This document shows, piece by piece, positions 1-64,000 of a stretch of DNA of 64,000 nucleotides. The DNA lies in IMG/VR virus record IMGVR_UViG_3300042198_000079, positions 80,635 through 144,634 of that record. One strand, given 5' to 3'. Numbering within the stretch: position 1 is the stretch's first letter; every line of letters begins with the position of its first letter. The notes beneath the pieces are model-generated. The model was not told the origin of the DNA and searched no databases. It saw only the letters and a list, made by a program, of their open reading frames with translations. The translations under genes and the position numbers were made by a program. The DNA comes from a virus.

Positions 1-317
1 AATTCGTCGAAATTAAAAATTTCTCCTTTTGGAATCTTTTTTAATTCTGCTAAGGTTTTAGCTAAAAACGCATCTTCGTCTTCATTGTTTAATTTTAAAA
101 CAATTTCAGAAGCAGTTGGAAAATTATCATAACTTTCATAATAACTTTTAATTATAGAAAAAATAGGACGGAAAAAAGAATTAGTCCGCCCTATCATTTC
201 TGGAGTAAGATAATTAATCGCAACATTAGAAAATCTTTCCTTTTTTCTCAAAAGGAAATGATACATCATTACTGTTTCAAATTTATCTAAGTTAAGTGTA
301 TTATTCGTCGTTGTCAT
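1..317 (-). CDS. gp41: Replicative DNA helicase gp41-like, N-terminal part (runs off window start)
   Basis: Hand translation from ATG 317: MTTTNNTLNLDKFETVMMYHFLL...IFSIIKSYYESYDNFPTASEI, resembling the gp41 N-domain. Overlaps the uvsX stop, matching T4 order uvsX-41. Not in the ORF track. Confidence 0.7.
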   Translation of the reverse strand, partial: MTTTNNTLNLDKFETVMMYHFLLRKKERFSNVAINYLTPEMIGRTNSFFRPIFSIIKSYYESYDNFPTASEIVLKLNNEDEDAFLAKTLAELKKIPKGEIFNFDE

Positions 318-1395
318 CTGGTAATTCGAAATCAACTTTAGTAGAGTCTACATCATAGATTCCATTTTGTCCATTGCCACCAATGGAATAATTCGAATAA
401 CACCAAGATCGAAATTCTTCATTTTCTAATAAAGAAAGCAAAACATTTTTTGGAATATTAGAAGAAGTGTAATACTTATCATTATAACCAACCCAAGTTT
501 TTCTTCCATCCAGACCCAATTCCTTACATTTATTTTTTTCTATTTTTTTGAGGAAATTTGAATGGGTTCCCAGTTCCAGTAATCCAGAACAAGTATCAAT
601 ACCTTCTTTTTCATGAATATTAATTGATACTTGTAAGTTTTGTTTTACGAAACGCGATTTGATTGCAGTTATACAAAATGTTTGTCCAACAACACTATCT
701 CCATCTTTTAATTTTTTACTAGAAGTAAAAAGTATAGTATCGGATGCCAAATATAATTTCTTACCTCCTGCGATCACTTTTTTACTAAACATTTCTTGAG
801 TATCATAATAGTGATTAATTAATAGACAAGGAATGCCCCGTGCCTTTAGTCTAGGGGTCATAACTCTGGCAAAAGAATTTAATTTTTTTGCTCTGGTCAT
901 ATCGGTTTTGTCTTCTCCTGCCAAAAGATCATCTGCTTCTTTTTTACTAGAAGCCATACCAATAGAATCGACAATGATTAAAACTTTATCGTCTAAAGTA
1001 GCAGGATAAATGTCATTCATCATCCCATGAGTCAAATCTTCGATACCTTCAAAAGATTTATATGCAACATCTTCATCTTTTAATCCAAAATTCTTAAAAT
1101 ATTCTGGTGTTGCTCCATGTTCATTTGAATAAAACAATATAACAGGATTTTCCTTTTCGTGTTTTTTTACAAATGAACTTGCAATTTCTAAACAATATGA
1201 AGTTTTAAAAGTAGAACTGTCTCCGACAAATTGAATAATTCCCGGTCTGATTCCCCCGTTTTTAGGATCACCTCCTAAAATAAGATTCAAAGCAGGAATT
1301 CTTGTAGGAACTGGTTCTACGTGAAGAATTTCACATTCGGATACTTTAGAGAAGCCCGGTTTTTTAAATATTGTATCTTTAAAAATTGTTGTCAT
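301..1395 (-). CDS. uvsX: RecA-like recombinase UvsX
   Basis: Walker A GDSSTFKTS, Walker B IIVDSIG, DMTRAK, INHYY and GGKK motifs of UvsX. Confidence 0.95.
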   Translation of the reverse strand: MTTIFKDTIFKKPGFSKVSECEILHVEPVPTRIPALNLILGGDPKNGGIRPGIIQFVGDSSTFKTSYCLEIASSFVKKHEKENPVILFYSNEHGATPEYFKNFGLKDEDVAYKSFEGIEDLTHGMMNDIYPATLDDKVLIIVDSIGMASSKKEADDLLAGEDKTDMTRAKKLNSFARVMTPRLKARGIPCLLINHYYDTQEMFSKKVIAGGKKLYLASDTILFTSSKKLKDGDSVVGQTFCITAIKSRFVKQNLQVSINIHEKEGIDTCSGLLELGTHSNFLKKIEKNKCKELGLDGRKTWVGYNDKYYTSSNIPKNVLLSLLENEEFRSWCYSNYSIGGNGQNGIYDVDSTKVDFELPDDNDE

Positions 1396-1398
1396 AAT

Positions 1399-1794
1399 TT
1401 ATTCAAATAATCTAGGAATAGTAATTTCTTCAGATTGTGTGTTGGAAACTAAATTAGAAGGAGGAACTTCTATCAATCCACAACGAAGCAAATACACTTG
1501 TTTAAAAGTGTGATTTTCTGAAGTAACTTCCTTGTCTAAATCAAATGGTAAATCGGAATGTAATAAATTTGATTTATTAAATGAAAACGGTTCATTTTCC
1601 TTTTTCATAAATTCTGTAAAAACAACAGGAAAAGGTTCATAAAACAATGATTGATTGTTTGGACCAGTTCTCAAAATAATTTTATGTAAATGTGTCAAAG
1701 AAACATTGTTTTTTGTTTCGGAATCTAAAATCCCAATAAAAACGGTTCCTTCGTTTGTTACTACCACTCTAACGTCATGTTCGGTCTTATCCAT
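1399..1794 (-). CDS. Hypothetical protein (possibly Sm-like fold) between gp43 and uvsX
   Basis: 131-aa ORF with its own promoter; N-terminal VVVTNEGTVFIG beta pattern. Confidence 0.6.
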   Translation of the reverse strand: MDKTEHDVRVVVTNEGTVFIGILDSETKNNVSLTHLHKIILRTGPNNQSLFYEPFPVVFTEFMKKENEPFSFNKSNLLHSDLPFDLDKEVTSENHTFKQVYLLRCGLIEVPPSNLVSNTQSEEITIPRLFE

Positions 1795-1801
1795 ATATCT
1801 T

Positions 1802-1830
1802 ATTATACACTACTTTAAAATCGATATCAA
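1802..1830 (-). promoter_or_regulatory. Sigma70-type promoter TTGATA-N17-TATAAT
   Basis: -35 at 1825-1830, -10 at 1802-1807, 7 nt before ATG 1794. Confidence 0.7.
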
Positions 1831-4289
1831 GCACATGAAGCAAATTCTTTAAACAAATCTACTTCACCGTATGTTTGAAAATTAGGAAATCTCCAATTCA
1901 AAACTTCAAATGAAGTCTTTAATCCTGAATAGATTGTTCTTTCCCACATTCCGTAATAGTCAGGAATCAATCCAAAGTCATAAGGAAATTCGGTTTTATA
2001 TGCTATTCTTTCTATTCCATAAGAATTTTGCATAACACTCATAACTTTAATATCATCGCCATCAGTAATAATTGGATATTTTTTAATATTGTATAATTCT
2101 ATCAATTCATTATACTTCAAAGAAGCCTTTATATGAAAGGGAACTCCTTTTTTCACATTTTTATACTTCTTTATATTTTTACAAGATATTCTTGTTGCCA
2201 GATTATCTATTGGCGTTTCTGAAAATTTTTCCCAATGTTCAGAAAGAACATCACAAACTTCAGATTCGCTAAAACCATTCAATATACAATTTTCAAAAAC
2301 ATCTCTTAGTATTCCTTTTGCTTCTTTAGAAATCGTCGATTTTCTTACAGAAACTCCTCTGTATTTGTATTCTAGTTTATTCTTTCCTTCAGAACAACGA
2401 ACACGCATAACATAGTTTTTCTTTTTTAAGAAAAGAGAATAATCACTGGCAACTTCCCATCCAAATTTACAACGAGGATCAATGGAATTATATTCATTTT
2501 TACAAAATATTTCTACTTTTTTGTTTAAAATTTTGGTCAAAGAATTTAAAACTTTAATTCCGTCATTAGTAAGACCATCAGAATCAAAATAATCTAATGT
2601 GAGAACTTTAACCATTAAAGAATCAGTATCTGAAGCAACCACGCACGATTCATCATTAAAAATATCTTCCATTACAGTTGCAGACTTTTTGATCAAATTT
2701 TGACCAGTGGAAGTTACGCTTTCTGCACATTCTACATCATACATACAGAAATATTTGCATCCACATGCTCCATATACAGAATTAATCAAAATCTTAATTG
2801 CATATTGTTCGCTATCCAAAATCTTTTTCTTATCTGGATCTTCGGTAGTTTCTATCAATTTTTTGATACGAACACGTTCAGAATATGTTTTGTCCAAATA
2901 TTCTGGAATGATTCCTTTAAAAGATTGATCGAAAATTATTCCACAAGAAGAAAGAGAATATTTATTGGATTTTAAATAAGCATCAAAACCATCTAAAGGC
3001 ATTATTTTTTCTTTATCGAGTATAGAAAATTTAACTTGTCCATCTGTTTTTTTAATAACTTTTCCAATTTTAGTTTCGGGGGAAATATTCAAAGTTATCA
3101 TTGTATTTGGATACAATGAATTAACGTCAAAAACGACAATTCCGGTATGAATGCCCGGAATTGGTTCTTTAACAAACCCCCCTTCAAAATCTACAGAAGA
3201 GTCGTCGTATATATTAGAAGGAATAATTCTTTTCTTTTCCCATGCGGATTTGGCAAGACATCCTTCGATGATTCTAACTTTACCCAAAGCAGAATTCAAT
3301 GTGGTAAATCCCTGCGTAACCGTATTTCTTGCAATTTGCAAAAACGATTTTTTTTCATCTAGATCTACCATCAATCTAACGTCTTGAATATTGTATTCTA
3401 CAAATTTTCTCCAATCGTTATTGGAAAGAGAATAAAGCGAACCTTCATATTTTATTTTGCCTTCCAAACCAGAATAAGTGGAAACATATTCCAATGAATA
3501 ACTTTCTAATTTAGAAGGATGCATGTATTCAAACAACAATTTATAATCAACATGGGATATTCCCGGAATATCCCATTTATCGTATTGCGTTTGACGTTTT
3601 CTATTTAACTTTTTAGTAGAATAGATTTTTCTAATGGGAGACAGAGATTCTGGAGGGATTTTCAATCTTTTCAATCGATTGACAATATATGGAATATCGA
3701 ATTCTTCTCCGTTCCATGTTACCAAAATATCAGGAAGGGAAGAAATTCTATATGCAAAATTTTCTAATAGTTCTTTTTCAGTTTTAAAGTAATAATATAT
3801 ATTTCTGTCATCAATCGGATCACATTTTTTTATTCCCCAAGTATAGGTGATATTGTCAATTGAATCATGACAAGAAATCACATTTATCGGAAATTTGGAA
3901 TCTTCTGGTTGAGGAAATCCATCATTTTCTGGATCTACATCGACTTCAATGTCCAAATACCATATTCTCATTTTAAATGAGGAATCCAACCCTTTGTCTT
4001 TATATTTTAAGAAAAGATATTGTTGGTCACAAGGTAAATTAAAATAAACTTTGCCGTAATTGTCTTTGGCAAAAGTATTACGTTCATATGAATTAGAAAA
4101 CCTTTTTAAGACTAAAGGTTCATCATAGATGGATCTTGCGTCTTCTACATTGTCGTGTATAGATTTTTGAGTGTATAAAAACGGCTTGTAATTAATTATC
4201 GAATGATTTCTGGTGCCACTGTCGTCATAAATCCATTCATGAATATTTGATGTTTTTGAATCAAAATAAACATTAGACAATTTTATCAT
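1827..4289 (-). CDS. gp43: Family B DNA polymerase gp43
   Basis: Exonuclease motifs DIEVD, WNGEEFD, YNIQD; polymerase motifs DVNSLYP, KILINSVYG, SDTDS, KKNY. Confidence 0.97.
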   Translation of the reverse strand: MIKLSNVYFDSKTSNIHEWIYDDSGTRNHSIINYKPFLYTQKSIHDNVEDARSIYDEPLVLKRFSNSYERNTFAKDNYGKVYFNLPCDQQYLFLKYKDKGLDSSFKMRIWYLDIEVDVDPENDGFPQPEDSKFPINVISCHDSIDNITYTWGIKKCDPIDDRNIYYYFKTEKELLENFAYRISSLPDILVTWNGEEFDIPYIVNRLKRLKIPPESLSPIRKIYSTKKLNRKRQTQYDKWDIPGISHVDYKLLFEYMHPSKLESYSLEYVSTYSGLEGKIKYEGSLYSLSNNDWRKFVEYNIQDVRLMVDLDEKKSFLQIARNTVTQGFTTLNSALGKVRIIEGCLAKSAWEKKRIIPSNIYDDSSVDFEGGFVKEPIPGIHTGIVVFDVNSLYPNTMITLNISPETKIGKVIKKTDGQVKFSILDKEKIMPLDGFDAYLKSNKYSLSSCGIIFDQSFKGIIPEYLDKTYSERVRIKKLIETTEDPDKKKILDSEQYAIKILINSVYGACGCKYFCMYDVECAESVTSTGQNLIKKSATVMEDIFNDESCVVASDTDSLMVKVLTLDYFDSDGLTNDGIKVLNSLTKILNKKVEIFCKNEYNSIDPRCKFGWEVASDYSLFLKKKNYVMRVRCSEGKNKLEYKYRGVSVRKSTISKEAKGILRDVFENCILNGFSESEVCDVLSEHWEKFSETPIDNLATRISCKNIKKYKNVKKGVPFHIKASLKYNELIELYNIKKYPIITDGDDIKVMSVMQNSYGIERIAYKTEFPYDFGLIPDYYGMWERTIYSGLKTSFEVLNWRFPNFQTYGEVDLFKEFASCA

Positions 4290-4582
4290 TTTTTATTCGT
4301 GTTAGATATGCTAGATTTTAACAGAAGTCCTTCTTGGTAATTTCTTATTTCGATAAAGGACTCGTTGAGAAGTTCTGTTAACTTATTTGTAATCTTAGAA
4401 TCTATACCATCGATCTTTATCTCCTTCAACACACATTCTCCAGAAATCTTAAAAAAAACTTCGTCTCTTTCCTTTTCTATGTAAAAATTTCTTAAAGCTT
4501 TGCCTAATTTTTCAAATTCTTCTTCCCACGAAGAACTAGAATCGTATAATTCTTCAATAACATTTTTTTCGTCCGATGCCAT
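4286..4582 (-). CDS. Small protein resembling YbaB/EbfC nucleoid-associated family
   Basis: 98 aa; VFFKISGECVLKEIKIDG...LTELLNESF resembles the YbaB pattern V-x-V-x-G-x3-L-x2-I-x-ID...L-x3-A-x-N. Confidence 0.45.
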   Translation of the reverse strand: MASDEKNVIEELYDSSSSWEEEFEKLGKALRNFYIEKERDEVFFKISGECVLKEIKIDGIDSKITNKLTELLNESFIEIRNYQEGLLLKSSISNTNKK

Positions 4583-4590
4583 ACTTTTGT

Positions 4591-4619
4591 ATCTTATAGA
4601 TTTTTTAGTTCTTTGTCAA
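4591..4619 (-). promoter_or_regulatory. Sigma70-type promoter TTGACA-N17-TAAGAT
   Basis: -35 at 4614-4619, -10 at 4591-4596, 8 nt before ATG 4582. Confidence 0.75.
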
Positions 4620-5872
4620 TCTGGAAATTGTTCTTTGTTCAAATTATAAATTAATTTTGATTCTTTTCTGGATTTGTCGCCATATGGAGTCAGAAACAAT
4701 TTTAAATAATCGTCCATGTGATCTTGTATAAATAATCCCTCTGCTCTTTGTCTGGATTGTTTAGAAATTTCACTATAATTTCCATTTAATACTTCGTCTA
4801 TTTTAGAAATCATTTCCTCTCCACTTTGAAATTTATATCTAGCATCAGCATACGGAGGACATTCTTGAGCAACACATGGCAACCCCTGAACCCAAGAATC
4901 CAAAAGTTTTTGCCAACTTTTAGAATGTGAAAAATAATTTGCTATTAAAGGAGCAATAGTGCATTGCACATTTAAACTTTTAAGTTTTTCAGGAAAATCC
5001 ATAATGTTTACCCATTCGTGAAATTCAATTTGTCCAGAATCTACATATTTTTTAAGATATACTGGACAACCACCAAATAAAACCCATTGATATTTATCTA
5101 ATGTCTCTATTATGGATTTTCCTACGTGTATAAAATCATCATACAAGTCTTCTTGTTTCTCGACCTTTCCTGTAATTTTAAAATGAGTTGGGCTACCGTT
5201 CCAACAAACTCTTGGTTTCTTTTTATTTTTTTCAAAATTTCTTAAAACATTTTCTTCATTATAATGATTTCCTGCCCATCTTTTTGAAATCAAGTTTGGA
5301 AATGTTGTAATTTTATTATAACCTAATGTATTTCTGTATGTCTCCTTCATAAAAGAAGAACAAACTATAAATTCATCGCATAAGTTTATAATTTCTTTGA
5401 CTCTAGAATCGTGGTTCGGATCTTTGAAATTTTCTTTTGCAGCATTGTAATCCGGTATACCATGGTGATATTTTCCGTCGAGTCCTTTAACACTTAACAA
5501 AAAGAGATCATCGACTTCAAATATTAATTTAAATGCTGTTCCTTTTTCTGCTAAAATTGATTGTTGTAAGTTTTTAAGGTTTTTGAAATATTCCAATTGG
5601 TGTTGTTCGCCCTGCCTTTGTATAATAACAGCATTAGAATTAGTAAAAGTTTCTTTTGAAAAAATCATCATATGGCTTGTGTTTACAATGCCCTTTCCGT
5701 GATAGCTAAGGTGCATTAGTGGTTCCATTAGCCTGATATAAGAACACCCGCTAGAATCCGCCAAAAAGGACGTTATAACGGGAATTTGATTGATGATTGG
5801 GGAACGGGGAGAATTTTGATTTTCTAAATTTACATTAGTATTTTTAAATTCTCTCTTAAACTGTAATGCCAT
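4616..5872 (-). CDS. Glycosyltransferase (GT-B-like)
   Basis: ADSSGCSYIRL, IIQRQ, IFEVDD, WNGSPTH and IAPL...FSHSKS...K motifs typical of phage GT-B proteins. Confidence 0.75.
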   Translation of the reverse strand: MALQFKREFKNTNVNLENQNSPRSPIINQIPVITSFLADSSGCSYIRLMEPLMHLSYHGKGIVNTSHMMIFSKETFTNSNAVIIQRQGEQHQLEYFKNLKNLQQSILAEKGTAFKLIFEVDDLFLLSVKGLDGKYHHGIPDYNAAKENFKDPNHDSRVKEIINLCDEFIVCSSFMKETYRNTLGYNKITTFPNLISKRWAGNHYNEENVLRNFEKNKKKPRVCWNGSPTHFKITGKVEKQEDLYDDFIHVGKSIIETLDKYQWVLFGGCPVYLKKYVDSGQIEFHEWVNIMDFPEKLKSLNVQCTIAPLIANYFSHSKSWQKLLDSWVQGLPCVAQECPPYADARYKFQSGEEMISKIDEVLNGNYSEISKQSRQRAEGLFIQDHMDDYLKLFLTPYGDKSRKESKLIYNLNKEQFPD

Positions 5873-5912
5873 ATAAATAGATATATTTTTATCTATTCGA
5901 CATCAAATAACA

Positions 5913-7601
5913 TTATGCATTCACCAAAACGGTTTCTCTATCTATTTTTTCTAAATGTATAATCTTATCAAAAGAAAACGAAACTGATTCTCTGTGAGTT
6001 ATAAAAAATACACAATGATTATTTTCGATTGCTCTTTCTCTTAATAACTCTAATATAGAAACTATACCAACTTCATCTATAGATGAATCTAAAAGTTCAT
6101 CACAAACAAATAAATTACAATCAAATCCAGTCACTATTTTTTTAATGTCTTGCAGTGCTAAAAGAATTGATACGTCTATTCTTTTTGCTTCGCCTCCAGA
6201 TAAACTCCCATACGATATTTCTTTTTCTTTTTGAAAAATAACAACATCGAAATTGTTTTCTACTTTTATTGAATAAGGAAAATTAAAAACATTTGCATAA
6301 TTAGCTAGAATATAATTAAACTTATCTAATATTTTGGGAATTATTATAGACTTTATACCTTTATCTCCTAAAAGCTGAATAGCATTTAATTGAATATCCA
6401 TTTGAAATAATTTTTCGTCTAAAAGAGTAGATAAATTTTTTATTTCTTCGTCATATTTTGAAATTTCTAAAATCAAACTATTATTGTCTAATTTTTGGTT
6501 TAATTTTATATTAATTTCTTTTATTTTCTCATATAATGGATCTAGTCCATTTTTCATTTGTTCAACTATATTGTTATTTTCTAATATAGATTTTTTTAAA
6601 TCGTTTTCTATATAAATGATTTGTATATGTCGATCTTCCCTTTTAGATATTTTGTTTATTAAGTTTTTTATTTTTTCTTCATATTCTACTTTGTGCGTCA
6701 TATCTGCACTGTTCCAACTTTGTTTACAGGTTGGACATATGTTTGGAGTTTTATAAACATTAGAAGATTTAAGAAGTTCTAATTCTTTTTTTAAACCTAT
6801 TAACTGATTAGAAATTTTTTGTTTTACTTCTTCTAATTGTTTTAGATTACTGGTATTTTCTTTTATTATATCTAAACTTTTTTCTAAAATAGATGTATCG
6901 TATTTTGATATTTTTAATTCGATATTTTTTTTATCTTTGTTTAATTGTTCTATCAATATAGAAAATTTTTCTTCTTCGTTTTTCAATACATCTTCTAATC
7001 TTTTTTTACCGTTCTTTTTTTCTTGTAAAGATGAATAATCAATATCTATTTCTTTTTGTAATTTGTTTTTATCTAATCTTGCTGCTTCCAGCATGTCTCT
7101 TAAAACAGTTAAATCAAAAATAGATTCTAAAAATTTTTGTCTATTTATTGGCGTTTCTGATAAAAAACTATTTGTTTTTGTGTCGAGAAATATAGAATTT
7201 CTTGCAAATTTTTCATTACAATGAATTATTTGGCATATTTCTTTATTAGTTTCGTCTACAGATTTAGTTATATCTTGACCATTTTTAATAAAAGTAATTG
7301 ACGTGGGTATTCTTCTAGTCAGTTCATATTCGTCTTCCCCTATAGAAAAATATAGTTTTACACAAGTAGATCCGCCTTTTCTATTTCTAATTTCTGATTG
7401 TTTTATTCTTCGGAATGCCTCTCCGAATAAAACCCAAAAAATACTATCTAAAATTAAAGCAGATTTACCTACTCCATTTCTGGAATTTTTATCTTTATTA
7501 AATCCTTGAACAAGTGTTAATCCAGAATTGTAATTTAATTCTATCTGACTTGTAATTGACAAGAAATTTGAAACTATGATTTTTTTGAACTTTACAAACA
7601 C
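5913..7601 (-). CDS. gp46: Recombination ATPase gp46 (SbcC/Rad50-like)
   Basis: Walker A NGVGKS, coiled coil with CPTC zinc hook, LSGGE signature, CDELLD, ITH. Confidence 0.95.
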   Translation of the reverse strand: MFVKFKKIIVSNFLSITSQIELNYNSGLTLVQGFNKDKNSRNGVGKSALILDSIFWVLFGEAFRRIKQSEIRNRKGGSTCVKLYFSIGEDEYELTRRIPTSITFIKNGQDITKSVDETNKEICQIIHCNEKFARNSIFLDTKTNSFLSETPINRQKFLESIFDLTVLRDMLEAARLDKNKLQKEIDIDYSSLQEKKNGKKRLEDVLKNEEEKFSILIEQLNKDKKNIELKISKYDTSILEKSLDIIKENTSNLKQLEEVKQKISNQLIGLKKELELLKSSNVYKTPNICPTCKQSWNSADMTHKVEYEEKIKNLINKISKREDRHIQIIYIENDLKKSILENNNIVEQMKNGLDPLYEKIKEINIKLNQKLDNNSLILEISKYDEEIKNLSTLLDEKLFQMDIQLNAIQLLGDKGIKSIIIPKILDKFNYILANYANVFNFPYSIKVENNFDVVIFQKEKEISYGSLSGGEAKRIDVSILLALQDIKKIVTGFDCNLFVCDELLDSSIDEVGIVSILELLRERAIENNHCVFFITHRESVSFSFDKIIHLEKIDRETVLVNA

Positions 7602-7631
7602 TATAAAATCTATATTAAATTAGTTACATTT

Positions 7632-8267
7632 TCAAGAAACAAGATCGTTTATTTTGTTTCTATATTTTTTTATAAAATTTTCGTCTATTATTGTATTTTC
7701 TTCAACGAAATTTTCTGCTATTCTTTCGTATTGTAAATGAAAAAAATCTTCAGGTGAAGAAAAAAATTCTATGTAAGATTGATTTTCGTTTAACCACCAT
7801 TTTTGGTCATCGATACTAAAACATTCCTTTATTAATTTACAAAGATCCTTTGTATTGTTATACAAATCATTCGCATAAGATTCATAGATTATGTTGTGTT
7901 TAGATTTGTTAAAATATAAATCTTTATGGTCTTTGTATTGATAACTCGTAACACAAACATTGTAATCGTTTATTTCTTTATTTTGTTTTTTTAACAAATT
8001 GTAGATTATCGGGGTTGGATCTTCTCGATAACAATAAAATATATTTTTTCTATTAATATAGACATTGGTCAGATCATTTGTATACATTCCCCAAAAATTT
8101 TCTTTAGAACTTTCTTGAAAATAACTTTTGGGATATGCTGTAGTTTGTAAAAATATTTCAATACAACAAGAAACTAAATCTAGTCCAGAAAAAGGAAAAC
8201 CAATCAAGACCGGATAATCTTGATTGGTCATAAAAGACGTATAAAAGCTTTTATTGTAGTCTTCCAT
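7632..8267 (-). CDS. Degenerate sulfotransferase-like protein
   Basis: LIGFPFSGLDLV resembles the 5'-PSB loop (xPRSGT), YCYREDP the 3'-PB RDP motif, IIYESY resembles YEDL. Confidence 0.4.
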   Translation of the reverse strand: MEDYNKSFYTSFMTNQDYPVLIGFPFSGLDLVSCCIEIFLQTTAYPKSYFQESSKENFWGMYTNDLTNVYINRKNIFYCYREDPTPIIYNLLKKQNKEINDYNVCVTSYQYKDHKDLYFNKSKHNIIYESYANDLYNNTKDLCKLIKECFSIDDQKWWLNENQSYIEFFSSPEDFFHLQYERIAENFVEENTIIDENFIKKYRNKINDLVS

Positions 8268-8752
8268 TACGAACCACTGCTTCCTAAACCACCTCTTGAT
8301 TTTTTCTGAGGAATTTCGCTTTCAACCAATACAATTTCTGGAATAGGCATAATTATAATTTGTGCTATCCTATCTCCCTTTTTGTATATTTTATCATAAA
8401 TAGCACTATCTTCTTCTCCATTAATATGATTAGATAATAATACATATGAAGGACTCATATATAATCTATAATTAAGAATAATTTCGTCAGTATAGCCATG
8501 ATCAATAACGGCAACAGAGTTGACTAAACTCAAACATTTATTTTTAATAGACGATCTTGGGAAAACATATCCTACATAATTTTTTGGAATATTTATTCCT
8601 ATCCCGGTTTCGTAACTTATAATACACGTATTATTCGTTTCTCTTTTTATATCACCTTCTTCCAAAGCATATATATCAAATGCGGCATCATATTGATTGG
8701 CTTTTGTTGGAATTTTTGCATCCACATGATGTTTGTATAATTCAATATTCAT
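8267..8752 (-). CDS. dut: Trimeric dUTPase
   Basis: Motifs AAFDI, PRSS, AVIDHGY, GDRIAQ, RGGLGSSG. Confidence 0.95.
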   Translation of the reverse strand: MNIELYKHHVDAKIPTKANQYDAAFDIYALEEGDIKRETNNTCIISYETGIGINIPKNYVGYVFPRSSIKNKCLSLVNSVAVIDHGYTDEIILNYRLYMSPSYVLLSNHINGEEDSAIYDKIYKKGDRIAQIIIMPIPEIVLVESEIPQKKSRGGLGSSGS

Positions 8753-9185
8753 TATATTTTAGTATTTCTAGTGCTTTTTGTAAATCTTTTTCTTCTATTC
8801 CGAAATTGTAATTTATTTTTATATGGAAAGGTATTTGATAATCATTAAATACCACACTTGATAAATCGTCAAATATACAAAATTTATCTGCCAATATGTT
8901 TATATTGTTTGATGATAACCATTCTTGTATTTCGTCTCCTTTTCGTTTGGAGAAATGTTTTGTTTTATCTATAAAATTCCCAAATAGATTATTATTATTT
9001 GTAAAGTGTTTTAATTCGTCGAAAGTTTCATATAAATGTGTTTCGAACACTATTTCACATTTTGGTATTTTTGCAACAAAGTCATTCCAAATATTGACAA
9101 TTTTTTTAGGTATTGTAATAGAATTTATATTCTCAGTAATAGGTAATAAAGTTCCGTCAATATCTAAAAAAATTATTTGTCTCAT
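8742..9185 (-). CDS. HAD-superfamily protein (Swiss-Army-knife RNA-repair HAD type)
   Basis: FLDIDGTL, KGDEIQEWL, IFDD. Confidence 0.75.
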   Translation of the reverse strand: MRQIIFLDIDGTLLPITENINSITIPKKIVNIWNDFVAKIPKCEIVFETHLYETFDELKHFTNNNNLFGNFIDKTKHFSKRKGDEIQEWLSSNNINILADKFCIFDDLSSVVFNDYQIPFHIKINYNFGIEEKDLQKALEILKYNEY

Positions 9186-9340
9186 TAGTCTATATCTGTA
9201 TAAAAAGATTGAATCAAATATTCGACAATATAATCTAATTGATCTTCATCGAATTCAACATCACATTCGGATAATAGATTTTCTATTTTTTCTACTATCG
9301 TTTCTTTGTCGTCTTCATATTGTAAATGCTTTTTCGACAT
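9185..9340 (-). CDS. Small acidic hypothetical protein (51 aa)
   Basis: Hand translation MSKKHLQYEDDKETIVEKIENLLSECDVEFDEDQLDYIVEYLIQSFYTDID*; fills the gap in the operon and its stop overlaps the next start. Confidence 0.6.
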   Translation of the reverse strand: MSKKHLQYEDDKETIVEKIENLLSECDVEFDEDQLDYIVEYLIQSFYTDID

Positions 9341-9369
9341 AATAATATCTACTAATTAGTATTTTATGT

Positions 9370-9600
9370 TTAGTTTTTTAAAGAAATTATCCTGCCGTTG
9401 TCAGGAGACGATTTGTCAAACTCAACAATAACTTTATCACCAACAACCACGCCCATATATTTCTTTCGAACTTCTTTATTTGGATAACATGTTAAATCAA
9501 CGAAATTTTCGGCGTTTTCTTCTAAACGAACTAAAAACTTTCCACCTTTTAAGATTTCTTTTATCAAACCTTCTTTTTTTAAAAGATTTTCTTTTCCCAT
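9370..9600 (-). CDS. infA: Translation initiation factor IF-1 homologue
   Basis: 76 aa; EGLIKEILKGGKFLVRLE...RKKYMGVVVGDKVIVE...GRII aligns with IF-1 (G.V.E.LPN..F.V.LE...MRK.YI.I..GDKV.VE....GRI). Confidence 0.8.
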   Translation of the reverse strand: MGKENLLKKEGLIKEILKGGKFLVRLEENAENFVDLTCYPNKEVRKKYMGVVVGDKVIVEFDKSSPDNGRIISLKN

Positions 9601-9601
9601 A

Positions 9602-10450
9602 TTATTTATAATATATTTTTTCTAACATATTTCCGTTAGTAGAATGCATTTTTTCTAGAAAATTTAAAACTTCTTCAATGCCCATTGGTTTTGCCTGAGT
9701 TGGATTAAATCCGTGTTTTTTTTCAAACAATAAAAGAGCATCTTTAAAATTCTGTAAGAATTTTTCTTTGTCTTTTCTGATTATTGAACACGAATGATTT
9801 TCGTCTTGCTCTCCAATATATTGATCAGAATTTGCAATATCCGCCCACCATCCAAATCCAGTCGAAAACCCATTTTTGAAAATTCTATATGAATGTTCAA
9901 CATGTTCCATAGCATTGACGAAATTTTCATCAATATATCCAACAATAGGTATAATTGCGCTGTTATAATAACTAAACGATCCAAGGATATTTGGATGAAA
10001 AGTAATTTCATATTTTTCATCCATACATTCGTAATCAACGGAATTGATTATAATCGAAGAACCATCAGAATTTACGTTTGCATTTCCGTGCTTGTGGAAA
10101 TTAAAATGATAAATTCCACTTGTATATGCATGTTTGATATATCTTTCAAAGATAGAATTATCTTTGAGTAACATATCATCCTCGATTAAGAAGATATGTT
10201 TTTTATTTTTATTTCTGAGAAATCTTAATAATTCATTTTTTGCATGTCCGACAGAAAGCGTTTCTTTATTAATTTCTTTAGAAACTAAAGAAAATTTATC
10301 TTTATTATATTCTATAGGTTCTGTGCCGGAATTGAAAATTAAAATTTCTGACAAATAATCAGTATCTATAGAATTTAATAAATTATTAAAAAATTCTGGT
10401 CTGTTACATGTAATTAAACCAACACCTATATCTTCTTTAAAAATACTCAT
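9602..10450 (-). CDS. GT2-family glycosyltransferase
   Basis: IGVGLITCNRPE, HIFLIEDD, GYIDENF. Confidence 0.85.
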   Translation of the reverse strand: MSIFKEDIGVGLITCNRPEFFNNLLNSIDTDYLSEILIFNSGTEPIEYNKDKFSLVSKEINKETLSVGHAKNELLRFLRNKNKKHIFLIEDDMLLKDNSIFERYIKHAYTSGIYHFNFHKHGNANVNSDGSSIIINSVDYECMDEKYEITFHPNILGSFSYYNSAIIPIVGYIDENFVNAMEHVEHSYRIFKNGFSTGFGWWADIANSDQYIGEQDENHSCSIIRKDKEKFLQNFKDALLLFEKKHGFNPTQAKPMGIEEVLNFLEKMHSTNGNMLEKIYYK

Positions 10451-10459
10451 ATGAGATAT

Positions 10460-10488
10460 ATAGTATCATATTGATTTTTTGGTGTCAA
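10460..10488 (-). promoter_or_regulatory. Sigma70-type promoter TTGACA-N17-TACTAT
   Basis: -35 at 10483-10488, -10 at 10460-10465, 9 nt before ATG 10450. Confidence 0.75.
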
Positions 10489-11777
10489 TATCCCCAAGAA
10501 TTAATTTTATTAATTTTTTTCTTAAATTTTGTTTCAACAACAAAATCACGTAAATTAAAAATTTTAGATTTTTCTGGAATGTAATAATTACATGGACGTG
10601 TTTCAGTTAAAAACCAAAAATATTTTTCTGGATGTTTTGGTTGCAATGCTGTTCCTTGCCCATCTGTTATAATAAAAACAGAATCTGGATGCTGTTTCAT
10701 TTGATTAACTTCGTTCGCAATAATATCGAATCTTGTCCCACCTCCAACTGGAATAGAACAATCTTCGTTTTTATAGATTTGTGTTATATTAGTTAATGTA
10801 TCATCAAAAACATACACTTTAATATTAAAATATTCTTCTGGAATCATTCTAGATGCAGATACAAACATATCAACATATTTTTCACAACTTCCACTAACAT
10901 CTAAAAATAAACAAATGTTGTTTTTATTTTTTAAAAGTGCATCGTTTTTATTTTTACCGGGAAATATAAAAGACGAATTACGCATTATGGACGAATATCT
11001 TCTATTTTGATAACCCCATTGTGGTTGATTTTTAACTCTTTTGATACTGTATCTACACCATTTATCGATAACAGAATACCAAGGTTTTTTCTGAGAAAGA
11101 TTATTTAACCAATTAATCGTTTTGTTGTTTTGATTGCCGCAAAACGATTGAGATTTAATTTCAGATTCTATCTCTTGAGGATCATAAGATTCATATGATT
11201 CAAAATATTTTTGAATAAAATCTTGAAAGGTTTCTAATTTTTCTAACCCACTAATATTTTCCATAGGAAAATACATAATATCACTATTATTATTTTCTTC
11301 TGAATTTTTTCTTAGAAGATCGAAATAGTATTCGACGCTTTTATTGTAATGATTTTCTATAGGTCCATATTTTTCGGTATCGTGAAACACAGTATCCACC
11401 CATGCAATTTTATCTGCTAAATCAGGAGATAAACTGTTTCTTTTTATGTTTAAAAAATCATTAATGAAATGATTAATATAAACATCTGTTGAGATATTAA
11501 ATATCTCATATTCGCTTTTATCAAGATCTTTTATTCTCCATAAATGTCCGAAAAATAAATGACACATTTCATGGCAAATAACAAATACTTTATCTAAATC
11601 TGTTTTTGTAGTTTCTTTCCAAAAAGAAGGATTTACATAAAATGTAATTTTATTTTCATGTAAACTTACACAAGCAGTTTCTATAGAATTGTTTTCTATA
11701 ACATTTCCATAACCAACCATTAATTTAAATAATTCATGTTGATCGTAGAAATGGTGACGATATTCTTTTATATTCAT
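10485..11777 (-). CDS. Metallopeptidase (HExxH) plus vWA domain protein, DUF2201-like
   Basis: CHEMCH...H, NISTDVYIN; MIDAS DVSGS, GGGTRF, IITDG. Confidence 0.85.
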   Translation of the reverse strand: MNIKEYRHHFYDQHELFKLMVGYGNVIENNSIETACVSLHENKITFYVNPSFWKETTKTDLDKVFVICHEMCHLFFGHLWRIKDLDKSEYEIFNISTDVYINHFINDFLNIKRNSLSPDLADKIAWVDTVFHDTEKYGPIENHYNKSVEYYFDLLRKNSEENNNSDIMYFPMENISGLEKLETFQDFIQKYFESYESYDPQEIESEIKSQSFCGNQNNKTINWLNNLSQKKPWYSVIDKWCRYSIKRVKNQPQWGYQNRRYSSIMRNSSFIFPGKNKNDALLKNKNNICLFLDVSGSCEKYVDMFVSASRMIPEEYFNIKVYVFDDTLTNITQIYKNEDCSIPVGGGTRFDIIANEVNQMKQHPDSVFIITDGQGTALQPKHPEKYFWFLTETRPCNYYIPEKSKIFNLRDFVVETKFKKKINKINSWGY

Positions 11778-13378
11778 TACTTTACGTAAGCAAAAAACAC
11801 ATCATTGGACTTGGGAAGAATTGTATACAGTGTTTGCAATGAATATTTCTTACTGAGATAATCATCTTGTGACCAAACCGTTAAAAGCCTATTCAAAACA
11901 GTATCAAATTCTCCATTTTTTGTCAGCGAATCATCCATCAAAGAAAAAACTAGTAACAAATCATTAAAATTTTTCTTAATAGTATTTTTCGTACATTTTC
12001 CATATGACTTTAAAATAATCTTTGTCGCATTTGAAAGTTTTGCAATAGGACATTTAATCTCAATTTTTAATGTTTCACTCGTTATATCTTTATAACTAGA
12101 TCCGACATTGATTAAGTCACACAATCTTCTATTTACAGATTTAAATCTGTAAATAGAAGCACTTAAATTCATTCGATCTTCAGACGTAACACTACTAGTA
12201 GTAAACAGATTAGTAGGGTCGAATTTTTCTTCAGTTGGGCCGTTTTGAATAAATAATGAATTTTCAAGAGAATTAATATCAAATATAGTATTTTTTTGGA
12301 CTTCCAAAGAAGATTGATTTTTAAGATGATGTAATTTTATCGAAACTACATCATTTTCGCACATTTTATTCGTTCTTTCTAGAGAACGAACGACACTAGG
12401 AGAAGTATTATATGTAGAACAAATTTCTTTATAGATTTTGCAGAAATTTTTATCGTCTAAAGCATATTTAAATTCTACATAACTTTGGTATTCGTCATTT
12501 TCCAAAAACATCTTGGAAACAATGTCTCTGGGAGCAAGAGGAGTGTATTTTTTAAGAGATTCCTCTGTAAAAGTTTTTTTAATATAATTGAGTTTTCCGG
12601 TATCGATTAACTTTTTATAGTTTTCTTCGCATGGATTCAACAACAAATCATCATATATTAATTTTACAGGATCTGATTGTAGATACGTAACCAGTTGCTT
12701 AATATTAGAATCGGAAGGTAAAATTATATTTAATGGGATGCCTTGTTTATAAGATCTGTATGCTTCTTCCAATCTTCTAGAAGAGATATGTTTTCTGGAA
12801 TTTTCATGCTGTTCAGCCCACCATTTCACCAAGATGTTTCCATCATTTTTGTATTTTTCATTAAAGAACCTTTCGCTAGGTCTAGAAGGAATTCTAATAA
12901 TACACTGGAATCTATCAATTTGAGCAGGGTCAATTTCTTCTACGTTATAATTGAACATTTCGTCAGAAGGAGGATTTATGGATGCCCATACAATTTTCAG
13001 ATTTGGAAATTTTCTTCCATTAATGCTTTTAAATTGTAAAAGTTCCATCATGGCATTCAATGTGGCTTTATCAGCAGCACGATTATATTCGTCCAGAAAG
13101 ATTGCTTCCAGATTTTCATTGATTCTGGCAGGTCTTACAAATTTGAGATGTCCGGTTTCTTCGTCTTCTTTCGGAATCCCAATAAAATCAATCCAAGGAT
13201 CGCACGTAGGTGCAGAAAAATACGCATAGTTTAATTTGTTTCTTTCAAAACAAGAAACAACTCTTTCTGTTTTTCCACATCCATGGTTTCCGATCAACAG
13301 CAAGTTTTTATTTGCTGTTGCAATTTGATCTAGCATGTTGTCGGATACATCAATTTCGGGATATTCGTTTATATTCAT
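11777..13378 (-). CDS. MoxR-like AAA+ ATPase
   Basis: GNHGCGKT, FLDEYNRA, SINP, DPAQIDRF; coupled to the vWA gene. Confidence 0.85.
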   Translation of the reverse strand: MNINEYPEIDVSDNMLDQIATANKNLLLIGNHGCGKTERVVSCFERNKLNYAYFSAPTCDPWIDFIGIPKEDEETGHLKFVRPARINENLEAIFLDEYNRAADKATLNAMMELLQFKSINGRKFPNLKIVWASINPPSDEMFNYNVEEIDPAQIDRFQCIIRIPSRPSERFFNEKYKNDGNILVKWWAEQHENSRKHISSRRLEEAYRSYKQGIPLNIILPSDSNIKQLVTYLQSDPVKLIYDDLLLNPCEENYKKLIDTGKLNYIKKTFTEESLKKYTPLAPRDIVSKMFLENDEYQSYVEFKYALDDKNFCKIYKEICSTYNTSPSVVRSLERTNKMCENDVVSIKLHHLKNQSSLEVQKNTIFDINSLENSLFIQNGPTEEKFDPTNLFTTSSVTSEDRMNLSASIYRFKSVNRRLCDLINVGSSYKDITSETLKIEIKCPIAKLSNATKIILKSYGKCTKNTIKKNFNDLLLVFSLMDDSLTKNGEFDTVLNRLLTVWSQDDYLSKKYSLQTLYTILPKSNDVFFAYVK

Positions 13379-14361
13379 TTTTTACAAGTTTCGTAGTATT
13401 TTTTTAACTTTTCTTTAAGTTGCGGTTTTTGCTTTTCGTCGATTGTATCGTTGTTCGATACCACAATATCGATAATCTCGTTAATGTCAACAGAAGAATT
13501 GTCGAGTTTTTCTATTTTTTCTTCGCCCATTAAAATAGGAGAATCCATAATGCTTATTGATACATCTTTAAATTTTGATCGATCTAAATTTTCTAAAATG
13601 GATTCTTTATGAATTTTTATAAAATTGTTTTCTTTTCCGATTAAATCTTTTTCGTTAAAAATATTATAATGTTTAGGACTCCATGTATTTTTTATTTCGT
13701 TAAATGACTTAGATTCTGTATCAAAAATCCAAAAATAACTATCTTTCCCCTCTTCTCCGAAATTTAATTCAAAAGGTGAACCCAAATACATTATAGTCCC
13801 GTCTTTGTATTTTTTTCTTTGAAAACGATGATAATGTCCAGAAACAACAAAATCAGAATAATTAAACAGTTCTGATTTGTTTTTACCATGAATTGATGGT
13901 CTGCCATTATCTAAAGAAAATCCTTGTATGTCAAAGTGACACATTAGAAAATCAGCTTTTAAAGGTTCTTCGCCCCAAGGGACAAAACAAAATTTTATAT
14001 TATCTATTTCTACAATTTCGGTCTTATTAAAAATAAAAACTTGTTCTCCATCATGGAAATGAGAAACAGAATTTACCAAACTAGAATTTCTAAAATAACA
14101 ATCATGATTTCCCGTTATCATGAATATTTTTTCAAAATTGTTTTTAAGTTTAGAAAAACAGTCATTTGAAAAATGTAAATCGTCTACTGATATTTGTCTG
14201 TCATTATCGTGCCAGTCTCCTAAAAAAAATAAAATATCAGAATTGTTTTCTTTTGAAATTTTTATAAATTTGTCAACCCAATCATTTGTAATTTCTTTAT
14301 ATATATTTTTTGGATTTTTTAAGATGTGTATATCTGAAAAGATGCTTATTCTTCTGTGCAT
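13375..14361 (-). CDS. gp47: Recombination nuclease gp47 (SbcD/Mre11-like)
   Basis: SDIH, LGDWHD, GNHD, SGHYH, YLGSP. Confidence 0.93.
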   Translation of the reverse strand: MHRRISIFSDIHILKNPKNIYKEITNDWVDKFIKISKENNSDILFFLGDWHDNDRQISVDDLHFSNDCFSKLKNNFEKIFMITGNHDCYFRNSSLVNSVSHFHDGEQVFIFNKTEIVEIDNIKFCFVPWGEEPLKADFLMCHFDIQGFSLDNGRPSIHGKNKSELFNYSDFVVSGHYHRFQRKKYKDGTIMYLGSPFELNFGEEGKDSYFWIFDTESKSFNEIKNTWSPKHYNIFNEKDLIGKENNFIKIHKESILENLDRSKFKDVSISIMDSPILMGEEKIEKLDNSSVDINEIIDIVVSNNDTIDEKQKPQLKEKLKKYYETCKK

Positions 14362-14909
14362 TCCAATTCATGGTAATCCTCTGGTGTTTCATTGTCAACA
14401 TCATAAAAATCATTATTTTCAAAAAAATTATCTTCTTCGTCTTCTAGATGATTTTTTCTTTTATAATTTTCAAACCCGTTACTTTCTATAATTTGAGAAA
14501 AAACATGACTTTTATATTTATTCATTTCTTCCACATTCTTTTTTTCTTTTTTTATTATTTTAATAAACTCTCTAGATGCAATACACGAAAAATATGAAAA
14601 TGGTTTTAAATAATGACCGTTTTCGTCAACTCTTTCCAAATCAAATTTTTTATTAACGACTGCCTTCCAACATCTGTTAACAGCATCAGCAACAAATTCG
14701 TCTTTCCACGAATATTGCCAAAAATTTCCAGAAGATGATAAATGTTTACAAAGAGAAAATAAACTCTCACACAATTCTCTTTCTTTAATTTCTTTAACTT
14801 TACTACCTTCTAAAGAATTATAATATTCTTTTAATGTTTCCCTGAAAGTTTCATTATCAAAGTAGTGATTTTGTGTTGACTTTTTCTTTTTCTTCTGTAG
14901 TATTGACAT
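14346..14909 (-). CDS. gp55: Late-transcription sigma factor gp55
   Basis: HYFDNE, NFWQYSWKDEFVADA, FD...PFSYFSCIA..EF...IKKEKK; adjacent to gp47 as in T4. Confidence 0.9.
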   Translation of the reverse strand: MSILQKKKKKSTQNHYFDNETFRETLKEYYNSLEGSKVKEIKERELCESLFSLCKHLSSSGNFWQYSWKDEFVADAVNRCWKAVVNKKFDLERVDENGHYLKPFSYFSCIASREFIKIIKKEKKNVEEMNKYKSHVFSQIIESNGFENYKRKNHLEDEEDNFFENNDFYDVDNETPEDYHELECTEE

Positions 14910-14927
14910 ATAAAAATATATACATAT

Positions 14928-14956
14928 ACTATAATAAAATTATAAATTGATGTCAA
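14928..14956 (-). promoter_or_regulatory. Sigma70-type promoter TTGACA-N17-TATAGT driving gp55
   Basis: -35 at 14951-14956, -10 at 14928-14933. Confidence 0.75.
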
Positions 14957-14962
14957 ACAATA

Positions 14963-16036
14963 TTATCTAGCAACAAAATTTCTTGGAGGGTTATTTTCAA
15001 CTTCTATAACATTATCTTCTGGAAGATAATTTTGAATTTGATCTAAAAAAGAATTTCCAGATTCTTCGCTTTGAAATAAAGATTGATATGTCGGTAATTT
15101 CAATTGAATATTTTTAATACTATTACTTAAATTTTTAGTTTTATTCAATGCTCTATAAAAAAGATTAGAAAATTTTTGTAAAATTTCATTATCTAATTTT
15201 TCTAATGATGGTGGATTTTCTTTACTAGATTCAATTTCCGATGGTGATAAAGAATTTATTGTATTTTCTCCTATTTTTGCTGAAATAAAATTTACAGCTT
15301 CTTCACAATATTCTTCATCGTTTCCAACTGGAGGTTCTAATAAAATTTGAGGATATGTTAAATATATTTTAGTTCGGGTATCATCACGATAATAATTTTT
15401 TAGTTGTTCTCTATTTATCAACCTATTAATACAAGAATAATAAAGTGCTTTACAATATTTTAAATATGTAAGATTTCTAAAATTGCCTTGATCTTCCATA
15501 TCATCTGGAACCTCTAAATCTTCATCTTTCTCTTCCTCTTTATTGCGAGGTTCTTTTTTTCCTTTTGAATTTTTTTTAGAGGGAGGATTCTTTTTTCCTC
15601 CGCCAGAAAGTATATCTCCTAGTTCTTCATCTAAATTTCTATCATCACCTTTTTTTTCATATATTAGTTTCATTAATGCGCTTTTTTTGAAATATTCTCC
15701 TAAAGATGTTTCAGCAGGTTTGGGTTGCATTTCTATTTTTAATAAATTTAGAAATTTTTCATAAGCCGGATTATTTCCATAAAAATTTCTAAATTCTTTT
15801 TCATTACCCGGTTCGTTGAAATTTAAATTTTTTAATTTTTCTGGCATTTTATTTTTAAAATTATCATATTCATCTTTGTCAACTTCTGCATCTTTAAAAT
15901 TATCTGCATTTAAAACATTAATATTTTCAGAACTTACATTATTATTTCCGGTGCTAGAAAAGCTTGTCGGCAAGAAATTCGATCCATTAAGAATATTTTC
16001 ATAAAATTTTCTAGTCTTTTTTAAATGTTTAAACAT
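14963..16036 (-). CDS. Hypothetical protein, probably late-expressed
   Basis: 357 aa with charged low-complexity segments; AATAAATA 8 nt upstream. Confidence 0.7.
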   Translation of the reverse strand: MFKHLKKTRKFYENILNGSNFLPTSFSSTGNNNVSSENINVLNADNFKDAEVDKDEYDNFKNKMPEKLKNLNFNEPGNEKEFRNFYGNNPAYEKFLNLLKIEMQPKPAETSLGEYFKKSALMKLIYEKKGDDRNLDEELGDILSGGGKKNPPSKKNSKGKKEPRNKEEEKDEDLEVPDDMEDQGNFRNLTYLKYCKALYYSCINRLINREQLKNYYRDDTRTKIYLTYPQILLEPPVGNDEEYCEEAVNFISAKIGENTINSLSPSEIESSKENPPSLEKLDNEILQKFSNLFYRALNKTKNLSNSIKNIQLKLPTYQSLFQSEESGNSFLDQIQNYLPEDNVIEVENNPPRNFVAR

Positions 16037-16116
16037 ATTATCTATATTTATTCAACTAAACAAACAAATCAAAAAAAACTTATTGATAATAATATAAATT
16101 ACTATATTATTGTTTC

Positions 16117-16416
16117 GTGGTTATAAAAACATTATGTATTAATACAATTTTATCTCGACCAGATTTTGTTAAAGAAATATGGGATATAAACTGTTCTGAA
16201 ATAGACAAAGAATATATCATACTTTTAGAACGATATTTAAATAAAAACAATACCTTTAATATAAAATATATTTTATCCACTCCTGAAATTTTAGAAAATA
16301 AAAAAATATTAAATTGGGCAAAAAAGAAAAAATATCCAGTATTAGATCATGAACTTCCCAAAGTAATAGATACTAGCGAATTAGATAAAGAAATTATAAA
16401 GTGTTTATCTTTTTAA
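16117..16416 (+). CDS. Hypothetical protein
   Basis: 99-aa ORF with GTG start filling the intergenic space. Confidence 0.55.
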   Translation: MVIKTLCINTILSRPDFVKEIWDINCSEIDKEYIILLERYLNKNNTFNIKYILSTPEILENKKILNWAKKKKYPVLDHELPKVIDTSELDKEIIKCLSF

Positions 16417-17075
16417 TTATTAATAATTTTGTTTAGAATATTGTTGACACTCTTTCTATTAATCATAAAATCTAATCTATTAGTAGAATTTATCCTATAA
16501 TAAGAGTTTACAATACTATCAAAAATTTCTTTTGAACCTACTGATTGAATTAAATTGTTTATTATATTTTGATCAAAATAATCTAAAATAATATAATCAT
16601 TATCTTCTTTGTTTATTTCTTTTCTTATTATTTCCCCTGTCGAATTTTCTTTTTTTGATAATTCGTAAAATTTTTTCCATATCTTAAAAGAATTTTCATT
16701 TATATAAGTATCACATCTCAACCATCCTTCGTCTTTATAAATTTTATATATTGTTTCCATTAAAAGATAATAAAAAAATGGACCATTTCCTTTTTTAGGC
16801 ACAAAAACATTATCTATCATAAATTTTGATTCAGATGGAGTCCAATCGGAAACACTACATTTAATCCATGCTTTTTCTAGATTATTTTTTATTTTAGCAT
16901 CAGAATCAGAAATATCGTTTTTTATTATTATGCTTTTTATATTATTTTTAATTTTATCTTTAGTTTCAGATTTATATATTAATTCTATTTTTAATTTTTT
17001 ATAATCTACTTCATTTTTTTTATCATTCATATCTTTCATTGCCATTTCTAACAAATATTTTTTAAAATTTATCAT
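16413..17075 (-). CDS. CTS-leader protein with GNAT-like domain
   Basis: Starts MINFKKYLLE; VPKKGNGPFFY...LRCD...SFKIWKKF resembles GNAT motifs A and B; TATAAATA at 17084-17091. Confidence 0.55.
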   Translation of the reverse strand: MINFKKYLLEMAMKDMNDKKNEVDYKKLKIELIYKSETKDKIKNNIKSIIIKNDISDSDAKIKNNLEKAWIKCSVSDWTPSESKFMIDNVFVPKKGNGPFFYYLLMETIYKIYKDEGWLRCDTYINENSFKIWKKFYELSKKENSTGEIIRKEINKEDNDYIILDYFDQNIINNLIQSVGSKEIFDSIVNSYYRINSTNRLDFMINRKSVNNILNKIINN

Positions 17076-17130
17076 AATAATTTTATTTATAGAATTTAAA
17101 ACAAATATCAGTTCTTGTGGATTTTTAATG

Positions 17131-17159
17131 TTGACATCGTTGTTCCGTTCGACTATCTC
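17131..17159 (+). promoter_or_regulatory. Sigma70-type promoter TTGACA-N17-TATCTC
   Basis: 7 nt before ATG 17167 of dda. Confidence 0.55.
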
Positions 17160-17166
17160 TAATAAG

Positions 17167-18516
17167 ATGCAATTTGAATTAACGGCAGATCAAGAAAAAG
17201 CACTAATCGAAATAAACAAATGGTATAATTCGCCTCCTTCTAAAAAGGCACTTCTTTATGGACAAGCCGGAGTAGGTAAAACATCTGTTGTTGCAACCTT
17301 TATAAAAAACTTAATAAAAACCAAAGACAAAACTAAAGTAAAAATTTGCGTTGTTGCTCCTACCCATAAAGCACTAAAGGTTATTAAAAACATGTGCGAA
17401 AAAAATGAAATAATAGAAGATTTACACTTTAATACAATTCATAGTCTTTTGGGATTAAGACAAGTAATTGACGGTTATGGAAATCAATCATTCAAAAGGG
17501 AAAATGGAAGTTCTGGTAAAGATAAATCGTCCGAATATAATTTGATTATTTGTGACGAGGCATCCATGATTGGATCAGAACTTTTATCATATATAAAAAA
17601 CGATATAAAAATTTTATTTGTCGGGGACAATTTTCAGCTAAACCCTGTAAATGAAATTGATTCTCCCGTTTTCAATTTAGATATTCCTAAATTCGGATTA
17701 ACCGAAATTGTTAGACAAGTTAAAGAAAATAAAATAATTGAATTTTCTAAATCCATTAGAGAAAAAGGAGGCATTAGCGATATTAGAAGTTATTTAGGAA
17801 CAAATGATTTAATTCTAATGCCAATGAAAAGATTTCAAGCAGGTATTCCAGATGTTTTTAATTCTGAAAATTATAAGAAAAATATCGATTATGGAAGAAT
17901 TTTGTGCTATACTAATAAAGAAGTATCAAAATGGAATCAATACATAAGAAATAAAATATTTCCAAATTCCAATCGACAAATTGATGTCGGCGAAAGAATA
18001 ATTTTTAGAAAACCGGCACTAAACATAAATTTTAATTCTTCTAAAAAGAAAAGCACTTTGCAAAATCGTTTTTCATTTGATACAAACGACGAAGTAACAA
18101 TTATAGACGTAGAAGAAAAAATATTTAAATTCAAAAATTTTAGTTTAGATACTTATGTTTGTGAAGGATTAGACGAAAATACAGGCAAATCTGGAAAATT
18201 CAGAATTCTTAATAATAATTCAACAGACGAATATAATGATATTTTATCTAATTTAAAAAGACAAGCTCTTTCTAAAAAACAAGGAACCAAAGAAGCGAAA
18301 AATGCATGGGTTTGTTATTATGAATTTTCTGATCTTTTTGCAGTAATTCAGGGTGCATATGCGTGTACAGTACATGTTTCGCAAGGATCAACTTTTGAAA
18401 ACTGTTTTGTTATTCTTTCCGATTTTGATAATTGTAGAGTAAATTTAGAAAAAATTAGATTGTTTTACACTGCTGTAACTAGAGCAAGTGAAAAGGTTGT
18501 AATGATCACTGCCTAA
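17167..18516 (+). CDS. dda: Dda-like SF1B DNA helicase
   Basis: GQAGVGKT, APTHKA, CDEASM, GDNFQL, TVHVSQGS, YTAVTRA; start moved to ATG 17167 from the promoter position. Confidence 0.92.
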   Translation: MQFELTADQEKALIEINKWYNSPPSKKALLYGQAGVGKTSVVATFIKNLIKTKDKTKVKICVVAPTHKALKVIKNMCEKNEIIEDLHFNTIHSLLGLRQVIDGYGNQSFKRENGSSGKDKSSEYNLIICDEASMIGSELLSYIKNDIKILFVGDNFQLNPVNEIDSPVFNLDIPKFGLTEIVRQVKENKIIEFSKSIREKGGISDIRSYLGTNDLILMPMKRFQAGIPDVFNSENYKKNIDYGRILCYTNKEVSKWNQYIRNKIFPNSNRQIDVGERIIFRKPALNINFNSSKKKSTLQNRFSFDTNDEVTIIDVEEKIFKFKNFSLDTYVCEGLDENTGKSGKFRILNNNSTDEYNDILSNLKRQALSKKQGTKEAKNAWVCYYEFSDLFAVIQGAYACTVHVSQGSTFENCFVILSDFDNCRVNLEKIRLFYTAVTRASEKVVMITA

Positions 18517-18599
18517 AAAAATTAAACAAAATTTAGTTGTCAACTTGACAAAATATATCATTGGATATAAGTTATTCTGGAAAGATACAAATACAACTA

Positions 18600-19910
18600 A
18601 TGAAATTAACAAAAGAAGATTTTTTTAATTTTCTCAAAAAGAATATTCCATTACAACACTTAGCCCGCCAATACGGTTTACGTCATGTTCCCGGTAATTG
18701 GAAAAGATGGAAATACGAGTTTTTAAATTCATCAAAAACAATAGATCAAACAAGCGACATTTTAGGTTTTTTTGATGAAAAAACTACCAGTGAAGAAGAA
18801 TGCGCTTCCAGTGTAGAAAAACCAGAACATGATAAAAAAGTATATTTTAGCGCATGTTACAAAGATGAAGAAAATGGCAATTTAAAAATAATGCCAATCG
18901 AAGAATATTGTTTTCATTACAATCTACCATACGAAGATGTTTCTTCTTATAAATTAATTAAACACAATGGAGGTGCATATTATAACATCTTTTTCCGAGA
19001 AAAGAATAAAAAAATTGATGATGATTCATTAGATGGAATAAAACAAATAGAAATAGCATTACAAAAATGGGCAAACGGAAAAGGCAAAGTAAATAGAAAC
19101 TTTCAAGAAAAAAAGAAACACGGAGATGCTGTAATTGTTATTTCCGATCTACATTTGGGATCTTTAGTAACGGGTTTAATAAAAACTCCAAACTTTTCAA
19201 AAGAAATATGTATAGAATATTTAGAAAGTGCTGTTGATGAAATTAATAAACAGGTTTATGATAATGCACATGTTTTTATATTAGGAGACTTAGTAGAAAC
19301 CATATCAGGATTAAATCATATTAATTCATGGCAAGAATTAGGACATAAAGAACATGGAGCAAATATAATTAAAATTGCAACAGAAGTTCTCCATGAACAT
19401 TTCCTTTCTAAAATTCAAAGACTCAAAAACATAAAAATTGTTGCGGGAAATCATGATCGTCTTACTGCACAGAAGGATGCTGATCCAGAATGTAGTGGAG
19501 CAAACTTAATCGCATGGGGATTAAGTTTGCTTGGATATAATATAGAATATAATTCTCTTTGTATAAGAAACGAAGTAGATGATATTTGTTATGTTCTTCT
19601 ACACGGAGATAAAGGAATTTCTAGAAAACAAACAAAAGAAATTGTTTGGGATTATGGAAAACAAGGAATTTTTAATGTTGTTTTAGAAGGGCATCTACAC
19701 TCTAGAATGGAACGAACAGTTAATAGAAAACTTCCCCAGTTAAAACATTTGGAACATTGTGATACTGTAGATACCAGAAGATTTATATGTCCTTCTTTCT
19801 TTACTGGTAATTTTTATTCAGAATCAAATGGGTGGACATCTACTCCCGGATTTAAAATTATCAAAAGTAATGGCAAAGGTAGACCAAATGTTTTTGATTA
19901 TACGTTGTAA
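18600..19910 (+). CDS. Calcineurin-like metallophosphoesterase with N-terminal extension
   Basis: SDLHLG, LGDLVE, GNHDR, LLHGD, GHLH; promoter TTGACA-N17-TAAGTT at 18545-18573. Confidence 0.8.
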   Translation: MKLTKEDFFNFLKKNIPLQHLARQYGLRHVPGNWKRWKYEFLNSSKTIDQTSDILGFFDEKTTSEEECASSVEKPEHDKKVYFSACYKDEENGNLKIMPIEEYCFHYNLPYEDVSSYKLIKHNGGAYYNIFFREKNKKIDDDSLDGIKQIEIALQKWANGKGKVNRNFQEKKKHGDAVIVISDLHLGSLVTGLIKTPNFSKEICIEYLESAVDEINKQVYDNAHVFILGDLVETISGLNHINSWQELGHKEHGANIIKIATEVLHEHFLSKIQRLKNIKIVAGNHDRLTAQKDADPECSGANLIAWGLSLLGYNIEYNSLCIRNEVDDICYVLLHGDKGISRKQTKEIVWDYGKQGIFNVVLEGHLHSRMERTVNRKLPQLKHLEHCDTVDTRRFICPSFFTGNFYSESNGWTSTPGFKIIKSNGKGRPNVFDYTL

Positions 19911-20007
19911 GTTATTTGAAAGTATAAAAATTATATAATATAATATTATTATGTATCGTGTATAAGAAGACGACACCGTAAACTCAATAAAACACATAAA
20001 AAACAAT

Positions 20008-20790
20008 ATGGACAGCAACAAAATAGGGGTAGGAATCGTTACATATAATTCTGAAGATTACTACAACACATTATATCAAACACTACCCTTAGATAAAATT
20101 GACGTTTTAGTAACTGTTAATGGCGGAAACAAATACAAAAACGAATATAAAAGTAATTGGATTCAGCATTCAGAAAATGTTTATCCTTCAGTTTGTAGAA
20201 ATGATTGTATAAATTTTTTATTACAAAGAAATTGCGAACATGTTTTTATAATTGAGGATGATATGGTTCTAAAATCGCCTGATATATTTGACAAATATAT
20301 TCAAGCTTCAAAAGAGTCTGGTTTGAAATATTTTTCCTTTGTTTCTACATCTTGGGAGTCAGGTGAACCCGGTAAACGCACACCACGTCTAACCGTTGAG
20401 TATAAAAATAATGTAAGCATTTCTTTTTATAAGAATATGTGTAATGAGTTTACTTATCATCATAAAACCTGCTACGAAAAAACTGGTTTATACGATACAA
20501 ACTTCAGAGACCCTTTTGATATTGACCTAGCTTATAGAGAATCTCGTCAAGATTATGCAGCACCTTTTTGGTGGTTTGCAGATATTACGAATTCAGATAA
20601 TTTAATAACGAATAACCCTAATGCTGTATCACGCCTTCAAGGTGATCGACCGGACGGATCTCGGGAACAAAGAATTCAAAAAGAATGGGAATATTTTATT
20701 AGTAAACATCAATTACATGTAACACAAATACCCGATATTAATAAAGAAAATTTGCTAAAAAAACTTAAACAAATTAAGTCTAATATATAA
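20008..20790 (+). CDS. GT2-family glycosyltransferase (paralogue of 9602-10450)
   Basis: IGVGIVTYN, HVFIIEDD and FWWFADI match motifs in 9602-10450. Confidence 0.85.
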   Translation: MDSNKIGVGIVTYNSEDYYNTLYQTLPLDKIDVLVTVNGGNKYKNEYKSNWIQHSENVYPSVCRNDCINFLLQRNCEHVFIIEDDMVLKSPDIFDKYIQASKESGLKYFSFVSTSWESGEPGKRTPRLTVEYKNNVSISFYKNMCNEFTYHHKTCYEKTGLYDTNFRDPFDIDLAYRESRQDYAAPFWWFADITNSDNLITNNPNAVSRLQGDRPDGSREQRIQKEWEYFISKHQLHVTQIPDINKENLLKKLKQIKSNI

Positions 20791-20791
20791 A

Positions 20792-21541
20792 ATGAAAAAA
20801 ATTTTAACAACTTTTGCAGGATATAGTTATACTTTAAAACTAAGCCAACTTAGATTAATTGAACAGGCTAAAAAACATTTTAATGGATGTGCAACTTTTG
20901 ATGAAAACTCTCCACAAATAGTACAGTTATTTCATCAATATAAAGAAATAAGTCAGTATCGCCGTGGCGCAGGTTTTTGGATGTGGAAACCTTTTATAAT
21001 ACTTAAAACTTTTGAATCTCTTGATAACGGTGATTTTGTTTTTTATATGGATTCTGGAACCGATATAATTGATGACTTAACCCCGCTTTTTAAATTATGT
21101 GAAAAAAATAATGGATTTTTATTTTTTGAAAATAGAAGTGGCAACCCTACAGGTAATATTTGGACTAACGATTTATGGACTAAAAAGGATTGTTTTATAT
21201 TAACAGACTGCGACTCAGAAAAATTTTATAAAGCTTCTCAAGTTGACGGTGCATATATTTTATTACAAAAAAATGATACAACAGTATTGTTTTTACAGGA
21301 ATATTTTAAATATTGTACAGATCGTAGAATAATTACAGACGAACCAAACACTTTAGGCGAAAATTTACCACAATTTATCGATCATCGACACGATCAATCA
21401 ATACTTTCTTTATTAGTTAAAAAATACAATTTTAACCTATACCCACAACCATCAGAAGTTGGTAACAGTCATCGACCACCTGATTGTCCGTATAAACAAT
21501 TATTTTTGCATCATCGAGGAACTATTTTTGGCCGCGTATGA
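20792..21541 (+). CDS. Glycosyltransferase-like protein
   Basis: GFWMWKPFII, YMDSG, HRHDQSILSLL. Confidence 0.7.
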   Translation: MKKILTTFAGYSYTLKLSQLRLIEQAKKHFNGCATFDENSPQIVQLFHQYKEISQYRRGAGFWMWKPFIILKTFESLDNGDFVFYMDSGTDIIDDLTPLFKLCEKNNGFLFFENRSGNPTGNIWTNDLWTKKDCFILTDCDSEKFYKASQVDGAYILLQKNDTTVLFLQEYFKYCTDRRIITDEPNTLGENLPQFIDHRHDQSILSLLVKKYNFNLYPQPSEVGNSHRPPDCPYKQLFLHHRGTIFGRV

Positions 21542-21642
21542 AAATTTGTATATGTATTAATAGTTTTGAAGTTGAAGAGGACGTTATTTATAATTTAGAA
21601 AAAGCTTTCCCTAAATTAGAAAATACAACTATTGTAAAATAG
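21538..21642 (+). pseudogene. 34-codon ORF, probable internally deleted gene remnant
   Basis: ATGA-coupled to the upstream GT; MKICICINSFEVEEDVIYNLEKAFPKLENTTIVK*. Confidence 0.35.
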
Positions 21643-21686
21643 TTATTTTTCAAAAAAAATAAAAAAAATTAATATAAATAAGTATA

Positions 21687-22334
21687 ATGAAATACGATTC
21701 TCAAATAAAACAATTTCTCAAAAATACAATTGTAGACCGAAATCCTGCTCAGGCTCAAAGAATTATAAAAAACATTTTAAGAAAAAAAGTAGATTCTTAT
21801 TTCTATGAAAGTTATAAAGTATTTAAAAATTCTAAAAATAAATCCGATTCGATTTGGTTTGAAACGTCCCAACCAAGTGAAAATGAAATGTCTTTCGAGG
21901 ATAAGAAAAAAAAATTATTAGAAATTCTTAAAGACCAACAGGTTTTTTCGCATATACTCGATCCTTCAGAAGAAGATCTTATAAAATATCTTGATTATGA
22001 ATATTATGAAGATGAATATCCTGAAGGACTTGAAAATAGTTGTAATGTAATCTTGTTTCACGACGACAACGACAATCCACATTTTATTTTTTGGCCTCTC
22101 ATTATAGAGGATGAAGAAACTATTCGTAATATCTTACGAGAAGCTGGATTTAAGGCACATATATCCAGAACTTTAAATGGAAATGCAACAGCTTGTAAAG
22201 GTGATAATTATTTTAACTGGACGATTGATGAATCATTGACAATAGATGATGCCAATAAAATTATAGATAAAGCAATAGAGCGTTATTCTTATTCTTCATT
22301 TCATTATACATTACATCGAGATGACATTTATTAA
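21687..22334 (+). CDS. Late protein whose N-terminal 40 aa is paralogous to the small 60776-60937 protein
   Basis: TATAAATA 21673-21680; MKYDSQIKQFLKNTIVDRNPAQAQRIIKNILRKKVD. Confidence 0.7.
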   Translation: MKYDSQIKQFLKNTIVDRNPAQAQRIIKNILRKKVDSYFYESYKVFKNSKNKSDSIWFETSQPSENEMSFEDKKKKLLEILKDQQVFSHILDPSEEDLIKYLDYEYYEDEYPEGLENSCNVILFHDDNDNPHFIFWPLIIEDEETIRNILREAGFKAHISRTLNGNATACKGDNYFNWTIDESLTIDDANKIIDKAIERYSYSSFHYTLHRDDIY

Positions 22335-22392
22335 AATACAATACAATATGATAAATTAAATTGACATTTCTGATTTAAGATGTCATATTGTA

Positions 22393-22950
22393 TTGATGAT
22401 TCGTCGAATAAATATTCTCGGAGGACCGTGTTCGGGAAAAAGTAATTTTGCTGCAAAATTATATTCTTTATTTAAAACAAAAAAATATAATATTGAATTG
22501 TGTAGAGAATATGTAAAAAATTGGGTTTATAAACAAAAAAAACCAGAATCTTTCGACCAAATTTTCATATTCGGAAAACAATTGCACGAAGAATTTATTC
22601 CATTAAGCAGTGGAACAGATTTAATTGTTACGGATTGTCCTTTAATACTTTCGTATTATTATTCAACAGAAATGAATATTTCGCAATCGATTTCAGAATC
22701 AATTTTTAATATCATTTTTGAATTTGAAAAAATTTATCCATCGATTAATGTCTTGCTTGAAGGTAATTTTGAATATGTAGAATCTGGAAGATTCCACACA
22801 AAACAACAAGCAGACAAAATACAAGAAAGTTTAAAAAATATTTTATTAAATTCAAATACAGATTACATATTAATTGATCCCACTTCGGAAGATTCTGAAG
22901 AAAAAATATTTGAATATTATTTAGAAAAAAAGTGGAGTCCATATGCATAA
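22393..22950 (+). CDS. NadR/AAA_28-like P-loop kinase
   Basis: GGPCSGKS, REYVK, VTDCP, GRFH. Confidence 0.75.
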   Translation: MMIRRINILGGPCSGKSNFAAKLYSLFKTKKYNIELCREYVKNWVYKQKKPESFDQIFIFGKQLHEEFIPLSSGTDLIVTDCPLILSYYYSTEMNISQSISESIFNIIFEFEKIYPSINVLLEGNFEYVESGRFHTKQQADKIQESLKNILLNSNTDYILIDPTSEDSEEKIFEYYLEKKWSPYA

Positions 22951-22956
22951 AAAACC

Positions 22957-23358
22957 ATGAAAACATTAACAATTATTAGAGGATGTCCAAATGCAGGTAA
23001 AACTACGTTTGCCGAATATATGAACAAATTTAATGAAAATATGGCAATTTGTTCTGCGGATCATTATTTTGAAGATCCAGAAACAGGCGAATATAAGTTC
23101 GACGCTTCAAAATTAAAAGAGGCACATGCTGCATGTCAACAACATGCAGAATCAGAAATGCAGATGGGAAACGATGTTGTTATTAGCAATACTAATTCGC
23201 AAGATTGGGAAATGAAATACTATGAGGATTTAGCAGAAAAATATAGTTATAGAGTTTTTCATATTATTGTAGAAAATCGTCACGGTAATAAAAATAATCA
23301 TGAAGTTCCTGATATTGTTGTTGAAAAAATGAAAAAAAGATTTAGTATTTCTCTATAA
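22957..23358 (+). CDS. AAA_33-type P-loop (polynucleotide) kinase-like protein
   Basis: RGCPNAGKTT, SADHYF, AHAAC, ISNTN, HEVP. Confidence 0.8.
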   Translation: MKTLTIIRGCPNAGKTTFAEYMNKFNENMAICSADHYFEDPETGEYKFDASKLKEAHAACQQHAESEMQMGNDVVISNTNSQDWEMKYYEDLAEKYSYRVFHIIVENRHGNKNNHEVPDIVVEKMKKRFSISL

Positions 23359-23445
23359 ACTTTACGAAAGATTTCTAAGAATATAACTTTAATGAAACGG
23401 AGAATTTATTTGTGCTTTTAATTTCTTATATGGGAAAGGAGAACC

Positions 23446-24180
23446 ATGTGGACTTTAATATCGTGTAGTTATAATACGCCGGATATAACCGAAAATATGA
23501 TAAGATCTTTTCGGAAATATCATCCAGATCAAGAAATATTAATTTCTGAAAACTCTACCAATGAAGATACTGTAAAGGTATTAGATGGGCTTGATATCGA
23601 GTATATTAGAATGCCAGAATCGTGTCATTCTCCTTCTGTAGATTCTTTAATCAGAGAAGTAAAAACTGATTATGTTTTATTGGTAGATACTGACGTTTTA
23701 TTTTATACTTCACAAGATGCCATCTATAATAAAATTATCGAAGATGGTATAGATTTGTGTGGGACGGTTTGTGGAGATAGAGGAGGAAAAAAGATACATA
23801 CTAAAATCCATCCATGGTATTGTTGGATAAATGTCAAAAGAGTAAAAGAACTTGGAATAAATTTTAACGACCCTAATAGGCTGGGGTTTGTAAAAACGTC
23901 AGATAAAATTTATGATGTAGGTTCTAGTTTCTTTGAAGATTGTATTTCTAATAATTTAAAATTACGTCATTTTGATGGACAAGATTTATATTATTATCAT
24001 TACGAAGGCATGTCGTGGAGAGTACAAAAATATGATCCGAACAAACCAGAAGGGGATATAGATATAGATTCAACCGCTTCTCATAACAATAAACAGTTGT
24101 ATGAATATGGTCGTTATATATATGAAAAATACAAAAAAGATGTGCAAGAACGTATGTATTTCTCAGAATGCAATATATGA
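23446..24180 (+). CDS. GT2-family glycosyltransferase
   Basis: SYNTPD, ISENS, LLVDTDV (DxD), YDVGS; AAGGAG Shine-Dalgarno upstream. Confidence 0.8.
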   Translation: MWTLISCSYNTPDITENMIRSFRKYHPDQEILISENSTNEDTVKVLDGLDIEYIRMPESCHSPSVDSLIREVKTDYVLLVDTDVLFYTSQDAIYNKIIEDGIDLCGTVCGDRGGKKIHTKIHPWYCWINVKRVKELGINFNDPNRLGFVKTSDKIYDVGSSFFEDCISNNLKLRHFDGQDLYYYHYEGMSWRVQKYDPNKPEGDIDIDSTASHNNKQLYEYGRYIYEKYKKDVQERMYFSECNI

Positions 24181-24215
24181 ATTTATCATTAATATAACTA
24201 TTAAATAAATAAAGT

Positions 24216-25190
24216 ATGTCAGACATTTTTGCTCCAAGAACTACAATCGAACCCGAAGAATATACCATATTTAAAAAATATGTTGACGCTATTAATGATG
24301 CATATTGGACAGTAAAACATTATAATTTCACCAAAGATATTCAAGATTTTAGGGTGGAATTAAATGAAATCGAAAGAGAGGCAATTAAAAGGACCATGCT
24401 TGCTATTTCTACTATAGAAGTAAAAGCAAAAACTTTTTACGGAGTAAATGTTACTCTTCGATTTCCAAAACCAGAACTACAAGATTTGGGAGCAACTTTT
24501 GCAGAATCGGAAGTGCGTCATCAAAGAGCATATAGTCATTTATTAAAATTGTTATGTCTTAATCAAGATTTTGAAGAAATAGAAAAAATTCCAGTTATTG
24601 CAAACAGACTAAAATATTTAGGAAAATATAAAGAATGGCAAAATTCTAATAAAGATTCTAATTTCATAAAATCGTTAATATTATTTGCTATATTTATTGA
24701 AGGAACTTCGTTAATGACTCAATTTATTATAATGCAGTCATTTAAAAATTATAAGAATCAATTAGTAGGAATTAACAATGTTGTTCATGCTACAAATAAA
24801 GAAGAGGTTCTTCATACTTTGGCAGCATTTGATATTATCAACATTTTACGCAATGAGCATCCAGAAATGTTTACGGATGAAACAGAGGAATTAGTTCATA
24901 CATGGACTAAAAAAGCATATTTAGCCGAGTCTGAAATGCTTAATTGGATTTTTGAAAATGGAGAACTCGATTTTCTTCCAAAATCGGTATTAGACGAGTA
25001 TATTAAACACCGTCTTGATTGGTGTATTACCCAAATTGGTTATAAACCAGTTTTTGGAAATATTTCTATTCCGTCTGAACTTGAATGGTTTGATGTTGGA
25101 CTGAATTCTTCTAGACAAAACGACTTCTTTAATGATCGTCCAACTGATTATCATTTAGGTAATTCATATACAGAAGAGGATTTGTTTTAA
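24216..25190 (+). CDS. nrdB: Ribonucleotide reductase beta subunit (class Id-like)
   Basis: IEVKAKTF, ESEVRHQRAY, FIEGTSL, KEEVLH, C-terminal DFF..RPTDY. Confidence 0.93.
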   Translation: MSDIFAPRTTIEPEEYTIFKKYVDAINDAYWTVKHYNFTKDIQDFRVELNEIEREAIKRTMLAISTIEVKAKTFYGVNVTLRFPKPELQDLGATFAESEVRHQRAYSHLLKLLCLNQDFEEIEKIPVIANRLKYLGKYKEWQNSNKDSNFIKSLILFAIFIEGTSLMTQFIIMQSFKNYKNQLVGINNVVHATNKEEVLHTLAAFDIINILRNEHPEMFTDETEELVHTWTKKAYLAESEMLNWIFENGELDFLPKSVLDEYIKHRLDWCITQIGYKPVFGNISIPSELEWFDVGLNSSRQNDFFNDRPTDYHLGNSYTEEDLF

Positions 25191-25213
25191 ATAATTACAG
25201 ATAAATATTTTTG

Positions 25214-25996
25214 ATGTTGTCATTTAAAGAATTTCTAGTAGAGAATTTTATGGAAGAAGAATTGCCTACTTTAATAAGTGCAATAAAAAATCTTACTAGT
25301 AAAAATAGTTCTACTAAAGAAAAATTGTTAAAAGATCTTCAAGATATATACGGTTTTAAATTTGAAAATTTCGGATCAGGTGTGAGTTCTGTTGTTTATG
25401 CAGGAACAAAAAGCACAATTCCACAATATATAATGAAGATATTTGAAAGTTCTGAGGATACAGCATCACAAGAATATCTTGAATATTGTAAGAGTAATCA
25501 AAGTTCTAATCCGTTTCTTCCGTTTCTTCCATCCCCAGAAAAACAACCTTTGATTTTAAATAAATTGCAGAAAATTTATATAATGGAATATGTAACGGTA
25601 GATCCGTGGAAAGGTAATAATCATTTAAGTATTTTTTTTGGTAAAGAAAAGTTTTCTAATTTTATAGACCAAGTTTCAAATATTTTGGGCGGTGATGTTA
25701 TGGATTGGTTTGTTCCATCTGAAGTTATAATTTTTGATCACTGTATAAATGATCTTCTTATTGAAGATCAAAGCAAGTTTGAAAAAATTCTGGAGGAATT
25801 ATTCGATGATAAGTTTTATGACTTTATGAACTGGATTGGAGTCTATGAACATATCATAAATTCAAATCCTAGAGCATCATTAGACTTTGGATATGGAAAT
25901 TATGGCTTTAGACCAAGTGATGGTCATATGGTCATATTTGATCCACTAACCACCATGACCGAAGACGAGAACCCGCTAACCTCCACAACCGAGTGA
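25214..25996 (+). CDS. CTS-leader protein with protein-kinase-like fold
   Basis: Starts MLSFKEFLVE; G-loop FGSGVSSVVY, IMKIF, IMEY, catalytic loop DFGYGN, VIFDP; GATAAATA upstream. Confidence 0.7.
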   Translation: MLSFKEFLVENFMEEELPTLISAIKNLTSKNSSTKEKLLKDLQDIYGFKFENFGSGVSSVVYAGTKSTIPQYIMKIFESSEDTASQEYLEYCKSNQSSNPFLPFLPSPEKQPLILNKLQKIYIMEYVTVDPWKGNNHLSIFFGKEKFSNFIDQVSNILGGDVMDWFVPSEVIIFDHCINDLLIEDQSKFEKILEELFDDKFYDFMNWIGVYEHIINSNPRASLDFGYGNYGFRPSDGHMVIFDPLTTMTEDENPLTSTTE

Positions 25997-26068
25997 TTAT
26001 TCGTATAACTTTGAAATCAAACAACTAAAATATGTTATTAAAATTTAATAATTAAAAAACATATTGCA

Positions 26069-26097
26069 TTGACACGATTTCCTACATAGCATAAGTT
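26069..26097 (+). promoter_or_regulatory. Sigma70-type promoter TTGACA-N17-TAAGTT for nrdA
   Basis: -35 at 26069-26074, -10 at 26092-26097. Confidence 0.7.
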
Positions 26098-26109
26098 ATT
26101 GAACTAAAA

Positions 26110-29100
26110 ATGTCACAAAGAAAAGACTTCGATTGGCTTAATAAAGATTCTAAATTATTTTTATCACGCGGATACTTGGAAGAAGGAGAAACCGCAGAAC
26201 AACGAATAAAAAATATATCAAAAACTGCTCAAAAATATTTGGAGCAAATGTGGTATAAAAATAACAAATATAAATTCTGGAAAAAGAAACCAGAACTTAT
26301 ACGAAACTTTTCGGAAAAATTTGAATACTGTATGGCACGGGGATGGTTTTCTTTATCTACTCCGGTTTGGAGCAATTATGGTAAGAAAAGAGGGGCACCA
26401 GTGAGCTGTTTTGGGTCTCGTACTGAGCTAGATTCTTGCGAATCTATTATATACACTAATGCTGAAATAGCAACTATGACTCAAAAAGGAGGAGGAACTA
26501 GTATTTACATTGGAGATTTGCGTCCAAGAGGATCAAAAATATCTAGTGGAGGTGTTAGCGATGGTCCAATTTCTTTTCTTGGTCTGTTTGAGTCTTCTGC
26601 GAACATAATGAAGCAGGGGTGTTATGCATTTGATACTGAAGTCTTAACTGAAAAAGGATGGATGTTATTTGAAGATATTATTAATAGATCTGAAATAAAG
26701 GTTGCCCAAGTGCATGATGACGATTCTATAGATTTTGTAACACCAGATAATTATTTTAAATACGAAGTAGATGAAGAATTGATTTTATTTAAAGATTCTA
26801 AAAATATTGATTTATTGGTTACTCAAAATCATAATATGAGGTATAAAAGGTTGGATCGGGTAAACACTAAAAAAGATAAGGACGGGAAATATATTTCAAA
26901 TGAGAAATTTTTAAATCCTAAAGTGTTTATGAAACAAGCAAAAGATATGCCTCTTTACAGAAATATTATTCTTAATAATTCTGGCTTTGCTAAAGCAACG
27001 AGTAATAATTGTCTTACACATAAAGAACGATTTCTCATTGCATTACAGGCAGATGGACATATAAACAAACTAACCAATAAATTAGATTTTCATTTTTCTA
27101 AACAGCGAAAAATTGATAGACTTATTAATATTCTTTCAAATCTAGAAGGATATTCATATATCAAACGAGACAGTAAGAGCGATAATACTACATATATAAT
27201 TGTTACTCCACCCGAGGGAATTCAACACACTAAACAATTTGATTGGGTGAATCTAAACACCATTTCTAAAGAATGGTGTTTAGATTTTGTTTTGGAATTG
27301 TTGGAATGGGATGGGTCTAAAAATGCCAATAATCCAATCAATGGTAAATATTCCAGCGTGCTGGAATATAATGTAGATATTGCTCAATGTGTTGCTTCTA
27401 TGTGTGGTTATAAAACTCGTAAAACTACTGTTGCTCGCGATGAATCAAGACATTGTATTTATAATTTACAATTATCAAAAGGCGAACATTTTGGTGTCGA
27501 AAAATTGAAACCAGAGTTACTTCCATATAAGGGGTTTGTATATTGTGTGGAAGTGCCAACACATAATATCTTAGTAAGAAGAAATGGACACGTAACGGTT
27601 TGTGGAAATTCAACAAGACGAGGAAGTCTTGCCGCATATCTTCCAATTGAACATCCTGATATTATGGAATTTTTAGATATCAGAATGGAAGGATGCCCTC
27701 TTCAAAATATTTTAAGTGGAGTTACTGTTGGGAATGAATGGTTTGAGGAAATGAAAGCAGGGGATAAAGGAAAAAGAAAAGTGTGGGCAAAATTAATGAA
27801 AGCCCGCGCATTTGCTGGTGTTCCTTATATTCTCTTTAGAGATAATGCCAATAAAAATAAACCACAGGTTTATAAAGACAAGAATATGGAAATAGTGGCA
27901 TCCAATCTTTGTGTTACTGGTGACCAGAGAGTTGTCAGTGATCGAGGTCTTCTAACAGTTAAAGAATTATATGAACAAGGAGGGTCGTTAAAACTTTTCG
28001 ATAACGATAAGATCGTTAATGCATCTCCTATGCAACTAATAGAAAAAGATGCTGATGTATTTAAAATTACTTTAGAAAACGGATTAGAGCATTCTATTAC
28101 AGGGTATCATAAAGTATCTACTAAAAATGGAAATGTAGCTTGTAGCGATTTGAAAGTAGGGGATATGGTAAAAGTCCAAACCAAATCGATGTATGGAGAT
28201 AGTAGTGGATATTTCCCAGAATATGAAGATTATTATATTTCGTTTAATTCGTATAGTAATGGAGTTGGGTCTAAACAAGAAATTTATGATGCTTTAAAAA
28301 ATCTAACATTAGAACAAAAAATCTTTCTTGCATCAAGAGGAGAATTAATCAATGATGATGGATGTTCTAAAATTGTTAGTATAGAACATATAGGAAAAGA
28401 AGATGTTTATTGCACAACCGTAGATTCGCAAGAACATTTATGGATTTGTAATGGGTTTATTACTTCTAACTGTAATGAAATAATGCTCCCTTCTTCTGAA
28501 AACGAATCTTTTGTTTGTGTTTTATCTTCTATAAATTTGTTATATTACGATGAATGGAAAGATACTGATGCTCCTGAAATCCTTCTTGCATTTTTAGATA
28601 CGGTTAATGAAGAATTTGTAATTAAAACTAATAATATGCCTTTTATGAAGAGGGCAAATAGATTTGCTAAACGACACAGGGCACTTGGTTTAGGAGTGTT
28701 AGGATGGCACTCCTATCTCCAAAAAAACATGATTCCATTTGGTAGCTTTGTTGCAATGGGCAAAACAAACGAAATTTTTTCCAAAATAAATGATAAAACT
28801 TTAAACATGACAAAACAACTTGCGTCATGGTTTGGAGAACCAGAATTATTAAAAGGTTATGGAGAACGAAATACTACTCGTTGTGCATTGGCACCTACCA
28901 AATCTTCTTCATTTATTTTGGGTCAAGTTTCGCAAAGTATTGAACCATATCATTCAAATTATTTTGTTGACGATAAAGCAAAAGCTCAAGTAGTTTTTAA
29001 AAATCCATATTTGAAAGAAGTATTAAAAAAATACGACAAAGATGATCAAGAAGTGTGGGATAGTATTAAAGATGCAAATGGAAGCGTTCAACATTTGAAA

Positions 29101-29373
29101 TTTTTAACTGACGAAGAGCGAGAAGTGTTTAAAACATTTGGAGAAATATCACAAATGGATATCATTAAACAAGCAGGTATTCGTCAAAAATATATAGATC
29201 AAGGACAATCATTGAATTTAATGATACATCCTAAGTGTTCTGCGAAAGACGAGAATCAGTTATATATTGCTTCGCACGAAGAAGGTTTGAAAGGGCTCTA
29301 TTATCGAAAAAGTTTTAATGCTGCTAGTGAATTTAGAAGAGAATTGGTTTCCTGTTCTACTTGTGAAGGATGA
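26110..29373 (+). CDS. nrdA: Ribonucleotide reductase alpha subunit with two inteins (570 aa after splicing, no ATP cone)
   Basis: STPVWSN, PVSCF, GGGTS, QG/STRRG, SNL/CNEI, LAPT, DQGQS, GLYY, C-terminal CSTC. Confidence 0.96.
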   Translation: MSQRKDFDWLNKDSKLFLSRGYLEEGETAEQRIKNISKTAQKYLEQMWYKNNKYKFWKKKPELIRNFSEKFEYCMARGWFSLSTPVWSNYGKKRGAPVSCFGSRTELDSCESIIYTNAEIATMTQKGGGTSIYIGDLRPRGSKISSGGVSDGPISFLGLFESSANIMKQGCYAFDTEVLTEKGWMLFEDIINRSEIKVAQVHDDDSIDFVTPDNYFKYEVDEELILFKDSKNIDLLVTQNHNMRYKRLDRVNTKKDKDGKYISNEKFLNPKVFMKQAKDMPLYRNIILNNSGFAKATSNNCLTHKERFLIALQADGHINKLTNKLDFHFSKQRKIDRLINILSNLEGYSYIKRDSKSDNTTYIIVTPPEGIQHTKQFDWVNLNTISKEWCLDFVLELLEWDGSKNANNPINGKYSSVLEYNVDIAQCVASMCGYKTRKTTVARDESRHCIYNLQLSKGEHFGVEKLKPELLPYKGFVYCVEVPTHNILVRRNGHVTVCGNSTRRGSLAAYLPIEHPDIMEFLDIRMEGCPLQNILSGVTVGNEWFEEMKAGDKGKRKVWAKLMKARAFAGVPYILFRDNANKNKPQVYKDKNMEIVASNLCVTGDQRVVSDRGLLTVKELYEQGGSLKLFDNDKIVNASPMQLIEKDADVFKITLENGLEHSITGYHKVSTKNGNVACSDLKVGDMVKVQTKSMYGDSSGYFPEYEDYYISFNSYSNGVGSKQEIYDALKNLTLEQKIFLASRGELINDDGCSKIVSIEHIGKEDVYCTTVDSQEHLWICNGFITSNCNEIMLPSSENESFVCVLSSINLLYYDEWKDTDAPEILLAFLDTVNEEFVIKTNNMPFMKRANRFAKRHRALGLGVLGWHSYLQKNMIPFGSFVAMGKTNEIFSKINDKTLNMTKQLASWFGEPELLKGYGERNTTRCALAPTKSSSFILGQVSQSIEPYHSNYFVDDKAKAQVVFKNPYLKEVLKKYDKDDQEVWDSIKDANGSVQHLKFLTDEEREVFKTFGEISQMDIIKQAGIRQKYIDQGQSLNLMIHPKCSAKDENQLYIASHEEGLKGLYYRKSFNAASEFRRELVSCSTCEG
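26620..27609 (+). mobile_element. Intein 1 in nrdA with LAGLIDADG homing endonuclease (330 aa)
   Basis: Starts CYAFDTEVLT, block B VTQNHNM, LAGLIDADG-like FLIALQADG and LELLEWDG, ends VYCVEVP...VCGN|S. Confidence 0.92.
27910..28470 (+). mobile_element. Intein 2 in nrdA, mini-intein (187 aa)
   Basis: Starts CVTGDQRV, block B ITGYHKV, ends DVYCTTV...FITSN|C; no endonuclease motifs. Confidence 0.9.
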
Positions 29374-29421
29374 TCACCCAAAAAGATCGTCTGGACATAT
29401 ATCAATATAAAACACTTAAAG

Positions 29422-29682
29422 ATGAAACATAAAATTGTAAAAACAGAAGGATGTCTTAGCTTTGGTTTGACTATTGATGATAAAAATATCGAGGATATTC
29501 CAAAAGTTGAATTAAACAAAATAGTTGATTATCTTTGTGAAAAAATGAAAGAAGGTCTGGACGATGGAACAGTTGTCTTTTCAGATATTGTTAATGTTTT
29601 TCAATATTCTGATTATGGAAGCGATGAGCATTCTTGTGAAACTTGTGGCGATACAGTTCATTGGTGTATTTGGGAAATATGA
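29422..29682 (+). CDS. Hypothetical protein with C-terminal CxxC
   Basis: 86 aa, CETCGD. Confidence 0.65.
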   Translation: MKHKIVKTEGCLSFGLTIDDKNIEDIPKVELNKIVDYLCEKMKEGLDDGTVVFSDIVNVFQYSDYGSDEHSCETCGDTVHWCIWEI

Positions 29683-29723
29683 GTATTTTTAACATATTTA
29701 TTCGTAAACTATAAATATGTTAT

Positions 29724-30221
29724 ATGTTAGAAAAATTTAATAATTATATCAATGAATTTCTTTTAGAAAAAAAAGATAGATGTCACAGAAAAGCCGAACA
29801 AGTTTATGGTAAAAAAACTTCTGCATATAGAAGCGGAGCAATAGTAAAATGCAGACAAGGCAAAATCTGGAAAAAGAAAAAAATTAAAGAAAATACAATA
29901 AAAGAAGAGACGCTTGAAGAACCAACACAACTTAATGAAAAAAACACTTTCTCGAAAGAAAAAGAAAGTGGTTTACATGGTTGGTTTTCTCGTCAAGGAG
30001 GAAAAGGAAAAAGTAAAGGCTGGGTAGATTGTAATACCTGTCGTAAAGATAAAAAAACAGGAAAGAAAACCTGCAAAACCTGTGGAAGAGGCAAAGGCGA
30101 AAAAAGAAGCAAATATCCTGCCTGTCGTCCAACACCTTCAGCGTGTAATTCCAGAAAAAGATTAAAAAAAGGATCTAAAAGAATTTCTTGGAAAAAAGGA
30201 AGTAGAACGAAATCCAAATAA
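29724..30221 (+). CDS. Basic Cys-rich CTS-leader protein
   Basis: TATAAATA 29710-29717; MLEKFNNYINEFLLE; SAYRSGAIVKCR, GWVDC, YPACRP. Confidence 0.7.
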   Translation: MLEKFNNYINEFLLEKKDRCHRKAEQVYGKKTSAYRSGAIVKCRQGKIWKKKKIKENTIKEETLEEPTQLNEKNTFSKEKESGLHGWFSRQGGKGKSKGWVDCNTCRKDKKTGKKTCKTCGRGKGEKRSKYPACRPTPSACNSRKRLKKGSKRISWKKGSRTKSK

Positions 30222-30223
30222 AA

Positions 30224-31003
30224 TTATTCTGTTTCTAAGTTTAAATATTTTGGAGGAACGTGTCCGTGAATAATTAAAGTATCTTCGCTTATTCCCTCCC
30301 AAGATTCTACTTCGCAATAATAATTATCTAAGCCTATCATATGTGCCAAAGATCTTTTTAATTCACATATATTTACAGATTCTTCTTGTGTTACTTCTGG
30401 CATATATCCGTCCTTTTTCATTAATCCTAAATCAATACTAAAAACACAATCTCCATACGATCCTGAACCGCTTAGTGCGTTTTCATCTTCGTCAGTAAAA
30501 CAAAAAATAGCATCTCCTGTAGATCTATTAGATATTCCTCTTGTTTCATTTCTTGGTTCTAATCCACGTTTTTTTATACTTTCTACATTTTTACGTGGTG
30601 TTGCATGATATATAAAGCTCACATTTTCCTTTTCTGGAACGCTATCCCAAAATGATTCTTCTTCTCGTTCTGGTAAAAGCATTTCTACATCATAATCAGA
30701 TAAATTATCTAACCATTCATCAGCTTTTTCTGAACGACTACCGTCGTATATATAAGTGTCTTTTTTGAAATTATAAACTATATATTTTTCTTTTTCTTTA
30801 CTTAATTCGACAACCCAAAACACAATTCCGAATAATGTAAATATTTCTTCTATTTCATAAAGTTCTAAATTTGTTAAAAAATAATCATCTCTTGGATCAA
30901 ATTCAGACACATTGTCAATATTTAATATATTTTTATAGTGTCTTATTTTTCTTTCTTTCGCTCTTTCTTCATTATCGTCTTCGGGAACATCGAACAAAAG
31001 CAT
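30224..31003 (-). CDS. Protein with Tpt1/KptA-like ADP-ribosyltransferase-fold domain
   Basis: YHATPRKNVESIKKRGLEP and HGHVPPKYL; the frame stays open upstream with a CTS-like LSKYNKFIKE segment. Confidence 0.6.
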   Translation of the reverse strand: MLLFDVPEDDNEERAKERKIRHYKNILNIDNVSEFDPRDDYFLTNLELYEIEEIFTLFGIVFWVVELSKEKEKYIVYNFKKDTYIYDGSRSEKADEWLDNLSDYDVEMLLPEREEESFWDSVPEKENVSFIYHATPRKNVESIKKRGLEPRNETRGISNRSTGDAIFCFTDEDENALSGSGSYGDCVFSIDLGLMKKDGYMPEVTQEESVNICELKRSLAHMIGLDNYYCEVESWEGISEDTLIIHGHVPPKYLNLETE

Positions 31004-31050
31004 TTGCTCATATTGTTCTTTTATAAATTTATTATATTTAGATAAAACAC

Positions 31051-31109
31051 AAAGATACTTATATTAATTTACTGGTTTAGTAATTAATTTCGTTTCGAGT
31101 TTCTTTATA
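31051..31109. repeat. 59-bp imperfect direct repeat, copy A
   Basis: 53/59 identical to 31871-31929 (offset 820). Confidence 0.9.
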
Positions 31110-31136
31110 AAATATTCTTATCCGTTAAGGTGGGAT

Positions 31137-32792
31137 TTAAAATGTTTGTATAGCAGGACGAAATCTTGCTCTTTTTTCATCTATCACATCAAAATAAATT
31201 CTACCATATATTTCAAACGGATAACCAACAAAATCCATTATATTTCCTAAAATTGGAAGTTTAGAACTAGTAAAATCCCAAATATCATAATATGAAATAT
31301 ATTCTCCTTCGTCGTCTTTACCATAACTTATTGTATAACTTCCCATAAATGTAGATTCTAGTCTATGACTAGGAAAACCACATAAATCTGATATTTGACT
31401 GGAAGTTGCTGGTTTTCTTATTTTTTTAGCAACATCTACAAGTATTTTAGTATTTTCTTCTGACATAATATAAAATTCTGCCAAATTATATTCTTTTTTC
31501 TCTGGTAAAATATCATAGTATATTGAATTTTTATTTTTACTTATTTTTGGGAGATGATTTGGATTTGTTATTTTAAAAAAACTTCTTTCTAACACTTCTT
31601 TATCTCCAGTAAGAAAATAATACCATGCATCATAATCTACTTTAAAATCATCTTCTAAATAATCATCATTTTCAATGTCATCGAAATATTTATCTTTTGT
31701 CACACGTAGAATAAGATTTATAAATTCGTTTATACTTTTAGGAAATTCATTTCTTGGATCGATGTTTCTAAATATTCTGTCTGCCAATGATTTAGGCAAC
31801 AACCCCTCATTTAATAAATTATCACAATATTTATTAAATGAATGTAATACAAACTTTTCTTTATTCATATAAAGATATTTATATTGATTTACTGGTTTAG
31901 TAATTAATTTCAATTCAAGTTTCTCTATATTAATTTTAATTTTTGGAACATAATCTTTTGGAAGTTTGTTTTCTATACCTAAAAATTCTGTATTTTCGTC
32001 CACTATAAAAGTTAAAACAAGATCTGTTAAATTTAACATAATTTGCGAAGAGGTCCAGACTTTGTAGTTTGTTCTATATGGTTCTAAATAACCGGGAATT
32101 CCGTCATGATGTTTTCTGAGACTAGCAAGCAATTCTTCTGGAGTTTCTGATTTTCTTGCTTCTTTTGTTGCCAATCTATATCTAGACATAGACGATTTTC
32201 TATCTTTTCCTGTTTGATATCCTTGATCTGGATATTGAATACCGTGATTAGTTCTAACTATAATTTCATCTTTTCCAAACTTTTTAATTGACGGTTTTCC
32301 AAATTTCAATTTTTCAATTGAAACAAAATAATCTTTACAACCAACTGTTGTATGTCCTCCTATACCTCTTTGGTAAAGATCTAAACATTTTATAACTTTT
32401 TCGATATTACTATAACCAAGTGCTTTTCTTATTTTAAATCCATCTTTTGATATTTTTGTTTTTTTATTTCTATGTTTTTTATCCATAGATACTCCTTCGT
32501 TTTCGTCTTTTTTTCCTTGTAGAGTAGTATTAACTATTCCTATACCAAATTCGTTCATTCCTTCCGAATAATCAGTTTCTTCATCGTGCATATATACTGT
32601 TTCTATCCCATTTATAATTTCTCTAACTATAGATATTCTCGGAATATATGTTCTATCTCTGTTTTTTGCTAAAATTACTTTTCCCGCAACCGAAGTTCCG
32701 ACTGATGTGCATTCGTTTAATATTTTAAAATTATGATTATTTAAAGTTTCCAATAAAAACTTATTATATTTATGTAAAAATAAAAAATTCAT
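31137..32792 (-). CDS. Fusion of a CTS-leader Ntn (C45/AAT-like) cysteine hydrolase with a second CTS-leader gene (internal ATG 31868)
   Basis: ILNE|CTSVG...LAKNRDR, EGMNEFGI, RTNHG; internal TATAAATA at 31876-31883 followed by MNKEKFVLHSFNKYCDNLLNE. Confidence 0.75.
   Translation of the reverse strand: MNFLFLHKYNKFLLETLNNHNFKILNECTSVGTSVAGKVILAKNRDRTYIPRISIVREIINGIETVYMHDEETDYSEGMNEFGIGIVNTTLQGKKDENEGVSMDKKHRNKKTKISKDGFKIRKALGYSNIEKVIKCLDLYQRGIGGHTTVGCKDYFVSIEKLKFGKPSIKKFGKDEIIVRTNHGIQYPDQGYQTGKDRKSSMSRYRLATKEARKSETPEELLASLRKHHDGIPGYLEPYRTNYKVWTSSQIMLNLTDLVLTFIVDENTEFLGIENKLPKDYVPKIKINIEKLELKLITKPVNQYKYLYMNKEKFVLHSFNKYCDNLLNEGLLPKSLADRIFRNIDPRNEFPKSINEFINLILRVTKDKYFDDIENDDYLEDDFKVDYDAWYYFLTGDKEVLERSFFKITNPNHLPKISKNKNSIYYDILPEKKEYNLAEFYIMSEENTKILVDVAKKIRKPATSSQISDLCGFPSHRLESTFMGSYTISYGKDDEGEYISYYDIWDFTSSKLPILGNIMDFVGYPFEIYGRIYFDVIDEKRARFRPAIQTF
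31871..31929. repeat. 59-bp imperfect direct repeat, copy B
   Basis: Matches 31051-31109; has CAA where copy A has a TAA stop. Confidence 0.9.
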
Positions 32793-32820
32793 TATTAGTA
32801 TTTATTTGAAAAAATAAAAG

Positions 32821-32924
32821 TTTTAAGAAAATTTGTTAGTGAGTCTCTGTCAACCACTTCTTCTTCGAGAACTCCAAAAGGTTGGGAAAGTGCGAAAACT
32901 CCTACCTAACAAATTTTCTTAAAA
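32821..32924. other. Intergenic structured element with 19-bp perfect terminal inverted repeats
   Basis: ttttaagaaaatttgttag (32821-32839) pairs with ctaacaaattttcttaaaa (32906-32924); inner caacc/ggttg and ttct-tcg-agaa pairings. Confidence 0.7.
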
Positions 32925-32927
32925 TTC

Positions 32928-34409
32928 TTAATTTTCGTTCGCTTTGTTTTCTTCTTCTAATTCTATAATTCTTCTTATTATATATAGAGGATTTTTAAAA
33001 GTGTCTACGATATAGACACTTTTATAATATTCTAATATTTTCATATAATTATCTAAAGCTTTTTTATTTTTAATATGCCCGAGACTTCCTAATTCTTTAA
33101 AAACTCCTCTACCATATATTATCATATATGCATATGTATTATATTTCTCATAGTCATCCGTATCTTTTAGTTTGCCTTCTTCGTCTAAATTTAAAATATC
33201 GCAAACTTTATTAAAATCGTCTTTCATGTCGTTCCAAGATTCTATATATTCTTTTTTCTTTTTTTCTTCTTCGGCTTTATAATATTCTCTTTTTCTTATT
33301 CGTTGTTCTTCTTCTCTTTTTTCTTTTGAAAAAGTTTCTCCAGTATTAATATTTTCCTCTCCCCTTTCATACCAAATTCTTTTAAATTTATTTTTAAAGT
33401 CTGATAATTTTTCATCGTGATATAAAGTAACATCTATATCACCTCTTTCCGATTTTATTCTTATCTCCATTCCGTGCCTAGTGAATTTTTTAAACATTTT
33501 ATGTTTTTTTTGTCCCATTTTTAAGTTTGCCATTCTGTATGGCAAACTCGCATCATAAATGTCAATTTTTATTTCTCTACCCTTTACAGTCCAAAATATT
33601 TTATTATTATCACTATTTTTAATTTTGTCCTCGTTCATTTCTTTTGCTAAGAATGCTACAATTTTTCTTTTTAGCCTAAAAAGAAATTCTCCTCTTATTT
33701 CGTTTGAACCATTTCCCGTTACAAATGTTTCTATTATTTCAAAAGAAAAAGGAGTTAACCATAATATTTGTTCCGGTTCAGCATGATATATTGATGCTTG
33801 ATTTAATGTTTTTGCTTTGTCTTCCAAACAATCTATCCTCATAGATTTTAAAATTTTAGATTGATCAAATTGATTTCTAACAGTTGGTTCTACGAAATTA
33901 TAATTTCTTCTACTATTTGTTCGCGTATTTGAAAAATCCATTTGAACTGCCGTCATGAATAATTTTCCGGGCGAGGTTACTCCTTTAGCTTTATTTGGAT
34001 AAATTTTTTTTGCTCTAAAATATGAATCTTCGAAATCTATATCTTCAAAATTTGCTCTTTTTAACAAGTCTATAGCAAACCATTCCTCCATATCACTTAA
34101 TATTACTTTATGTTTAGATGTGTCTTTTATAACTTTTAAAAATTTACTGTTAGCTCCGTAAAAAATATCACCCGGATGATCTATTACATATTTCAAAGGA
34201 TATGCATATGTCCCTACGGGATCGTTGTGGGTAGGATCTTTACTAAAACCTTTGGATAAAACATCTGTACTATTTCCATTATCAAATCTAACATATAAAG
34301 TCGGGTCATTTTTTTTAGATTTATATTTTTTATAAAATTCGTTAAATCCTTTTGAAAAAACGTCAGAAAAATGCACTTCGCATAAAATATAATTTTTAAA
34401 ACTTCTCAT
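32928..34409 (-). CDS. CTS-leader protein, possible ART-like N-terminal domain
   Basis: TATAAATA 34419-34426; MRSFKNYILCE; PVGTYAYP and IDCLED...IYHAEPEQILWL. Confidence 0.6.
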   Translation of the reverse strand: MRSFKNYILCEVHFSDVFSKGFNEFYKKYKSKKNDPTLYVRFDNGNSTDVLSKGFSKDPTHNDPVGTYAYPLKYVIDHPGDIFYGANSKFLKVIKDTSKHKVILSDMEEWFAIDLLKRANFEDIDFEDSYFRAKKIYPNKAKGVTSPGKLFMTAVQMDFSNTRTNSRRNYNFVEPTVRNQFDQSKILKSMRIDCLEDKAKTLNQASIYHAEPEQILWLTPFSFEIIETFVTGNGSNEIRGEFLFRLKRKIVAFLAKEMNEDKIKNSDNNKIFWTVKGREIKIDIYDASLPYRMANLKMGQKKHKMFKKFTRHGMEIRIKSERGDIDVTLYHDEKLSDFKNKFKRIWYERGEENINTGETFSKEKREEEQRIRKREYYKAEEEKKKKEYIESWNDMKDDFNKVCDILNLDEEGKLKDTDDYEKYNTYAYMIIYGRGVFKELGSLGHIKNKKALDNYMKILEYYKSVYIVDTFKNPLYIIRRIIELEEENKANEN

Positions 34410-34461
34410 TATATATCTTATTTATATTAATTTTGATTAGTAAAACTAAATATATTAAACA

Positions 34462-34929
34462 ATGACATCGACAATTTTAGAAAAATATACAAATTATATA
34501 AATTCTATTTTTGAATCCGAATCTAAAAAACAGGCAGTATTTATAATAATACCGATTAGTGAGAACACATTAGCAGCAACAACAAGACCAAACGAAGAAA
34601 ACAAAATAGGACTTCCCGGAGGGAAGGTAGATCCCGGAGAAGAATTGATAGATGCTGTTGTTAGAGAATCTACAGAAGAAGGATGGAAAATAGACCGGAA
34701 GTTAGTTTCCGAAACCCCTATACGCGATATATTAATAAATAATACACACGTTTATTGGTTTAGATATACAGGAACAGCAGAAGAATTATCAGAATATAAA
34801 GAAAAACATAGAGGTATACTCCCCATAGTAGTAACAGTTGAAGAAATTTCAAATTCTGGTTTTGGTAATGAATTTATTAGAAATTGGTGGAAGGAAAACG
34901 TAAAATTATTAAACGAAAAAAATAAATAA
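34462..34929 (+). CDS. NUDIX hydrolase with CTS-like leader
   Basis: Nudix box GGKVDPGEELIDAVVRESTEEG; N-terminus ...KYTNYINSIFE. Confidence 0.88.
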   Translation: MTSTILEKYTNYINSIFESESKKQAVFIIIPISENTLAATTRPNEENKIGLPGGKVDPGEELIDAVVRESTEEGWKIDRKLVSETPIRDILINNTHVYWFRYTGTAEELSEYKEKHRGILPIVVTVEEISNSGFGNEFIRNWWKENVKLLNEKNK

Positions 34930-34934
34930 TATAT

Positions 34935-35963
34935 ATGAATTCTGATTTTTCTGTTCCAGATTTTAAACTATTTCCAGTTACTAGGGATTTTATAGGAAGC
35001 ACTGTTAAAAATCTTTGGCACCTTGAACAATTGGGATTAAAAAATGTTTGGGAAACAACTAAAGGATCTGGTATAAAAATAGCAATTTTAGATTCTGGAT
35101 TTGCACCACATGAAGAAATTAGTAATGTAAAAGAATCGATATCTTTTGTTTTAGATGAAGACGAAATAGATTATGCCGGACACGGAACTAGTGTAATAGG
35201 GATCTTGGGATCTAAGTGCAAAGAACTTTGCGGCATATGTCCTGAATCAGAAATATATTCTTTAAAGATTTTGAATAGATATATCGAAGGAAATTTTGAT
35301 TCTTTGTATAAAGCACTAGAATGGTGTTTAAAAAATAAACCAGATATAATAAATTTATCAATATCTTCCAAAACGGTTATGCCTCCCAATATAAAACAAA
35401 TATTGGAAGAATTGTACAATCAAAATATAATTATATGTGCATCGACTGGGAACGATAGTTCGGAAATTTCTTATCCTGCAAAATATGAATCCGTATTTTC
35501 AATAGGAGCATATGATCGAGACGGCAACATTGCAGCATTTTCTAACAGAGGAAACGAAATAGACTTTTCTGCTCCCGGTGTTGACATTTATACATGTAGT
35601 AATAAAAATAATGGATATGTACATGCGACCGGAACTAGTTTTGCTAGTCCGATATTTGCAGGAATAGTTTCTTTAATTTTATCAAAACACACTTTTGAAA
35701 GCATTAATCAATTAAAAACATATTTGGTAAAACACGTAAAAGATATGGGAGAAAAAGGATGGGATAAATTTTATGGATGGGGAAGCATTATACCAGAAAC
35801 TGGTATAGAAATTTCAAACGATAAAACTTCTATCCGAGAAGAAAAAATTATATTGGGGACAAAACAAAAATGCTTTATAGATGATTTGCTTTTTCTTTTA
35901 AAGTCATTTAATAATTTAATAGGAAACGATAAAAATAAATTTCCAATATATCACAAAAATTAA
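34935..35963 (+). CDS. Subtilisin-like S8 serine protease
   Basis: Catalytic triad motifs ILDSG, GHGTSV, GTSFASP; oxyanion GN. Confidence 0.92.
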   Translation: MNSDFSVPDFKLFPVTRDFIGSTVKNLWHLEQLGLKNVWETTKGSGIKIAILDSGFAPHEEISNVKESISFVLDEDEIDYAGHGTSVIGILGSKCKELCGICPESEIYSLKILNRYIEGNFDSLYKALEWCLKNKPDIINLSISSKTVMPPNIKQILEELYNQNIIICASTGNDSSEISYPAKYESVFSIGAYDRDGNIAAFSNRGNEIDFSAPGVDIYTCSNKNNGYVHATGTSFASPIFAGIVSLILSKHTFESINQLKTYLVKHVKDMGEKGWDKFYGWGSIIPETGIEISNDKTSIREEKIILGTKQKCFIDDLLFLLKSFNNLIGNDKNKFPIYHKN

Positions 35964-36454
35964 TAATTAGTTTGAAAATTTTTCAAATCTTTTTCGCTCC
36001 AAATTTGGAACTCCCATCCTTTTTTATCACAATGTTCTTTTGCGGTTTTCCATTTTTGAATATTCATTAAAGTTTCATTTATTCTATAATTCCAAGTAGA
36101 GATTTTCTCTCTAGGTGATTTGATTAATGTTTTGTTTTCTGTTAATAATTTAACATTGTTTATTTGTTTTTGTGGTTTTATTTCTGCTAATATTATTTTT
36201 CCATCAGACGTTTCTATAATAAAATCTACAAAATATCTTGCGTTTCTTACTGTTCCGTCTTTCTGAATTTTTTTGTAAGATATCCAATACAGTTCGCTTC
36301 CCCATTTTTTTATTTTAGGAGATCTGTCCAACAGTCTCATATAATCTGCTTCTAATTTAGATCTATAAAAAGGCAAGTTTTCGTTTAAAAGTTTCTGAGG
36401 ATTTGACGGTTTCCAAAATCCTTGCTTGTAACCATCTTTGTTAATTTTGCCCAT
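35960..36454 (-). CDS. gp4: Head completion nuclease gp4 (TnsA-like)
   Basis: YRSKLE, WGSE, RYFVDF, EIKP, NIQKWKTA, WEFQIWSE. Confidence 0.88.
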   Translation of the reverse strand: MGKINKDGYKQGFWKPSNPQKLLNENLPFYRSKLEADYMRLLDRSPKIKKWGSELYWISYKKIQKDGTVRNARYFVDFIIETSDGKIILAEIKPQKQINNVKLLTENKTLIKSPREKISTWNYRINETLMNIQKWKTAKEHCDKKGWEFQIWSEKDLKNFQTNY

Positions 36455-36494
36455 GCTATTGAAAATATTTATATTGGCATGGTAAATATAACAT

Positions 36495-36875
36495 ATGATG
36501 ATGAATAATGCATTTAAGTCGCCGGAACTAAACCGTCAAAACCTTAATACTCTTTTTCCTACAAAGGATTATGTTCCTGTTCAAATATTATTTGTAACAG
36601 AAAGAATAAACGAACCGGGGAGAAAATATTACAGACTTCCTAAAAGCAAAGTAGCATATTCGATGGGGTCTTTAAATATAACAATAGGAGATCTTACTAT
36701 TGATGAACTTTATGATTATGTAGATCAAACTATGGAAGATAGTATATATGAAGGAAACATATTAGATATAAAAATAGAAGAACCCCCGAATTATCAAAAT
36801 TATCAAAATACTGAACAACAACAGCAACAACAAAATAACCCCTCAAATATTACTGGTAATATTATTACTATTTGA
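36495..36875 (+). CDS. Hypothetical protein
   Basis: 126-aa ORF with a Q/N-rich tail. Confidence 0.6.
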   Translation: MMMNNAFKSPELNRQNLNTLFPTKDYVPVQILFVTERINEPGRKYYRLPKSKVAYSMGSLNITIGDLTIDELYDYVDQTMEDSIYEGNILDIKIEEPPNYQNYQNTEQQQQQQNNPSNITGNIITI

Positions 36876-37327
36876 ATTTTTGTTATATGGAATGGGAAAA
36901 TGTTCCAGAAAATTTGGACGAATGGTTCGGATTTGTATATTTGATAGAAAGATTGAATGCAAAGGAAAACGAAAAAAAATATTATTGGGGATGTAAAACT
37001 TTAAAGAAAACAGTAAAATTAAATCCATTAAAAGGATATAAAAGAAAAAGAAAAAAAATATCCGATACTGATTGGAAAAATTATTATGGAAGTAGTGAAG
37101 AATTAAAAAAAGATATAGATATACATGGTAAAGAAAATTTTAAAAGAACAATGATAAAAATGTGTAAAAGCAAATGGGAATTAAAATACGAAGAATTAAA
37201 AATTCAAATAGAAAACGATGTTTTATTTAGAGAAGATACATACAACGGAATAATAAATGCAAGATTGGGGAATTGTCCAAAAGTTTTAAAAGAAGAATAT
37301 TTAAAATCTAAAACATTAAATACTTGA
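36872..37327 (+). CDS. GIY-YIG endonuclease (EndoII/DenA-like)
   Basis: GFVYLI...KYYWGCK, DWKNYYGSS, E...YNG.I. Confidence 0.8.
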   Translation: MNFCYMEWENVPENLDEWFGFVYLIERLNAKENEKKYYWGCKTLKKTVKLNPLKGYKRKRKKISDTDWKNYYGSSEELKKDIDIHGKENFKRTMIKMCKSKWELKYEELKIQIENDVLFREDTYNGIINARLGNCPKVLKEEYLKSKTLNT

Positions 37328-37361
37328 TTCTATTTTCAATAAATGTTACATTATAATTCGT

Positions 37362-37778
37362 ATGAGTGAAAAAATGAACAATGAAGATTGTCCAATAAAA
37401 ACAAGAAGCGACGAAATTAAAAAATTTATCGTGTTCGATGAAAACGATATAGAAGAAAAAATAAAAAAAGTAGATGTATTTAATTTAAATTTAGTAACTG
37501 ATTATCATTTAGAGTATTCCGAATTTAAAAAGAAAGAAGATGCCTTTGAAGATTGGGTTCAAGAAAATATTAAAAAAAATATTGAAGACGGATCACCAAC
37601 CTCTAGAGCAGCAGAAGAATCTTTAAAAAAGACAAAAGAATATAAAAGAATAAAAAGAGAAATAAGAAAGCACGAAGAATATATAAATTTTTTAAAAGAT
37701 GCAATTGGGATTATTAAAAATTTTAATTTTTCTATACAAAGATACATAGATAGAAAAAAATTCATAGAAAAAATATAA
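37362..37778 (+). CDS. uvsY: Recombination mediator UvsY-like
   Basis: 138-aa helical protein just upstream of uvsW, C-terminal NFSIQRYID; promoter TTGATT-N17-TACATT at 37324-37352. Confidence 0.6.
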   Translation: MSEKMNNEDCPIKTRSDEIKKFIVFDENDIEEKIKKVDVFNLNLVTDYHLEYSEFKKKEDAFEDWVQENIKKNIEDGSPTSRAAEESLKKTKEYKRIKREIRKHEEYINFLKDAIGIIKNFNFSIQRYIDRKKFIEKI

Positions 37779-39191
37779 ATGGTTGTAAAAATTATACATG
37801 TAGATAATAGATTAGCAAAAATAATATGTGATAAATCCTTATTAACGAGAATTCGTAATTTTTTTTCATATAGACAAACTACATGGAAAAATAAAAGAAA
37901 GACTTCTTATATAGAATATCTTTTTAATATTTCTGGAATTTTTAAAAAAGGATTAATACCTTTATTACAAGAATATTTAAATGTTAATAACATTGTTCAT
38001 ACGGTAGAATATTCTTATGAAAGAAAGATAGTTCCCATAGAAGAAGATAAAATATGGTTTCCAAAAAACAAAGAACCGTTTGATTACCAATTAAAAGCAG
38101 TTCTTCGTTCTTTAAAAAGAGAAAGAGGACTTTGGGATTTGGCAACTTCATCTGGTAAATCTCTTACTGCATGTATGTTTATACAATCATTTTTAAATCA
38201 TCATGATGGTTCCAAGGCAATGTTTGTCGTCAATGATACAAACCTTTTATATCAAGCTCAGAAAGACTTTATAGAATATGGAACAGATCCTGATGATATT
38301 ACCTTATGGGGCGATTTTAATGTTCCCGATTTTAATAAAAAAATTTTAATTGTTATAAGCAAATCTCTAATATCAAACTTTGAATTTAGTTATTCTTTTA
38401 CAAAAGACAGAACATTGCTTTTTTGTGATGAAGTTGATTTAGTAGCAAATCCAAAAACACAAATACATAAATTTATAGATAATCATTCGTCTGAATTTAG
38501 ATTTGGATGTACAGGAACTATACCGTCTGATATATATTTAAAACATAAATTGATTAGTAATTTTGGGGACATTATAATAAAAAAATCAGCAGAAGAATTA
38601 AGAACAACTGGAGTTTTAACTAGTTGTGAAGTTTTACCTTTTATGGTTTTTCACGACGAAAAGAGTAAAGAAACATTATCTTGGGAAGAAGAATTTGATT
38701 ATATCTGTAATTCTAATGAAAGAAATAAACTTTTATTAGATATTGCAATTTCATTAAAAACCAATACTCTCTTGTTGGTAGATAGAATATCGCAGATAGA
38801 ATACATAGAGTCAATATCAAAAGACATATCAGATAAAGAAATTTTTTTTATGAGAGGAGATATTCGATCCGAACAAAGAAAAGAAATTTTAGATAAAATG
38901 GAAACAATAAACAACGGTATTGTTGTTTCCATATCTACTTTATTTTCAAGAGGCGTTAGTGTTAAAAATATACATAATGTTATTTGTTCTTCTTTAGGCA
39001 AATCAGAATCGAGAATAATACAAACAATAGGAAGAGGTTTAAGAAAACACAAAACAAAAAATAAAGCACTTATTATAGATGTTTTTGATAATCTTAAATA
39101 TTCGAAAAAACACTGGAATAGCAGAAAAGAAGTTTATGCATCAGAAAATATACCAATATTATATCAAAAAACTTTTGATATAAATATTTAA
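37779..39191 (+). CDS. uvsW: SF2 helicase UvsW
   Basis: DYQ, ATSSGKS, CDEVD, GCTGT, QTIGRGLR. Confidence 0.93.
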   Translation: MVVKIIHVDNRLAKIICDKSLLTRIRNFFSYRQTTWKNKRKTSYIEYLFNISGIFKKGLIPLLQEYLNVNNIVHTVEYSYERKIVPIEEDKIWFPKNKEPFDYQLKAVLRSLKRERGLWDLATSSGKSLTACMFIQSFLNHHDGSKAMFVVNDTNLLYQAQKDFIEYGTDPDDITLWGDFNVPDFNKKILIVISKSLISNFEFSYSFTKDRTLLFCDEVDLVANPKTQIHKFIDNHSSEFRFGCTGTIPSDIYLKHKLISNFGDIIIKKSAEELRTTGVLTSCEVLPFMVFHDEKSKETLSWEEEFDYICNSNERNKLLLDIAISLKTNTLLLVDRISQIEYIESISKDISDKEIFFMRGDIRSEQRKEILDKMETINNGIVVSISTLFSRGVSVKNIHNVICSSLGKSESRIIQTIGRGLRKHKTKNKALIIDVFDNLKYSKKHWNSRKEVYASENIPILYQKTFDINI

Positions 39192-39986
39192 ATGAAGTCT
39201 TTTAGACAATATTTAAATAGTTTTTTAACAGAAAATTCCAAAAAAGAAGCGTTCGATCCGGCGCAGCAGGACGCGGATTACATGGCCGCAGTCAATGCCG
39301 CGACTCAAGCAAGGAATGAAATCATTGACCGGTTTAATGCGGAAAATGTTTTCATTTTCCGCGACCTAGTGCAGAGCTTTGGTCAGCCGCCAACCGCAGG
39401 AGACATTCAGAACGACGACACCGACGATGAGCAGACTCAATTTGCGTCTTGGAAGTATCGCTACGGCGAGGCGGCGGGGTATTTCGTCACCAGAAATCGA
39501 ACTCGAAAAGAAAACGGACAATGGGGCCAATGGTCTAAATGGGAAGCCTTTTCTCCAAAGTTCGACCGACCGACGGACACGTTTGAAACCGCTGACGAAG
39601 CGATTGCTTGGTTGCGAACAGCGCCAATCATGGATGCAGGCAACCAAGTTGCGCTTGCCAAAACGTATGAATCAGATCGCAATCGGGCGCTGGCAACATT
39701 TGAACTTCTGAATAAACTTGCAGTGCCTTCAGGCTGGACGTTGGTAAACGCACAAGACAGTCAATTCGGATCAAAGTATTGGAACCTAGTTGCTTCGGAC
39801 GGCACAAAATACAAACTTTCGGTTCGGTCGCATGAACCTTCGCCCAAATGGCAGGCAGAACTTGGCGCAATTGATTATTACGTGCCGCTTCGATGGGATA
39901 AAGGCGACGCGATAAAGACCGTTCCGCTAGAAGACATTTCAGAAGCAATGTCTAAATTGGAAGATTGGTTGCGATCAAAAGCTTAA
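39192..39986 (+). CDS. CTS leader fused to a GC-rich foreign polyvalent-protein-like fragment
   Basis: TATAAATA 39179-39186; AT-rich MKSFRQYLNSFLTE followed by GC-rich DPAQQDADYMAAV... Confidence 0.75.
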   Translation: MKSFRQYLNSFLTENSKKEAFDPAQQDADYMAAVNAATQARNEIIDRFNAENVFIFRDLVQSFGQPPTAGDIQNDDTDDEQTQFASWKYRYGEAAGYFVTRNRTRKENGQWGQWSKWEAFSPKFDRPTDTFETADEAIAWLRTAPIMDAGNQVALAKTYESDRNRALATFELLNKLAVPSGWTLVNAQDSQFGSKYWNLVASDGTKYKLSVRSHEPSPKWQAELGAIDYYVPLRWDKGDAIKTVPLEDISEAMSKLEDWLRSKA

Positions 39987-40750
39987 GGCAATCTTTCCGC
40001 CCTAGCGACGCCGCAGCAAGACGCTGCCTACCTCGCAGCCGTCGAGGCGGGCGATATGAAGACGGCGCAGCGAATGGTGAATGATGCGGCTGAAAATAAA
40101 CAAACAGTTTTCCGAGGGCAAAAAGGCTTTCAGAGTAAATACCCGAAAAGCACTAAAGGATTCTTTGGGGTTGGACAGAAGATTGTTCCAACTTTTTGGA
40201 CAACTTCCGAATCATTAGCAAAAGATTATTCTCGCGATGGAGAATACAAAGGATCGACAACACCATCAGCAGAAGCGCAGAAAGGAATCGCTGCATGGGA
40301 ATACGAGAATGTCTGGACAAGGAGTGACGGTTCACAATACACAACCACGGACACTACAACTGATAAGGGCATAGCGGAAAAGGCAAAAGAACAAGGAAGA
40401 AGAGTTAAAGAAACAAGGGTCTTCCCTCAAACCGCAACTGTGCAATCTGCAAAGTTGTTTTTCAAAAAACCTCTTGTGCTTGATGCAAACGGAGCAATTT
40501 GGCGAGAAGTGAATTTCAAAGGTAGGAAGATGTCTACCGATCAGATCGTTGAATACGCTTTCAAAAACGGATATGATGGAGTGGAAATTAAGAATGTCAG
40601 AGATTCTTTTGCGGGGTTAAGGTTTGAAGATACCTCTAATGTATTGGTCTCATTTTATCCCGAACAAGTAAAATCCGCAGACCCAGTAACCTACGACGAA
40701 TCCGGCAACATAATCCCACTTTCCAAACGATTTAATCCTGATAGCGAATC
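39250..40750. other. GC-rich horizontally acquired island
   Basis: G+C counts of 35/60, 39/60 and 26/60 in lines 39241, 40021 and 40501, versus 13/60 in line 39061. Confidence 0.85.
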
Positions 40751-40790
40751 AATCAATGAATCAAATGTCATATTTTCATATTGGAGTTAA
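40056..40790 (+). CDS. ADP-ribosyltransferase of polyvalent-protein type (in frame with the upstream ORF, past a single TAA)
   Basis: DAAYLAAVEAGDMKTAQRMV, VFRG, FWTTS..LAKDY, GYDGV, QVKSADPVTYD..GNIIPLSKRFN. Confidence 0.7.
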   Translation: MKTAQRMVNDAAENKQTVFRGQKGFQSKYPKSTKGFFGVGQKIVPTFWTTSESLAKDYSRDGEYKGSTTPSAEAQKGIAAWEYENVWTRSDGSQYTTTDTTTDKGIAEKAKEQGRRVKETRVFPQTATVQSAKLFFKKPLVLDANGAIWREVNFKGRKMSTDQIVEYAFKNGYDGVEIKNVRDSFAGLRFEDTSNVLVSFYPEQVKSADPVTYDESGNIIPLSKRFNPDSESINESNVIFSYWS

Positions 40791-42236
40791 TTCTTGGGTA
40801 TTCTCGTCATAAAAAGATACAATTCTTAATATTTTTCTTTTTTCTCTTTCTGCGATTTTTTGCATTTTTTCTATTTCTGTTTCGTAATATTTTTCAGGAT
40901 CTTTTTTATATTTTGAAATTACTTCATCTGAAAATATTTTATTTAATTCTTCACTAATATCATCTTCTGCTGTGGGGTTAAGCACATGTTTAGATCCTAT
41001 ACTAAATAATTCGCTTGGGGGGAGGATTTCATAAAACGTGTCTTCTAAGCGTTGTTTAAAAATATTAAGAATTTTGTCTAAAAATGATTTTATCACTAGA
41101 ATATCAGTTTCATTTTTCAATTTATTTATCAAATCTTTTCTAAATTTTACACACTCCTCAAAAAGTGGTATTAAATCTGTAAGGTTACTTCTTCTTAAGA
41201 AATGGATAACCACATCGGGTTTTTCATTTTCCAATACATTTAATATAGTATGAGCGATTTTGGTATTATTGTGAAATTTTTGTAATACAAAATCAGTAAT
41301 CTCAGTAATTTCTAAAAATTTAATAATTTTGTCTTTTTCTTCTTTTTCTTTCAACCCATTTATAAAATTATTATATGAAAACTTATGTATTTCGTCTAAT
41401 TTTTTATATAATTCGTTATTTTTTATTGCATTTATCAAATCGTTTTTTGTTTCAAATTTTCTTCTTTTATTACCATGTGAAAAAAGACTAGAATATATCT
41501 GTGTAGGATAATTAGGTATTTCTATTTTATCTATAAAATATTTATTATGATAAAATTTATAAATATTTTTGATATTATAAACTGGAAGTATTGCCTTCCT
41601 GAAATCCGAATTTGTAAAATATTCTACCATCTCCCCAAATCCCGTTCCTGTTTTATTTCGTTTTCTCCTTGTAAATATATGACCAAGTTCATGAGACACA
41701 GCACTGACACATTCAGAATTTAATTCGTCTAATCCCTCTATAATTTTATTTTTTGTATTAGGAATTGTTAGCGGATCGATATCTAGAATTGCGCCTTTAT
41801 TTAACAAATATTTTATTGTTATTTGTATTGTATCTTGATCTTCATAAATAATATATTTGCCTTTTTTGTGTTTTGCAATTGGAACTTGTGTAGATGCACC
41901 TCTCATGACAATTTTTTTATCTTTATGTAAATTTCCCAACGAATCAAAATTTTCTATAAAATCAATTGTTATTCGGTATGTTAATTTATTAAATATTTTA
42001 TCTCCTATTACAAATTCATCGCCAGCATTACATACATATTGACCATCTATTATAGATGAAGTCCGGTCATTATTATAGAACTTATTAAAATCCATGATTA
42101 CTGATCTATTATTTCGGTTTAAATCCTCTATAATTTTATCATATATTATTGTGTATATTCTTTCTGATACTTCGTGTATTTTTGGAAAAATCCCTCTGGC
42201 TTCTGATAAAAGCAAATATTCTTTAAATGTTTTCAT
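40776..42236 (-). CDS. CTS-leader protein with zincin HExxH motif
   Basis: MKTFKEYLLLSEARG; VSHELGH with a downstream E (KIEIP); TATAAATA 42244-42251. Confidence 0.7.
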   Translation of the reverse strand: MKTFKEYLLLSEARGIFPKIHEVSERIYTIIYDKIIEDLNRNNRSVIMDFNKFYNNDRTSSIIDGQYVCNAGDEFVIGDKIFNKLTYRITIDFIENFDSLGNLHKDKKIVMRGASTQVPIAKHKKGKYIIYEDQDTIQITIKYLLNKGAILDIDPLTIPNTKNKIIEGLDELNSECVSAVSHELGHIFTRRKRNKTGTGFGEMVEYFTNSDFRKAILPVYNIKNIYKFYHNKYFIDKIEIPNYPTQIYSSLFSHGNKRRKFETKNDLINAIKNNELYKKLDEIHKFSYNNFINGLKEKEEKDKIIKFLEITEITDFVLQKFHNNTKIAHTILNVLENEKPDVVIHFLRRSNLTDLIPLFEECVKFRKDLINKLKNETDILVIKSFLDKILNIFKQRLEDTFYEILPPSELFSIGSKHVLNPTAEDDISEELNKIFSDEVISKYKKDPEKYYETEIEKMQKIAEREKRKILRIVSFYDENTQELTPI

Positions 42237-42243
42237 TTACATT

Positions 42244-42267
42244 TATTTATATTCGTAAATATAAATA
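42244..42267. promoter_or_regulatory. Back-to-back T4-type late promoters
   Basis: TATAAATA on the minus strand at 42244-42251 and on the plus strand at 42260-42267. Confidence 0.7.
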
Positions 42268-42288
42268 AATATATAATAAAGTCTATTT

Positions 42289-42543
42289 ATGGACAAAAAT
42301 CAACTGGAAGATTTGAAAGAATTGGGTAAAAATTATAAAAATGAATGGGCTTTTTTATGCAAACATAAAGTTTTTATGGACAATATTCTTGACAAACTGC
42401 CATGGCACATGGTAATATTAGCAGAAGTTTTATTGGCTCATAAAGAAGTATCATTATGGGCGGACTTTGAAAAAAATTATCTATCAAAAGTAAAATCCAA
42501 ACTCAAACAACACGTAACACAATATAGCGATGATTATCTATAA
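42289..42543 (+). CDS. Hypothetical protein
   Basis: 84-aa ORF overlapping the methyltransferase start. Confidence 0.6.
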   Translation: MDKNQLEDLKELGKNYKNEWAFLCKHKVFMDNILDKLPWHMVILAEVLLAHKEVSLWADFEKNYLSKVKSKLKQHVTQYSDDYL

Positions 42544-43303
42544 TGAAGATTGTATAACAACGATGAATAGACTGGAATTGCAAGATTCTGTGAATTTTAT
42601 TATTTGCAGTCCGCCTTATGGAAATTGTAGAACTTATGAAAATCTTGGATTGGCTAGTTTCGATTTTCATAAAATCGCACAAGGAACTTTAAATGTTTTA
42701 AAAGAAGGTGGAGTAATTGCATGGATTGTTGGAGACACAACAGAAAATGGAAGCGAAACAGGAATACCGTTTGAACAAGCATTATATTTTAAGAGTCTTG
42801 GGTATCGTCTACACGACACAATGATTTATCAAAAGAATAATTTTAGCAATCCGTCCAAAACTCGGTACCATCAAATTTTCGAATATATTTTTCTATTCTC
42901 CAAAGGTGTTCCGAAAACATTTAATCCAATAAAAGATAGGAAAAATAAATACGGAGGAAAGGTGGGAAGTTGGGGAAAGAATACAGTTCGTCAAAAAGAC
43001 GGATCATTTTTAGAAAGAAAGAAAAAAATAAATTCTGAATATGGAATGAGATATAATATTTGGAAATACAAAACCTCTAAAAATGGACAAGAGGACGATA
43101 TTGCATATAAACACCCAGCAATTTTTCCGATAAATTTAGCACAAGATTTAATCATATCATTTACAAATCCGGGTGATCTAGTTTACGATCCATTAGCTGG
43201 AAGTGGCACTTCTTTAAAAGCCGCGAAAGATTTAAATAGACAATATATTGGAAGTGAGATAGTATCTAATTATTGTGATATAATAAACGAGAGGTTGTCA
43301 TAA
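42530..43303 (+). CDS. Orphan N4-C/N6-A DNA methyltransferase, beta class
   Basis: Motif IV SPPY precedes HPAIFP and motif I DPLAGSGT. Confidence 0.92.
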   Translation: MIIYNEDCITTMNRLELQDSVNFIICSPPYGNCRTYENLGLASFDFHKIAQGTLNVLKEGGVIAWIVGDTTENGSETGIPFEQALYFKSLGYRLHDTMIYQKNNFSNPSKTRYHQIFEYIFLFSKGVPKTFNPIKDRKNKYGGKVGSWGKNTVRQKDGSFLERKKKINSEYGMRYNIWKYKTSKNGQEDDIAYKHPAIFPINLAQDLIISFTNPGDLVYDPLAGSGTSLKAAKDLNRQYIGSEIVSNYCDIINERLS

Positions 43304-43323
43304 ATATAAATATAAATATCTGT

Positions 43324-44388
43324 GTGTTGACTTTTAAAAAATATCTCTTAAATGAACGAATTGGAGCTATAGAGGACAGGGATGATGATGGGGAGTATAA
43401 AGAATTTAGAACCATTATAAACGAAATATGGGGATTGATCCTAGATTGGTCAAAAGGAGTTTTTCCTTATGATGAGTTAAAAGTTAAAGATAAAGGAATT
43501 TCAACAAAGTTAATAAAATTAACTTTAGATTTAACCAAGGTAAAATCGCTTGGGGTGTTTTACCCCAAATTGTTTAGAGATAAATCTGTAAAAGATGATC
43601 TTAATGTTGAAACGGTGTTGATTCATTCTTTTGGAAAGTTAGACATTTTCGAACAACTTTTTAATGCCTTATCAATAACTCACGATAAGAAGGTTGTTGA
43701 ATTAATTGATGAGTTATTGACCCTTTACATGGGAAGCGTCAGAACTAGTGGAAATATATCTTTTGATGATGAAACGGGAGAATACACTATAAAATGCTTA
43801 CTCGTTACTAAAGAAATATCATTAGATAATAACAACTTCAATCCTTCTCTATACGACTTTATAAAAAGCAATGAGAACTTTGAATACATTTTTAGAGAAG
43901 AGTGCAGACATTTTTTACAAAATCTCTTAATAAGCAAGACTTCTCTATCTAAAAATTTTGATAAGTTAGAAGATTATTTAATAGATCCTTATGAAATTGG
44001 TGCTAAAATAGAAGAAGGGTTGTTGAAGTTGGATAAAATTTTAGCCATTGATAAATTTTATAGAATGTTTCTAGATATGTTACCATACTTCGATAAGTAT
44101 GAATTTTTTTCTAAAGTGGTATCCTCTATACTTACAGATTTTTGGACTAAGACAACTGAGGATGTTAGGCATATACATAATTATATACATAGAAAAAATC
44201 CAACAAAAGTTGACGAAATAGAGCATTTAGTTTATATTGAAGTTATAGAACCTTTTCTTTTTACAAGTCTTCTACCACATATAAAAGAATACGTTGATAA
44301 ATTTAGAGAAGAAGAATTGGGGAAGGACTGGGATAATATAGAAAATAATATTTCTTGGGAATTTTTTAAAAAGATTAAAGAATTATGA
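43324..44388 (+). CDS. CTS-leader protein with degenerate zincin-like motif
   Basis: Tandem TATAAATA 43305-43318; MLTFKKYLLNE; EECRHFLQ...YLIDPYEIGA. Confidence 0.65.
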   Translation: MLTFKKYLLNERIGAIEDRDDDGEYKEFRTIINEIWGLILDWSKGVFPYDELKVKDKGISTKLIKLTLDLTKVKSLGVFYPKLFRDKSVKDDLNVETVLIHSFGKLDIFEQLFNALSITHDKKVVELIDELLTLYMGSVRTSGNISFDDETGEYTIKCLLVTKEISLDNNNFNPSLYDFIKSNENFEYIFREECRHFLQNLLISKTSLSKNFDKLEDYLIDPYEIGAKIEEGLLKLDKILAIDKFYRMFLDMLPYFDKYEFFSKVVSSILTDFWTKTTEDVRHIHNYIHRKNPTKVDEIEHLVYIEVIEPFLFTSLLPHIKEYVDKFREEELGKDWDNIENNISWEFFKKIKEL

Positions 44389-44526
44389 AAAAGATATACT
44401 ACAGACAATGCACAATGGAACGAACAATAAATGGTTCGACACATCATCATATAGCAGGTTTGGGAAAATGGTTGGAAGGTAACAACTGTCGGAGATTCTA
44501 AAAGAGAAGAGTCTGAAGATAATTAA
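44385..44526 (+). pseudogene. Probable deleted or frameshifted small gene remnant
   Basis: MKKIYYRQCTMER...HIA in one frame, VWENGWKVTTVGDSKREESEDN* in another. Confidence 0.35.
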
Positions 44527-44534
44527 TATTAATA

Positions 44535-44940
44535 ATGTTGTCATTTAAGTGTTATTTTATAGAATCTACCACTTCTGATATTAGACCAGCAACCTCAGAC
44601 GATTATGACCTAGTTTCTAAATTAGAAAAGGAAAATTATCCAGACGATCCTTGGATTGGAAGTCTTGAAGAGTTTGAAAATGTTCTGTTAAGTTTCTATT
44701 GGAGGACCACATGCAAAGGAAATGTTACAATTCTTTTTAAGAATCCCTAGTAAAGTAAATCGCTATTATACTCATTCTTTTGACAAAAATACTGGCAAGA
44801 CCGACTGGTTTGAAAAAATAGAATTTTTAAAAGATAATGGATTTGTAGATATTGGACCGGGCGACCAATCCAAAGAATCGGTTCCGTGGGCATATGATCT
44901 TAGTAAAATGCGCGAATTAGAATATATAACAATAGACTAA
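44535..44940 (+). pseudogene. Split CTS-leader RimI-like GNAT acetyltransferase
   Basis: MLSFKCYFIE then IRPATSDDYDLVSKLEKENYPDDPW (GNAT beta1/alpha1); overlapping ORF 44722-44940 has IEFLKDNGFVDIG (GNAT C-terminal motif). Confidence 0.55.
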
Positions 44941-44970
44941 AAAAGTTTTTCGATAATATAAATATATAAA

Positions 44971-47532
44971 ATGCTTTCTTTTAAAAAATTTATACAACAA
45001 AAAGATTATTGCAGTCGAAGAATATTAGAAGCGTCAGATTTCGTATTAGATGGCGCAAAAATTAGAAAAAGTATAGAGAATATAAAGGAAAGACCTTTTA
45101 ATGAATTATTTGGTAATAAAGACCGATTTCTAGTAAAAGCATTTAATCCTGTATTTTTACAGTATATGGAACTATTTGATTTAAATCAAAATAATTTTGA
45201 TTTAAAAAAAGGAGTTTATATAGAAAACGGTAAAAGAATGAGATACGGAAATATAATTAAAGACAGAACCCAAAAAAATGTATCTATTACACCAAAAGAA
45301 GTTAGACAACTAAAACACTTATTAAAACAAAAGCAAATATATGCACATTTGCTTTTTTCAAGACATCCTATGGATGTAATAAGAATGAGCGATATAAATA
45401 AAATAAGCTCTTGTCATTCTCCTTATGGATCGAAGTTCGATTGTGCAATAACAGAATCACAAAACAACGGAGGTATTGTTTTTATAATAAACGAAAGAGA
45501 CAAAAAAAATGTTGAAAAAAATTTAGACATTGAGGATCTCTTTGAAGATCGAGATCGGAATATTAAAGGTTTTGTCACTCCATTGGCGCGAGTTAGACTT
45601 AGGAGGTTTGTGGATGTTTTAGAAGAATGTGATTTTGCAGTACCTGAAAAAAGATATTATGTTCCTGACGGAGATATGATGGGATATAGCGGGTTTTATA
45701 GTAATATAGTTCTAGATTATTGTAGAAAAAATCAAAAAATTTTTAAAGATTCTCCTTCAGATAAATACATAAGTGAAAATATTTTTCATACTGGAGGAGA
45801 TTATACCGATACTCCATATCTTGAGTTATTAAATAATTTTTTTGACAGGGATACCGTTCAAGGACTTGGCGGAAGTTATGGTTCTTTTGCCGAAATTCCT
45901 TTTGAACGCTTGCCATTTGCAAAAGAAAAATATTTATTATTAAGAAATAGCAAAAATATTCTAAAAGAACTTAAACCTTATATTGGTAAAGATTATACAG
46001 CATTGTTTAGTCTTATGAAATTTTCTATAAATATTGGAGAATATTTAGATGCTGTTTTTTTAGAAAAAGTTATACCTTTGTATATTAAACAATGTATTGC
46101 CAAAAACAGACAACCTTGTATTTCAGGCCATAGAGGATTATTTATTTTTCTAAAAATATATAATTTGTTAATTGAAACGAATTCTACTTCGTCTTCTTCT
46201 GAATTATTAGCAAACATTATTATAAAATATTTATCCACACCTTCTTATCTCTATGGTCCGCCATTTGTAATGGATTTTTATACAAATGGGCAAGACTTTT
46301 GGTTTCAAAACATGAGAATTCCATCAGATTATAATGATTTTATAGTAAATATGAAAAAATTCATAGCTAATAATAAAGAAAAAATAATAAATTTGATAAA
46401 TAATACACAAATACCCCTTTTCAACATAATTTATTTTTATAGAACATTGAGGGTAAGTGTTGGCGATTATGACGGTTTAACACATTCAAATATTAAAAAC
46501 GAAAGCATTAAATTTATATTATCGGAAACAAAACAAAAATTTATATCTTTAACCGTAAAAAGTATATGTCTACATTTAGTATGGGCTAACTTCCATTTGG
46601 ACAATTTATTTTACGATAATAAAAATATAGGCGAAAATGATATGATATATTTTTACTCTCCTAGCGACGATGCAGTAATTAATTTTTCTGATTTAGATAA
46701 AAAAGAAAAACTATCGAATATTTTATTTCCTACACTTTTGGACACTTTAAATCAAATAATTTATTCCAAATATACTCATCTAAACTTAGATTATTATTTA
46801 AATAGATTTATTCTTCTTTGTCGTATTGTATTTAAAGATAACAAAATAATCTATAATAATATTATAGATTATTTTGTAAACGATATTATACCTGGAAGTG
46901 TAGAACTGAAGCAAACCACCACTATAATCACTCGTGAAAATATTTATGGAATTATTCGTTTATTTTTGCTACACTCTTTATTAAGCGAATCTCAAATTAA
47001 AAAAATAAAGTCGAAATTAATAGAATGCGATATTAATTATATAAAGCATAGTATGCATGATTCTTTTAAACATAGTTTAAATGGTTGCCTCTTTGAATAT
47101 TATTTAAAAGATTTATATTTTTATTCTTTTTTCGTTAAATATTTGAATAATAATAGACATAATGATTATTTTATTCCATTTTCTTTAAATGAAGAAGAAA
47201 TAAAAACATATGAAGATTTGATTATGTTATGGATATTCGATAGAGATTTAAATCAGGAAGGACAATCAATACGTAGATTATATGATGATGGTAGTAGAAC
47301 TTTTTCTTATGTTAATATACAAGTGGTTAGCAATAATAATAATATTGAAGAAGGAATACCAATACCATATAAAGATAAAACAGTCATTATGACATGTAAT
47401 AATGACTATGATGTCAAGGGGGTTGATTCTCAATTTGATAGAATACACACTGTATTCCATAATATTCATACGACAAATCCTAAGATTTTTTCTGATGAGA
47501 TACTATTTTTTCAATCTTTAAATGTAAGTTAA
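44971..47532 (+). CDS. Large CTS-leader protein of unknown function
   Basis: TATAAATA 44957-44964; MLSFKKFI...RILE; SRHPMDVIRMSD..SSCHSP...ARVRLRRF. Confidence 0.75.
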   Translation: MLSFKKFIQQKDYCSRRILEASDFVLDGAKIRKSIENIKERPFNELFGNKDRFLVKAFNPVFLQYMELFDLNQNNFDLKKGVYIENGKRMRYGNIIKDRTQKNVSITPKEVRQLKHLLKQKQIYAHLLFSRHPMDVIRMSDINKISSCHSPYGSKFDCAITESQNNGGIVFIINERDKKNVEKNLDIEDLFEDRDRNIKGFVTPLARVRLRRFVDVLEECDFAVPEKRYYVPDGDMMGYSGFYSNIVLDYCRKNQKIFKDSPSDKYISENIFHTGGDYTDTPYLELLNNFFDRDTVQGLGGSYGSFAEIPFERLPFAKEKYLLLRNSKNILKELKPYIGKDYTALFSLMKFSINIGEYLDAVFLEKVIPLYIKQCIAKNRQPCISGHRGLFIFLKIYNLLIETNSTSSSSELLANIIIKYLSTPSYLYGPPFVMDFYTNGQDFWFQNMRIPSDYNDFIVNMKKFIANNKEKIINLINNTQIPLFNIIYFYRTLRVSVGDYDGLTHSNIKNESIKFILSETKQKFISLTVKSICLHLVWANFHLDNLFYDNKNIGENDMIYFYSPSDDAVINFSDLDKKEKLSNILFPTLLDTLNQIIYSKYTHLNLDYYLNRFILLCRIVFKDNKIIYNNIIDYFVNDIIPGSVELKQTTTIITRENIYGIIRLFLLHSLLSESQIKKIKSKLIECDINYIKHSMHDSFKHSLNGCLFEYYLKDLYFYSFFVKYLNNNRHNDYFIPFSLNEEEIKTYEDLIMLWIFDRDLNQEGQSIRRLYDDGSRTFSYVNIQVVSNNNNIEEGIPIPYKDKTVIMTCNNDYDVKGVDSQFDRIHTVFHNIHTTNPKIFSDEILFFQSLNVS

Positions 47533-47543
47533 GTTTACAATTT

Positions 47544-48059
47544 TCACAACGGAAATAACCATCCATCTTCTTGTCTAATTAATTTTGAAAATTTTGTGGA
47601 TTGAATCTTTTCCATTACTGCAAAGCAGTGCTTACAAAGCGATAAATGCCCGCTAGGATTATTAATCAATGCGGGTTTTCTATTATGAGGGTCATCTGGA
47701 ACATATCCGGGATACTGATCCCAAGATGACATTTCTACTCTATTCAAATCGTATTTCCAACGATATTTGTGATCTCCGCATAGTTCCATAACTCCATCTA
47801 CATTGGTTGCCCCACAACTATGTTCTCTAATACTTCCTTTGCTATCTAAAATAATATATCCTTGGTGACTATCTGATTGGCTTTTTTCCTTAGACGAAAC
47901 AATATAGTCATATCTAGACCATCCCGCCGGAATTGATTCATGAACGCTTTCTATAAAGCTAGGTGTTCTTTTAAATAATAATAAAATTTCACAATTAGAT
48001 GCTCGTTCTCTTCTTTTATCGTCAGTCCCTTCTATTGCAGATTTTGTTTTTTTATTCAC
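47544..48059 (-). CDS. SWIM-like zinc-binding protein (start uncertain)
   Basis: LCGDHKYRW...NNP...LCKHC; GTG 48059 follows TAATAAGTA; the longer ORF call overlaps the opposite-strand gene. Confidence 0.55.
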   Translation of the reverse strand: MNKKTKSAIEGTDDKRRERASNCEILLLFKRTPSFIESVHESIPAGWSRYDYIVSSKEKSQSDSHQGYIILDSKGSIREHSCGATNVDGVMELCGDHKYRWKYDLNRVEMSSWDQYPGYVPDDPHNRKPALINNPSGHLSLCKHCFAVMEKIQSTKFSKLIRQEDGWLFPL

Positions 48060-48123
48060 AATAATACTTATTATTTGAAGAATTTTATTTGACATGTTTG
48101 CTGTTTTGTAGTAATTATTTTTA

Positions 48124-48813
48124 ATGAAAATAGCAATTACAGGGTCAAATAAATCAGGAAAAACAACCCTTGCAAAAAACATGACATATGCATGGCCAAA
48201 TTTCAAATTGATAAAATGCGAAAAAGATTTTAGTAAAGAAACTTTTCCAGTCATATCTAAATTTGATTGGTATACTGATAAGATTCTAGAAGCACAAAAT
48301 TCAGGAGATGTTGTTTTCGACGACTGTTTAATTAATATCTTAGCAGAAATTCTCATAGAAAATGAAAACGGAAACATTAATGACGAACAAGTAAAAAAAT
48401 GTATTCTAATTTTTAGACAATCGTGTAGATTTTATGATTTAGTATTTAATTTACCACTATCTAAAGAAACTCCTATAAAGCTAAATGACTTTACTAAAGA
48501 AGATTTAGAAAAAAGAGAACAACTTGATTTACAGGTTCAAGCACTATGGTGGGACTGGAGAGAAGAACGTCCTACTTTCTTTGTTTATGATGATCGTCCT
48601 CCAATTATAAAGTTATTCGGAGATGAAGACTTAATGATATCGACTATTGCTAGAGATTTTATAAACGAAGAAGGAAAACCAAAAACAAATTCGGATGAAG
48701 ATCTTCAACAACAAATGTCAGAAAGTGTCGAAGAATATGCAGCATACCAATCTTTATTAGGAGGTAATGATACTTATGAAAAAGTATTAAGAGATCTAAA
48801 ATTTAATAAATAA
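48124..48813 (+). CDS. P-loop nucleotide kinase-like protein
   Basis: MKIAITGSNKSGKTTL, VVFDDC. Confidence 0.7.
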   Translation: MKIAITGSNKSGKTTLAKNMTYAWPNFKLIKCEKDFSKETFPVISKFDWYTDKILEAQNSGDVVFDDCLINILAEILIENENGNINDEQVKKCILIFRQSCRFYDLVFNLPLSKETPIKLNDFTKEDLEKREQLDLQVQALWWDWREERPTFFVYDDRPPIIKLFGDEDLMISTIARDFINEEGKPKTNSDEDLQQQMSESVEEYAAYQSLLGGNDTYEKVLRDLKFNK

Positions 48814-48817
48814 AATT

Positions 48818-49087
48818 ATGTACAAAGTAACATTTTACAGACCACCCAGTAACATTTTAGAGTTTGAAACGGTAGCAACATATCTTTCAGATGCTATATA
48901 TGAAATTTTAACCAATTTAAGAACATTAAAATTTTATAATTTATTAGAAAGCAGAGAATTTTGGAGTTTTATTTCCGAATGTTATACAGTTGCAAAAGAT
49001 AACGATGAAATAATTGATGTTGAAAATAAATTTTATGGGGATAATGGAACTACAGTTATTCTTACTATTAAAATAGAAAAATTTTGA
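48818..49087 (+). CDS. Hypothetical protein
   Basis: 89-aa ORF. Confidence 0.6.
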   Translation: MYKVTFYRPPSNILEFETVATYLSDAIYEILTNLRTLKFYNLLESREFWSFISECYTVAKDNDEIIDVENKFYGDNGTTVILTIKIEKF

Positions 49088-49094
49088 GTAATGA

Positions 49095-49257
49095 AAAGTA
49101 AAACACTAATGTAAAAATCATTAGTGTTTTACTTTCAATATTAGAAAATTGTATTTCGTTTTCTAATAATATATTTTTAGACAGATGAAATATATAAAAA
49201 TAAAAAAGCAAAAATAAAATTAGAATTATAAAAAATACCATTTTATTTTTGCTTTTT
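49095..49257. terminator. Three consecutive AT-rich hairpins between convergent genes
   Basis: Stems 49095-49111/49119-49135 (17 bp), 49139-49148/49159-49168 (10 bp), 49203-49220/49240-49257 (18 bp). Confidence 0.65.
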
Positions 49258-49262
49258 ATTTA

Positions 49263-49982
49263 TTAAAATAATATCTTACAATCGTTTCTGGATTTCGCTC
49301 TAGCATCAACAATCTGTTTAAATTGTTGATATCTTGCTTGCATGGTTTGATAATTTACATTATTGCCAGTTCCGTTGTCAGCATCGCCCGGAAATGCATC
49401 TCCTAAGTTAATATTAAAATTAGAAATTGATATTGCATCGCTAACACTATACGGTTCCCACATTTGATATATAAATTTTAATTTAACACTTTGTATTTCA
49501 GTATTTTCTAAATTAAATGTTGTTGAATCAACACCAATCAAAGATGCACCGATTAATCTTTTTGCTCTACAAATATTTCCAGTATCGTCTAAAGTAGCAA
49601 TAATAATATCGTTTTCGCTAGAACACGGAAGCAGGGAACGAGAAGTTGAAGGATCAGAAAGTTTTAGTAATTCTTGTTCTGCTAATGTTTTTATTCCAAG
49701 ACATTCTGAACTTTTAAATGTTACTTCCCAGCCTGCAATATTATCATATTCTAGAATACCCGGATACAAAAACTTTTTACCAAGATAACTAGTTTCCAGA
49801 GTATTTCTACTTGCTCCCGGATCATTGAAATCTGTAATATATGCTGAATAATTTCCTAAAATTTCATCAGAGAATTCTTGTCTGCCTAGACGTATAATTC
49901 TCCCCATGAAATTTCTAGAAAATCCAAATTTGTTGTAAGCATTAAATGCTCCTCTAATCGACGTGTCTAATAAATCTGCCAT
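49263..49982 (-). CDS. Tail tube-fold protein (gp19/gp54-like)
   Basis: FSRNF, PG...YLGKKFLYPG...Y...WEVTF, FIYQMW; TATAAATA 50005-50012. Confidence 0.7.
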   Translation of the reverse strand: MADLLDTSIRGAFNAYNKFGFSRNFMGRIIRLGRQEFSDEILGNYSAYITDFNDPGASRNTLETSYLGKKFLYPGILEYDNIAGWEVTFKSSECLGIKTLAEQELLKLSDPSTSRSLLPCSSENDIIIATLDDTGNICRAKRLIGASLIGVDSTTFNLENTEIQSVKLKFIYQMWEPYSVSDAISISNFNINLGDAFPGDADNGTGNNVNYQTMQARYQQFKQIVDARAKSRNDCKILF

Positions 49983-50041
49983 TGATAATAAAACCTTATA
50001 ATGTTATTTATAGTATATGAATTTAATTTTAAAAATAAATA

Positions 50042-52291
50042 TTATAATTCGTTCATATTAGTTTCTTCCTCATTCTGACCACCAATTTTCATATTTTTAT
50101 ACGAATCCCAACTTGGTCTATAATTTATTCCAAATATACTCTTTTTCTTTTTCGGAACTATTTTATTCATTTTTCCAAATTTTAAAACTCCGTTTTGGAA
50201 ATATATGAGATTTCTTTTTGATTGTATATTAAAATAATCTCCTATTGCTCTTTCCATTGCTTCTACTGTTACCGGAGGACCGTCATATCCATAAAGATCT
50301 TTTGCCGTTCCATATTTTATCCTACTATTAAAATTACGAGTAAGATCTTCGATTATTGCTTTTCTACGATAAACCTTTTTGCCAGTTTTTCTGTCTATAT
50401 ATGAAAATTCACTACTTCCAAAGTCTTTATACGTATAAACTTTTTTAATAAATTCTATTGCAGCATATCTAAGATTTAAAATATCCCAATTACTATAAGT
50501 GGTTTGTTTTGTATTTTGTGGTAATATTGGCGGGGTTGGTTTCTTATCGTTTGGTTCATTTTGTGTATTTTTTAAATCTTGTATTTCTTTTCTCAAATTG
50601 TCTACAATTCCTTGCATATACTCTAATGATTTATTTAAATCTTTGATAACTAAATCACCAGTATCATCAAATTTTTCTATTTGACGTATTAATACTTCCA
50701 TATTTTTGTTTGCTTCCCCATTTGTTTCTCTTTCAACTTCTTTTATTTCTATTGCTTCTATAGGGCCTACGTCATTTGTATCGATGTTAATCTGATTTTG
50801 ATTATCTCTTAATTTTTTAAGTTTCTCTCTTAATCTTTTAAGTTTATTTTTTAAATTTTTAATTGTATCTTTCAAATCCATATTTGCTTTATATGTATCA
50901 TTATTATCATCTAAAATAGTTCCTAATGTATCTTGTAATTTTTTTATTGCTGCATCTCTGTTACTAACATCTATATTTCGTAATCCCTCTAATTCTTCAG
51001 CTTGTTGAGTTAAAAGGTCAGATGCATTTCCTAATGCTGCACTGACAATAGCCTCCATATTACTAATATTGAAACTCCTCAAAAGATTGAATGTTTGAAA
51101 TCTTTCCATTTCTTGAGCGCGTGATAAGCTTGCTATTTTTTTAAAAAAGCTGTTTGCTATATTTGATCTAGATGGAAAACTTTTTCCTAAAAAGGTTTGT
51201 CTGTCTAAAATTTCAATCATATATACTTTAGAAAATGATTCATATATATCGTATAATTCGTCGGTCGTAAGATATCCAACATCTTTTAAATCTCGTCTGA
51301 GTGCTACTTCTTCGCCCCATCCTTGCATTCCATCAGGACCATCGTATTCACTTTCTAAAGTTTTTGGAGTTCCTTCTCTACTTTCCAAATCAGTTATAAA
51401 TGCATCTCTATCTGCTTTTTTCCAACCTTCATGTGTTCCTGCTGGAGGAATTTCGGCACGAACTGTATTTTCTCTAGTGTATTGAATTGCATTTAAATAA
51501 GGATACTTATTTTCTGGAGTTCTCATTACGGATATTTTATATGCAAAAATATACTTTCCTTTGCTGTTATCTTTTTTATTTACAACTTTTCTTTTCGACG
51601 CTAATCGCATATCTATTCTGTGATATCTTATTCCGGGGAAAACAGCAACACTATCGATTGCTTCTACAAGTTCTTTAGTTAAAAACGTGTTCTTTACTTG
51701 ATTTATATTAAAGGGAACTTGTAAATCTCTTCCTTCGACCCATCTATTATCCCAATTAGGATCTCCGTCGCGTCTAAGATTGTCATAATCTTCTTTGCTA
51801 ATTTCTAATGCAAACATATTTTTTGGTTTTTTTGTTACATTTATTATTCCTCTTATTGAGTCACTTCTACGGTACAAATTTACCGGCCCATACGTTATGT
51901 TATCTATAAGAGGTTTTATATTATTATCATAATATAAATCAAATTGGTCTTTAGATACTTTTAAAAGATTATTTTGTAATAATAAAGTGCTATGATATTT
52001 ATTAACTGTTCTAACATCTTGGTTCAAAACACTTATATCTTCATTTAATATTTTTTTAAAAACCGAACCATCTGCTAATGAAGATGATATATTATTTAAT
52101 TTTCGTAATATATTATCAGAATGTATCCTAATTTCGTTATTTCTTGATATAAATGCACCACGCATTTCCCTACGGTCTTCTCTAAATTCCGCATCATTAT
52201 AATCATCATCATAATCATCACCATCTTCATAATTTCCCGTATTTTCTAATACGATTTTATTATAATAATTTTCAAACTTGGTAAAAAACAT
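50042..52291 (-). CDS. Large coiled-coil CTS-leader protein
   Basis: TATAAATA 52297-52304; MFFTKFENYYNKIVLE; heptad-rich segments. Confidence 0.7.
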   Translation of the reverse strand: MFFTKFENYYNKIVLENTGNYEDGDDYDDDYNDAEFREDRREMRGAFISRNNEIRIHSDNILRKLNNISSSLADGSVFKKILNEDISVLNQDVRTVNKYHSTLLLQNNLLKVSKDQFDLYYDNNIKPLIDNITYGPVNLYRRSDSIRGIINVTKKPKNMFALEISKEDYDNLRRDGDPNWDNRWVEGRDLQVPFNINQVKNTFLTKELVEAIDSVAVFPGIRYHRIDMRLASKRKVVNKKDNSKGKYIFAYKISVMRTPENKYPYLNAIQYTRENTVRAEIPPAGTHEGWKKADRDAFITDLESREGTPKTLESEYDGPDGMQGWGEEVALRRDLKDVGYLTTDELYDIYESFSKVYMIEILDRQTFLGKSFPSRSNIANSFFKKIASLSRAQEMERFQTFNLLRSFNISNMEAIVSAALGNASDLLTQQAEELEGLRNIDVSNRDAAIKKLQDTLGTILDDNNDTYKANMDLKDTIKNLKNKLKRLREKLKKLRDNQNQINIDTNDVGPIEAIEIKEVERETNGEANKNMEVLIRQIEKFDDTGDLVIKDLNKSLEYMQGIVDNLRKEIQDLKNTQNEPNDKKPTPPILPQNTKQTTYSNWDILNLRYAAIEFIKKVYTYKDFGSSEFSYIDRKTGKKVYRRKAIIEDLTRNFNSRIKYGTAKDLYGYDGPPVTVEAMERAIGDYFNIQSKRNLIYFQNGVLKFGKMNKIVPKKKKSIFGINYRPSWDSYKNMKIGGQNEEETNMNEL

Positions 52292-52334
52292 AACAGTATT
52301 TATACTTATTTTTATTTAAATTTCTATAAAACGC

Positions 52335-52363
52335 TTGACACTATTTTTATTGTGTGTTAAAAT
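52335..52363 (+). promoter_or_regulatory. Sigma70-type promoter TTGACA-N17-TAAAAT with extended TG
   Basis: 7 nt before ATG 52371. Confidence 0.8.
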
Positions 52364-52370
52364 ATATTGT

Positions 52371-52691
52371 ATGGACATTCTTAAACAAATTACAGATGCA
52401 TTGGTTAAACTCCCCAAAATTGTCGGACAATTGGAAATTGTATATAAAATATTAAAGAAAGCAGTTCCTTTAATTAAGGCTTTTTCTTCTACCTATCAAG
52501 CACCACAATTGGACCCCATCGTAGAACCCTTGGAAAAAGTTCTCGATTTTATGGAAAAGGTTGCTCCTTTATTTGGAATTAGACTCCCGGTCGAACAACA
52601 AATCGTTGGACAATCGGTCGAATCTACAAAAGCACAATTTGATGCATTGCTGACTAGATATGACGAATTAGATCAAGAAGTAGATTTGTAA
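52371..52691 (+). CDS. Hypothetical early protein (monocistronic)
   Basis: MDILKQITDAL...; has its own promoter and terminator. Confidence 0.7.
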   Translation: MDILKQITDALVKLPKIVGQLEIVYKILKKAVPLIKAFSSTYQAPQLDPIVEPLEKVLDFMEKVAPLFGIRLPVEQQIVGQSVESTKAQFDALLTRYDELDQEVDL

Positions 52692-52711
52692 TTATAATTA
52701 ATTTAATCATT

Positions 52712-52753
52712 ACCCGCATAGATGTGAATAATATTCATCTATGCGGGTTTTTT
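52712..52753 (+). terminator. Rho-independent terminator
   Basis: acccgcatagatg / catctatgcgggt 13-bp stem followed by a T tract. Confidence 0.85.
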
Positions 52754-52767
52754 AGTAATAAGTAATA

Positions 52768-53085
52768 TTGATGGACGTAAAAAGTTTAGATAATTATTTT
52801 TTTAGATTAAAAGACGAAGAACAAAACGAATTTTACGATTTGACTCGTTCGATTAGTTTTCCTAAAAATCCTTTAGATGTATTATATACTATACACGAAT
52901 ATTCTGGAGAAGAATGGACAAAAATCAGTTTTGAATATTACGGAACCATACATTTATATTGGTTGATTTTAGCATTTAATAATATCGATAATCCTTTTGA
53001 AAAACCAAGAGGAAAAAAAGTAATGATAAAAATACCAAAAGCAGACGTAGTAAAAGATATTTTGAAAAAATTAAAATATAATTGA
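52768..53085 (+). CDS. gp53: Baseplate wedge gp53-like protein
   Basis: WTKISFEYYGTIHLYWLILAFNNIDNPF (LysM-like gp53 signature). Confidence 0.8.
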   Translation: MMDVKSLDNYFFRLKDEEQNEFYDLTRSISFPKNPLDVLYTIHEYSGEEWTKISFEYYGTIHLYWLILAFNNIDNPFEKPRGKKVMIKIPKADVVKDILKKLKYN

Positions 53086-54977
53086 TAATGGCAACATCAA
53101 CATTACCGCAAAATTCTGAAGGAAGTTCAGAATGTAAAATTAAAAACGATGAAGCAAATTTTGTATATAATAATACATTATATGTTGGAAGATTTTTATT
53201 AACTGATGGAACTAAAAGTATTATCTTGTCTCAAAATGCAATAGAAGAATTTGTATTTACGGATTCTATATACAGTATAGATGAAATAGGTGCAAAGGCA
53301 AGATTCATATTAAATGTTCCAAAGAATTTTTTAGAATCTTCTTCAAATGGAGAAGAAAAATTACAAATAGAAGAAATGAGGAAAGCAATGTATCGTCCTG
53401 CTTTTCTTATCGATGGAACTAACGGAACCGCCCCCGATAACACTGGACCTTTGAATTTAGCTACTAATAACGCGGGTAACATACTTATTAGAGTCGATCT
53501 TTATCCTGTTAGTATAAATGGTGAAATTTTTGGAAATGGCACATCTGACCACAAAGACAGAAATATGTGGGTTTATTCTTTTTTATTTTCCGTAACACAT
53601 ATAAAGGATGTTCCCAGTTTTTTAAATTTGGAAAATAAAAAATATGAAATTTTAGCAGAAGAAACACAAATCCATATACTGAAAACCCATAAACCGTCTG
53701 ATGTAGTAACGATTTATCCAAATTCGCAACCAAATCCAACAGGTAGTAGTGATAGGAGAAGTTCTTATGGAGATCCGCCTTCTAATACATTGAATACAAT
53801 AAGAAAAAAAATAGTAAATCCTTTATTAAAAGGATTAGAATTTAAAAATCATACAAATTTTCCTGTTCTTACATCTGCTCATTATTTAGTAAAAGAATAT
53901 AATCAAGAATGGTATTATAAAGATTATTTCAATAGATGTGTTTATTATCATAATACGAAATTAGGAACTGTGCCTTTTGTTAATATTGTAAAATTAGAAA
54001 AGCCGAACGAATCTTATATTGATAGTATTGATGGGCCAATAGTTCCTAGAAACATTCGCGTGGAAGGTCTTGATTTTTATTTTAAAAAAGAAAACATTTT
54101 TAAAACTGGTCAAAATGACGGCAAATTAATGTTAGAAACATTTGTTTTATATAAAGAAGTGGATTGCGATAAAGTGACAAATCCCGGAGACGAAAATACA
54201 AATTTTACAGAAAAAAATTTTGGATTTACGAATAATTTATTACCGGGACCGCACAACATAATAAAAAATGAAGGCTATAACCTAATTAAAGGTGACAATA
54301 AAATAAATGAAATTACAAGCTGTATATCCTATAATATACATGATCTTGCTTCAAGTTTTCCCAATAAGGGAACAGCAGGCAAAATAAATAGTGATTATTT
54401 TACTCCAATCTACAATAAATTGATAGAAGAAACTTTTGGAGACATGTATACTACATCTTGCACAATAGTTCCTAATCCGAATAATCCTTATAAGCATGAT
54501 TCAACCGGATATGATTGTTTTTCAAATCATCCTAACACTCCTACAGAAGAACCATTAATATCATCTCAAGATGGATTGACATATATCTCTCACAGTTTTA
54601 ATGATAACATGAATGGTAAAATACCATTAGATGTTTTCTTAAAAGGAGGAAGATCTATACTACAGTTTCCATTCGTATATGGAACACTAAAAATAGAATT
54701 AGTTGTTGATGGATTGACACTAAGAGAACCGGGAACATTTTTTAGAATGGTTGTTGCTGGTGCAGATACAGATAATAATGAAATAGATAGACAACTCATA
54801 GGTTATTGGTTTGTTATTAGTGTTGAATCTGTTTTTAAAAATACTAAATTTGTTCAAAAAATAACAGCAGTTAAAATATACAAAGAAAAATCTCAACAAA
54901 CGGCATCAATTAATTATACTTCTCCTGCAAATATAGAAGATACGTTTAGCGATCCAAATAAAGTTCTTGTTAGTTAG
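53082..54977 (+). CDS. Baseplate hub-like tail protein (gp27-like)
   Basis: C-terminal VDGLTLREPGTF...LIGYWFVISVESVF...QKITAVK; follows gp53. Confidence 0.6.
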   Translation: MIMATSTLPQNSEGSSECKIKNDEANFVYNNTLYVGRFLLTDGTKSIILSQNAIEEFVFTDSIYSIDEIGAKARFILNVPKNFLESSSNGEEKLQIEEMRKAMYRPAFLIDGTNGTAPDNTGPLNLATNNAGNILIRVDLYPVSINGEIFGNGTSDHKDRNMWVYSFLFSVTHIKDVPSFLNLENKKYEILAEETQIHILKTHKPSDVVTIYPNSQPNPTGSSDRRSSYGDPPSNTLNTIRKKIVNPLLKGLEFKNHTNFPVLTSAHYLVKEYNQEWYYKDYFNRCVYYHNTKLGTVPFVNIVKLEKPNESYIDSIDGPIVPRNIRVEGLDFYFKKENIFKTGQNDGKLMLETFVLYKEVDCDKVTNPGDENTNFTEKNFGFTNNLLPGPHNIIKNEGYNLIKGDNKINEITSCISYNIHDLASSFPNKGTAGKINSDYFTPIYNKLIEETFGDMYTTSCTIVPNPNNPYKHDSTGYDCFSNHPNTPTEEPLISSQDGLTYISHSFNDNMNGKIPLDVFLKGGRSILQFPFVYGTLKIELVVDGLTLREPGTFFRMVVAGADTDNNEIDRQLIGYWFVISVESVFKNTKFVQKITAVKIYKEKSQQTASINYTSPANIEDTFSDPNKVLVS

Positions 54978-56764
54978 GACATATTAAACACATCATAATA
55001 GCCCGGAAGACCACTACTACTAACATAGCTTCTATTATCATCTATACCCTTGGGAGGTTGATTTATTTTTTGTGCTATTACACTTAACGTATTAATAGCT
55101 TCACTTAATAACACATTAGTTGTATTACTACCATTAGCACCTTCTAAGGCAACAGCATTATTAGAATTGATCGTTGCTGCTGCTATAGATTGTGCAGCTC
55201 CTGCTATTATTCCTGCTATACCATTTAATGGTGTAAGCACATTTAGACTTACATTTTTAGGAGGAGGAGGAGTGGGAGGAGGAGGGGGAGGAGTAGGAGG
55301 AGGAGTGGGAGGAGTAGGTGTAGGAGTAGTAGGAGGTAAAAAAATGTCCTTTAAATTTTGAAATTGGTCTTTTCCTAATTGTCCTAATCTCTTTAATTCA
55401 TCATTTATTTTGGGGAAGAGTCTTTTAATTTCGGAGGAGAAAAAACCCATTGGATCTTTTAAAATTTGCATAAATTCTATTGCCTTCTCAAATATAAAAT
55501 TTATACCTTCTCCTATTTTAATTATACCTTCTCCTATTTTAATTAAATTTTTATACCAATCTTTATTTTTTATATTTTCTTCAAAAAATTCATTAAAAAG
55601 ATTTCCTATCAGAATTCCTATCCTATTTCCAAAATCAGATATTGCCTTTTTGACTTTTTCATTATTAAAAACAGCATTAAAAATATAAACAAAACCATTA
55701 ACAATTGAGTCTACTAATGTTCTAATTGCTGGATCTTCTGAAAGATTCTTCCATGTTTTAGAGAACTGTTCTCCTATAAGAGAAAAATACTTTCCTATTT
55801 CCTTTGTAAGATTTTCTTTATATTTATCTGTTGGAGATGGATTTAAATAAGTTTCAGTTAATAAATTCCAATACTTTCCTATTTCTTTTTTAATTTCTTC
55901 AAATTTTTTAGCATAAGTACTATCTCTAAACGGAGCAAATGCGATCCAAACGCTTTTTGTAACATTTATTAAAGTATTTGCTATATTTCCAACCGCATTT
56001 AAAATTCCGGGTATTACTGTATCAGCAACAAACATTAATCCTTCTTTTGCCAATTCTATAATTTTAGGAAAATAACTTTCTATTTTTTGAAAAAACGGTT
56101 CTATGTTTTTAATTGCATTTACTAAAGATGGTGGCAAAATCATCTCTAATTGATTTCCAAACAAACCCCATATTGTTTTTACCATACTTCTTATACCAAA
56201 AGCAAGAACCCCATAACTAAAAATGTTTTTTGCTAAATTAAAAATATTACCAATAAAATTACCTAAAACACTGCCCATCATAGAAAGCGGAGATTTTTTT
56301 TCTTTTTCATATCGAATATGACCACTTTCGTATCTACTTTTTAACATTTTTTCTTCTATTCTAGTTAATTTTCTTCCTTTTTCTTTTTCCTTTTGTTCTT
56401 TTAATTTTTCAAATTCGTATTTTTTATATAATTTTTCTAAAAAGTTTGGTTTTCTATCCCGTTCTTTTTCTCTTTTGGATGATCTATCATCTATGTTTAA
56501 AAGAGTTTTTTCTAAATTACTAGACGAATTGTTTACGCCTAAAAGTTTTTCTTCATATGATAATTTTCTTTTTTTACCAGTATTTTGAGATTGTGGACCA
56601 CTAGTAGATGTTGATATTGTAGTTCCAGTGATCTTTTCAAAATCCTTTCTCATTTTCTCTGTATTCTCTATAAGAGATTTAACTAATTGAGAATAAGATT
56701 TTATTAATCCATCCTTGTCTAATGAATTATCATCGTCGTCATCATCATCTAATCCAAATACCAT
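54974..56764 (-). CDS. Tape-measure/gp29-like helical protein with Pro-rich linker
   Basis: Amphipathic helical repeats, PPTTPTPTPPTPPP tract, TATAAATA 56775-56782, adjacent to hub genes. Confidence 0.55.
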   Translation of the reverse strand: MVFGLDDDDDDDNSLDKDGLIKSYSQLVKSLIENTEKMRKDFEKITGTTISTSTSGPQSQNTGKKRKLSYEEKLLGVNNSSSNLEKTLLNIDDRSSKREKERDRKPNFLEKLYKKYEFEKLKEQKEKEKGRKLTRIEEKMLKSRYESGHIRYEKEKKSPLSMMGSVLGNFIGNIFNLAKNIFSYGVLAFGIRSMVKTIWGLFGNQLEMILPPSLVNAIKNIEPFFQKIESYFPKIIELAKEGLMFVADTVIPGILNAVGNIANTLINVTKSVWIAFAPFRDSTYAKKFEEIKKEIGKYWNLLTETYLNPSPTDKYKENLTKEIGKYFSLIGEQFSKTWKNLSEDPAIRTLVDSIVNGFVYIFNAVFNNEKVKKAISDFGNRIGILIGNLFNEFFEENIKNKDWYKNLIKIGEGIIKIGEGINFIFEKAIEFMQILKDPMGFFSSEIKRLFPKINDELKRLGQLGKDQFQNLKDIFLPPTTPTPTPPTPPPTPPPPPPTPPPPKNVSLNVLTPLNGIAGIIAGAAQSIAAATINSNNAVALEGANGSNTTNVLLSEAINTLSVIAQKINQPPKGIDDNRSYVSSSGLPGYYDVFNMS

Positions 56765-56789
56765 TGTATAAGTTTATTTATACAAATTA

Positions 56790-56831
56790 TAAAAAAACTA
56801 TACAAGTATTTTTAAACTTGTATAGTTTTTT
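56790..56831. terminator. Hairpin flanked by A/T tracts
   Basis: aaaaaaactatacaagt / acttgtatagttttttt. Confidence 0.65.
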
Positions 56832-56835
56832 AAAT

Positions 56836-57606
56836 TTAAACTATGGCAAAAATTGATTTAATTTCTAAAGAAATATCATCTATAGTAAGAAATTCATTAA
56901 CAGGATCAATATATTCTTTCTGAACCTTTTCGTAAATTTTTCTAAAAATAGAAGAAGGTAAATTCTGAACAATATTCAAAGTTACGTTTCCGTCTTCTCT
57001 AGCATCGAAAAATTTATTAGAAGAAAATTCTATGGAAACTATGTGTTCTGAAATTTTTAAATATGTAGCATCTATTGCATAATTTGCTATAACATCTGTA
57101 TTTTTATTATTCAATATCTCTTCTCTATTTGGATATTTCATACAAGTTCCAAACATTTCATTGTCAAGAATATTAGGTATTCCTAAAGAAATTTTAATAT
57201 CGTTTTCTTCGACAATTATATCTGGAAATGTTTTTTCCACGTTTTGAATTTTGTTTAAATCAATTTTTATAGTGTTATCTTCTTCATTTTGAGTTTCATA
57301 AATAGACCCTAACGAAGCAATTCTTAATTGTATTGCAATTGAGTTTCTATCATGAACATTTATGTCGTCTGGCAGCAAATTTTCAGATATGGAATTTTCT
57401 ACAATAATTTTATTAAATTCTGAATAAAAATTATTATTTAATGCAGAATCTCCTATTAGAGTTCTTAACAAATTCTTTTGTTGAATTGCTGTTAAAACTT
57501 TAAATTTGAAACTTTTTCCTTGGGAAGGAATAAAAACATCAACGACTTCTCTTAATTCATTTAATTGCTTTACTATTTCGTTTGCTGAAATGTTACTTTT
57601 TTTCAT
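56836..57606 (-). CDS. Baseplate hub assembly protein (gp26-like)
   Basis: VFIPS...FKVLTAIQQKNLL, DRNSIAIQLRIASLG. Confidence 0.65.
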   Translation of the reverse strand: MKKSNISANEIVKQLNELREVVDVFIPSQGKSFKFKVLTAIQQKNLLRTLIGDSALNNNFYSEFNKIIVENSISENLLPDDINVHDRNSIAIQLRIASLGSIYETQNEEDNTIKIDLNKIQNVEKTFPDIIVEENDIKISLGIPNILDNEMFGTCMKYPNREEILNNKNTDVIANYAIDATYLKISEHIVSIEFSSNKFFDAREDGNVTLNIVQNLPSSIFRKIYEKVQKEYIDPVNEFLTIDDISLEIKSIFAIV

Positions 57607-57655
57607 ATTCGTGTAATCATATTTACATTTCCTTTAAAATAGATTTCCACTATTA

Positions 57656-58531
57656 TCAATCGGAAATTTTATAATTCTCTCCATTTTCTTTTTCCAATTC
57701 TTCATGCTTATCTTTAAGCAAATTGATAATAGACATTCTTTCGCAAACAGGTCTAGAATCTATATACATTTCACTATAATGATTTTGAACTAATGCATAA
57801 TATTCTTCAGTTATATATTTTATTGGATATGATAATATAAATTTACATACAATTGATGCATTTTGCATATTAAAATCTAATTTATATTCTGGGAAATTAA
57901 TAAAATTTTTATATTCTATCGATTCGTTTATAACATTAATAAAATTATTTTTTATTTCTCTTGTTATATTTATAGGAATCTGTTCAAATACCTCGATTCG
58001 ATCATTTAAATCCATATCCTCGAAATATATTGTTTCTGAATTTATGGTTATTTTTTGGATATATCCCCAAAGAGGTTCATCATATATTTTTGATAGATTC
58101 TGATCTTCTTTGTTTTTTGATCTTCTCAATCCGAGAGATTCTAATTCGTTTTGTATTGTCGGTAATCCACATTCATAAACAATATTATTTTTTTCAAAAA
58201 TATATTGAAATTTATTATCTGCGAAAAAAGCAACTTCTTTAATAAATTCTGTAAGATCTATTTTCCCACTTTGTGTTTCTATTATGTGCCCATAAGATTT
58301 TATTCTTAATTGTAATAATACGAAAAATTTATCCAGAATCGTCCATTGTCTTATTGTTTCCTTTTTATCTATAATATTTTCTTCTAATAAATCTGTTGTT
58401 ATTTTACTAAATTCAAAATCATCTTCGTTTTCTATGTGAAAAGAAATTACTTTTTGTTGAGAAGATGTTATTAATTTTGTTCTGAATTCCATTTGAAAAG
58501 ACGGAACCCATACCCATGTTGTTTCTTGCAT
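57656..58531 (-). CDS. Baseplate hub assembly protein (gp26-like paralogue)
   Basis: VWVPS...LITSSQQK, DKFFVLLQLRIKSYG; C-terminal YIDSRPVCER resembles gp51. Confidence 0.65.
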   Translation of the reverse strand: MQETTWVWVPSFQMEFRTKLITSSQQKVISFHIENEDDFEFSKITTDLLEENIIDKKETIRQWTILDKFFVLLQLRIKSYGHIIETQSGKIDLTEFIKEVAFFADNKFQYIFEKNNIVYECGLPTIQNELESLGLRRSKNKEDQNLSKIYDEPLWGYIQKITINSETIYFEDMDLNDRIEVFEQIPINITREIKNNFINVINESIEYKNFINFPEYKLDFNMQNASIVCKFILSYPIKYITEEYYALVQNHYSEMYIDSRPVCERMSIINLLKDKHEELEKENGENYKISD

Positions 58532-58548
58532 ATTCTAGATTTATGGAG

Positions 58549-58577
58549 TTGACAAATTAAATTCAAAGAACTACTAT
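58549..58577 (+). promoter_or_regulatory. Sigma70-type promoter TTGACA-N17-TACTAT
   Basis: 5 nt before ATG 58583. Confidence 0.75.
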
Positions 58578-58582
58578 GTTAT

Positions 58583-59947
58583 ATGAACAACATTCTAACT
58601 GGAAAAATAATGATTATCGGTGGAATTTTAGTGACTTTTTGGAATAATATAAGAAATTTTACAAATTCTATAGTTTCGATATTTTGGAGACATGAATACT
58701 TTGATGGAGATTTGGGAATAGAACTTTTTGATTTAATTATAAAAAATTCAAAGGTCTATTCTTGGGGAAGTAGAGAATATTCAAACGAATTTGTATGGTC
58801 TAAGAAGAAACAAAAAAATTTAAGAGTTATTGTTTCTATGCCCACAATGTATTTTTGTCTATATAATAATAAAATACCTCTGATTTTAAATTATGATGTT
58901 TATGGAGGAGACTTTACCGGTTCGTGTTTATCTGTAAAATACTTTTCATTTTTGTTTTCTTTAGACGATCTTTTATTTAAAACGCAAAATATTTTCTTTA
59001 ATAAAAATTCTACAGAAAAAGCAAAAAAATCTAATTTTTTCTTGTATAGTGTTAGTAGCACTTCTGTTACAAATGTATTATCTTCGACGATGTTAGGCAA
59101 CAATAACGGTTCTATGGAACCTTCTGGGAGTCGTCATTCGGAAAACAAAAACAATTCAAACGAAGGACAAAAACAATTTATTCCAATTTTAAAAGACAAG
59201 GGAAAATATTATGGTTTTGATTACACAGAAGAAGTTTTTGGTGAATACGAAGAAACAAATAAAAAATCATATTATAAATCGAAATACTATGAAAGTTTAA
59301 AAACCGAAATATTATTTTGGACGAATAACAGAGACTGGTATGAAACTAGAGGGATTGTTTGGAAAAGAGGTGCCCTTTTAACAGGAAAGCAAGGAACTGG
59401 CAAATCTAGAATGGTTAGAGAAATTGCCCAAGAACTAAACCTCCCAATTGCACAGTTTAATATATCTGATATGTCTTCTACTGAATTTGATAATTTATTT
59501 AAAAATTATTCTAAACTCGGATATAATGGAAATGGATGCATAATCTTAATAGAAGATATAGATGTTATTTTTAATGGTAGAGTTAATATATTACAACAAA
59601 ATTTAGAAAAAAAATTATTATCGTTCGATACTTTGATAAATGCAATTTCAGGTATTAAAGAAAATTCTGGAATATTTGTAATAGTAACAACAAACCATAT
59701 TGAAAAATTAGATCCTGCATTAATTAGACCCGGAAGACTAGATTTTAAATTAGAAGTAGGAAACCCAGAAAAAGAAGGATATGAGTTTATTGCTAAACAA
59801 ATATTAAATGGATACGATGATGAAATTCATAATGTTATAAAAAGAGGAATCGAAGAACAAATGACTGTTTCCGAATTTGAAAATGCTTGTATAGAAAAAG
59901 CAATAGATTGTTTAGAAATAGACAAACAACTTGGAATTCTTGATTAA
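58583..59947 (+). CDS. BCS1-like AAA+ ATPase
   Basis: WYETRGIVWKRGALLTGKQGTGKS, LIEDID, LINAISG, TTNHIEKLDPALIRPGRLD; hydrophobic N-terminus. Confidence 0.85.
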   Translation: MNNILTGKIMIIGGILVTFWNNIRNFTNSIVSIFWRHEYFDGDLGIELFDLIIKNSKVYSWGSREYSNEFVWSKKKQKNLRVIVSMPTMYFCLYNNKIPLILNYDVYGGDFTGSCLSVKYFSFLFSLDDLLFKTQNIFFNKNSTEKAKKSNFFLYSVSSTSVTNVLSSTMLGNNNGSMEPSGSRHSENKNNSNEGQKQFIPILKDKGKYYGFDYTEEVFGEYEETNKKSYYKSKYYESLKTEILFWTNNRDWYETRGIVWKRGALLTGKQGTGKSRMVREIAQELNLPIAQFNISDMSSTEFDNLFKNYSKLGYNGNGCIILIEDIDVIFNGRVNILQQNLEKKLLSFDTLINAISGIKENSGIFVIVTTNHIEKLDPALIRPGRLDFKLEVGNPEKEGYEFIAKQILNGYDDEIHNVIKRGIEEQMTVSEFENACIEKAIDCLEIDKQLGILD

Positions 59948-60762
59948 AAAGTGGGTTCCGGTGTTCCGATTTCTCCAAAATAACTTTTATACATCATTTT
60001 AGAATAAGAAAATTTACAACTTCTAGTTATGTTGCTACTTGGTTTATAATCTAATTTAAATCCTGATATGTCATGAGGTTGACAATCGTAAAATTCCCAA
60101 GAGTTTCTGACTTGTATATCATCAGTAATACCTTTTCCGCCACATTCCAAACTCAATTGATAAATTGTAATTTTCGATTTTAAATCATCGTCGTTTGGAG
60201 ATAAATTAATAGATCCTTTATATCCACATGCAATTGACCAAGGTCTTAAAAAAGAATCTGTATATGAAACAACATGTTCTCTGAATTCTAATCCCAAAAT
60301 ATTTTCATTTTTTCTTGCAACTGTTACTGGAACTTGAATAAAATTAGAATCTTCCATTCCACCTGCATCCGTAGTGCTGTAACTATATCCGGGAATATCT
60401 GTAGATTCACAATATAAACAAACAAATGGAGTAGAATTTTTATCAGAATATCCGCCCATGTCTTTGAATAAAGTGTCTAATTTATCTAAATTTACATCTA
60501 ATTCACAATCTAATCCTTTTACTCTATTTTTAATATGTGATAAATTGTTCGGTTGAATAAATGCCACCCAATGCGATGACATTGGTAATTTTTTTCTAAT
60601 GTCGTCTCCGTAAATTTGAGATATAAATCTAATGAATATATTCTTATAAAAAGTATTAGTTTCTCTAGATTGTTTATATTTTAATAATTCAGCATATTTT
60701 TGTCTGACTATTTGTCTACCTTGTTGTCTAGACAGGCAAGAAAAATCGAAATTAGATGGCAT
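59944..60762 (-). CDS. Tail tube-fold / baseplate-tube junction protein (gp54/gp19-like)
   Basis: DIPG, LEFRE...SYTDSFLRPW, WEFYDCQP, FSY. Confidence 0.65.
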   Translation of the reverse strand: MPSNFDFSCLSRQQGRQIVRQKYAELLKYKQSRETNTFYKNIFIRFISQIYGDDIRKKLPMSSHWVAFIQPNNLSHIKNRVKGLDCELDVNLDKLDTLFKDMGGYSDKNSTPFVCLYCESTDIPGYSYSTTDAGGMEDSNFIQVPVTVARKNENILGLEFREHVVSYTDSFLRPWSIACGYKGSINLSPNDDDLKSKITIYQLSLECGGKGITDDIQVRNSWEFYDCQPHDISGFKLDYKPSSNITRSCKFSYSKMMYKSYFGEIGTPEPTF

Positions 60763-60775
60763 AATCTTTTTATAT

Positions 60776-60937
60776 TTATTTGTTTGTAGACTGTTCTTGT
60801 TGTTTCAAAGATCGATTAAACTTATCATCTACTTTGTTTCTAAGAATATTAACAATAGTTTTTTTAGCACCAATAGGATTTTGATCCATAACTGCATTTT
60901 TTACAAATTCTATAATTTCTTTTTGATACTTTTTCAT
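60776..60937 (-). CDS. Small helical late protein (53 aa), possible gp67-like prohead core protein
   Basis: Hand translation MKKYQKEIIEFVKNAVMDQNPIGAKKTIVNILRNKVDDKFNRSLKQQEQSTNK*; CATAAATA upstream; not in the ORF track. Confidence 0.65.
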   Translation of the reverse strand: MKKYQKEIIEFVKNAVMDQNPIGAKKTIVNILRNKVDDKFNRSLKQQEQSTNK

Positions 60938-60964
60938 ATTAATATATTTATGGCATTTGTAATT

Positions 60965-61321
60965 TCATTGCCAATTGTTTTTTTGATCTTTCATGGTTTT
61001 AATATTTCCTTCGTCTCTTGATTTTGCTTTAGAACCTTTTTTTCTTCTTTTTTTGTTTTTACCATATAGTAATGATGCAGGTATTCCTCTTTTTAATAAA
61101 ACAGCATCTCGTTTTCTTTTTGTATTTCTTTGCGAATCATTTACAAAAAAGTCTCCATTTTTTGCATTGCTGTCTTTGTCGTCTGTTGCTCTTCTCGGCA
61201 ATAATTCTTTTCTAGTATAATTATGCGATTTATATTTTCCTCTTTTAGATGCCTTTCTCGGAATTAATCTTTCCAAAATAAAGTCCTTGACAAATTCATC
61301 GAATTTAGGTAACATATACAC
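60965..61321 (-). CDS. Highly basic CTS-leader protein
   Basis: TATAAATA 61327-61334; MLPKFDEFVKDFILE; K/R-rich body. Confidence 0.65.
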   Translation of the reverse strand: MYMLPKFDEFVKDFILERLIPRKASKRGKYKSHNYTRKELLPRRATDDKDSNAKNGDFFVNDSQRNTKRKRDAVLLKRGIPASLLYGKNKKRRKKGSKAKSRDEGNIKTMKDQKNNWQ

Positions 61322-61333
61322 ATATATATTTAT

Positions 61334-62329
61334 ATGTTAAAGATTAACAATAGATTTATTCTTTCTAAATTAGATTCGTTGGGAATAAATAAAACCTCCT
61401 CTGGAGGAAATTGGAAATTTTCTTGTCCTATTTGCAGAGAAGGCAAATCTTTCGGGAAAAAGAAAAGATGTTTTTTCTTAAAAGATGGATATTTCGTGTG
61501 TTTTAATTGTAGTAAAGCATGGAGTCCATATAATTTTTTTAATGAAATTTTGCAAATTTCATTAAAAGATTTCATATCAGAACACAATGAATATATAAAT
61601 GAAAACAAATCAGAAGACTTGTTTTTACAAAGGAAATATATTTCTCTTGAAGAAGAAAATGACGAAGAAGAATCGAATATTTTACCTTTTGGGTCTATTC
61701 ATTTAGAAGACAAAACACAAGTAGATTTTTATAAAAACGATTACAATATAAACAGTGCATTAGAATATTGCAAAAGAAGAAGATTGTTCGATGCAATAAA
61801 TAAAGTTCCTATTTATTTTACAAGTAAAGATTACATACATAAAAACAGAATCATACTACCATATTATAAAAACGGGAAAATTGTTCATTATCAATCTCGT
61901 TTAATAAAATCGTCTTCCTTTATTCCTAAATATTTGTCAAAACCGAATTCTAAAAAATGTTTCTTTAATGAAGACAATATTGATTGGGAATATCCTTATA
62001 TTTTCATTTTTGAAGGTCCGATTGACAGCATGTTTGTAAAAAACGGAATAGCAATGGGAGGATTAACATGTAATTCTGAACAAAAAGACATATTAGATTT
62101 TTATAAAATAACAAAAGAAATTATCTATGTATTGGATAATCAAATAGATAACAAAGAAGTAGTTACTCGTTATTTGAAGTTAGAGGAACAAGGAGAAAAA
62201 GTGTTTCTTTGGAACGATATTAAGGAAAAAGATATTAATGAATGGGTAGTGAAAAACCACAAAAATTTATTCGACTCAGAAAGAATTGTTAAAAATTCAG
62301 GAAGTCCTTTAATTTTATTAAATAGATAA
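61334..62329 (+). CDS. gp61: DNA primase gp61
   Basis: Zinc finger CPIC...CFNC, RIILP, EGPIDSMF, LDN, KDINE. Confidence 0.93.
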   Translation: MLKINNRFILSKLDSLGINKTSSGGNWKFSCPICREGKSFGKKKRCFFLKDGYFVCFNCSKAWSPYNFFNEILQISLKDFISEHNEYINENKSEDLFLQRKYISLEEENDEEESNILPFGSIHLEDKTQVDFYKNDYNINSALEYCKRRRLFDAINKVPIYFTSKDYIHKNRIILPYYKNGKIVHYQSRLIKSSSFIPKYLSKPNSKKCFFNEDNIDWEYPYIFIFEGPIDSMFVKNGIAMGGLTCNSEQKDILDFYKITKEIIYVLDNQIDNKEVVTRYLKLEEQGEKVFLWNDIKEKDINEWVVKNHKNLFDSERIVKNSGSPLILLNR

Positions 62330-62382
62330 TATGAAAAAATTTAATATATAAGAATAGTCAATTACTCCGTTTATCATTATAT

Positions 62383-62913
62383 TCAATACTCATTATATTC
62401 CATCACCTCTATTTCTAAAGTTTGGTGTATTTGCGATATTGTATCTAAAAAGTCTTGAAAATTTACTCCTCCTTCGATCCTAATCCTATTTTCTTTTTCT
62501 TTTCCTTCTAATGCTATGATAAAATTAAACAAATTAGAATCAAGTTGATCTTTTACTTTTATGTTTACTTCCAAAGGGTTTTCTCCGCGAAATTGTTCTA
62601 ACGCTTCATTTATATTTTCGTAATGTTTAATTACTTTTTGATCTAGTATGTTTTGTTCTTCTGCTGTATTTTTTTTATTGAAATTATAGATTAGTTCGAT
62701 CTTAGGAATTAAAAATATTATTTCTCCTTTTGAATTTTTACGTTTTTCAAATTTCAATGTGCCTATTTTAATATTTATCGAATCACTAATTTCTGATTTA
62801 AACTCTTTAAACATATCTATATATTCCTTCGGTGAATACTCATCTGGATTGTATGAATAATTCTTAGCAGTATTGTCGATGATTTCTGTTATAAATTCGT
62901 TAAACTTTTTCAT
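62383..62913 (-). CDS. Hypothetical protein with CTS-like start
   Basis: MKKFNEFITE. Confidence 0.65.
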   Translation of the reverse strand: MKKFNEFITEIIDNTAKNYSYNPDEYSPKEYIDMFKEFKSEISDSINIKIGTLKFEKRKNSKGEIIFLIPKIELIYNFNKKNTAEEQNILDQKVIKHYENINEALEQFRGENPLEVNIKVKDQLDSNLFNFIIALEGKEKENRIRIEGGVNFQDFLDTISQIHQTLEIEVMEYNEY

Positions 62914-62921
62914 ACAGGAGT

Positions 62922-63437
62922 TTATTTTTTCTTATCGCCATTAATACTATCGAACGGATCGGCAATTTTCTGACCAATCGATACTGCACCTATACCTTGA
63001 ATACGTGCTTTAATACGCGCAAGACCTTCAATAGCATCAGCAATACCTCTTTGTTGTTGAGTAATCAAGTTGAACAAATCCCTCTTTAATTTTGCGTCTG
63101 ATAGTTGGCTAACAGTAGACGCTAAAAAAGATCCAAGACTAGAAGGATCGTTTTCCACGTTTCCGATAACACTCGAAACTAAATCAATTTTATTAACCAT
63201 TTTTTTCAAAACAGCAGCATCGTTTTGGTTTGCATTCAAAATTTTGTTTTGTTGCATTCCTTGAAGTTCTGTGGATTTCCTGTTTAACATTTCGTCGGGA
63301 TCATCGTCTCCAAAATCTTCATCGTCTAAATTTATATCGTCCATTCCCATGTTGAGAGAATTGGTTTCTTCAAATAAAAGATTTGTTTTTTTTGCTTTGG
63401 TTAATTCTTTTAAAAAATTTCTCGCGTATATATCCAT
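62922..63437 (-). CDS. Hypothetical late protein
   Basis: TATAAATA 63446-63453 lies 8 nt before ATG 63437 (MDIYARNFLKEL). Confidence 0.65.
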   Translation of the reverse strand: MDIYARNFLKELTKAKKTNLLFEETNSLNMGMDDINLDDEDFGDDDPDEMLNRKSTELQGMQQNKILNANQNDAAVLKKMVNKIDLVSSVIGNVENDPSSLGSFLASTVSQLSDAKLKRDLFNLITQQQRGIADAIEGLARIKARIQGIGAVSIGQKIADPFDSINGDKKK

Positions 63438-63500
63438 ATCGAATATATTTATACTTTGTGTTGCAAACAATAAAATTTTGACATAAAGTATTTAGAAAAT

Positions 63501-64000
63501 ATGTTAAAATTTAATAAACCTACTAATAATTTTTTATTTGTTTCGTGTACAAGACATACGAAAGCGAATTTTGAAAAACAAAATAAATTATACAAATCGA
63601 TAAAAATATTAGAAAAAATAGAAAACGTAGAATTTAAAATTCATTATGAGAATATTACAGGACTATCTAAAATTTATAATCAATATATAAATGAAAATTA
63701 TAGAAATAAAATTGTTATTTTTTTACATGACGATGTTATCATAGAAGATTTATTTTTAATTGAAAAATTAACAGATTCGCACAAAACAAATGATATAGTC
63801 GGTCTTGCTGGAACTGTTGGCGATATTGATTTTACATTACCACATCTAATGTGGCACACTTGTAGTTTTGATAATTGGTCTGAAAACATAAAACATTTAA
63901 GAGGTTTTGTTCAACATCCTCATCAATTATCCAGTCAAAATAATTTAATTATAAATCAAACAGCATTTGGATATTCGCCATGTAAAGTTAATTTCATTGA
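63501..64000 (+). CDS. GT2-like glycosyltransferase, partial (runs off window end)
   Basis: Hand translation MLKFNKP...GLSKIYNQYI...IFLHDDV...DIVGLAG; not in the ORF track. Confidence 0.75.
   Translation, partial: MLKFNKPTNNFLFVSCTRHTKANFEKQNKLYKSIKILEKIENVEFKIHYENITGLSKIYNQYINENYRNKIVIFLHDDVIIEDLFLIEKLTDSHKTNDIVGLAGTVGDIDFTLPHLMWHTCSFDNWSENIKHLRGFVQHPHQLSSQNNLIINQTAFGYSPCKVNFI

What the first reader, a model, noticed from the sequence alone, without database searches (positions are those of the whole stretch)
16413..62913. Candidate system: modular arsenal of capsid-targeted effector enzymes sharing a late-promoter plus CTS-leader cassette
Seen in sequence: unrelated ORFs share an N-terminal leader. 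They are MINFKKYLLE (17075), MLSFKEFLVE (25214), MLEKFNNYINEFLLE (29724), SFNKYCDNLLNE (31868), KYNKFLLE (32792), MRSFKNYILCE (34409), KYTNYINSIFE (34462), MKSFRQYLNSFLTE (39192), MKTFKEYLLLSE (42236), MLTFKKYLLNE (43324), MLSFKCYFIE (44535), MLSFKKFI..ILE (44971), MFFTKFENYYNKIVLE (52291), MLPKFDEFVKDFILE (61315) and MKKFNEFITE (62913). Most have TATAAATA or a 1-nt variant 5-9 nt upstream, and the leaders at 25214 and 44535 share 14 identical nt (ATGTTGTCATTTAA). The recognisable replication and metabolism genes lack this leader. Established: T4 internal proteins carry a capsid-targeting sequence (IPII/IPIII MKTYQEFIAE, IPI MKTFKEF), are cut by gp21 after [IL]-x-E and are injected; IPI* blocks GmrSD and Alt is a packaged ART. 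Inference: this phage has generalised that route into a plug-in platform that delivers a kinase, ART-like, GNAT, zincin, NUDIX and Ntn-hydrolase cargoes at injection, for host takeover or counter-defence.
Basis: partly seen in the sequence, partly recalled or inferred. Interest (0 to 1): 0.9.

Follow-up and report, generated by a model that had tools for sequence, protein, structure and literature searches.

The report
Expanded capsid-targeting leaders, T4-like phage
An uncultured, distant relative of phage T4 puts T4's short "load me into the head, then cut me off" peptide on about 22 mostly unrelated late genes. That is several times more than T4 or its own relatives, so it probably injects an unusually large, fast-changing protein kit with its DNA, though nothing has been measured.

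Summary
Observation confirmed. All 15 N-terminal leaders are at the stated coordinates. A leader pattern ([FY]-polar-x-[YF], then [LIVFM]-x-E) fits 18 of 159 ORFs on the 145-kb contig, against about 2.5 expected.

The contig is a deep-branching T4-like phage with a gp21-family prohead protease, gp23 capsid protein and gp55 late sigma factor. The conserved leader positions (aromatic 4 and 7, L/I 8, E 10) are the ones shown in T4 to drive capsid targeting and gp21 cleavage. The same pattern finds 1-6 plausible leader genes in T4 and six other T4-like genomes.

New support:
- The Ntn-hydrolase cargo has over 100 phage homologues. All 115 scorable ones have Glu, and 108 have L/I at P3, directly before the catalytic Cys, as in a protease-armed zymogen.
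- A near-identical relative keeps promoter and leader but carries different GC-rich cargo. DNA homology breaks 19 codons into the gene.
- That cargo derives from giant polyvalent proteins.

Limits: packaging, cleavage and injection are all inferred. NUDIX and Ntn-hydrolase cargoes are confirmed. The ART lies behind an in-frame stop, the kinase call is weak, and GNAT and zincin are unsupported.

This is a new variant of a known kind. This scan has noted similar leader expansions on other uncultured T4-like phage DNA.

The parts
   Evidence: phrog_234 'late sigma transcription factor', E 2.3e-19
16413..17075 (-). Leader gene, 220 aa, MINFKKYLLE; cargo unknown
   Evidence: TATAAATA ends 8 nt before the ATG. 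No Pfam or PHROG hit.
25214..25996 (+). Leader gene, 260 aa, MLSFKEFLVE; weakly kinase-like cargo
   Evidence: phrog_15752 (T7 0.7-type kinase), E 4e-6, partial. G-loop-like GSGVSSVVY, IMK and DFG motifs read from the sequence. The single-sequence AF2 model is unusable, pLDDT 42.
29724..30221 (+). Leader gene, 165 aa, long leader MLEKFNNYINEFLLE; basic (pI 10.2), like the classical internal proteins
31887..32792 (-). Cys-Ntn hydrolase with a 27-aa propeptide: leader KYNKFLLE, then ILNE directly before Cys28
   Evidence: AF2 model pLDDT 83.5, pTM 0.85. Foldseek hits to isopenicillin-N acyltransferase, NAAA, bile salt hydrolases and penicillin V acylase, E 1e-8 to 1e-5. 115/115 homologues have E at P1 and 108/115 L/I at P3 before the Cys. 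A 100%-identical stand-alone 302-aa form exists elsewhere (P0128).
31137..31868 (-). Inserted 820-bp cassette with its own TATAAATA, ATG and leader (..SFNKYCDNLLNE) and a 243-aa cargo. It is read in frame with the hydrolase because the old stop is now CAA.
31051..31109 (.). Downstream copy of a 59-nt direct repeat (hydrolase 3' end plus late promoter). Its partner is at 31871-31929, 90% identical, spacing 820 nt. The pair flanks the inserted cassette.
   Evidence: the repeat finder family D1
32928..34409 (-). Leader gene, 493 aa, MRSFKNYILCE; cargo unknown
34462..34929 (+). NUDIX hydrolase, 155 aa, with an offset leader (..EKYTNYINSIFE)
   Evidence: Pfam NUDIX 33.2 bits, cutoff 21.1. RE-x2-EE box present. 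A homologue in IMG/VR genome G001 carries the leader MITFKKYF..LQE.
39192..39986 (+). AT-rich promoter plus leader (MKSFRQYLNSFLTE) fused at nt ~39249 to a GC-rich fragment of a polyvalent protein
   Evidence: GC 0.17-0.29 rises to 0.45-0.6. Junction sequence shown. Residues 30-260 match residues 4929-5164 of a 6293-aa protein, E 5.5e-39.
40056..40790 (+). ART-PolyVal-like ORF, in the same frame as 39192-39986 but behind a TAA at 39984-39986
   Evidence: PF18760, 26.3 bits (cutoff 31.2), E 1.5e-5. Translation and stop.
40776..42236 (-). Leader gene, 486 aa, MKTFKEYLLLSE (first six residues identical to T4 IPI); cargo unknown
   Evidence: Only 61% identical to its orthologue in relative L287, whose flanks are 96-99.6% identical. 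ESM Atlas look-alikes are all unnamed viral clusters.
43324..44388 (+). Leader gene, 354 aa, (GTG)LTFKKYLLNE. With the adjacent methyltransferase (42530-43303) it is absent from relative L287.
44535..44940 (+). Leader gene MLSFKCYFIE, split here into 71-aa and 72-aa ORFs; a single 167-aa ORF in relative L287
44971..47532 (+). Leader gene, 853 aa, MLSFKKFI..RILE. Shares a ~260-aa N-terminal domain with the 703-aa leader protein at genome 1965-4076.
   Evidence: 82% identical to its L287 orthologue.
50042..52291 (-). Leader gene, 749 aa, long leader MFFTKFENYYNKIVLE
60965..61315 (-). Leader gene, 116 aa, MLPKFDEFVKDFILE; basic (pI 10.6)
62383..62913 (-). Leader gene, 176 aa, MKKFNEFITE; no good late-promoter match

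Best explanation
The window belongs to an uncultured, deep-branching T4-like myophage. About 22 of its 159 ORFs, 14 of them in the window, start with a 10-16-residue propeptide of the T4 capsid-targeting-sequence (CTS) type. The short form is M-x-x-F-K-x-[YF]-[LI]-x-E and the long form is M-L-x-K-F-N-x-Y-x3-[FM]-L-x-E.

Proposed mechanism:
1. gp55-dependent late promoters drive the genes while proheads assemble (promoter motif and gp55 gene shown; timing inferred).
2. The aromatic residues at positions 4 and 7 dock the protein into the scaffolding core (inferred from T4 genetics).
3. The gp21-family protease cuts after [LI]-x-E, freeing the mature cargo inside the head (inferred; supported by comparative data).
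4. The cargo leaves with the DNA at infection (inferred).

For the Cys-Ntn hydrolase, that cut would expose the catalytic N-terminal Cys, so the enzyme would be armed only inside the capsid.

The leader also acts as a recombination-tolerant adaptor. Cargo behind it is exchanged, inserted, deleted or captured from foreign GC-rich polyvalent-protein genes, which gives a fast-evolving set of delivered proteins. What most cargoes do is unknown.
For: Shown by tools:
- The leader is real and about 7x over chance.
- S77/gp21 protease at 54 bits (cutoff 27), gp23 at 255 bits, gp55.
- T4 IPII/IPIII begin MKTYQEFIAE and IPI begins MKTFKEF.
- The conserved leader positions equal the T4 positions mapped for targeting (4, 7) and processing (8, 10) (PMC9026906).
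- The capsid protein's propeptide has L-N-E|A where T4 gp23 has L-T-E|A, and [LI]xE is kept across the clade. Scaffold homologues keep L-[TS]-E near the N-terminus.
- The same regex recovers T4's three internal proteins. Plausible leader genes are 1-6 per genome in T4 (4/266 ORFs) and six other T4-like genomes. The raw hits (1-10 per genome, 0.8-3.1% of ORFs) sit near those genomes' chance expectation. Here the figure is 18/159 (11.3%).
- Ntn-hydrolase family: E at P1 in 115/115 and L/I at P3 in 108/115 directly before the nucleophile Cys, while propeptide length varies from 4 to 63 aa. The fold is confirmed.
- Relative L287: flanks are 96-99.6% identical and the leader is retained, but DNA homology ends at w39248 and resumes at w40677 with different cargo. 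There is also a ~2-kb indel holding a methyltransferase and a leader gene. Cargo identity is 61% and 82%.
- The cargo at 39192 matches internal pieces of 1,325-6,293-aa proteins. An ART-PolyVal domain follows it.
- A 59-nt repeat of gene end plus promoter flanks an inserted leader-cargo cassette.
- Promoter-plus-leader pattern in IMG/VR: at least 120 contigs; 113/121 matches open an ORF of 60 aa or more; 43 cargo families, including Acb1, HAD, PAP2, RimK, poly(A) polymerase and Zeta-toxin-like.
- Late structural genes with the same promoter spacing lack the leader.
Against: - There is no proteomic or biochemical evidence. Packaging, cleavage and ejection are all inferred from T4.
- Several leaders deviate. 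V or F replaces L/I at P3 (w50042, w44535). No [LI]xE occurs within 40 aa in G38044. Two window leaders lack a convincing late promoter (w44535, w62913).
- Many cargoes are large (500-900 aa) and acidic, unlike T4's small basic internal proteins. T4 does package CTS fusions to beta-galactosidase (PMC9026906).
- The comparator set is seven genomes and my gene caller is crude.
- The contig is only 67% complete.
- The ART ORF is not physically joined to a leader in this sequence.
Confidence: 0.72

Rival explanations
1. The leader does load proteins into the prohead and is removed by the protease. However, the proteins are mainly head-internal structural or DNA-condensing components, or scaffold accessories, rather than effectors that act in the next host.
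For: - One leader-like protein is the gp22-type scaffold.
- Several are small and basic like T4 IPII/IPIII: pI 10-10.6 for w29724, w60965 and G33647.
- Most cargoes have no recognisable enzymatic domain.
Against: - Enzyme cargoes are present: NUDIX, Cys-Ntn hydrolase, polyvalent-protein modules, possibly a kinase.
- Between near-identical genomes the cargoes show extreme turnover and 61-82% identity against 96-99.6% flanks. That pattern fits conflict genes better than structural ones.
- The Ntn-hydrolase family excepted, cargo genes lack homologues in clade relatives.
Confidence: 0.14
2. The shared N-terminus is a translation-initiation feature (A/U-rich early codons, a 'downstream box') needed by late mRNAs that have almost no 5' UTR. 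It is not a protein-sorting signal.
For: - Late promoters end only 5-11 nt before the ATG, leaving no room for a Shine-Dalgarno site.
- The leader codons are AT-rich.
Against: - 21 other ORFs, including structural genes, have the same exact promoter and spacing but unrelated N-termini.
- Conservation is at the amino-acid level, with varying Leu and Ser codons.
- Leader length varies while the terminal [LI]xE is kept. E is invariant before the Ntn Cys in 115/115 homologues from genomes of differing GC content.
- T4's own CTS genes have ordinary ribosome-binding sites (AAAGGAAA upstream).
Confidence: 0.04

Closest known systems
T4 internal proteins IPI, IPII and IPIII with the capsid targeting sequence (Mullaney & Black 1996; reviews PMC9026906, PMC3012670)
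   Same: - N-terminal 10-19-aa propeptide with aromatic residues at 4 and 7, L/I at 8 and E at 10.
- A gp21-family protease is present.
- Late genes.
- Mature parts are unrelated to one another.
- Some members are small and basic.
   Different: - About 22 genes instead of 3, dispersed over the genome rather than at two loci.
- Many cargoes are 350-900 aa, some acidic, some enzymes.
- The promoter abuts the ATG.
- No sequence similarity to the mature internal proteins.
- The lineage's capsid protein is only about 30% identical to that of any cultured phage.
T4 Alt, a packaged and gp21-processed ADP-ribosyltransferase
   Same: A large enzyme loaded into the head, trimmed by the prohead protease and injected. 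It is the precedent for enzymatic cargo.
   Different: - No homologue of Alt was detected by BLAST against T4 ORFs.
- The ART here is of the polyvalent-protein (Tox-ART-HYD2-like) type, which Iyer et al. 2017 say is distinct from Alt/VIP2.
- It is currently separated from the leader by a stop codon.
Polyvalent proteins and MuF- or portal-fused effectors (Iyer et al. 2017, PMC5512222; 2022, PMC9503650)
   Same: - The cargo at 39192-40790 is homologous to internal modules of giant multi-domain proteins and carries their repeated linker.
- ART and Nudix domains are predicted there to be head-packaged.
   Different: - Here the delivery adaptor is a 14-aa T4-type CTS, not a MuF, portal or giant-polyprotein context.
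- Only one or two modules are present.
- This combination was not found in the papers searched.
Ejection proteins of giant phages (SPN3US, phiKZ) processed by their prohead protease (PMC5694885, PMC7411985)
   Same: Dozens of head-internal proteins matured by a gp21-related protease and ejected.
   Different: Per the general literature, those phages use propeptides with a different cleavage motif and no simple shared N-terminal tag. Here membership can be read from a short N-terminal motif.
Modular shuffling at the T-even internal-protein locus and PeSL cassettes (Repoila 1994; Arbiol 2010, PMC2839356; Comeau 2014, PMC4122927)
   Same: Conserved regulatory or 5' sequences flank variable genes and mediate replacement, insertion and deletion between close relatives.
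   Different: - The repeated unit here is gene end plus late promoter (59 nt) and the leader itself, not an early promoter with stem-loop.
- One exchange imported foreign GC-rich DNA.

Membership tests
T4-type CTS-bearing head-internal proteins | N-terminal propeptide with targeting residues at positions 4 and 7 and processing residues at 8 and 10 ([LI]-x-E) | tested here: met
   with the mapping from PMC9026906. Five ORFs fit the strict register and 18 the relaxed regex. A few leaders deviate at P3.
T4-type CTS-bearing head-internal proteins | The phage encodes a gp21-family (Peptidase_S77) prohead protease with L/I-x-E specificity | tested here: met
   PF03420, 54.3 bits against a cutoff of 27. 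Specificity is inferred from the conserved L-x-E at the gp23 maturation site and before the Ntn Cys.
T4-type CTS-bearing head-internal proteins | Late (gp55-dependent) expression | tested here: inconclusive
   The gp55 gene is present. TATAAATA or a one-mismatch variant precedes 18/23 leader genes. No transcript data exist.
T4-type CTS-bearing head-internal proteins | Physically present in virions with the propeptide removed, and ejected with the DNA | not testable with these tools
   The phage is uncultured and known from a metagenomic contig only.
Cys-Ntn hydrolases (AAT / C45 / choloylglycine hydrolase clan) | Alpha-beta-beta-alpha Ntn fold with the nucleophile Cys at the start of the first strand after propeptide removal | tested here: met
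   AF2 model pLDDT 83.5, with Cys1 leading strand 2-8. 93 PDB matches at E <= 1e-3; all those listed, bar human Tango2 and an unannotated structural-genomics protein, are Ntn hydrolases. Pfam AAT scores 22 bits for this copy (cutoff 23.2), and PF03417 is precomputed on many homologues.
NUDIX hydrolases | Nudix domain with the RE-x2-EE catalytic box | tested here: met
   PF00293, 33.2 bits against a cutoff of 21.1. GKVDPGEELIDAVVRESTEEG contains the box.
Polyvalent proteins (Iyer et al. 2017) | Homology to modules of multi-domain conflict proteins | tested here: met
   Residues 30-260 match residues 4929-5164 of a 6293-aa protein, E 5.5e-39. Three further hits lie within proteins of 1,325-3,658 aa, one of which carries InPase PF18823.
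Polyvalent proteins (Iyer et al. 2017) | Two or more disparate domains in a single polypeptide | tested here: not met
   An in-frame TAA at 39984-39986 separates the first module from the ART-PolyVal module. ART-PolyVal is below Pfam's cutoff (26.3 against 31.2). The L287 version is one 382-aa ORF.
Protein kinase (T7 gp0.7-like) | Kinase domain match | tested here: inconclusive
   phrog_15752, E 4e-6, over residues 33-107 only. No Pfam or PDB hit. The AF2 model is unusable.
   No Pfam or PHROG match at E <= 0.01 in any leader protein. There is one HExxH, at residue 182 of w40776, with no supporting fold evidence.

The most novel reading that the evidence does not exclude
In T4-like phages at large, the CTS is a general, sequence-readable address label, so a phage's injected proteome could be predicted from its genome. 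This lineage has pushed the route to about 14% of its genes. It would use the prohead protease as an activating switch (the Ntn-hydrolase zymogen with invariant [LI]xE|Cys). It would use the leader as a docking point for capturing foreign conflict modules (polyvalent-protein domains, and elsewhere Acb1-type anti-CBASS enzymes), so that counter-defence enzymes are already present when the DNA enters.
Probability: 0.45. Interest if true: 0.8.

Novelty: new variant of a known kind. Interest (0 to 1): 0.64.

Why it matters
If the leader works as in T4, three things follow.

1. The set of proteins a T4-like phage delivers at time zero could be predicted by a motif scan. That covers candidate anti-defence and host-takeover factors, among them an Acb1 homologue with a canonical leader in another IMG/VR phage, and it could be run across thousands of uncultured genomes.

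2. The Ntn-hydrolase family offers a clean, testable case of an enzyme armed by a viral maturation protease.

3. The near-identical pair (this contig and L287) shows cargo replacement exactly behind the leader, including import of GC-rich polyvalent-protein modules. That gives a concrete picture of how phages acquire and test new injected effectors.

There is also a practical side. The T4 CTS is already used to load foreign proteins into capsids, and natural leaders that carry 700-900-aa cargo would widen that toolbox.

Tried and rejected
- Single-protein scan of IMG/VR with the protease found no relatives. An alignment of capsid proteins was needed instead.
- Sequence searches of PDB with five cargo queries (w40776, w44971, w32928, w25214 and the N-terminal 310 aa of w31137-32792) found nothing significant.
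- tblastn of the GC-rich ORFs against cultured phages found no match.
- ESM Atlas look-alikes for w40776 and the w44971 N-domain were only unnamed viral clusters.
- The single-sequence AF2 model of the kinase-like cargo had pLDDT 42 and was not searched further.
- Complex prediction of the scaffold protein with the first 40 residues of the w40776 protein returned no verdict. It counts neither for nor against binding.
- The 12-position leader HMM (A2) mostly recovers its own training set and missed T4's internal proteins at E <= 0.05. It was therefore not used for the cross-genome comparison, which used the regex on called ORFs.
- ART collinearity with the 6293-aa homologue was not found.
- The radical-SAM rival: no such gene on the contig.
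- Chance, and paralogy of whole proteins, were rejected.

Full report
WHAT THE DNA IS

The window is bases 80,635-144,634 of a 144,634-bp IMG/VR virus record. The record has 29.5% G+C and is estimated 67% complete. It encodes three T4 hallmark genes:
- a Peptidase_S77 (T4 gp21) prohead protease (54.3 bits, cutoff 27);
- a Gp23 major capsid protein (254.7 bits);
- in the window at 14346-14909, a gp55-type late sigma factor (phrog_234, E 2e-19).

The capsid protein is at most 33% identical to that of any cultured phage. It is 45-51% identical to a large metagenomic clade that includes complete 210-250-kb genomes. So this is a deep-branching, uncultured T4-like phage.

THE OBSERVATION

Every one of the 15 quoted N-termini is present at its coordinate. 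On all 159 ORFs of the contig, a relaxed leader regex in the first 26 residues hits 18. Shuffled N-termini give 2.3 +/- 1.5 (maximum 9 of 1000), and the internal frequency predicts 2.7. Reading by eye adds five more, making 23. One of these is the gp22-type scaffold protein.

There are two leader forms:
- a 10-12-residue form, M-x-x-F-K-x-[YF]-[LI]-x-E;
- a 15-16-residue form, M-L-x-K-F-N-x-Y-x3-[FM]-L-x-E.

Codons for Leu and Ser differ between leaders, so the conservation is at the peptide level. The 14-nt identity between 25214 and 44535 is exact and unique in the genome. Apart from two pairs, the cargoes are unrelated by BLAST.

Exact TATAAATA within 30 nt precedes 10/23 leader genes against 21/136 other ORFs. 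The motif ends only 5-11 nt before the ATG. This spacing is shared by late structural genes that lack the leader. The promoter is therefore a general late-gene feature, and only the leader defines this set.

WHY A CAPSID-TARGETING READING IS WELL FOUNDED

Taken from the T4 record itself, IPII and IPIII begin MKTYQEFIAE and IPI begins MKTFKEF.... One protein here begins MKTFKEYLLLSE. A review of Black's work states that only the first 10 residues of IPIII are needed for encapsidation. It adds that targeting depends mainly on residues 4 and 7 and processing on residues 8 and 10 (PMC9026906). Those are exactly the conserved positions here.

The protease specificity appears conserved. The capsid protein's propeptide has L-N-E|A where T4 gp23 has L-T-E|A, and clade members keep [LI]-x-E there. 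The scaffold homologues keep L-[TS]-E near the N-terminus.

EXPANSION

The same ORF caller and regex recover T4's three internal proteins, plus gp61.1 and two likely false hits, for 6 raw hits in 266 ORFs. Raw hits in the other genomes:
- 6/322, 5/168 and 1/128 in three other IMG/VR T4-like genomes;
- 9/385, 10/319 and 8/293 in three complete genomes of this phage's own capsid clade.

By eye, roughly 1-6 of these per genome are plausible leaders. This contig has 18/159 by regex, about 4-8 times the rate elsewhere.

THE LEADER IS WIDESPREAD

Of 121 matches, 113 open an ORF of at least 60 aa. The 104 complete ORFs fall into 43 cargo clusters. Pfam hits on their representatives include Acb1 (anti-CBASS), poly(A) polymerase/CCA-type nucleotidyltransferase, RimK ATP-grasp, PAP2, HAD phosphatase, RNA ligase and Zeta-toxin-like.

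COMPARATIVE EVIDENCE FOR CLEAVAGE

The 551-aa ORF 31137-32792 starts with a leader ending LLE at residue 15. It has a second site, ILNE, at residues 24-27, directly before Cys28. Its N-terminal half has 643 homologues, mostly 280-310 aa, many of them on contigs of 50-320 kb.

In all 115 homologues with a scorable propeptide, the residue before the Cys is Glu. P3 is Leu or Ile in 108. Propeptide length ranges from 4 to 63 residues, and 43 begin with the aromatic CTS-like motif.

An AlphaFold model of residues 28-302 (pLDDT 83.5, pTM 0.85) begins with the Cys at the head of the first strand. It matches isopenicillin-N acyltransferase, NAAA, bile-salt hydrolases and penicillin V acylase at E 1e-8 to 1e-5. 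Cys-Ntn hydrolases need a free N-terminal Cys (established knowledge). An invariant protease site at that bond argues that the prohead protease, not autoproteolysis alone, exposes the nucleophile. That step is inference.

EVIDENCE FOR CASSETTE EXCHANGE

1. A 59-nt direct repeat (90% identical, 820 nt apart) comprises the hydrolase's 3' end plus the late promoter. It flanks a second leader-plus-cargo unit. In the upstream copy the stop reads CAA, which fuses the two genes in frame. A 100%-identical stand-alone 302-aa hydrolase exists in another contig (P0128).

2. At 39192 the AT-rich promoter and leader (MKSFRQYLNSFLTE) join GC-rich DNA at about nt 39249. G+C goes from 0.17-0.29 to 0.45-0.6. 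Residues 30-260 match residues 4929-5164 of a 6293-aa protein (E 5.5e-39) and pieces within three other long proteins (1,325-3,658 aa). After an in-frame TAA, the next ORF has a sub-threshold ART-PolyVal match.

3. A 7-kb contig from another sample (L287) is syntenic with window 38937-48298, and its flanking proteins are 96-99.6% identical. DNA homology stops at 39248 and resumes at 40677. The same leader there heads a different GC-rich 382-aa cargo with the same polyvalent-type linkers. Window 42548-44513 (a methyltransferase plus a leader gene) is absent from L287. The split gene at 44535-44940 is a single 167-aa ORF in L287. The two shared large cargoes are only 61% and 82% identical.

CARGO IDENTITIES

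- NUDIX: confirmed. A homologue in another phage also has a leader.
- Cys-Ntn hydrolase: confirmed.
- ART: likely, but not joined to a leader in this sequence.
- Kinase: weak.
- GNAT and zincin: unsupported.
- The rest are orphans.

RIVALS

- A translation-initiation role fails because equally promoter-proximal late genes lack the leader, and because conservation is at the peptide level.
- A RiPP-like tag finds no radical-SAM partner on the contig.
- A purely structural role for the packaged proteins is not excluded for the small basic members.

RELATION TO WHAT IS KNOWN

Reviews already describe T-even internal proteins as a diverse set sharing only a CTS (PMC3012670). They also describe shuffling at the internal-protein locus (Repoila 1994, cited in PMC4122927). 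Iyer et al. predicted head-packaged ARTs, Nudix and polyvalent proteins delivered through MuF or portal fusions. Four things are new here:
- the scale of the expansion;
- the large and enzymatic cargoes;
- the CTS as adaptor for polyvalent-protein modules;
- the protease-site-before-nucleophile rule in the Ntn family.

Other notes of this scan, which are unpublished and unchecked by me, report similar leader expansions on other uncultured T4-like phages.

VERDICT

The capsid-targeting mechanism is likely (about 0.7). The effector roles are plausible but unproven. This is a new variant of a known kind.

Noticed in passing
L108:8603-9130 (IMG/VR contig); T4 NC_000866 73952-74410: An Acb1 (anti-CBASS phosphodiesterase) homologue in another phage starts with a canonical late promoter plus MKTFKDYLIE leader. 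T4's own Acb1 (gene 57B) starts MMEFKDF and lies next to ipI. Acb1 may be pre-loaded into capsids in some phages.
   Followed up: partly
T4 NC_000866 18966-19130 (gene 61.1): The T4 hypothetical protein gp61.1 (54 aa) begins MKTFKEFIKE, a perfect CTS-type N-terminus, although it lies in the early primase region.
   Followed up: partly
G008 (IMG/VR, 229,717 bp): 8086-8949, 17031-17426, 153363-154241, 168563-169447: A clade relative has a second, different shared N-terminus, M-[ND]-x-D-[SI]-x-L-[IL]-F-E-[AN], on four proteins (three of ~290 aa, one of 131 aa). It also ends in [LI]-x-E and may be an alternative leader type.
   Followed up: no
window, all late genes (e.g. 16413-17075, 39192, 42236) and genome 13817, 19472, 22833: Late promoters end 5-11 nt before the start codon with no Shine-Dalgarno sequence. 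This implies leaderless or near-leaderless late mRNAs throughout this phage.
   Followed up: partly
window 34935-35963 and 35960-36454: A subtilase (Peptidase_S8, E 8e-41) lies directly after the NUDIX cargo gene, and a TnsA-like endonuclease gene converges on it. Neither has a leader.
   Followed up: no
IMG/VR loci L018-L137 (e.g. L100:2581-3207): Half of the promoter-plus-leader hits (50 of 104) are one ~175-209-aa family (consensus MKTFKEYLxESKKxYxFKIKVAG...) with no Pfam match. It is probably a conserved head-internal protein of marine T4-like phages.
   Followed up: no
window 26110-29373: The 1087-aa class Ia RNR alpha subunit aligns to Staphylococcus phage RNRs in two pieces covering 82% of its length. 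This suggests an inserted segment, possibly an intein or extra domain.
   Followed up: no
window 39984-39986: An in-frame TAA separates the leader-bearing polyvalent module from the ART-PolyVal module. It could be a recent nonsense mutation, natural two-gene organisation or a population variant.
   Followed up: partly

Follow-up and report, generated by a model that had tools for sequence, protein, structure and literature searches.

Organization of the locus

The analyzed window is a stretch of 64,000 nucleotides (positions 80,635 to 144,634 of the IMG/VR virus record IMGVR_UViG_3300042198_000079). The contig it belongs to is that of a T4-like phage of 144.6 kb with an overall G+C content of 29.5%. 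Two open reading frames of 264 and 244 codons, named ORF1 and ORF2, follow one another in the same frame and are divided by a single TAA. A G+C-rich island occupies most of both. The features, in window positions, are as follows.

39179 to 39186, plus strand: TATAAATA, a match to the T4-type late-promoter consensus (consensus match only), 5 nt ahead of the ATG at 39192
39192 to 39233, plus strand: native leader MKSFRQYLNSFLTE, 14 residues, resembling a capsid-targeting sequence (CTS) and ending in L-x-E; 19% G+C when counted with the next five codons
39234 to 39248, plus strand: AT-rich native spacer NSKKE, followed by the left junction (39248/39249), where G+C changes from 0.18 to 0.64
39192 to 39986, plus strand: ORF1, 264 aa, the leader and a predicted alpha+beta polyvalent-protein domain of no known family; P0009 was the only relative found
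39249 to 40763, plus strand: G+C-rich foreign island, a single continuous in-frame polyvalent-protein fragment (composition, codon usage, and overlapping alignments to P0009 and P0004)
39258 to 39293, plus strand: first linker-like motif, PAQQDADYMAAV (from sequence)
39984 to 39986, plus strand: in-frame TAA ending the leader-tagged protein, found in all three assemblies
40008 to 40094, plus strand: canonical polyvalent linker TPQQDAAYLAAVEAGDMKTAQRMVNDAAE, conserved across all aligned homologues
40056 to 40790, plus strand: ORF2, 244 aa from the ATG at 40056, a leaderless ADP-ribosyltransferase (ART) module; gene callers start it at the ATG at 40074 (238 aa)
40095 to 40682, plus strand: ART-fold core (model residues 37-232), with R (FRGQ, 40110), F/W (FWTTS, 40194) and D (YDGVEI, 40572) at the H/Y/D positions
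40665 to 40763, plus strand: module tail, QVKSADPVTYDESGNIIPLSKRFN (40665-40736) and DSESINES, a variant of the usual ...DDIRYS end
40776 to 42236, minus strand: convergent native leader-bearing gene (MKTFKEYLLLSE, 486 aa), which forms the right-hand limit of the island and has a 15-nt overlap with the end of ORF2

The late promoter and the native leader

The hexamer TAAATA was found no more than 20 nt from 52 of the 128 long-ORF starts, compared with 1.4% of random positions. The ATG at 39192 is followed by MKSFRQYLNSFLTENSKKE. The leader MKSFRQYLNSFLTE, which we take to resemble MKTYQEFIAE of T4, belongs to a family within this genome: nine N-terminal matches were found where 0.55 were expected, for example MLTKFNNYLNSMLNE and MLEKFNNYINEFLLE, and they are placed behind TAAATA. 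One paralogous leader continues as ...NESKKK. Unrelated late proteins of this phage share a short N-terminal leader that ends in (L/I)-x-E, and the same genome encodes a prohead protease of the gp21 type (Peptidase_S77, 54.3 bits) and a T4-type capsid protein (Gp23, 254.7 bits), each scoring above its own cut-off. Seven other leader-bearing proteins of the genome had no PHROG match. A second gene with the leader is weakly ART-like and has native composition.

The left junction of the island lies five codons past the L-x-E of the leader and keeps the frame. The proposal of an earlier note on this DNA, that foreign DNA had been joined in frame to a native leader, was supported, the leader belonging to an enriched native family placed behind putative late promoters.

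Composition and boundaries of the island

In windows of 50 nt the G+C content stepped from 16-18% to 64% at 39249 (0.16, 0.18, then 0.64 at 39250), which confirmed the abrupt switch noticed earlier at about 39250. In windows of 200 nt the island had a G+C content of 0.38-0.52 and the flanks 0.19-0.33, so the range of 43-65% first given for the island was slightly high although the step is real. The island extends to about 40760, and its right edge is gradual (0.44, 0.40, 0.28 and 0.20 across 40650-40800). The G+C content at third codon positions (GC3) is 0.49 for the ORF1 body, above every other real gene, and 0.40 for ORF2; the genome mean is 0.20 (sd 0.056). Codon usage agreed with the sliding G+C analysis: the fit to the phage's own genome was z = -5.0 for ORF1 and z = -3.5 for ORF2, the poorest among all real genes. 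By composition, the island is foreign DNA.

As the earlier note had stated, neither a transposase adjoining the island nor terminal repeats around it were found, apart from short AT-rich chance matches. Among genes of mobile type, the nearest is that of a SegE-like GIY-YIG endonuclease, 1.9 kb upstream, followed farther upstream by that of a TnsA-like nuclease. The remaining G+C-rich spots of the 144.6-kb contig were considered as further captures and rejected, being glycine-rich low-complexity coding sequence, the capsid gene, or the first 700 bases of the contig.

Both junctions recur in other assemblies. Two contigs from other samples (L004 and L005, whose consecutive sample numbers may reflect a single study) were 100% identical to the window across 39184-41308, and L004 continues from the island into the 486-aa neighbor gene with zero mismatches. 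The island is not an assembly chimera, because its sequence and both junctions recur without mismatch in these two contigs. A merging of reads from a G+C-richer organism into the phage contig was considered, since the source is a metagenome assembly, and short extra contigs do begin at 39184 and 39197, and one stops at 40839, near the island edges, which could mean branches of the assembly graph. Such a merging would, however, need two junctions, and both are base-identical in three separately assembled samples; moreover, the left junction preserves the leader frame, the right end enters the neighbor gene with a 15-nt overlap, and the same architecture is present in other phages. We therefore consider this explanation scarcely credible.

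The leader-tagged domain ends at an in-frame stop

The earlier note placed an ART on the leader. This was not what we found, since the TAA at 39984 ends the tagged protein after its first domain. Only the ORF1 domain carries the leader, and the ART forms a separate, leaderless frame. Recoding of the TAA was considered and rejected: it is the usual stop of this phage, terminating 74 of 109 long ORFs, and no tRNA gene, and hence no suppressor tRNA gene, was found on the contig.

The body of ORF1 is 40% identical over 239 residues to P0009, a protein of 6293 aa that also holds an AYHGT-type ART motif and NPPF and DESH motifs. No match to ORF1 was found in Pfam, in PHROG or, by sequence, in the PDB, and no relatives were found among proteins of 145-462 aa or 463-2000 aa, or in scans of viral, metagenome and genome contigs, even using the alignment of ORF1 with P0009. 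When ORF1 was aligned by MAFFT with the full 6293-aa P0009, the N-terminal third was scattered, and this alignment was left out of folding. The single-sequence AF2 model of ORF1 (pLDDT 49.6) was unusable for structure search, and the rows obtained from the ESM Atlas with features and shape as query, such as PsiB (TM 0.31/0.47), were weak and were not relied on. Alignments of the read-through translation bridge the TAA, with P0009 matching query residues 30-292 and P0004 matching residues 249-526.

The ART module of ORF2

A second PxQQDAxYxAAV-type motif, TPQQDAAYLAAV, begins at 40008, so that the two copies of this motif and the QVKSADPVTYD-type ending reported earlier were located at 39258-39293, from 40008 on, and at 40665-40736. 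The ART core lies between the linker (D..YL.AVE.GDM.TAQ.MV..AA) and the tail (IKSADPVTYD..GN.IPLS.RF), both of which are nearly invariant in the alignments. A GAGG is found 8 nt upstream of the ORF2 ATG.

The module matched the Pfam family ART-PolyVal (PF18760) with 24.9 bits (E = 3.9e-5; profile positions 32-134 of 140), and with 23.8 bits when the genome was searched in six frames, both under the gathering cut-off of 31.2 bits. The closest ART relative, P0004, likewise scored under the cut-off (22.9 bits). The AF2 model of the module (pLDDT 77.3, pTM 0.66) and the structure searches made with it identified the fold as that of an ADP-ribosyltransferase. In a wide search with VIA-align the top of the list (Z 6.7 to 5) was almost only ARTs (ParT, Z 6.7; NatT, Z 6.5; MbcT, Z 6.2), followed by PARPs, diphtheria toxin and exotoxin A; Z values below 8 are moderate, and the argument depends on how consistent the list is. 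In the ESM Atlas the best cluster was 95% PF18760 (TM 0.59/0.64 over 191 residues), and a search of BFVD returned ART-PolyVal-like proteins at E values of 1e-12 to 1e-13. Foldseek against the PDB gave no match at E <= 0.001, the tankyrase and PARP rows being weak, and a profile search of PDB sequences gave chance matches only.

The active site of ART-PolyVal consists of a His on strand 1, a Tyr on strand 2 and an Asp on strand 5 (Iyer et al. 2017, PMC5512222). The island does not have this triad. In the alignment columns FRGQ stands where most homologues have YHGT, and FWTTS where most have (Y/F)(Y/F)(T/S), whereas the YDG ahead of strand 5 retains its D; the assignment of these positions follows the sequence alignment and the strands of the model, not a residue-level superposition. 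The R at the His position is common to P0004 and P0005. Because R and F/W replace the defining H and Y of the family, the ART may have another activity or none. The identification as ART-PolyVal made in the earlier note holds for the type of fold, while the profile match does not reach the cut-off of Pfam and the active site differs at two of its three residues.

Origin of the two modules

A phmmer search of 1.84 billion proteins gave 2855 matches, and most of the 150 listed were 2000-6000 aa long. P0004 (1958 aa) is encoded on a phage contig with tail-fibre genes and is 56% identical over query residues 249-526. By their alignments, both halves of the island are homologous to domains of giant phage polyvalent proteins. 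A polyvalent protein carries at least two disparate effector domains in one polypeptide (Iyer et al. 2017); here the modules are contiguous and in frame but parted by the TAA, and the island is a fragment derived from a polyvalent protein rather than a member as it stands.

The search for donors gave homologues at the protein level but no closer source. Searching 50,697 phage records with the island by blastn gave no match, nor did tblastn of ORF1, ORF2 and the read-through translation against phages and plasmids, and ORF2 had no PHROG match. In the collections searched there was no donor nearer than 56% identity for the ART or 40% for the ORF1 domain. The nearest homologues have no such leader beside the shared domains. 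The two nearest ART relatives reside in DNA of 31-37% G+C, below the island. The capture had been called recent; its foreign composition agrees with this, but the dating draws on composition alone, because the best relatives are only 56% and 40% identical. As for the phage itself, no relatives were found in IMG/VR through its UvsW-like helicase (37779-39191), the 486-aa neighbor or the capsid protein, and the best cultured match of the helicase was 30% identical, in Campylobacter phages.

Parallel cases in other T4-like phages

A 75-kb T4-like contig (L036; 29.5% G+C), whose portal protein is just 30% identical to that of this phage, encodes a protein (P0159) in which the linker comes immediately after the leader motif ...NFDQFCSRFLYE, with a bona fide ART-PolyVal domain (60 bits) behind it. 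Its GC3 is 0.49 in the module and 0.21 in the native half. L036 and its sister L042 are 93-99% identical in the flanks, but their module bodies, from linker to tail, share no similarity at the DNA level. The same pattern was found for L038 and L039, with flanks 97% and 92% identical. In these sister phages the 5' breakpoint of the swap is the linker and the 3' breakpoint is the tail motif. The pairs, which differ only in the module body, show module swapping directly. Free-standing genes that start at the linker (P0153 and P0155) are present in other T4-like phages (L038-L040).

These cases modify the view, put forward in the earlier note, of the leader as a working capture platform. The leader did receive the first fusion, but the breakpoints visible in the sister phages lie in the linker and the tail. 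The leader is the landing site of the first fusion rather than a demonstrated recombination device.

Proposed history and alternatives

We propose that a divergent, AT-rich T4-like phage gained about 1.5 kb of foreign, G+C-richer DNA. This DNA would have encoded two successive modules from the polyvalent protein of a phage or plasmid, namely the ORF1 domain, then the linker and an ART of the ART-PolyVal type with its tail, and it would have replaced the cargo of one among many genes built of a late promoter, a short leader and a variable body. By analogy with the CTS of T4, the leader would direct the protein to the prohead core, where a gp21-like protease would cut after Glu14, and the cargo would then enter the host with the injected DNA. 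The TAA most likely arose after capture by a nonsense mutation of CAA, AAA or GAA, an origin that we favor because such changes fit the A+T mutation pressure. Packaging is predicted to be limited to the ORF1 domain, and the ART would be either in decay or produced in small amounts in the cytoplasm. Turnover of modules in this manner continues in such phages, through recombination in the conserved linker and tail sequences. We consider this account of capture followed by a stop, in which packaging and cleavage are argued from T4, to be probable as a whole.

The stop could instead be functional, giving a tagged, injected ORF1 domain and a leaderless ART, started at the ATG at 40056 or 40074, that acts late in the cytoplasm as T4 ModA and ModB act inside the cell. 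The frame of 267 codons after the TAA is fully open despite the A+T pressure, the TAA is fixed in three assemblies, and the free-standing genes P0153 and P0155 also begin at the linker. However, an open frame needs no selection if the capture was recent. The ATG preceded by GAGG lies inside the conserved linker, but the GAGG is of little weight when Shine-Dalgarno-like sites occur in just 7 of the 128 long ORFs, below background; a start at 40056 would halve the linker, and no promoter consensus was found ahead of ORF2. A functional stop thus seems unlikely to us.

The remaining alternatives concern where the gene came from. The whole cassette of promoter, leader and two modules might have come here through homologous recombination, in the flanking or leader sequence, with a different AT-rich T4-like phage. 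Distant T4-like phages with the same G+C content do have leader-linker-ART genes, and conserved regulatory cassettes are a route of gene shuffling in T4-type phages (PMC2839356), but the leader closely matches the paralogues of this genome, even past the cleavage site, and the cassette was in no other contig found except the identical copies. We regard such a transfer as rather improbable, and it would alter where the fusion arose, not what the fusion is. It is very improbable that the gene is old and native, with its G+C richness due to amino-acid content or codon selection. The capsid gene is also enriched in G+C (43% overall, GC3 0.34), and the second, weakly ART-like leader gene has native composition; the GC3 of 0.49 nevertheless tops every other real gene, the codon fit of z -5.0 compares with about -2.2 for the capsid gene, and the left edge steps within 50 nt, exactly at the boundary of leader and cargo, with the same pattern at the leader/linker boundary of an unrelated phage.

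Beyond this locus, we suggest tentatively that in widespread AT-rich environmental T4-like phages the promoter-leader cassette may work as an integron-like recruiter of polyvalent modules for injection, with linker and tail as exchange handles between phages, and that this window may hold a fresh two-module recruitment in its first sorting into packaged and unpackaged parts. The capsid-targeting leader of T4 and the giant polyvalent proteins are two delivery systems so far treated separately; here they are joined, and the seam is still visible in the composition. From this comes a concrete and testable view of the way phages refresh the repertoire that they inject to counter host defences, and the natural boundaries of leader, linker and tail are candidate signals for packaging and for swapping. 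Caution is called for by the in-frame stop and by the R/F/D active site, as a captured module need not serve as it was captured.

Comparison with known systems

In T4, a conserved CTS is reported to encapsidate diverse internal proteins, even foreign ones (PMC3012670), and Alt is a packaged, injected ART (PMC5512222). As in the T4 system of IPI-III and Alt, many unrelated late proteins of this phage start with a short leader that ends in (L/I)-x-E, and the genome encodes a gp21-type protease and a gp23-type capsid protein. Its leader differs from the T4 CTS in sequence, is 14 residues long and is known here from sequence. Unlike Alt, the cargo comes from the polyvalent pool, its ART is of the H-Y-D lineage and not of the R-S-E Alt/VIP2 clade, and a stop cuts it off from the leader.

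The likeness to polyvalent proteins (PF18760 ART-PolyVal, Tox-ART-HYD2 clade; PMC5512222) lies in the shared linker and tail motifs, in the ART fold and nearest predicted structures, which are those of ART-PolyVal, and in the fact that the best or only relatives of both domains sit in proteins of 2000-6300 aa. In contrast to those giants, the island is a two-module fragment of about 510 codons with a T4-type leader, split by a stop, and its active site is R/F(W)/D instead of H/Y/D, a variant shared with its two closest relatives.

The genes of the other T4-like phages (P0159 of L036, P0167 of L042, and P0153 and P0155 of L038-L040) resemble the island in their order of polyvalent linker, module and tail and in having a G+C-rich module in an AT-rich genome; P0159 and P0167 also have a CTS-like leader ahead of linker and ART. 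The leader-linker-ART and linker-module-tail genes of these phages are sited among T4-type head and neck genes. P0159 and P0167 differ from the island gene in belonging to another leader family (NFDQFC..FL.E) and in having a canonical H-type ART, a single module and no internal stop. P0159, in addition, has another native domain fused ahead of its leader copy.

PeSL cassettes are known from T4-type phages as mediators of modular shuffling (Arbiol et al. 2010, PMC2839356). They are similar to the present cassette in that short conserved elements ahead of variable, non-essential genes are sites of gene replacement. PeSLs are, however, non-coding early promoters with stem-loops, whereas the cassette at the island is a late promoter with a coding leader, and the swap breakpoints observed in the sister phages are in coding linker and tail motifs. 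Set beside these systems, the capture of effector modules at this island is real and instructive, and not unprecedented.

A G+C-rich island behind a native leader

The G+C content of the DNA rises from 0.18 to 0.64 in one step at 39249 (50-nt windows). The right edge of the G+C-rich stretch was found at ~40760, fading across the last 100 bases. The island and the genes around it are as follows (window positions).

34935-35963 (+): subtilase (Peptidase_S8, 140.7 bits), amid leader-bearing genes
35960-36454 (-): protein with a TnsA-like endonuclease N-terminal domain (53.8 bits), upstream of the island
36872-37327 (+): SegE-type GIY-YIG homing endonuclease (87.6 bits), upstream of the island
39179: TATAAATA, with an ATG five bases downstream that opens MKSFRQYLNSFLTENSKKE
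39192-39986 (+): ORF1 (264 aa), leader and first domain
Start of the island: linker-like motif PAQQDADYMAAV
Inside the island: full linker TPQQDAAYLAAVEAGDMKTAQRMVNDAAE
40056-40790 (+): ORF2 (244 aa), ADP-ribosyltransferase (ART) module
End of the island: family tail QVKSADPVTYDESGNIIPLSKRFN, followed by DSESINES as a variant form of the usual DDIRYS

The SegE-type and TnsA-like genes lie 1.9-3.2 kb upstream of the island and do not adjoin it. Endonucleases of these types can stimulate local gene conversion.

Third-position G+C is 0.49 in the first half of the island (the body of ORF1) and 0.40 in the second half (ORF2), compared with a genome mean of 0.20 (sd 0.056), and the fit of the two halves to the codon usage of the genome is the poorest among all real genes (z of -5.0 and -3.5, respectively). 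The motifs quoted in the earlier note were all found where it had placed them and, as it had stated, no terminal repeats flank the island. The remaining G+C-rich spots of the contig are glycine-rich coding low complexity, the capsid gene or the first 700 bases. The latter (L011, G000:C1:1-700 of the whole contig, outside the window) are 43-57% G+C with no convincing gene, and could be a further foreign piece or a faulty contig end. Also outside the window, a 694-aa late protein (L010, G000:C1:13817-15898) contains HTHDISSITNLQT repeats and a very glycine-rich C-terminal third, and looks like a fibre. The G+C content of its gene reaches 67% in 300-nt windows, which is due to amino-acid content and not to transfer.

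A chimeric assembly, which the earlier note had named as one way in which its reading could fail, was tested on assemblies. Other contigs encode the island's predicted proteins letter for letter. The two that were readable, from JGI samples 3300047481 and 3300047482, showed zero mismatches to the window over 39197-41308 and 39184-40839, and jointly reach from the promoter across the leader/island junction and the internal stop to the right edge and 530 bases into the native gene next to it. The samples are numbered consecutively; they are independent as separate assemblies, not necessarily as separate studies. Both junctions were identical in the three assemblies. Since a chimeric join would have had to arise twice, once in frame, and in each of three assemblies, the island is not an assembly artefact.

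The phage and its leader family

On the contig (144.6 kb, 29.5% G+C, an IMG/VR virus with an estimated completeness of 67%, the window being bases 80635-144634), genes were found for Gp23, a major capsid protein of T4 type (254.7 bits), and for a prohead protease of gp21 type (Peptidase_S77, 54.3 bits). Because of these two genes, and because no cultured phage exceeds 30% identity to its UvsW-like helicase and IMG/VR searches with three different proteins brought up no close relative, the phage is a deeply divergent T4-like phage. TAAATA was observed within 20 nt of the start in 52 of the 128 long ORFs (41%), often 5-8 nt before the ATG, compared with 1.4% of random positions. Shine-Dalgarno-like sites were present in 7 of the 128, under the background (random) rate. 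The rarity of these sites and the closeness of TAAATA to the ATG suggest leaderless late mRNAs and a host that is not reliant on Shine-Dalgarno pairing.

Related N-termini in the genome are MLTKFNNYLNSMLNE, MFEKFNKYFYSMLNE, MLEKFNNYINEFLLE, MKTFKEYLLLSE, MLTFKKYLLNE and MRSFKNYILCE, all of which end in a hydrophobic residue, any residue and Glu. A simple leader pattern matched 9 ORF N-termini, while 0.55 were predicted by the internal rate. The leader of a paralogue goes on ...LNESKKK, resembling ...LTENSKKE at the island, and because these residues past the leader are shared, the native part reaches up to the G+C step. In T4, internal proteins of diverse kinds, as well as foreign proteins by engineering, enter the prohead core by way of the conserved capsid-targeting sequence (CTS) (PMC3012670), and T4 Alt is a packaged, injected ART (PMC5512222). 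From likeness and context, the best available reading is that the leader would serve as a capsid address, cut off after Glu14 by the gp21-like protease.

A second ART-like gene of the phage is located outside the window at G000:C1:31923-32789 (-) (L007:859-1725). Directly after its leader METFKQWLNE come the H/Y motifs that are canonical for polyvalent ARTs, RAYHGS...GWGFYFAENKSVAASY; the Pfam matches are all weak (DUF3990, 22 bits; ART-PolyVal, 19 bits). The composition of this gene is native (G+C 0.31, GC3 0.18), and it may be an older, ameliorated capture behind a leader.

A two-module fragment of a polyvalent protein

If the single internal stop is read through, the open frame spans 532 codons. 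A full HMMER search of 1.84 billion representative proteins returned 2855 matches, and most of the best 150 were 2000-6000 aa long. Part of P0004, a 1958-aa protein whose gene adjoins tail-fibre genes on a phage contig, matches the second half with 56% identity across 278 residues, and a Lactococcus lactis MAG contains a fragment with 46% identity to that half. For the first half, the 6293-aa protein P0009 is the one relative detected (40% identity over 239 residues, P0009 positions 4935-5164). P0009 further carries motifs of an AYHGT-type ART, an NPPF methylase and a DESH helicase. No trustworthy match to the first domain was found in Pfam, PHROG, PDB or Atlas, and its single-sequence model was poor. 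Because the stop at position 265 of the read-through query is bridged by the alignments of both P0009 (query 30-292, phmmer) and P0004 (249-519, phmmer; 249-526, BLASTP), the island is a single, continuous in-frame stretch of a polyvalent protein that comprises two modules. With the linker-like motif at its start and the tail at its end, the ends of the island coincide with module boundaries.

No sequence in any collection searched exceeded 56% identity to the ART or 40% to the first domain. Most relatives are on contigs of 45-65% G+C, in keeping with the island, and the two closest are in DNA of 31-37% G+C. Donors already carrying the same leader would have spoken against the capture proposed in the earlier note; no T4-type leader was found beside the shared domains in the nearest homologues. 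Judged by its lack of amelioration, the capture may be recent, as had been proposed.

Fold and active site of the ART half

Pfam ART-PolyVal matched the second half with E = 3.9e-5 and 24.9 bits, under the 31.2-bit cut-off. The AlphaFold2 model, built on 21 homologues, had a pLDDT of 77, and a Foldseek search of it against the PDB gave nothing significant. The top of an exhaustive VIA-align search consisted almost only of ARTs (ParT with Z 6.7, NatT, MbcT, AcrIF11, tankyrases, PARPs, diphtheria toxin and exotoxin A), the closest ESM Atlas cluster was 95% ART-PolyVal (TM 0.59/0.64), and BFVD returned ART-PolyVal-like viral proteins (E 1e-12 to 1e-13). Since all three point to ART, the ART fold and the ART-PolyVal family affinity hold. 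An insertion of ~75 residues (window 40194-40470) between strand 2 and the later core strands, common to ORF2 and its two closest relatives, was modelled as a small beta-rich subdomain with weak matches to PII-like proteins.

ART-PolyVal is defined by an active site made up of a strand-1 His, a strand-2 Tyr and a strand-5 Asp (Iyer et al. 2017, PMC5512222). The aligned positions in the second half are Arg (FRGQ), Phe/Trp (FWTTS) and Asp (YDG). This R-type variant is common to the two closest relatives, and the other homologues have YHGT. The Arg in strand 1 and the Thr/Ser-rich turn after strand 2 recall the R-S-E class. Because of the score under the cut-off and the altered active site, the second half is not an ART-PolyVal member by strict criteria; the polyvalent ART of the earlier note thus stands in fold and family affinity and not in strict membership. 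We filed it as "ART-PolyVal-like, divergent"; it may have another activity or none.

The in-frame stop

The TAA at 39984-39986, present in all three assemblies, terminates the leader-tagged protein past the first domain. The proposed in-frame grafting of an effector onto the leader is therefore true of the first domain, which is tagged, but not of the ART, which is severed. TAA is the main stop of the phage (74 of 109 long ORFs), and no tRNA genes were found on the contig. The simplest account of its origin is that, after capture, one base change turned a sense codon (CAA, AAA or GAA) into TAA, which would run along the A+T pressure of the genome. Past the TAA, the ART frame stays open in unchanged phase for 267 codons and includes ATGs at 40056 and 40074. 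A two-gene arrangement might have been kept, with the ART cytoplasmic, and a GAGG is located 8 nt upstream of the ATG at 40056. It is a weak sign of independent ART translation, because Shine-Dalgarno-like sites are so rare in this phage, and we consider such an arrangement unlikely.

Parallel fusion and module exchange in sister phages

Further T4-like phages were reached via the shorter homologues. One of them, the 75-kb contig L036 (29.5% G+C), has Portal_T4 and gp13 genes, and its portal is only 30% identical to that of this phage. Leader genes of its own are clustered there behind TAAATA (MTKNFDLFVEKL..., MTEKFDTFVESLLLE, MTRNFDQFCNYILE and others). In the protein of one of them, P0159, three residues separate a leader copy (...ITENFDQFCSRFLYE) from the polyvalent linker, after which comes a bona fide ART-PolyVal domain (60.4 bits). 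The G+C content of the gene climbs from 0.30 to 0.45-0.53 within the linker, and GC3 is 0.49 in the module versus 0.21 in the native half. P0159 is the same construction as the island, independently made with another ART subfamily.

L042, a close relative of L036, shares 93% identity with it as far as the linker and 82-99% from the tail on. No DNA similarity was found between linker and tail, where a different module is located; over L036:9991-13000 and L042:1-3000 these phages are near-identical (flanks 93-99%) with the ART module body exchanged. A further difference is an additional leader-bearing gene (L036:11206-11670), with 93% identical copies of a ~100-bp promoter/leader stretch as its bounds.

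Two other T4-like contigs of ~44% G+C, L038 and L039, match at 97% identity as far as residue 32 of a linker-initial gene and at 92% from the tail motif on; the bodies of 400-480 bp in between are unrelated. The proteins of this locus, P0153 (L038:10001-10705) and P0155 (L039:10001-10624), have an identical 32-residue linker start, an identical tail end and unrelated middle domains; their gene comes after that of a 1056-1094-aa protein with an intein.

Both pairs show module replacement directly, and the breakpoints are in the linker and tail, not in the leader. Since the breakpoints are there, the idea of the leader as a working capture platform is only partly supported.

Comparison with known systems

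By analogy, the island gene would work like a T4 CTS cargo gene, with a leader and a cargo. The cargo is a fragment of an Iyer-type polyvalent protein; because the stop splits it, the island as it stands is not a polyvalent protein. That T4-type phages replace genes at conserved cassettes is known from the early PeSL elements (PMC2839356), and the mosaicism of polyvalent proteins is also known (PMC5512222). No prior description of these two systems being joined, a T4-type leader with a piece of a polyvalent protein, together with a compositional seam and sister cases that display the exchange, was found in the literature.
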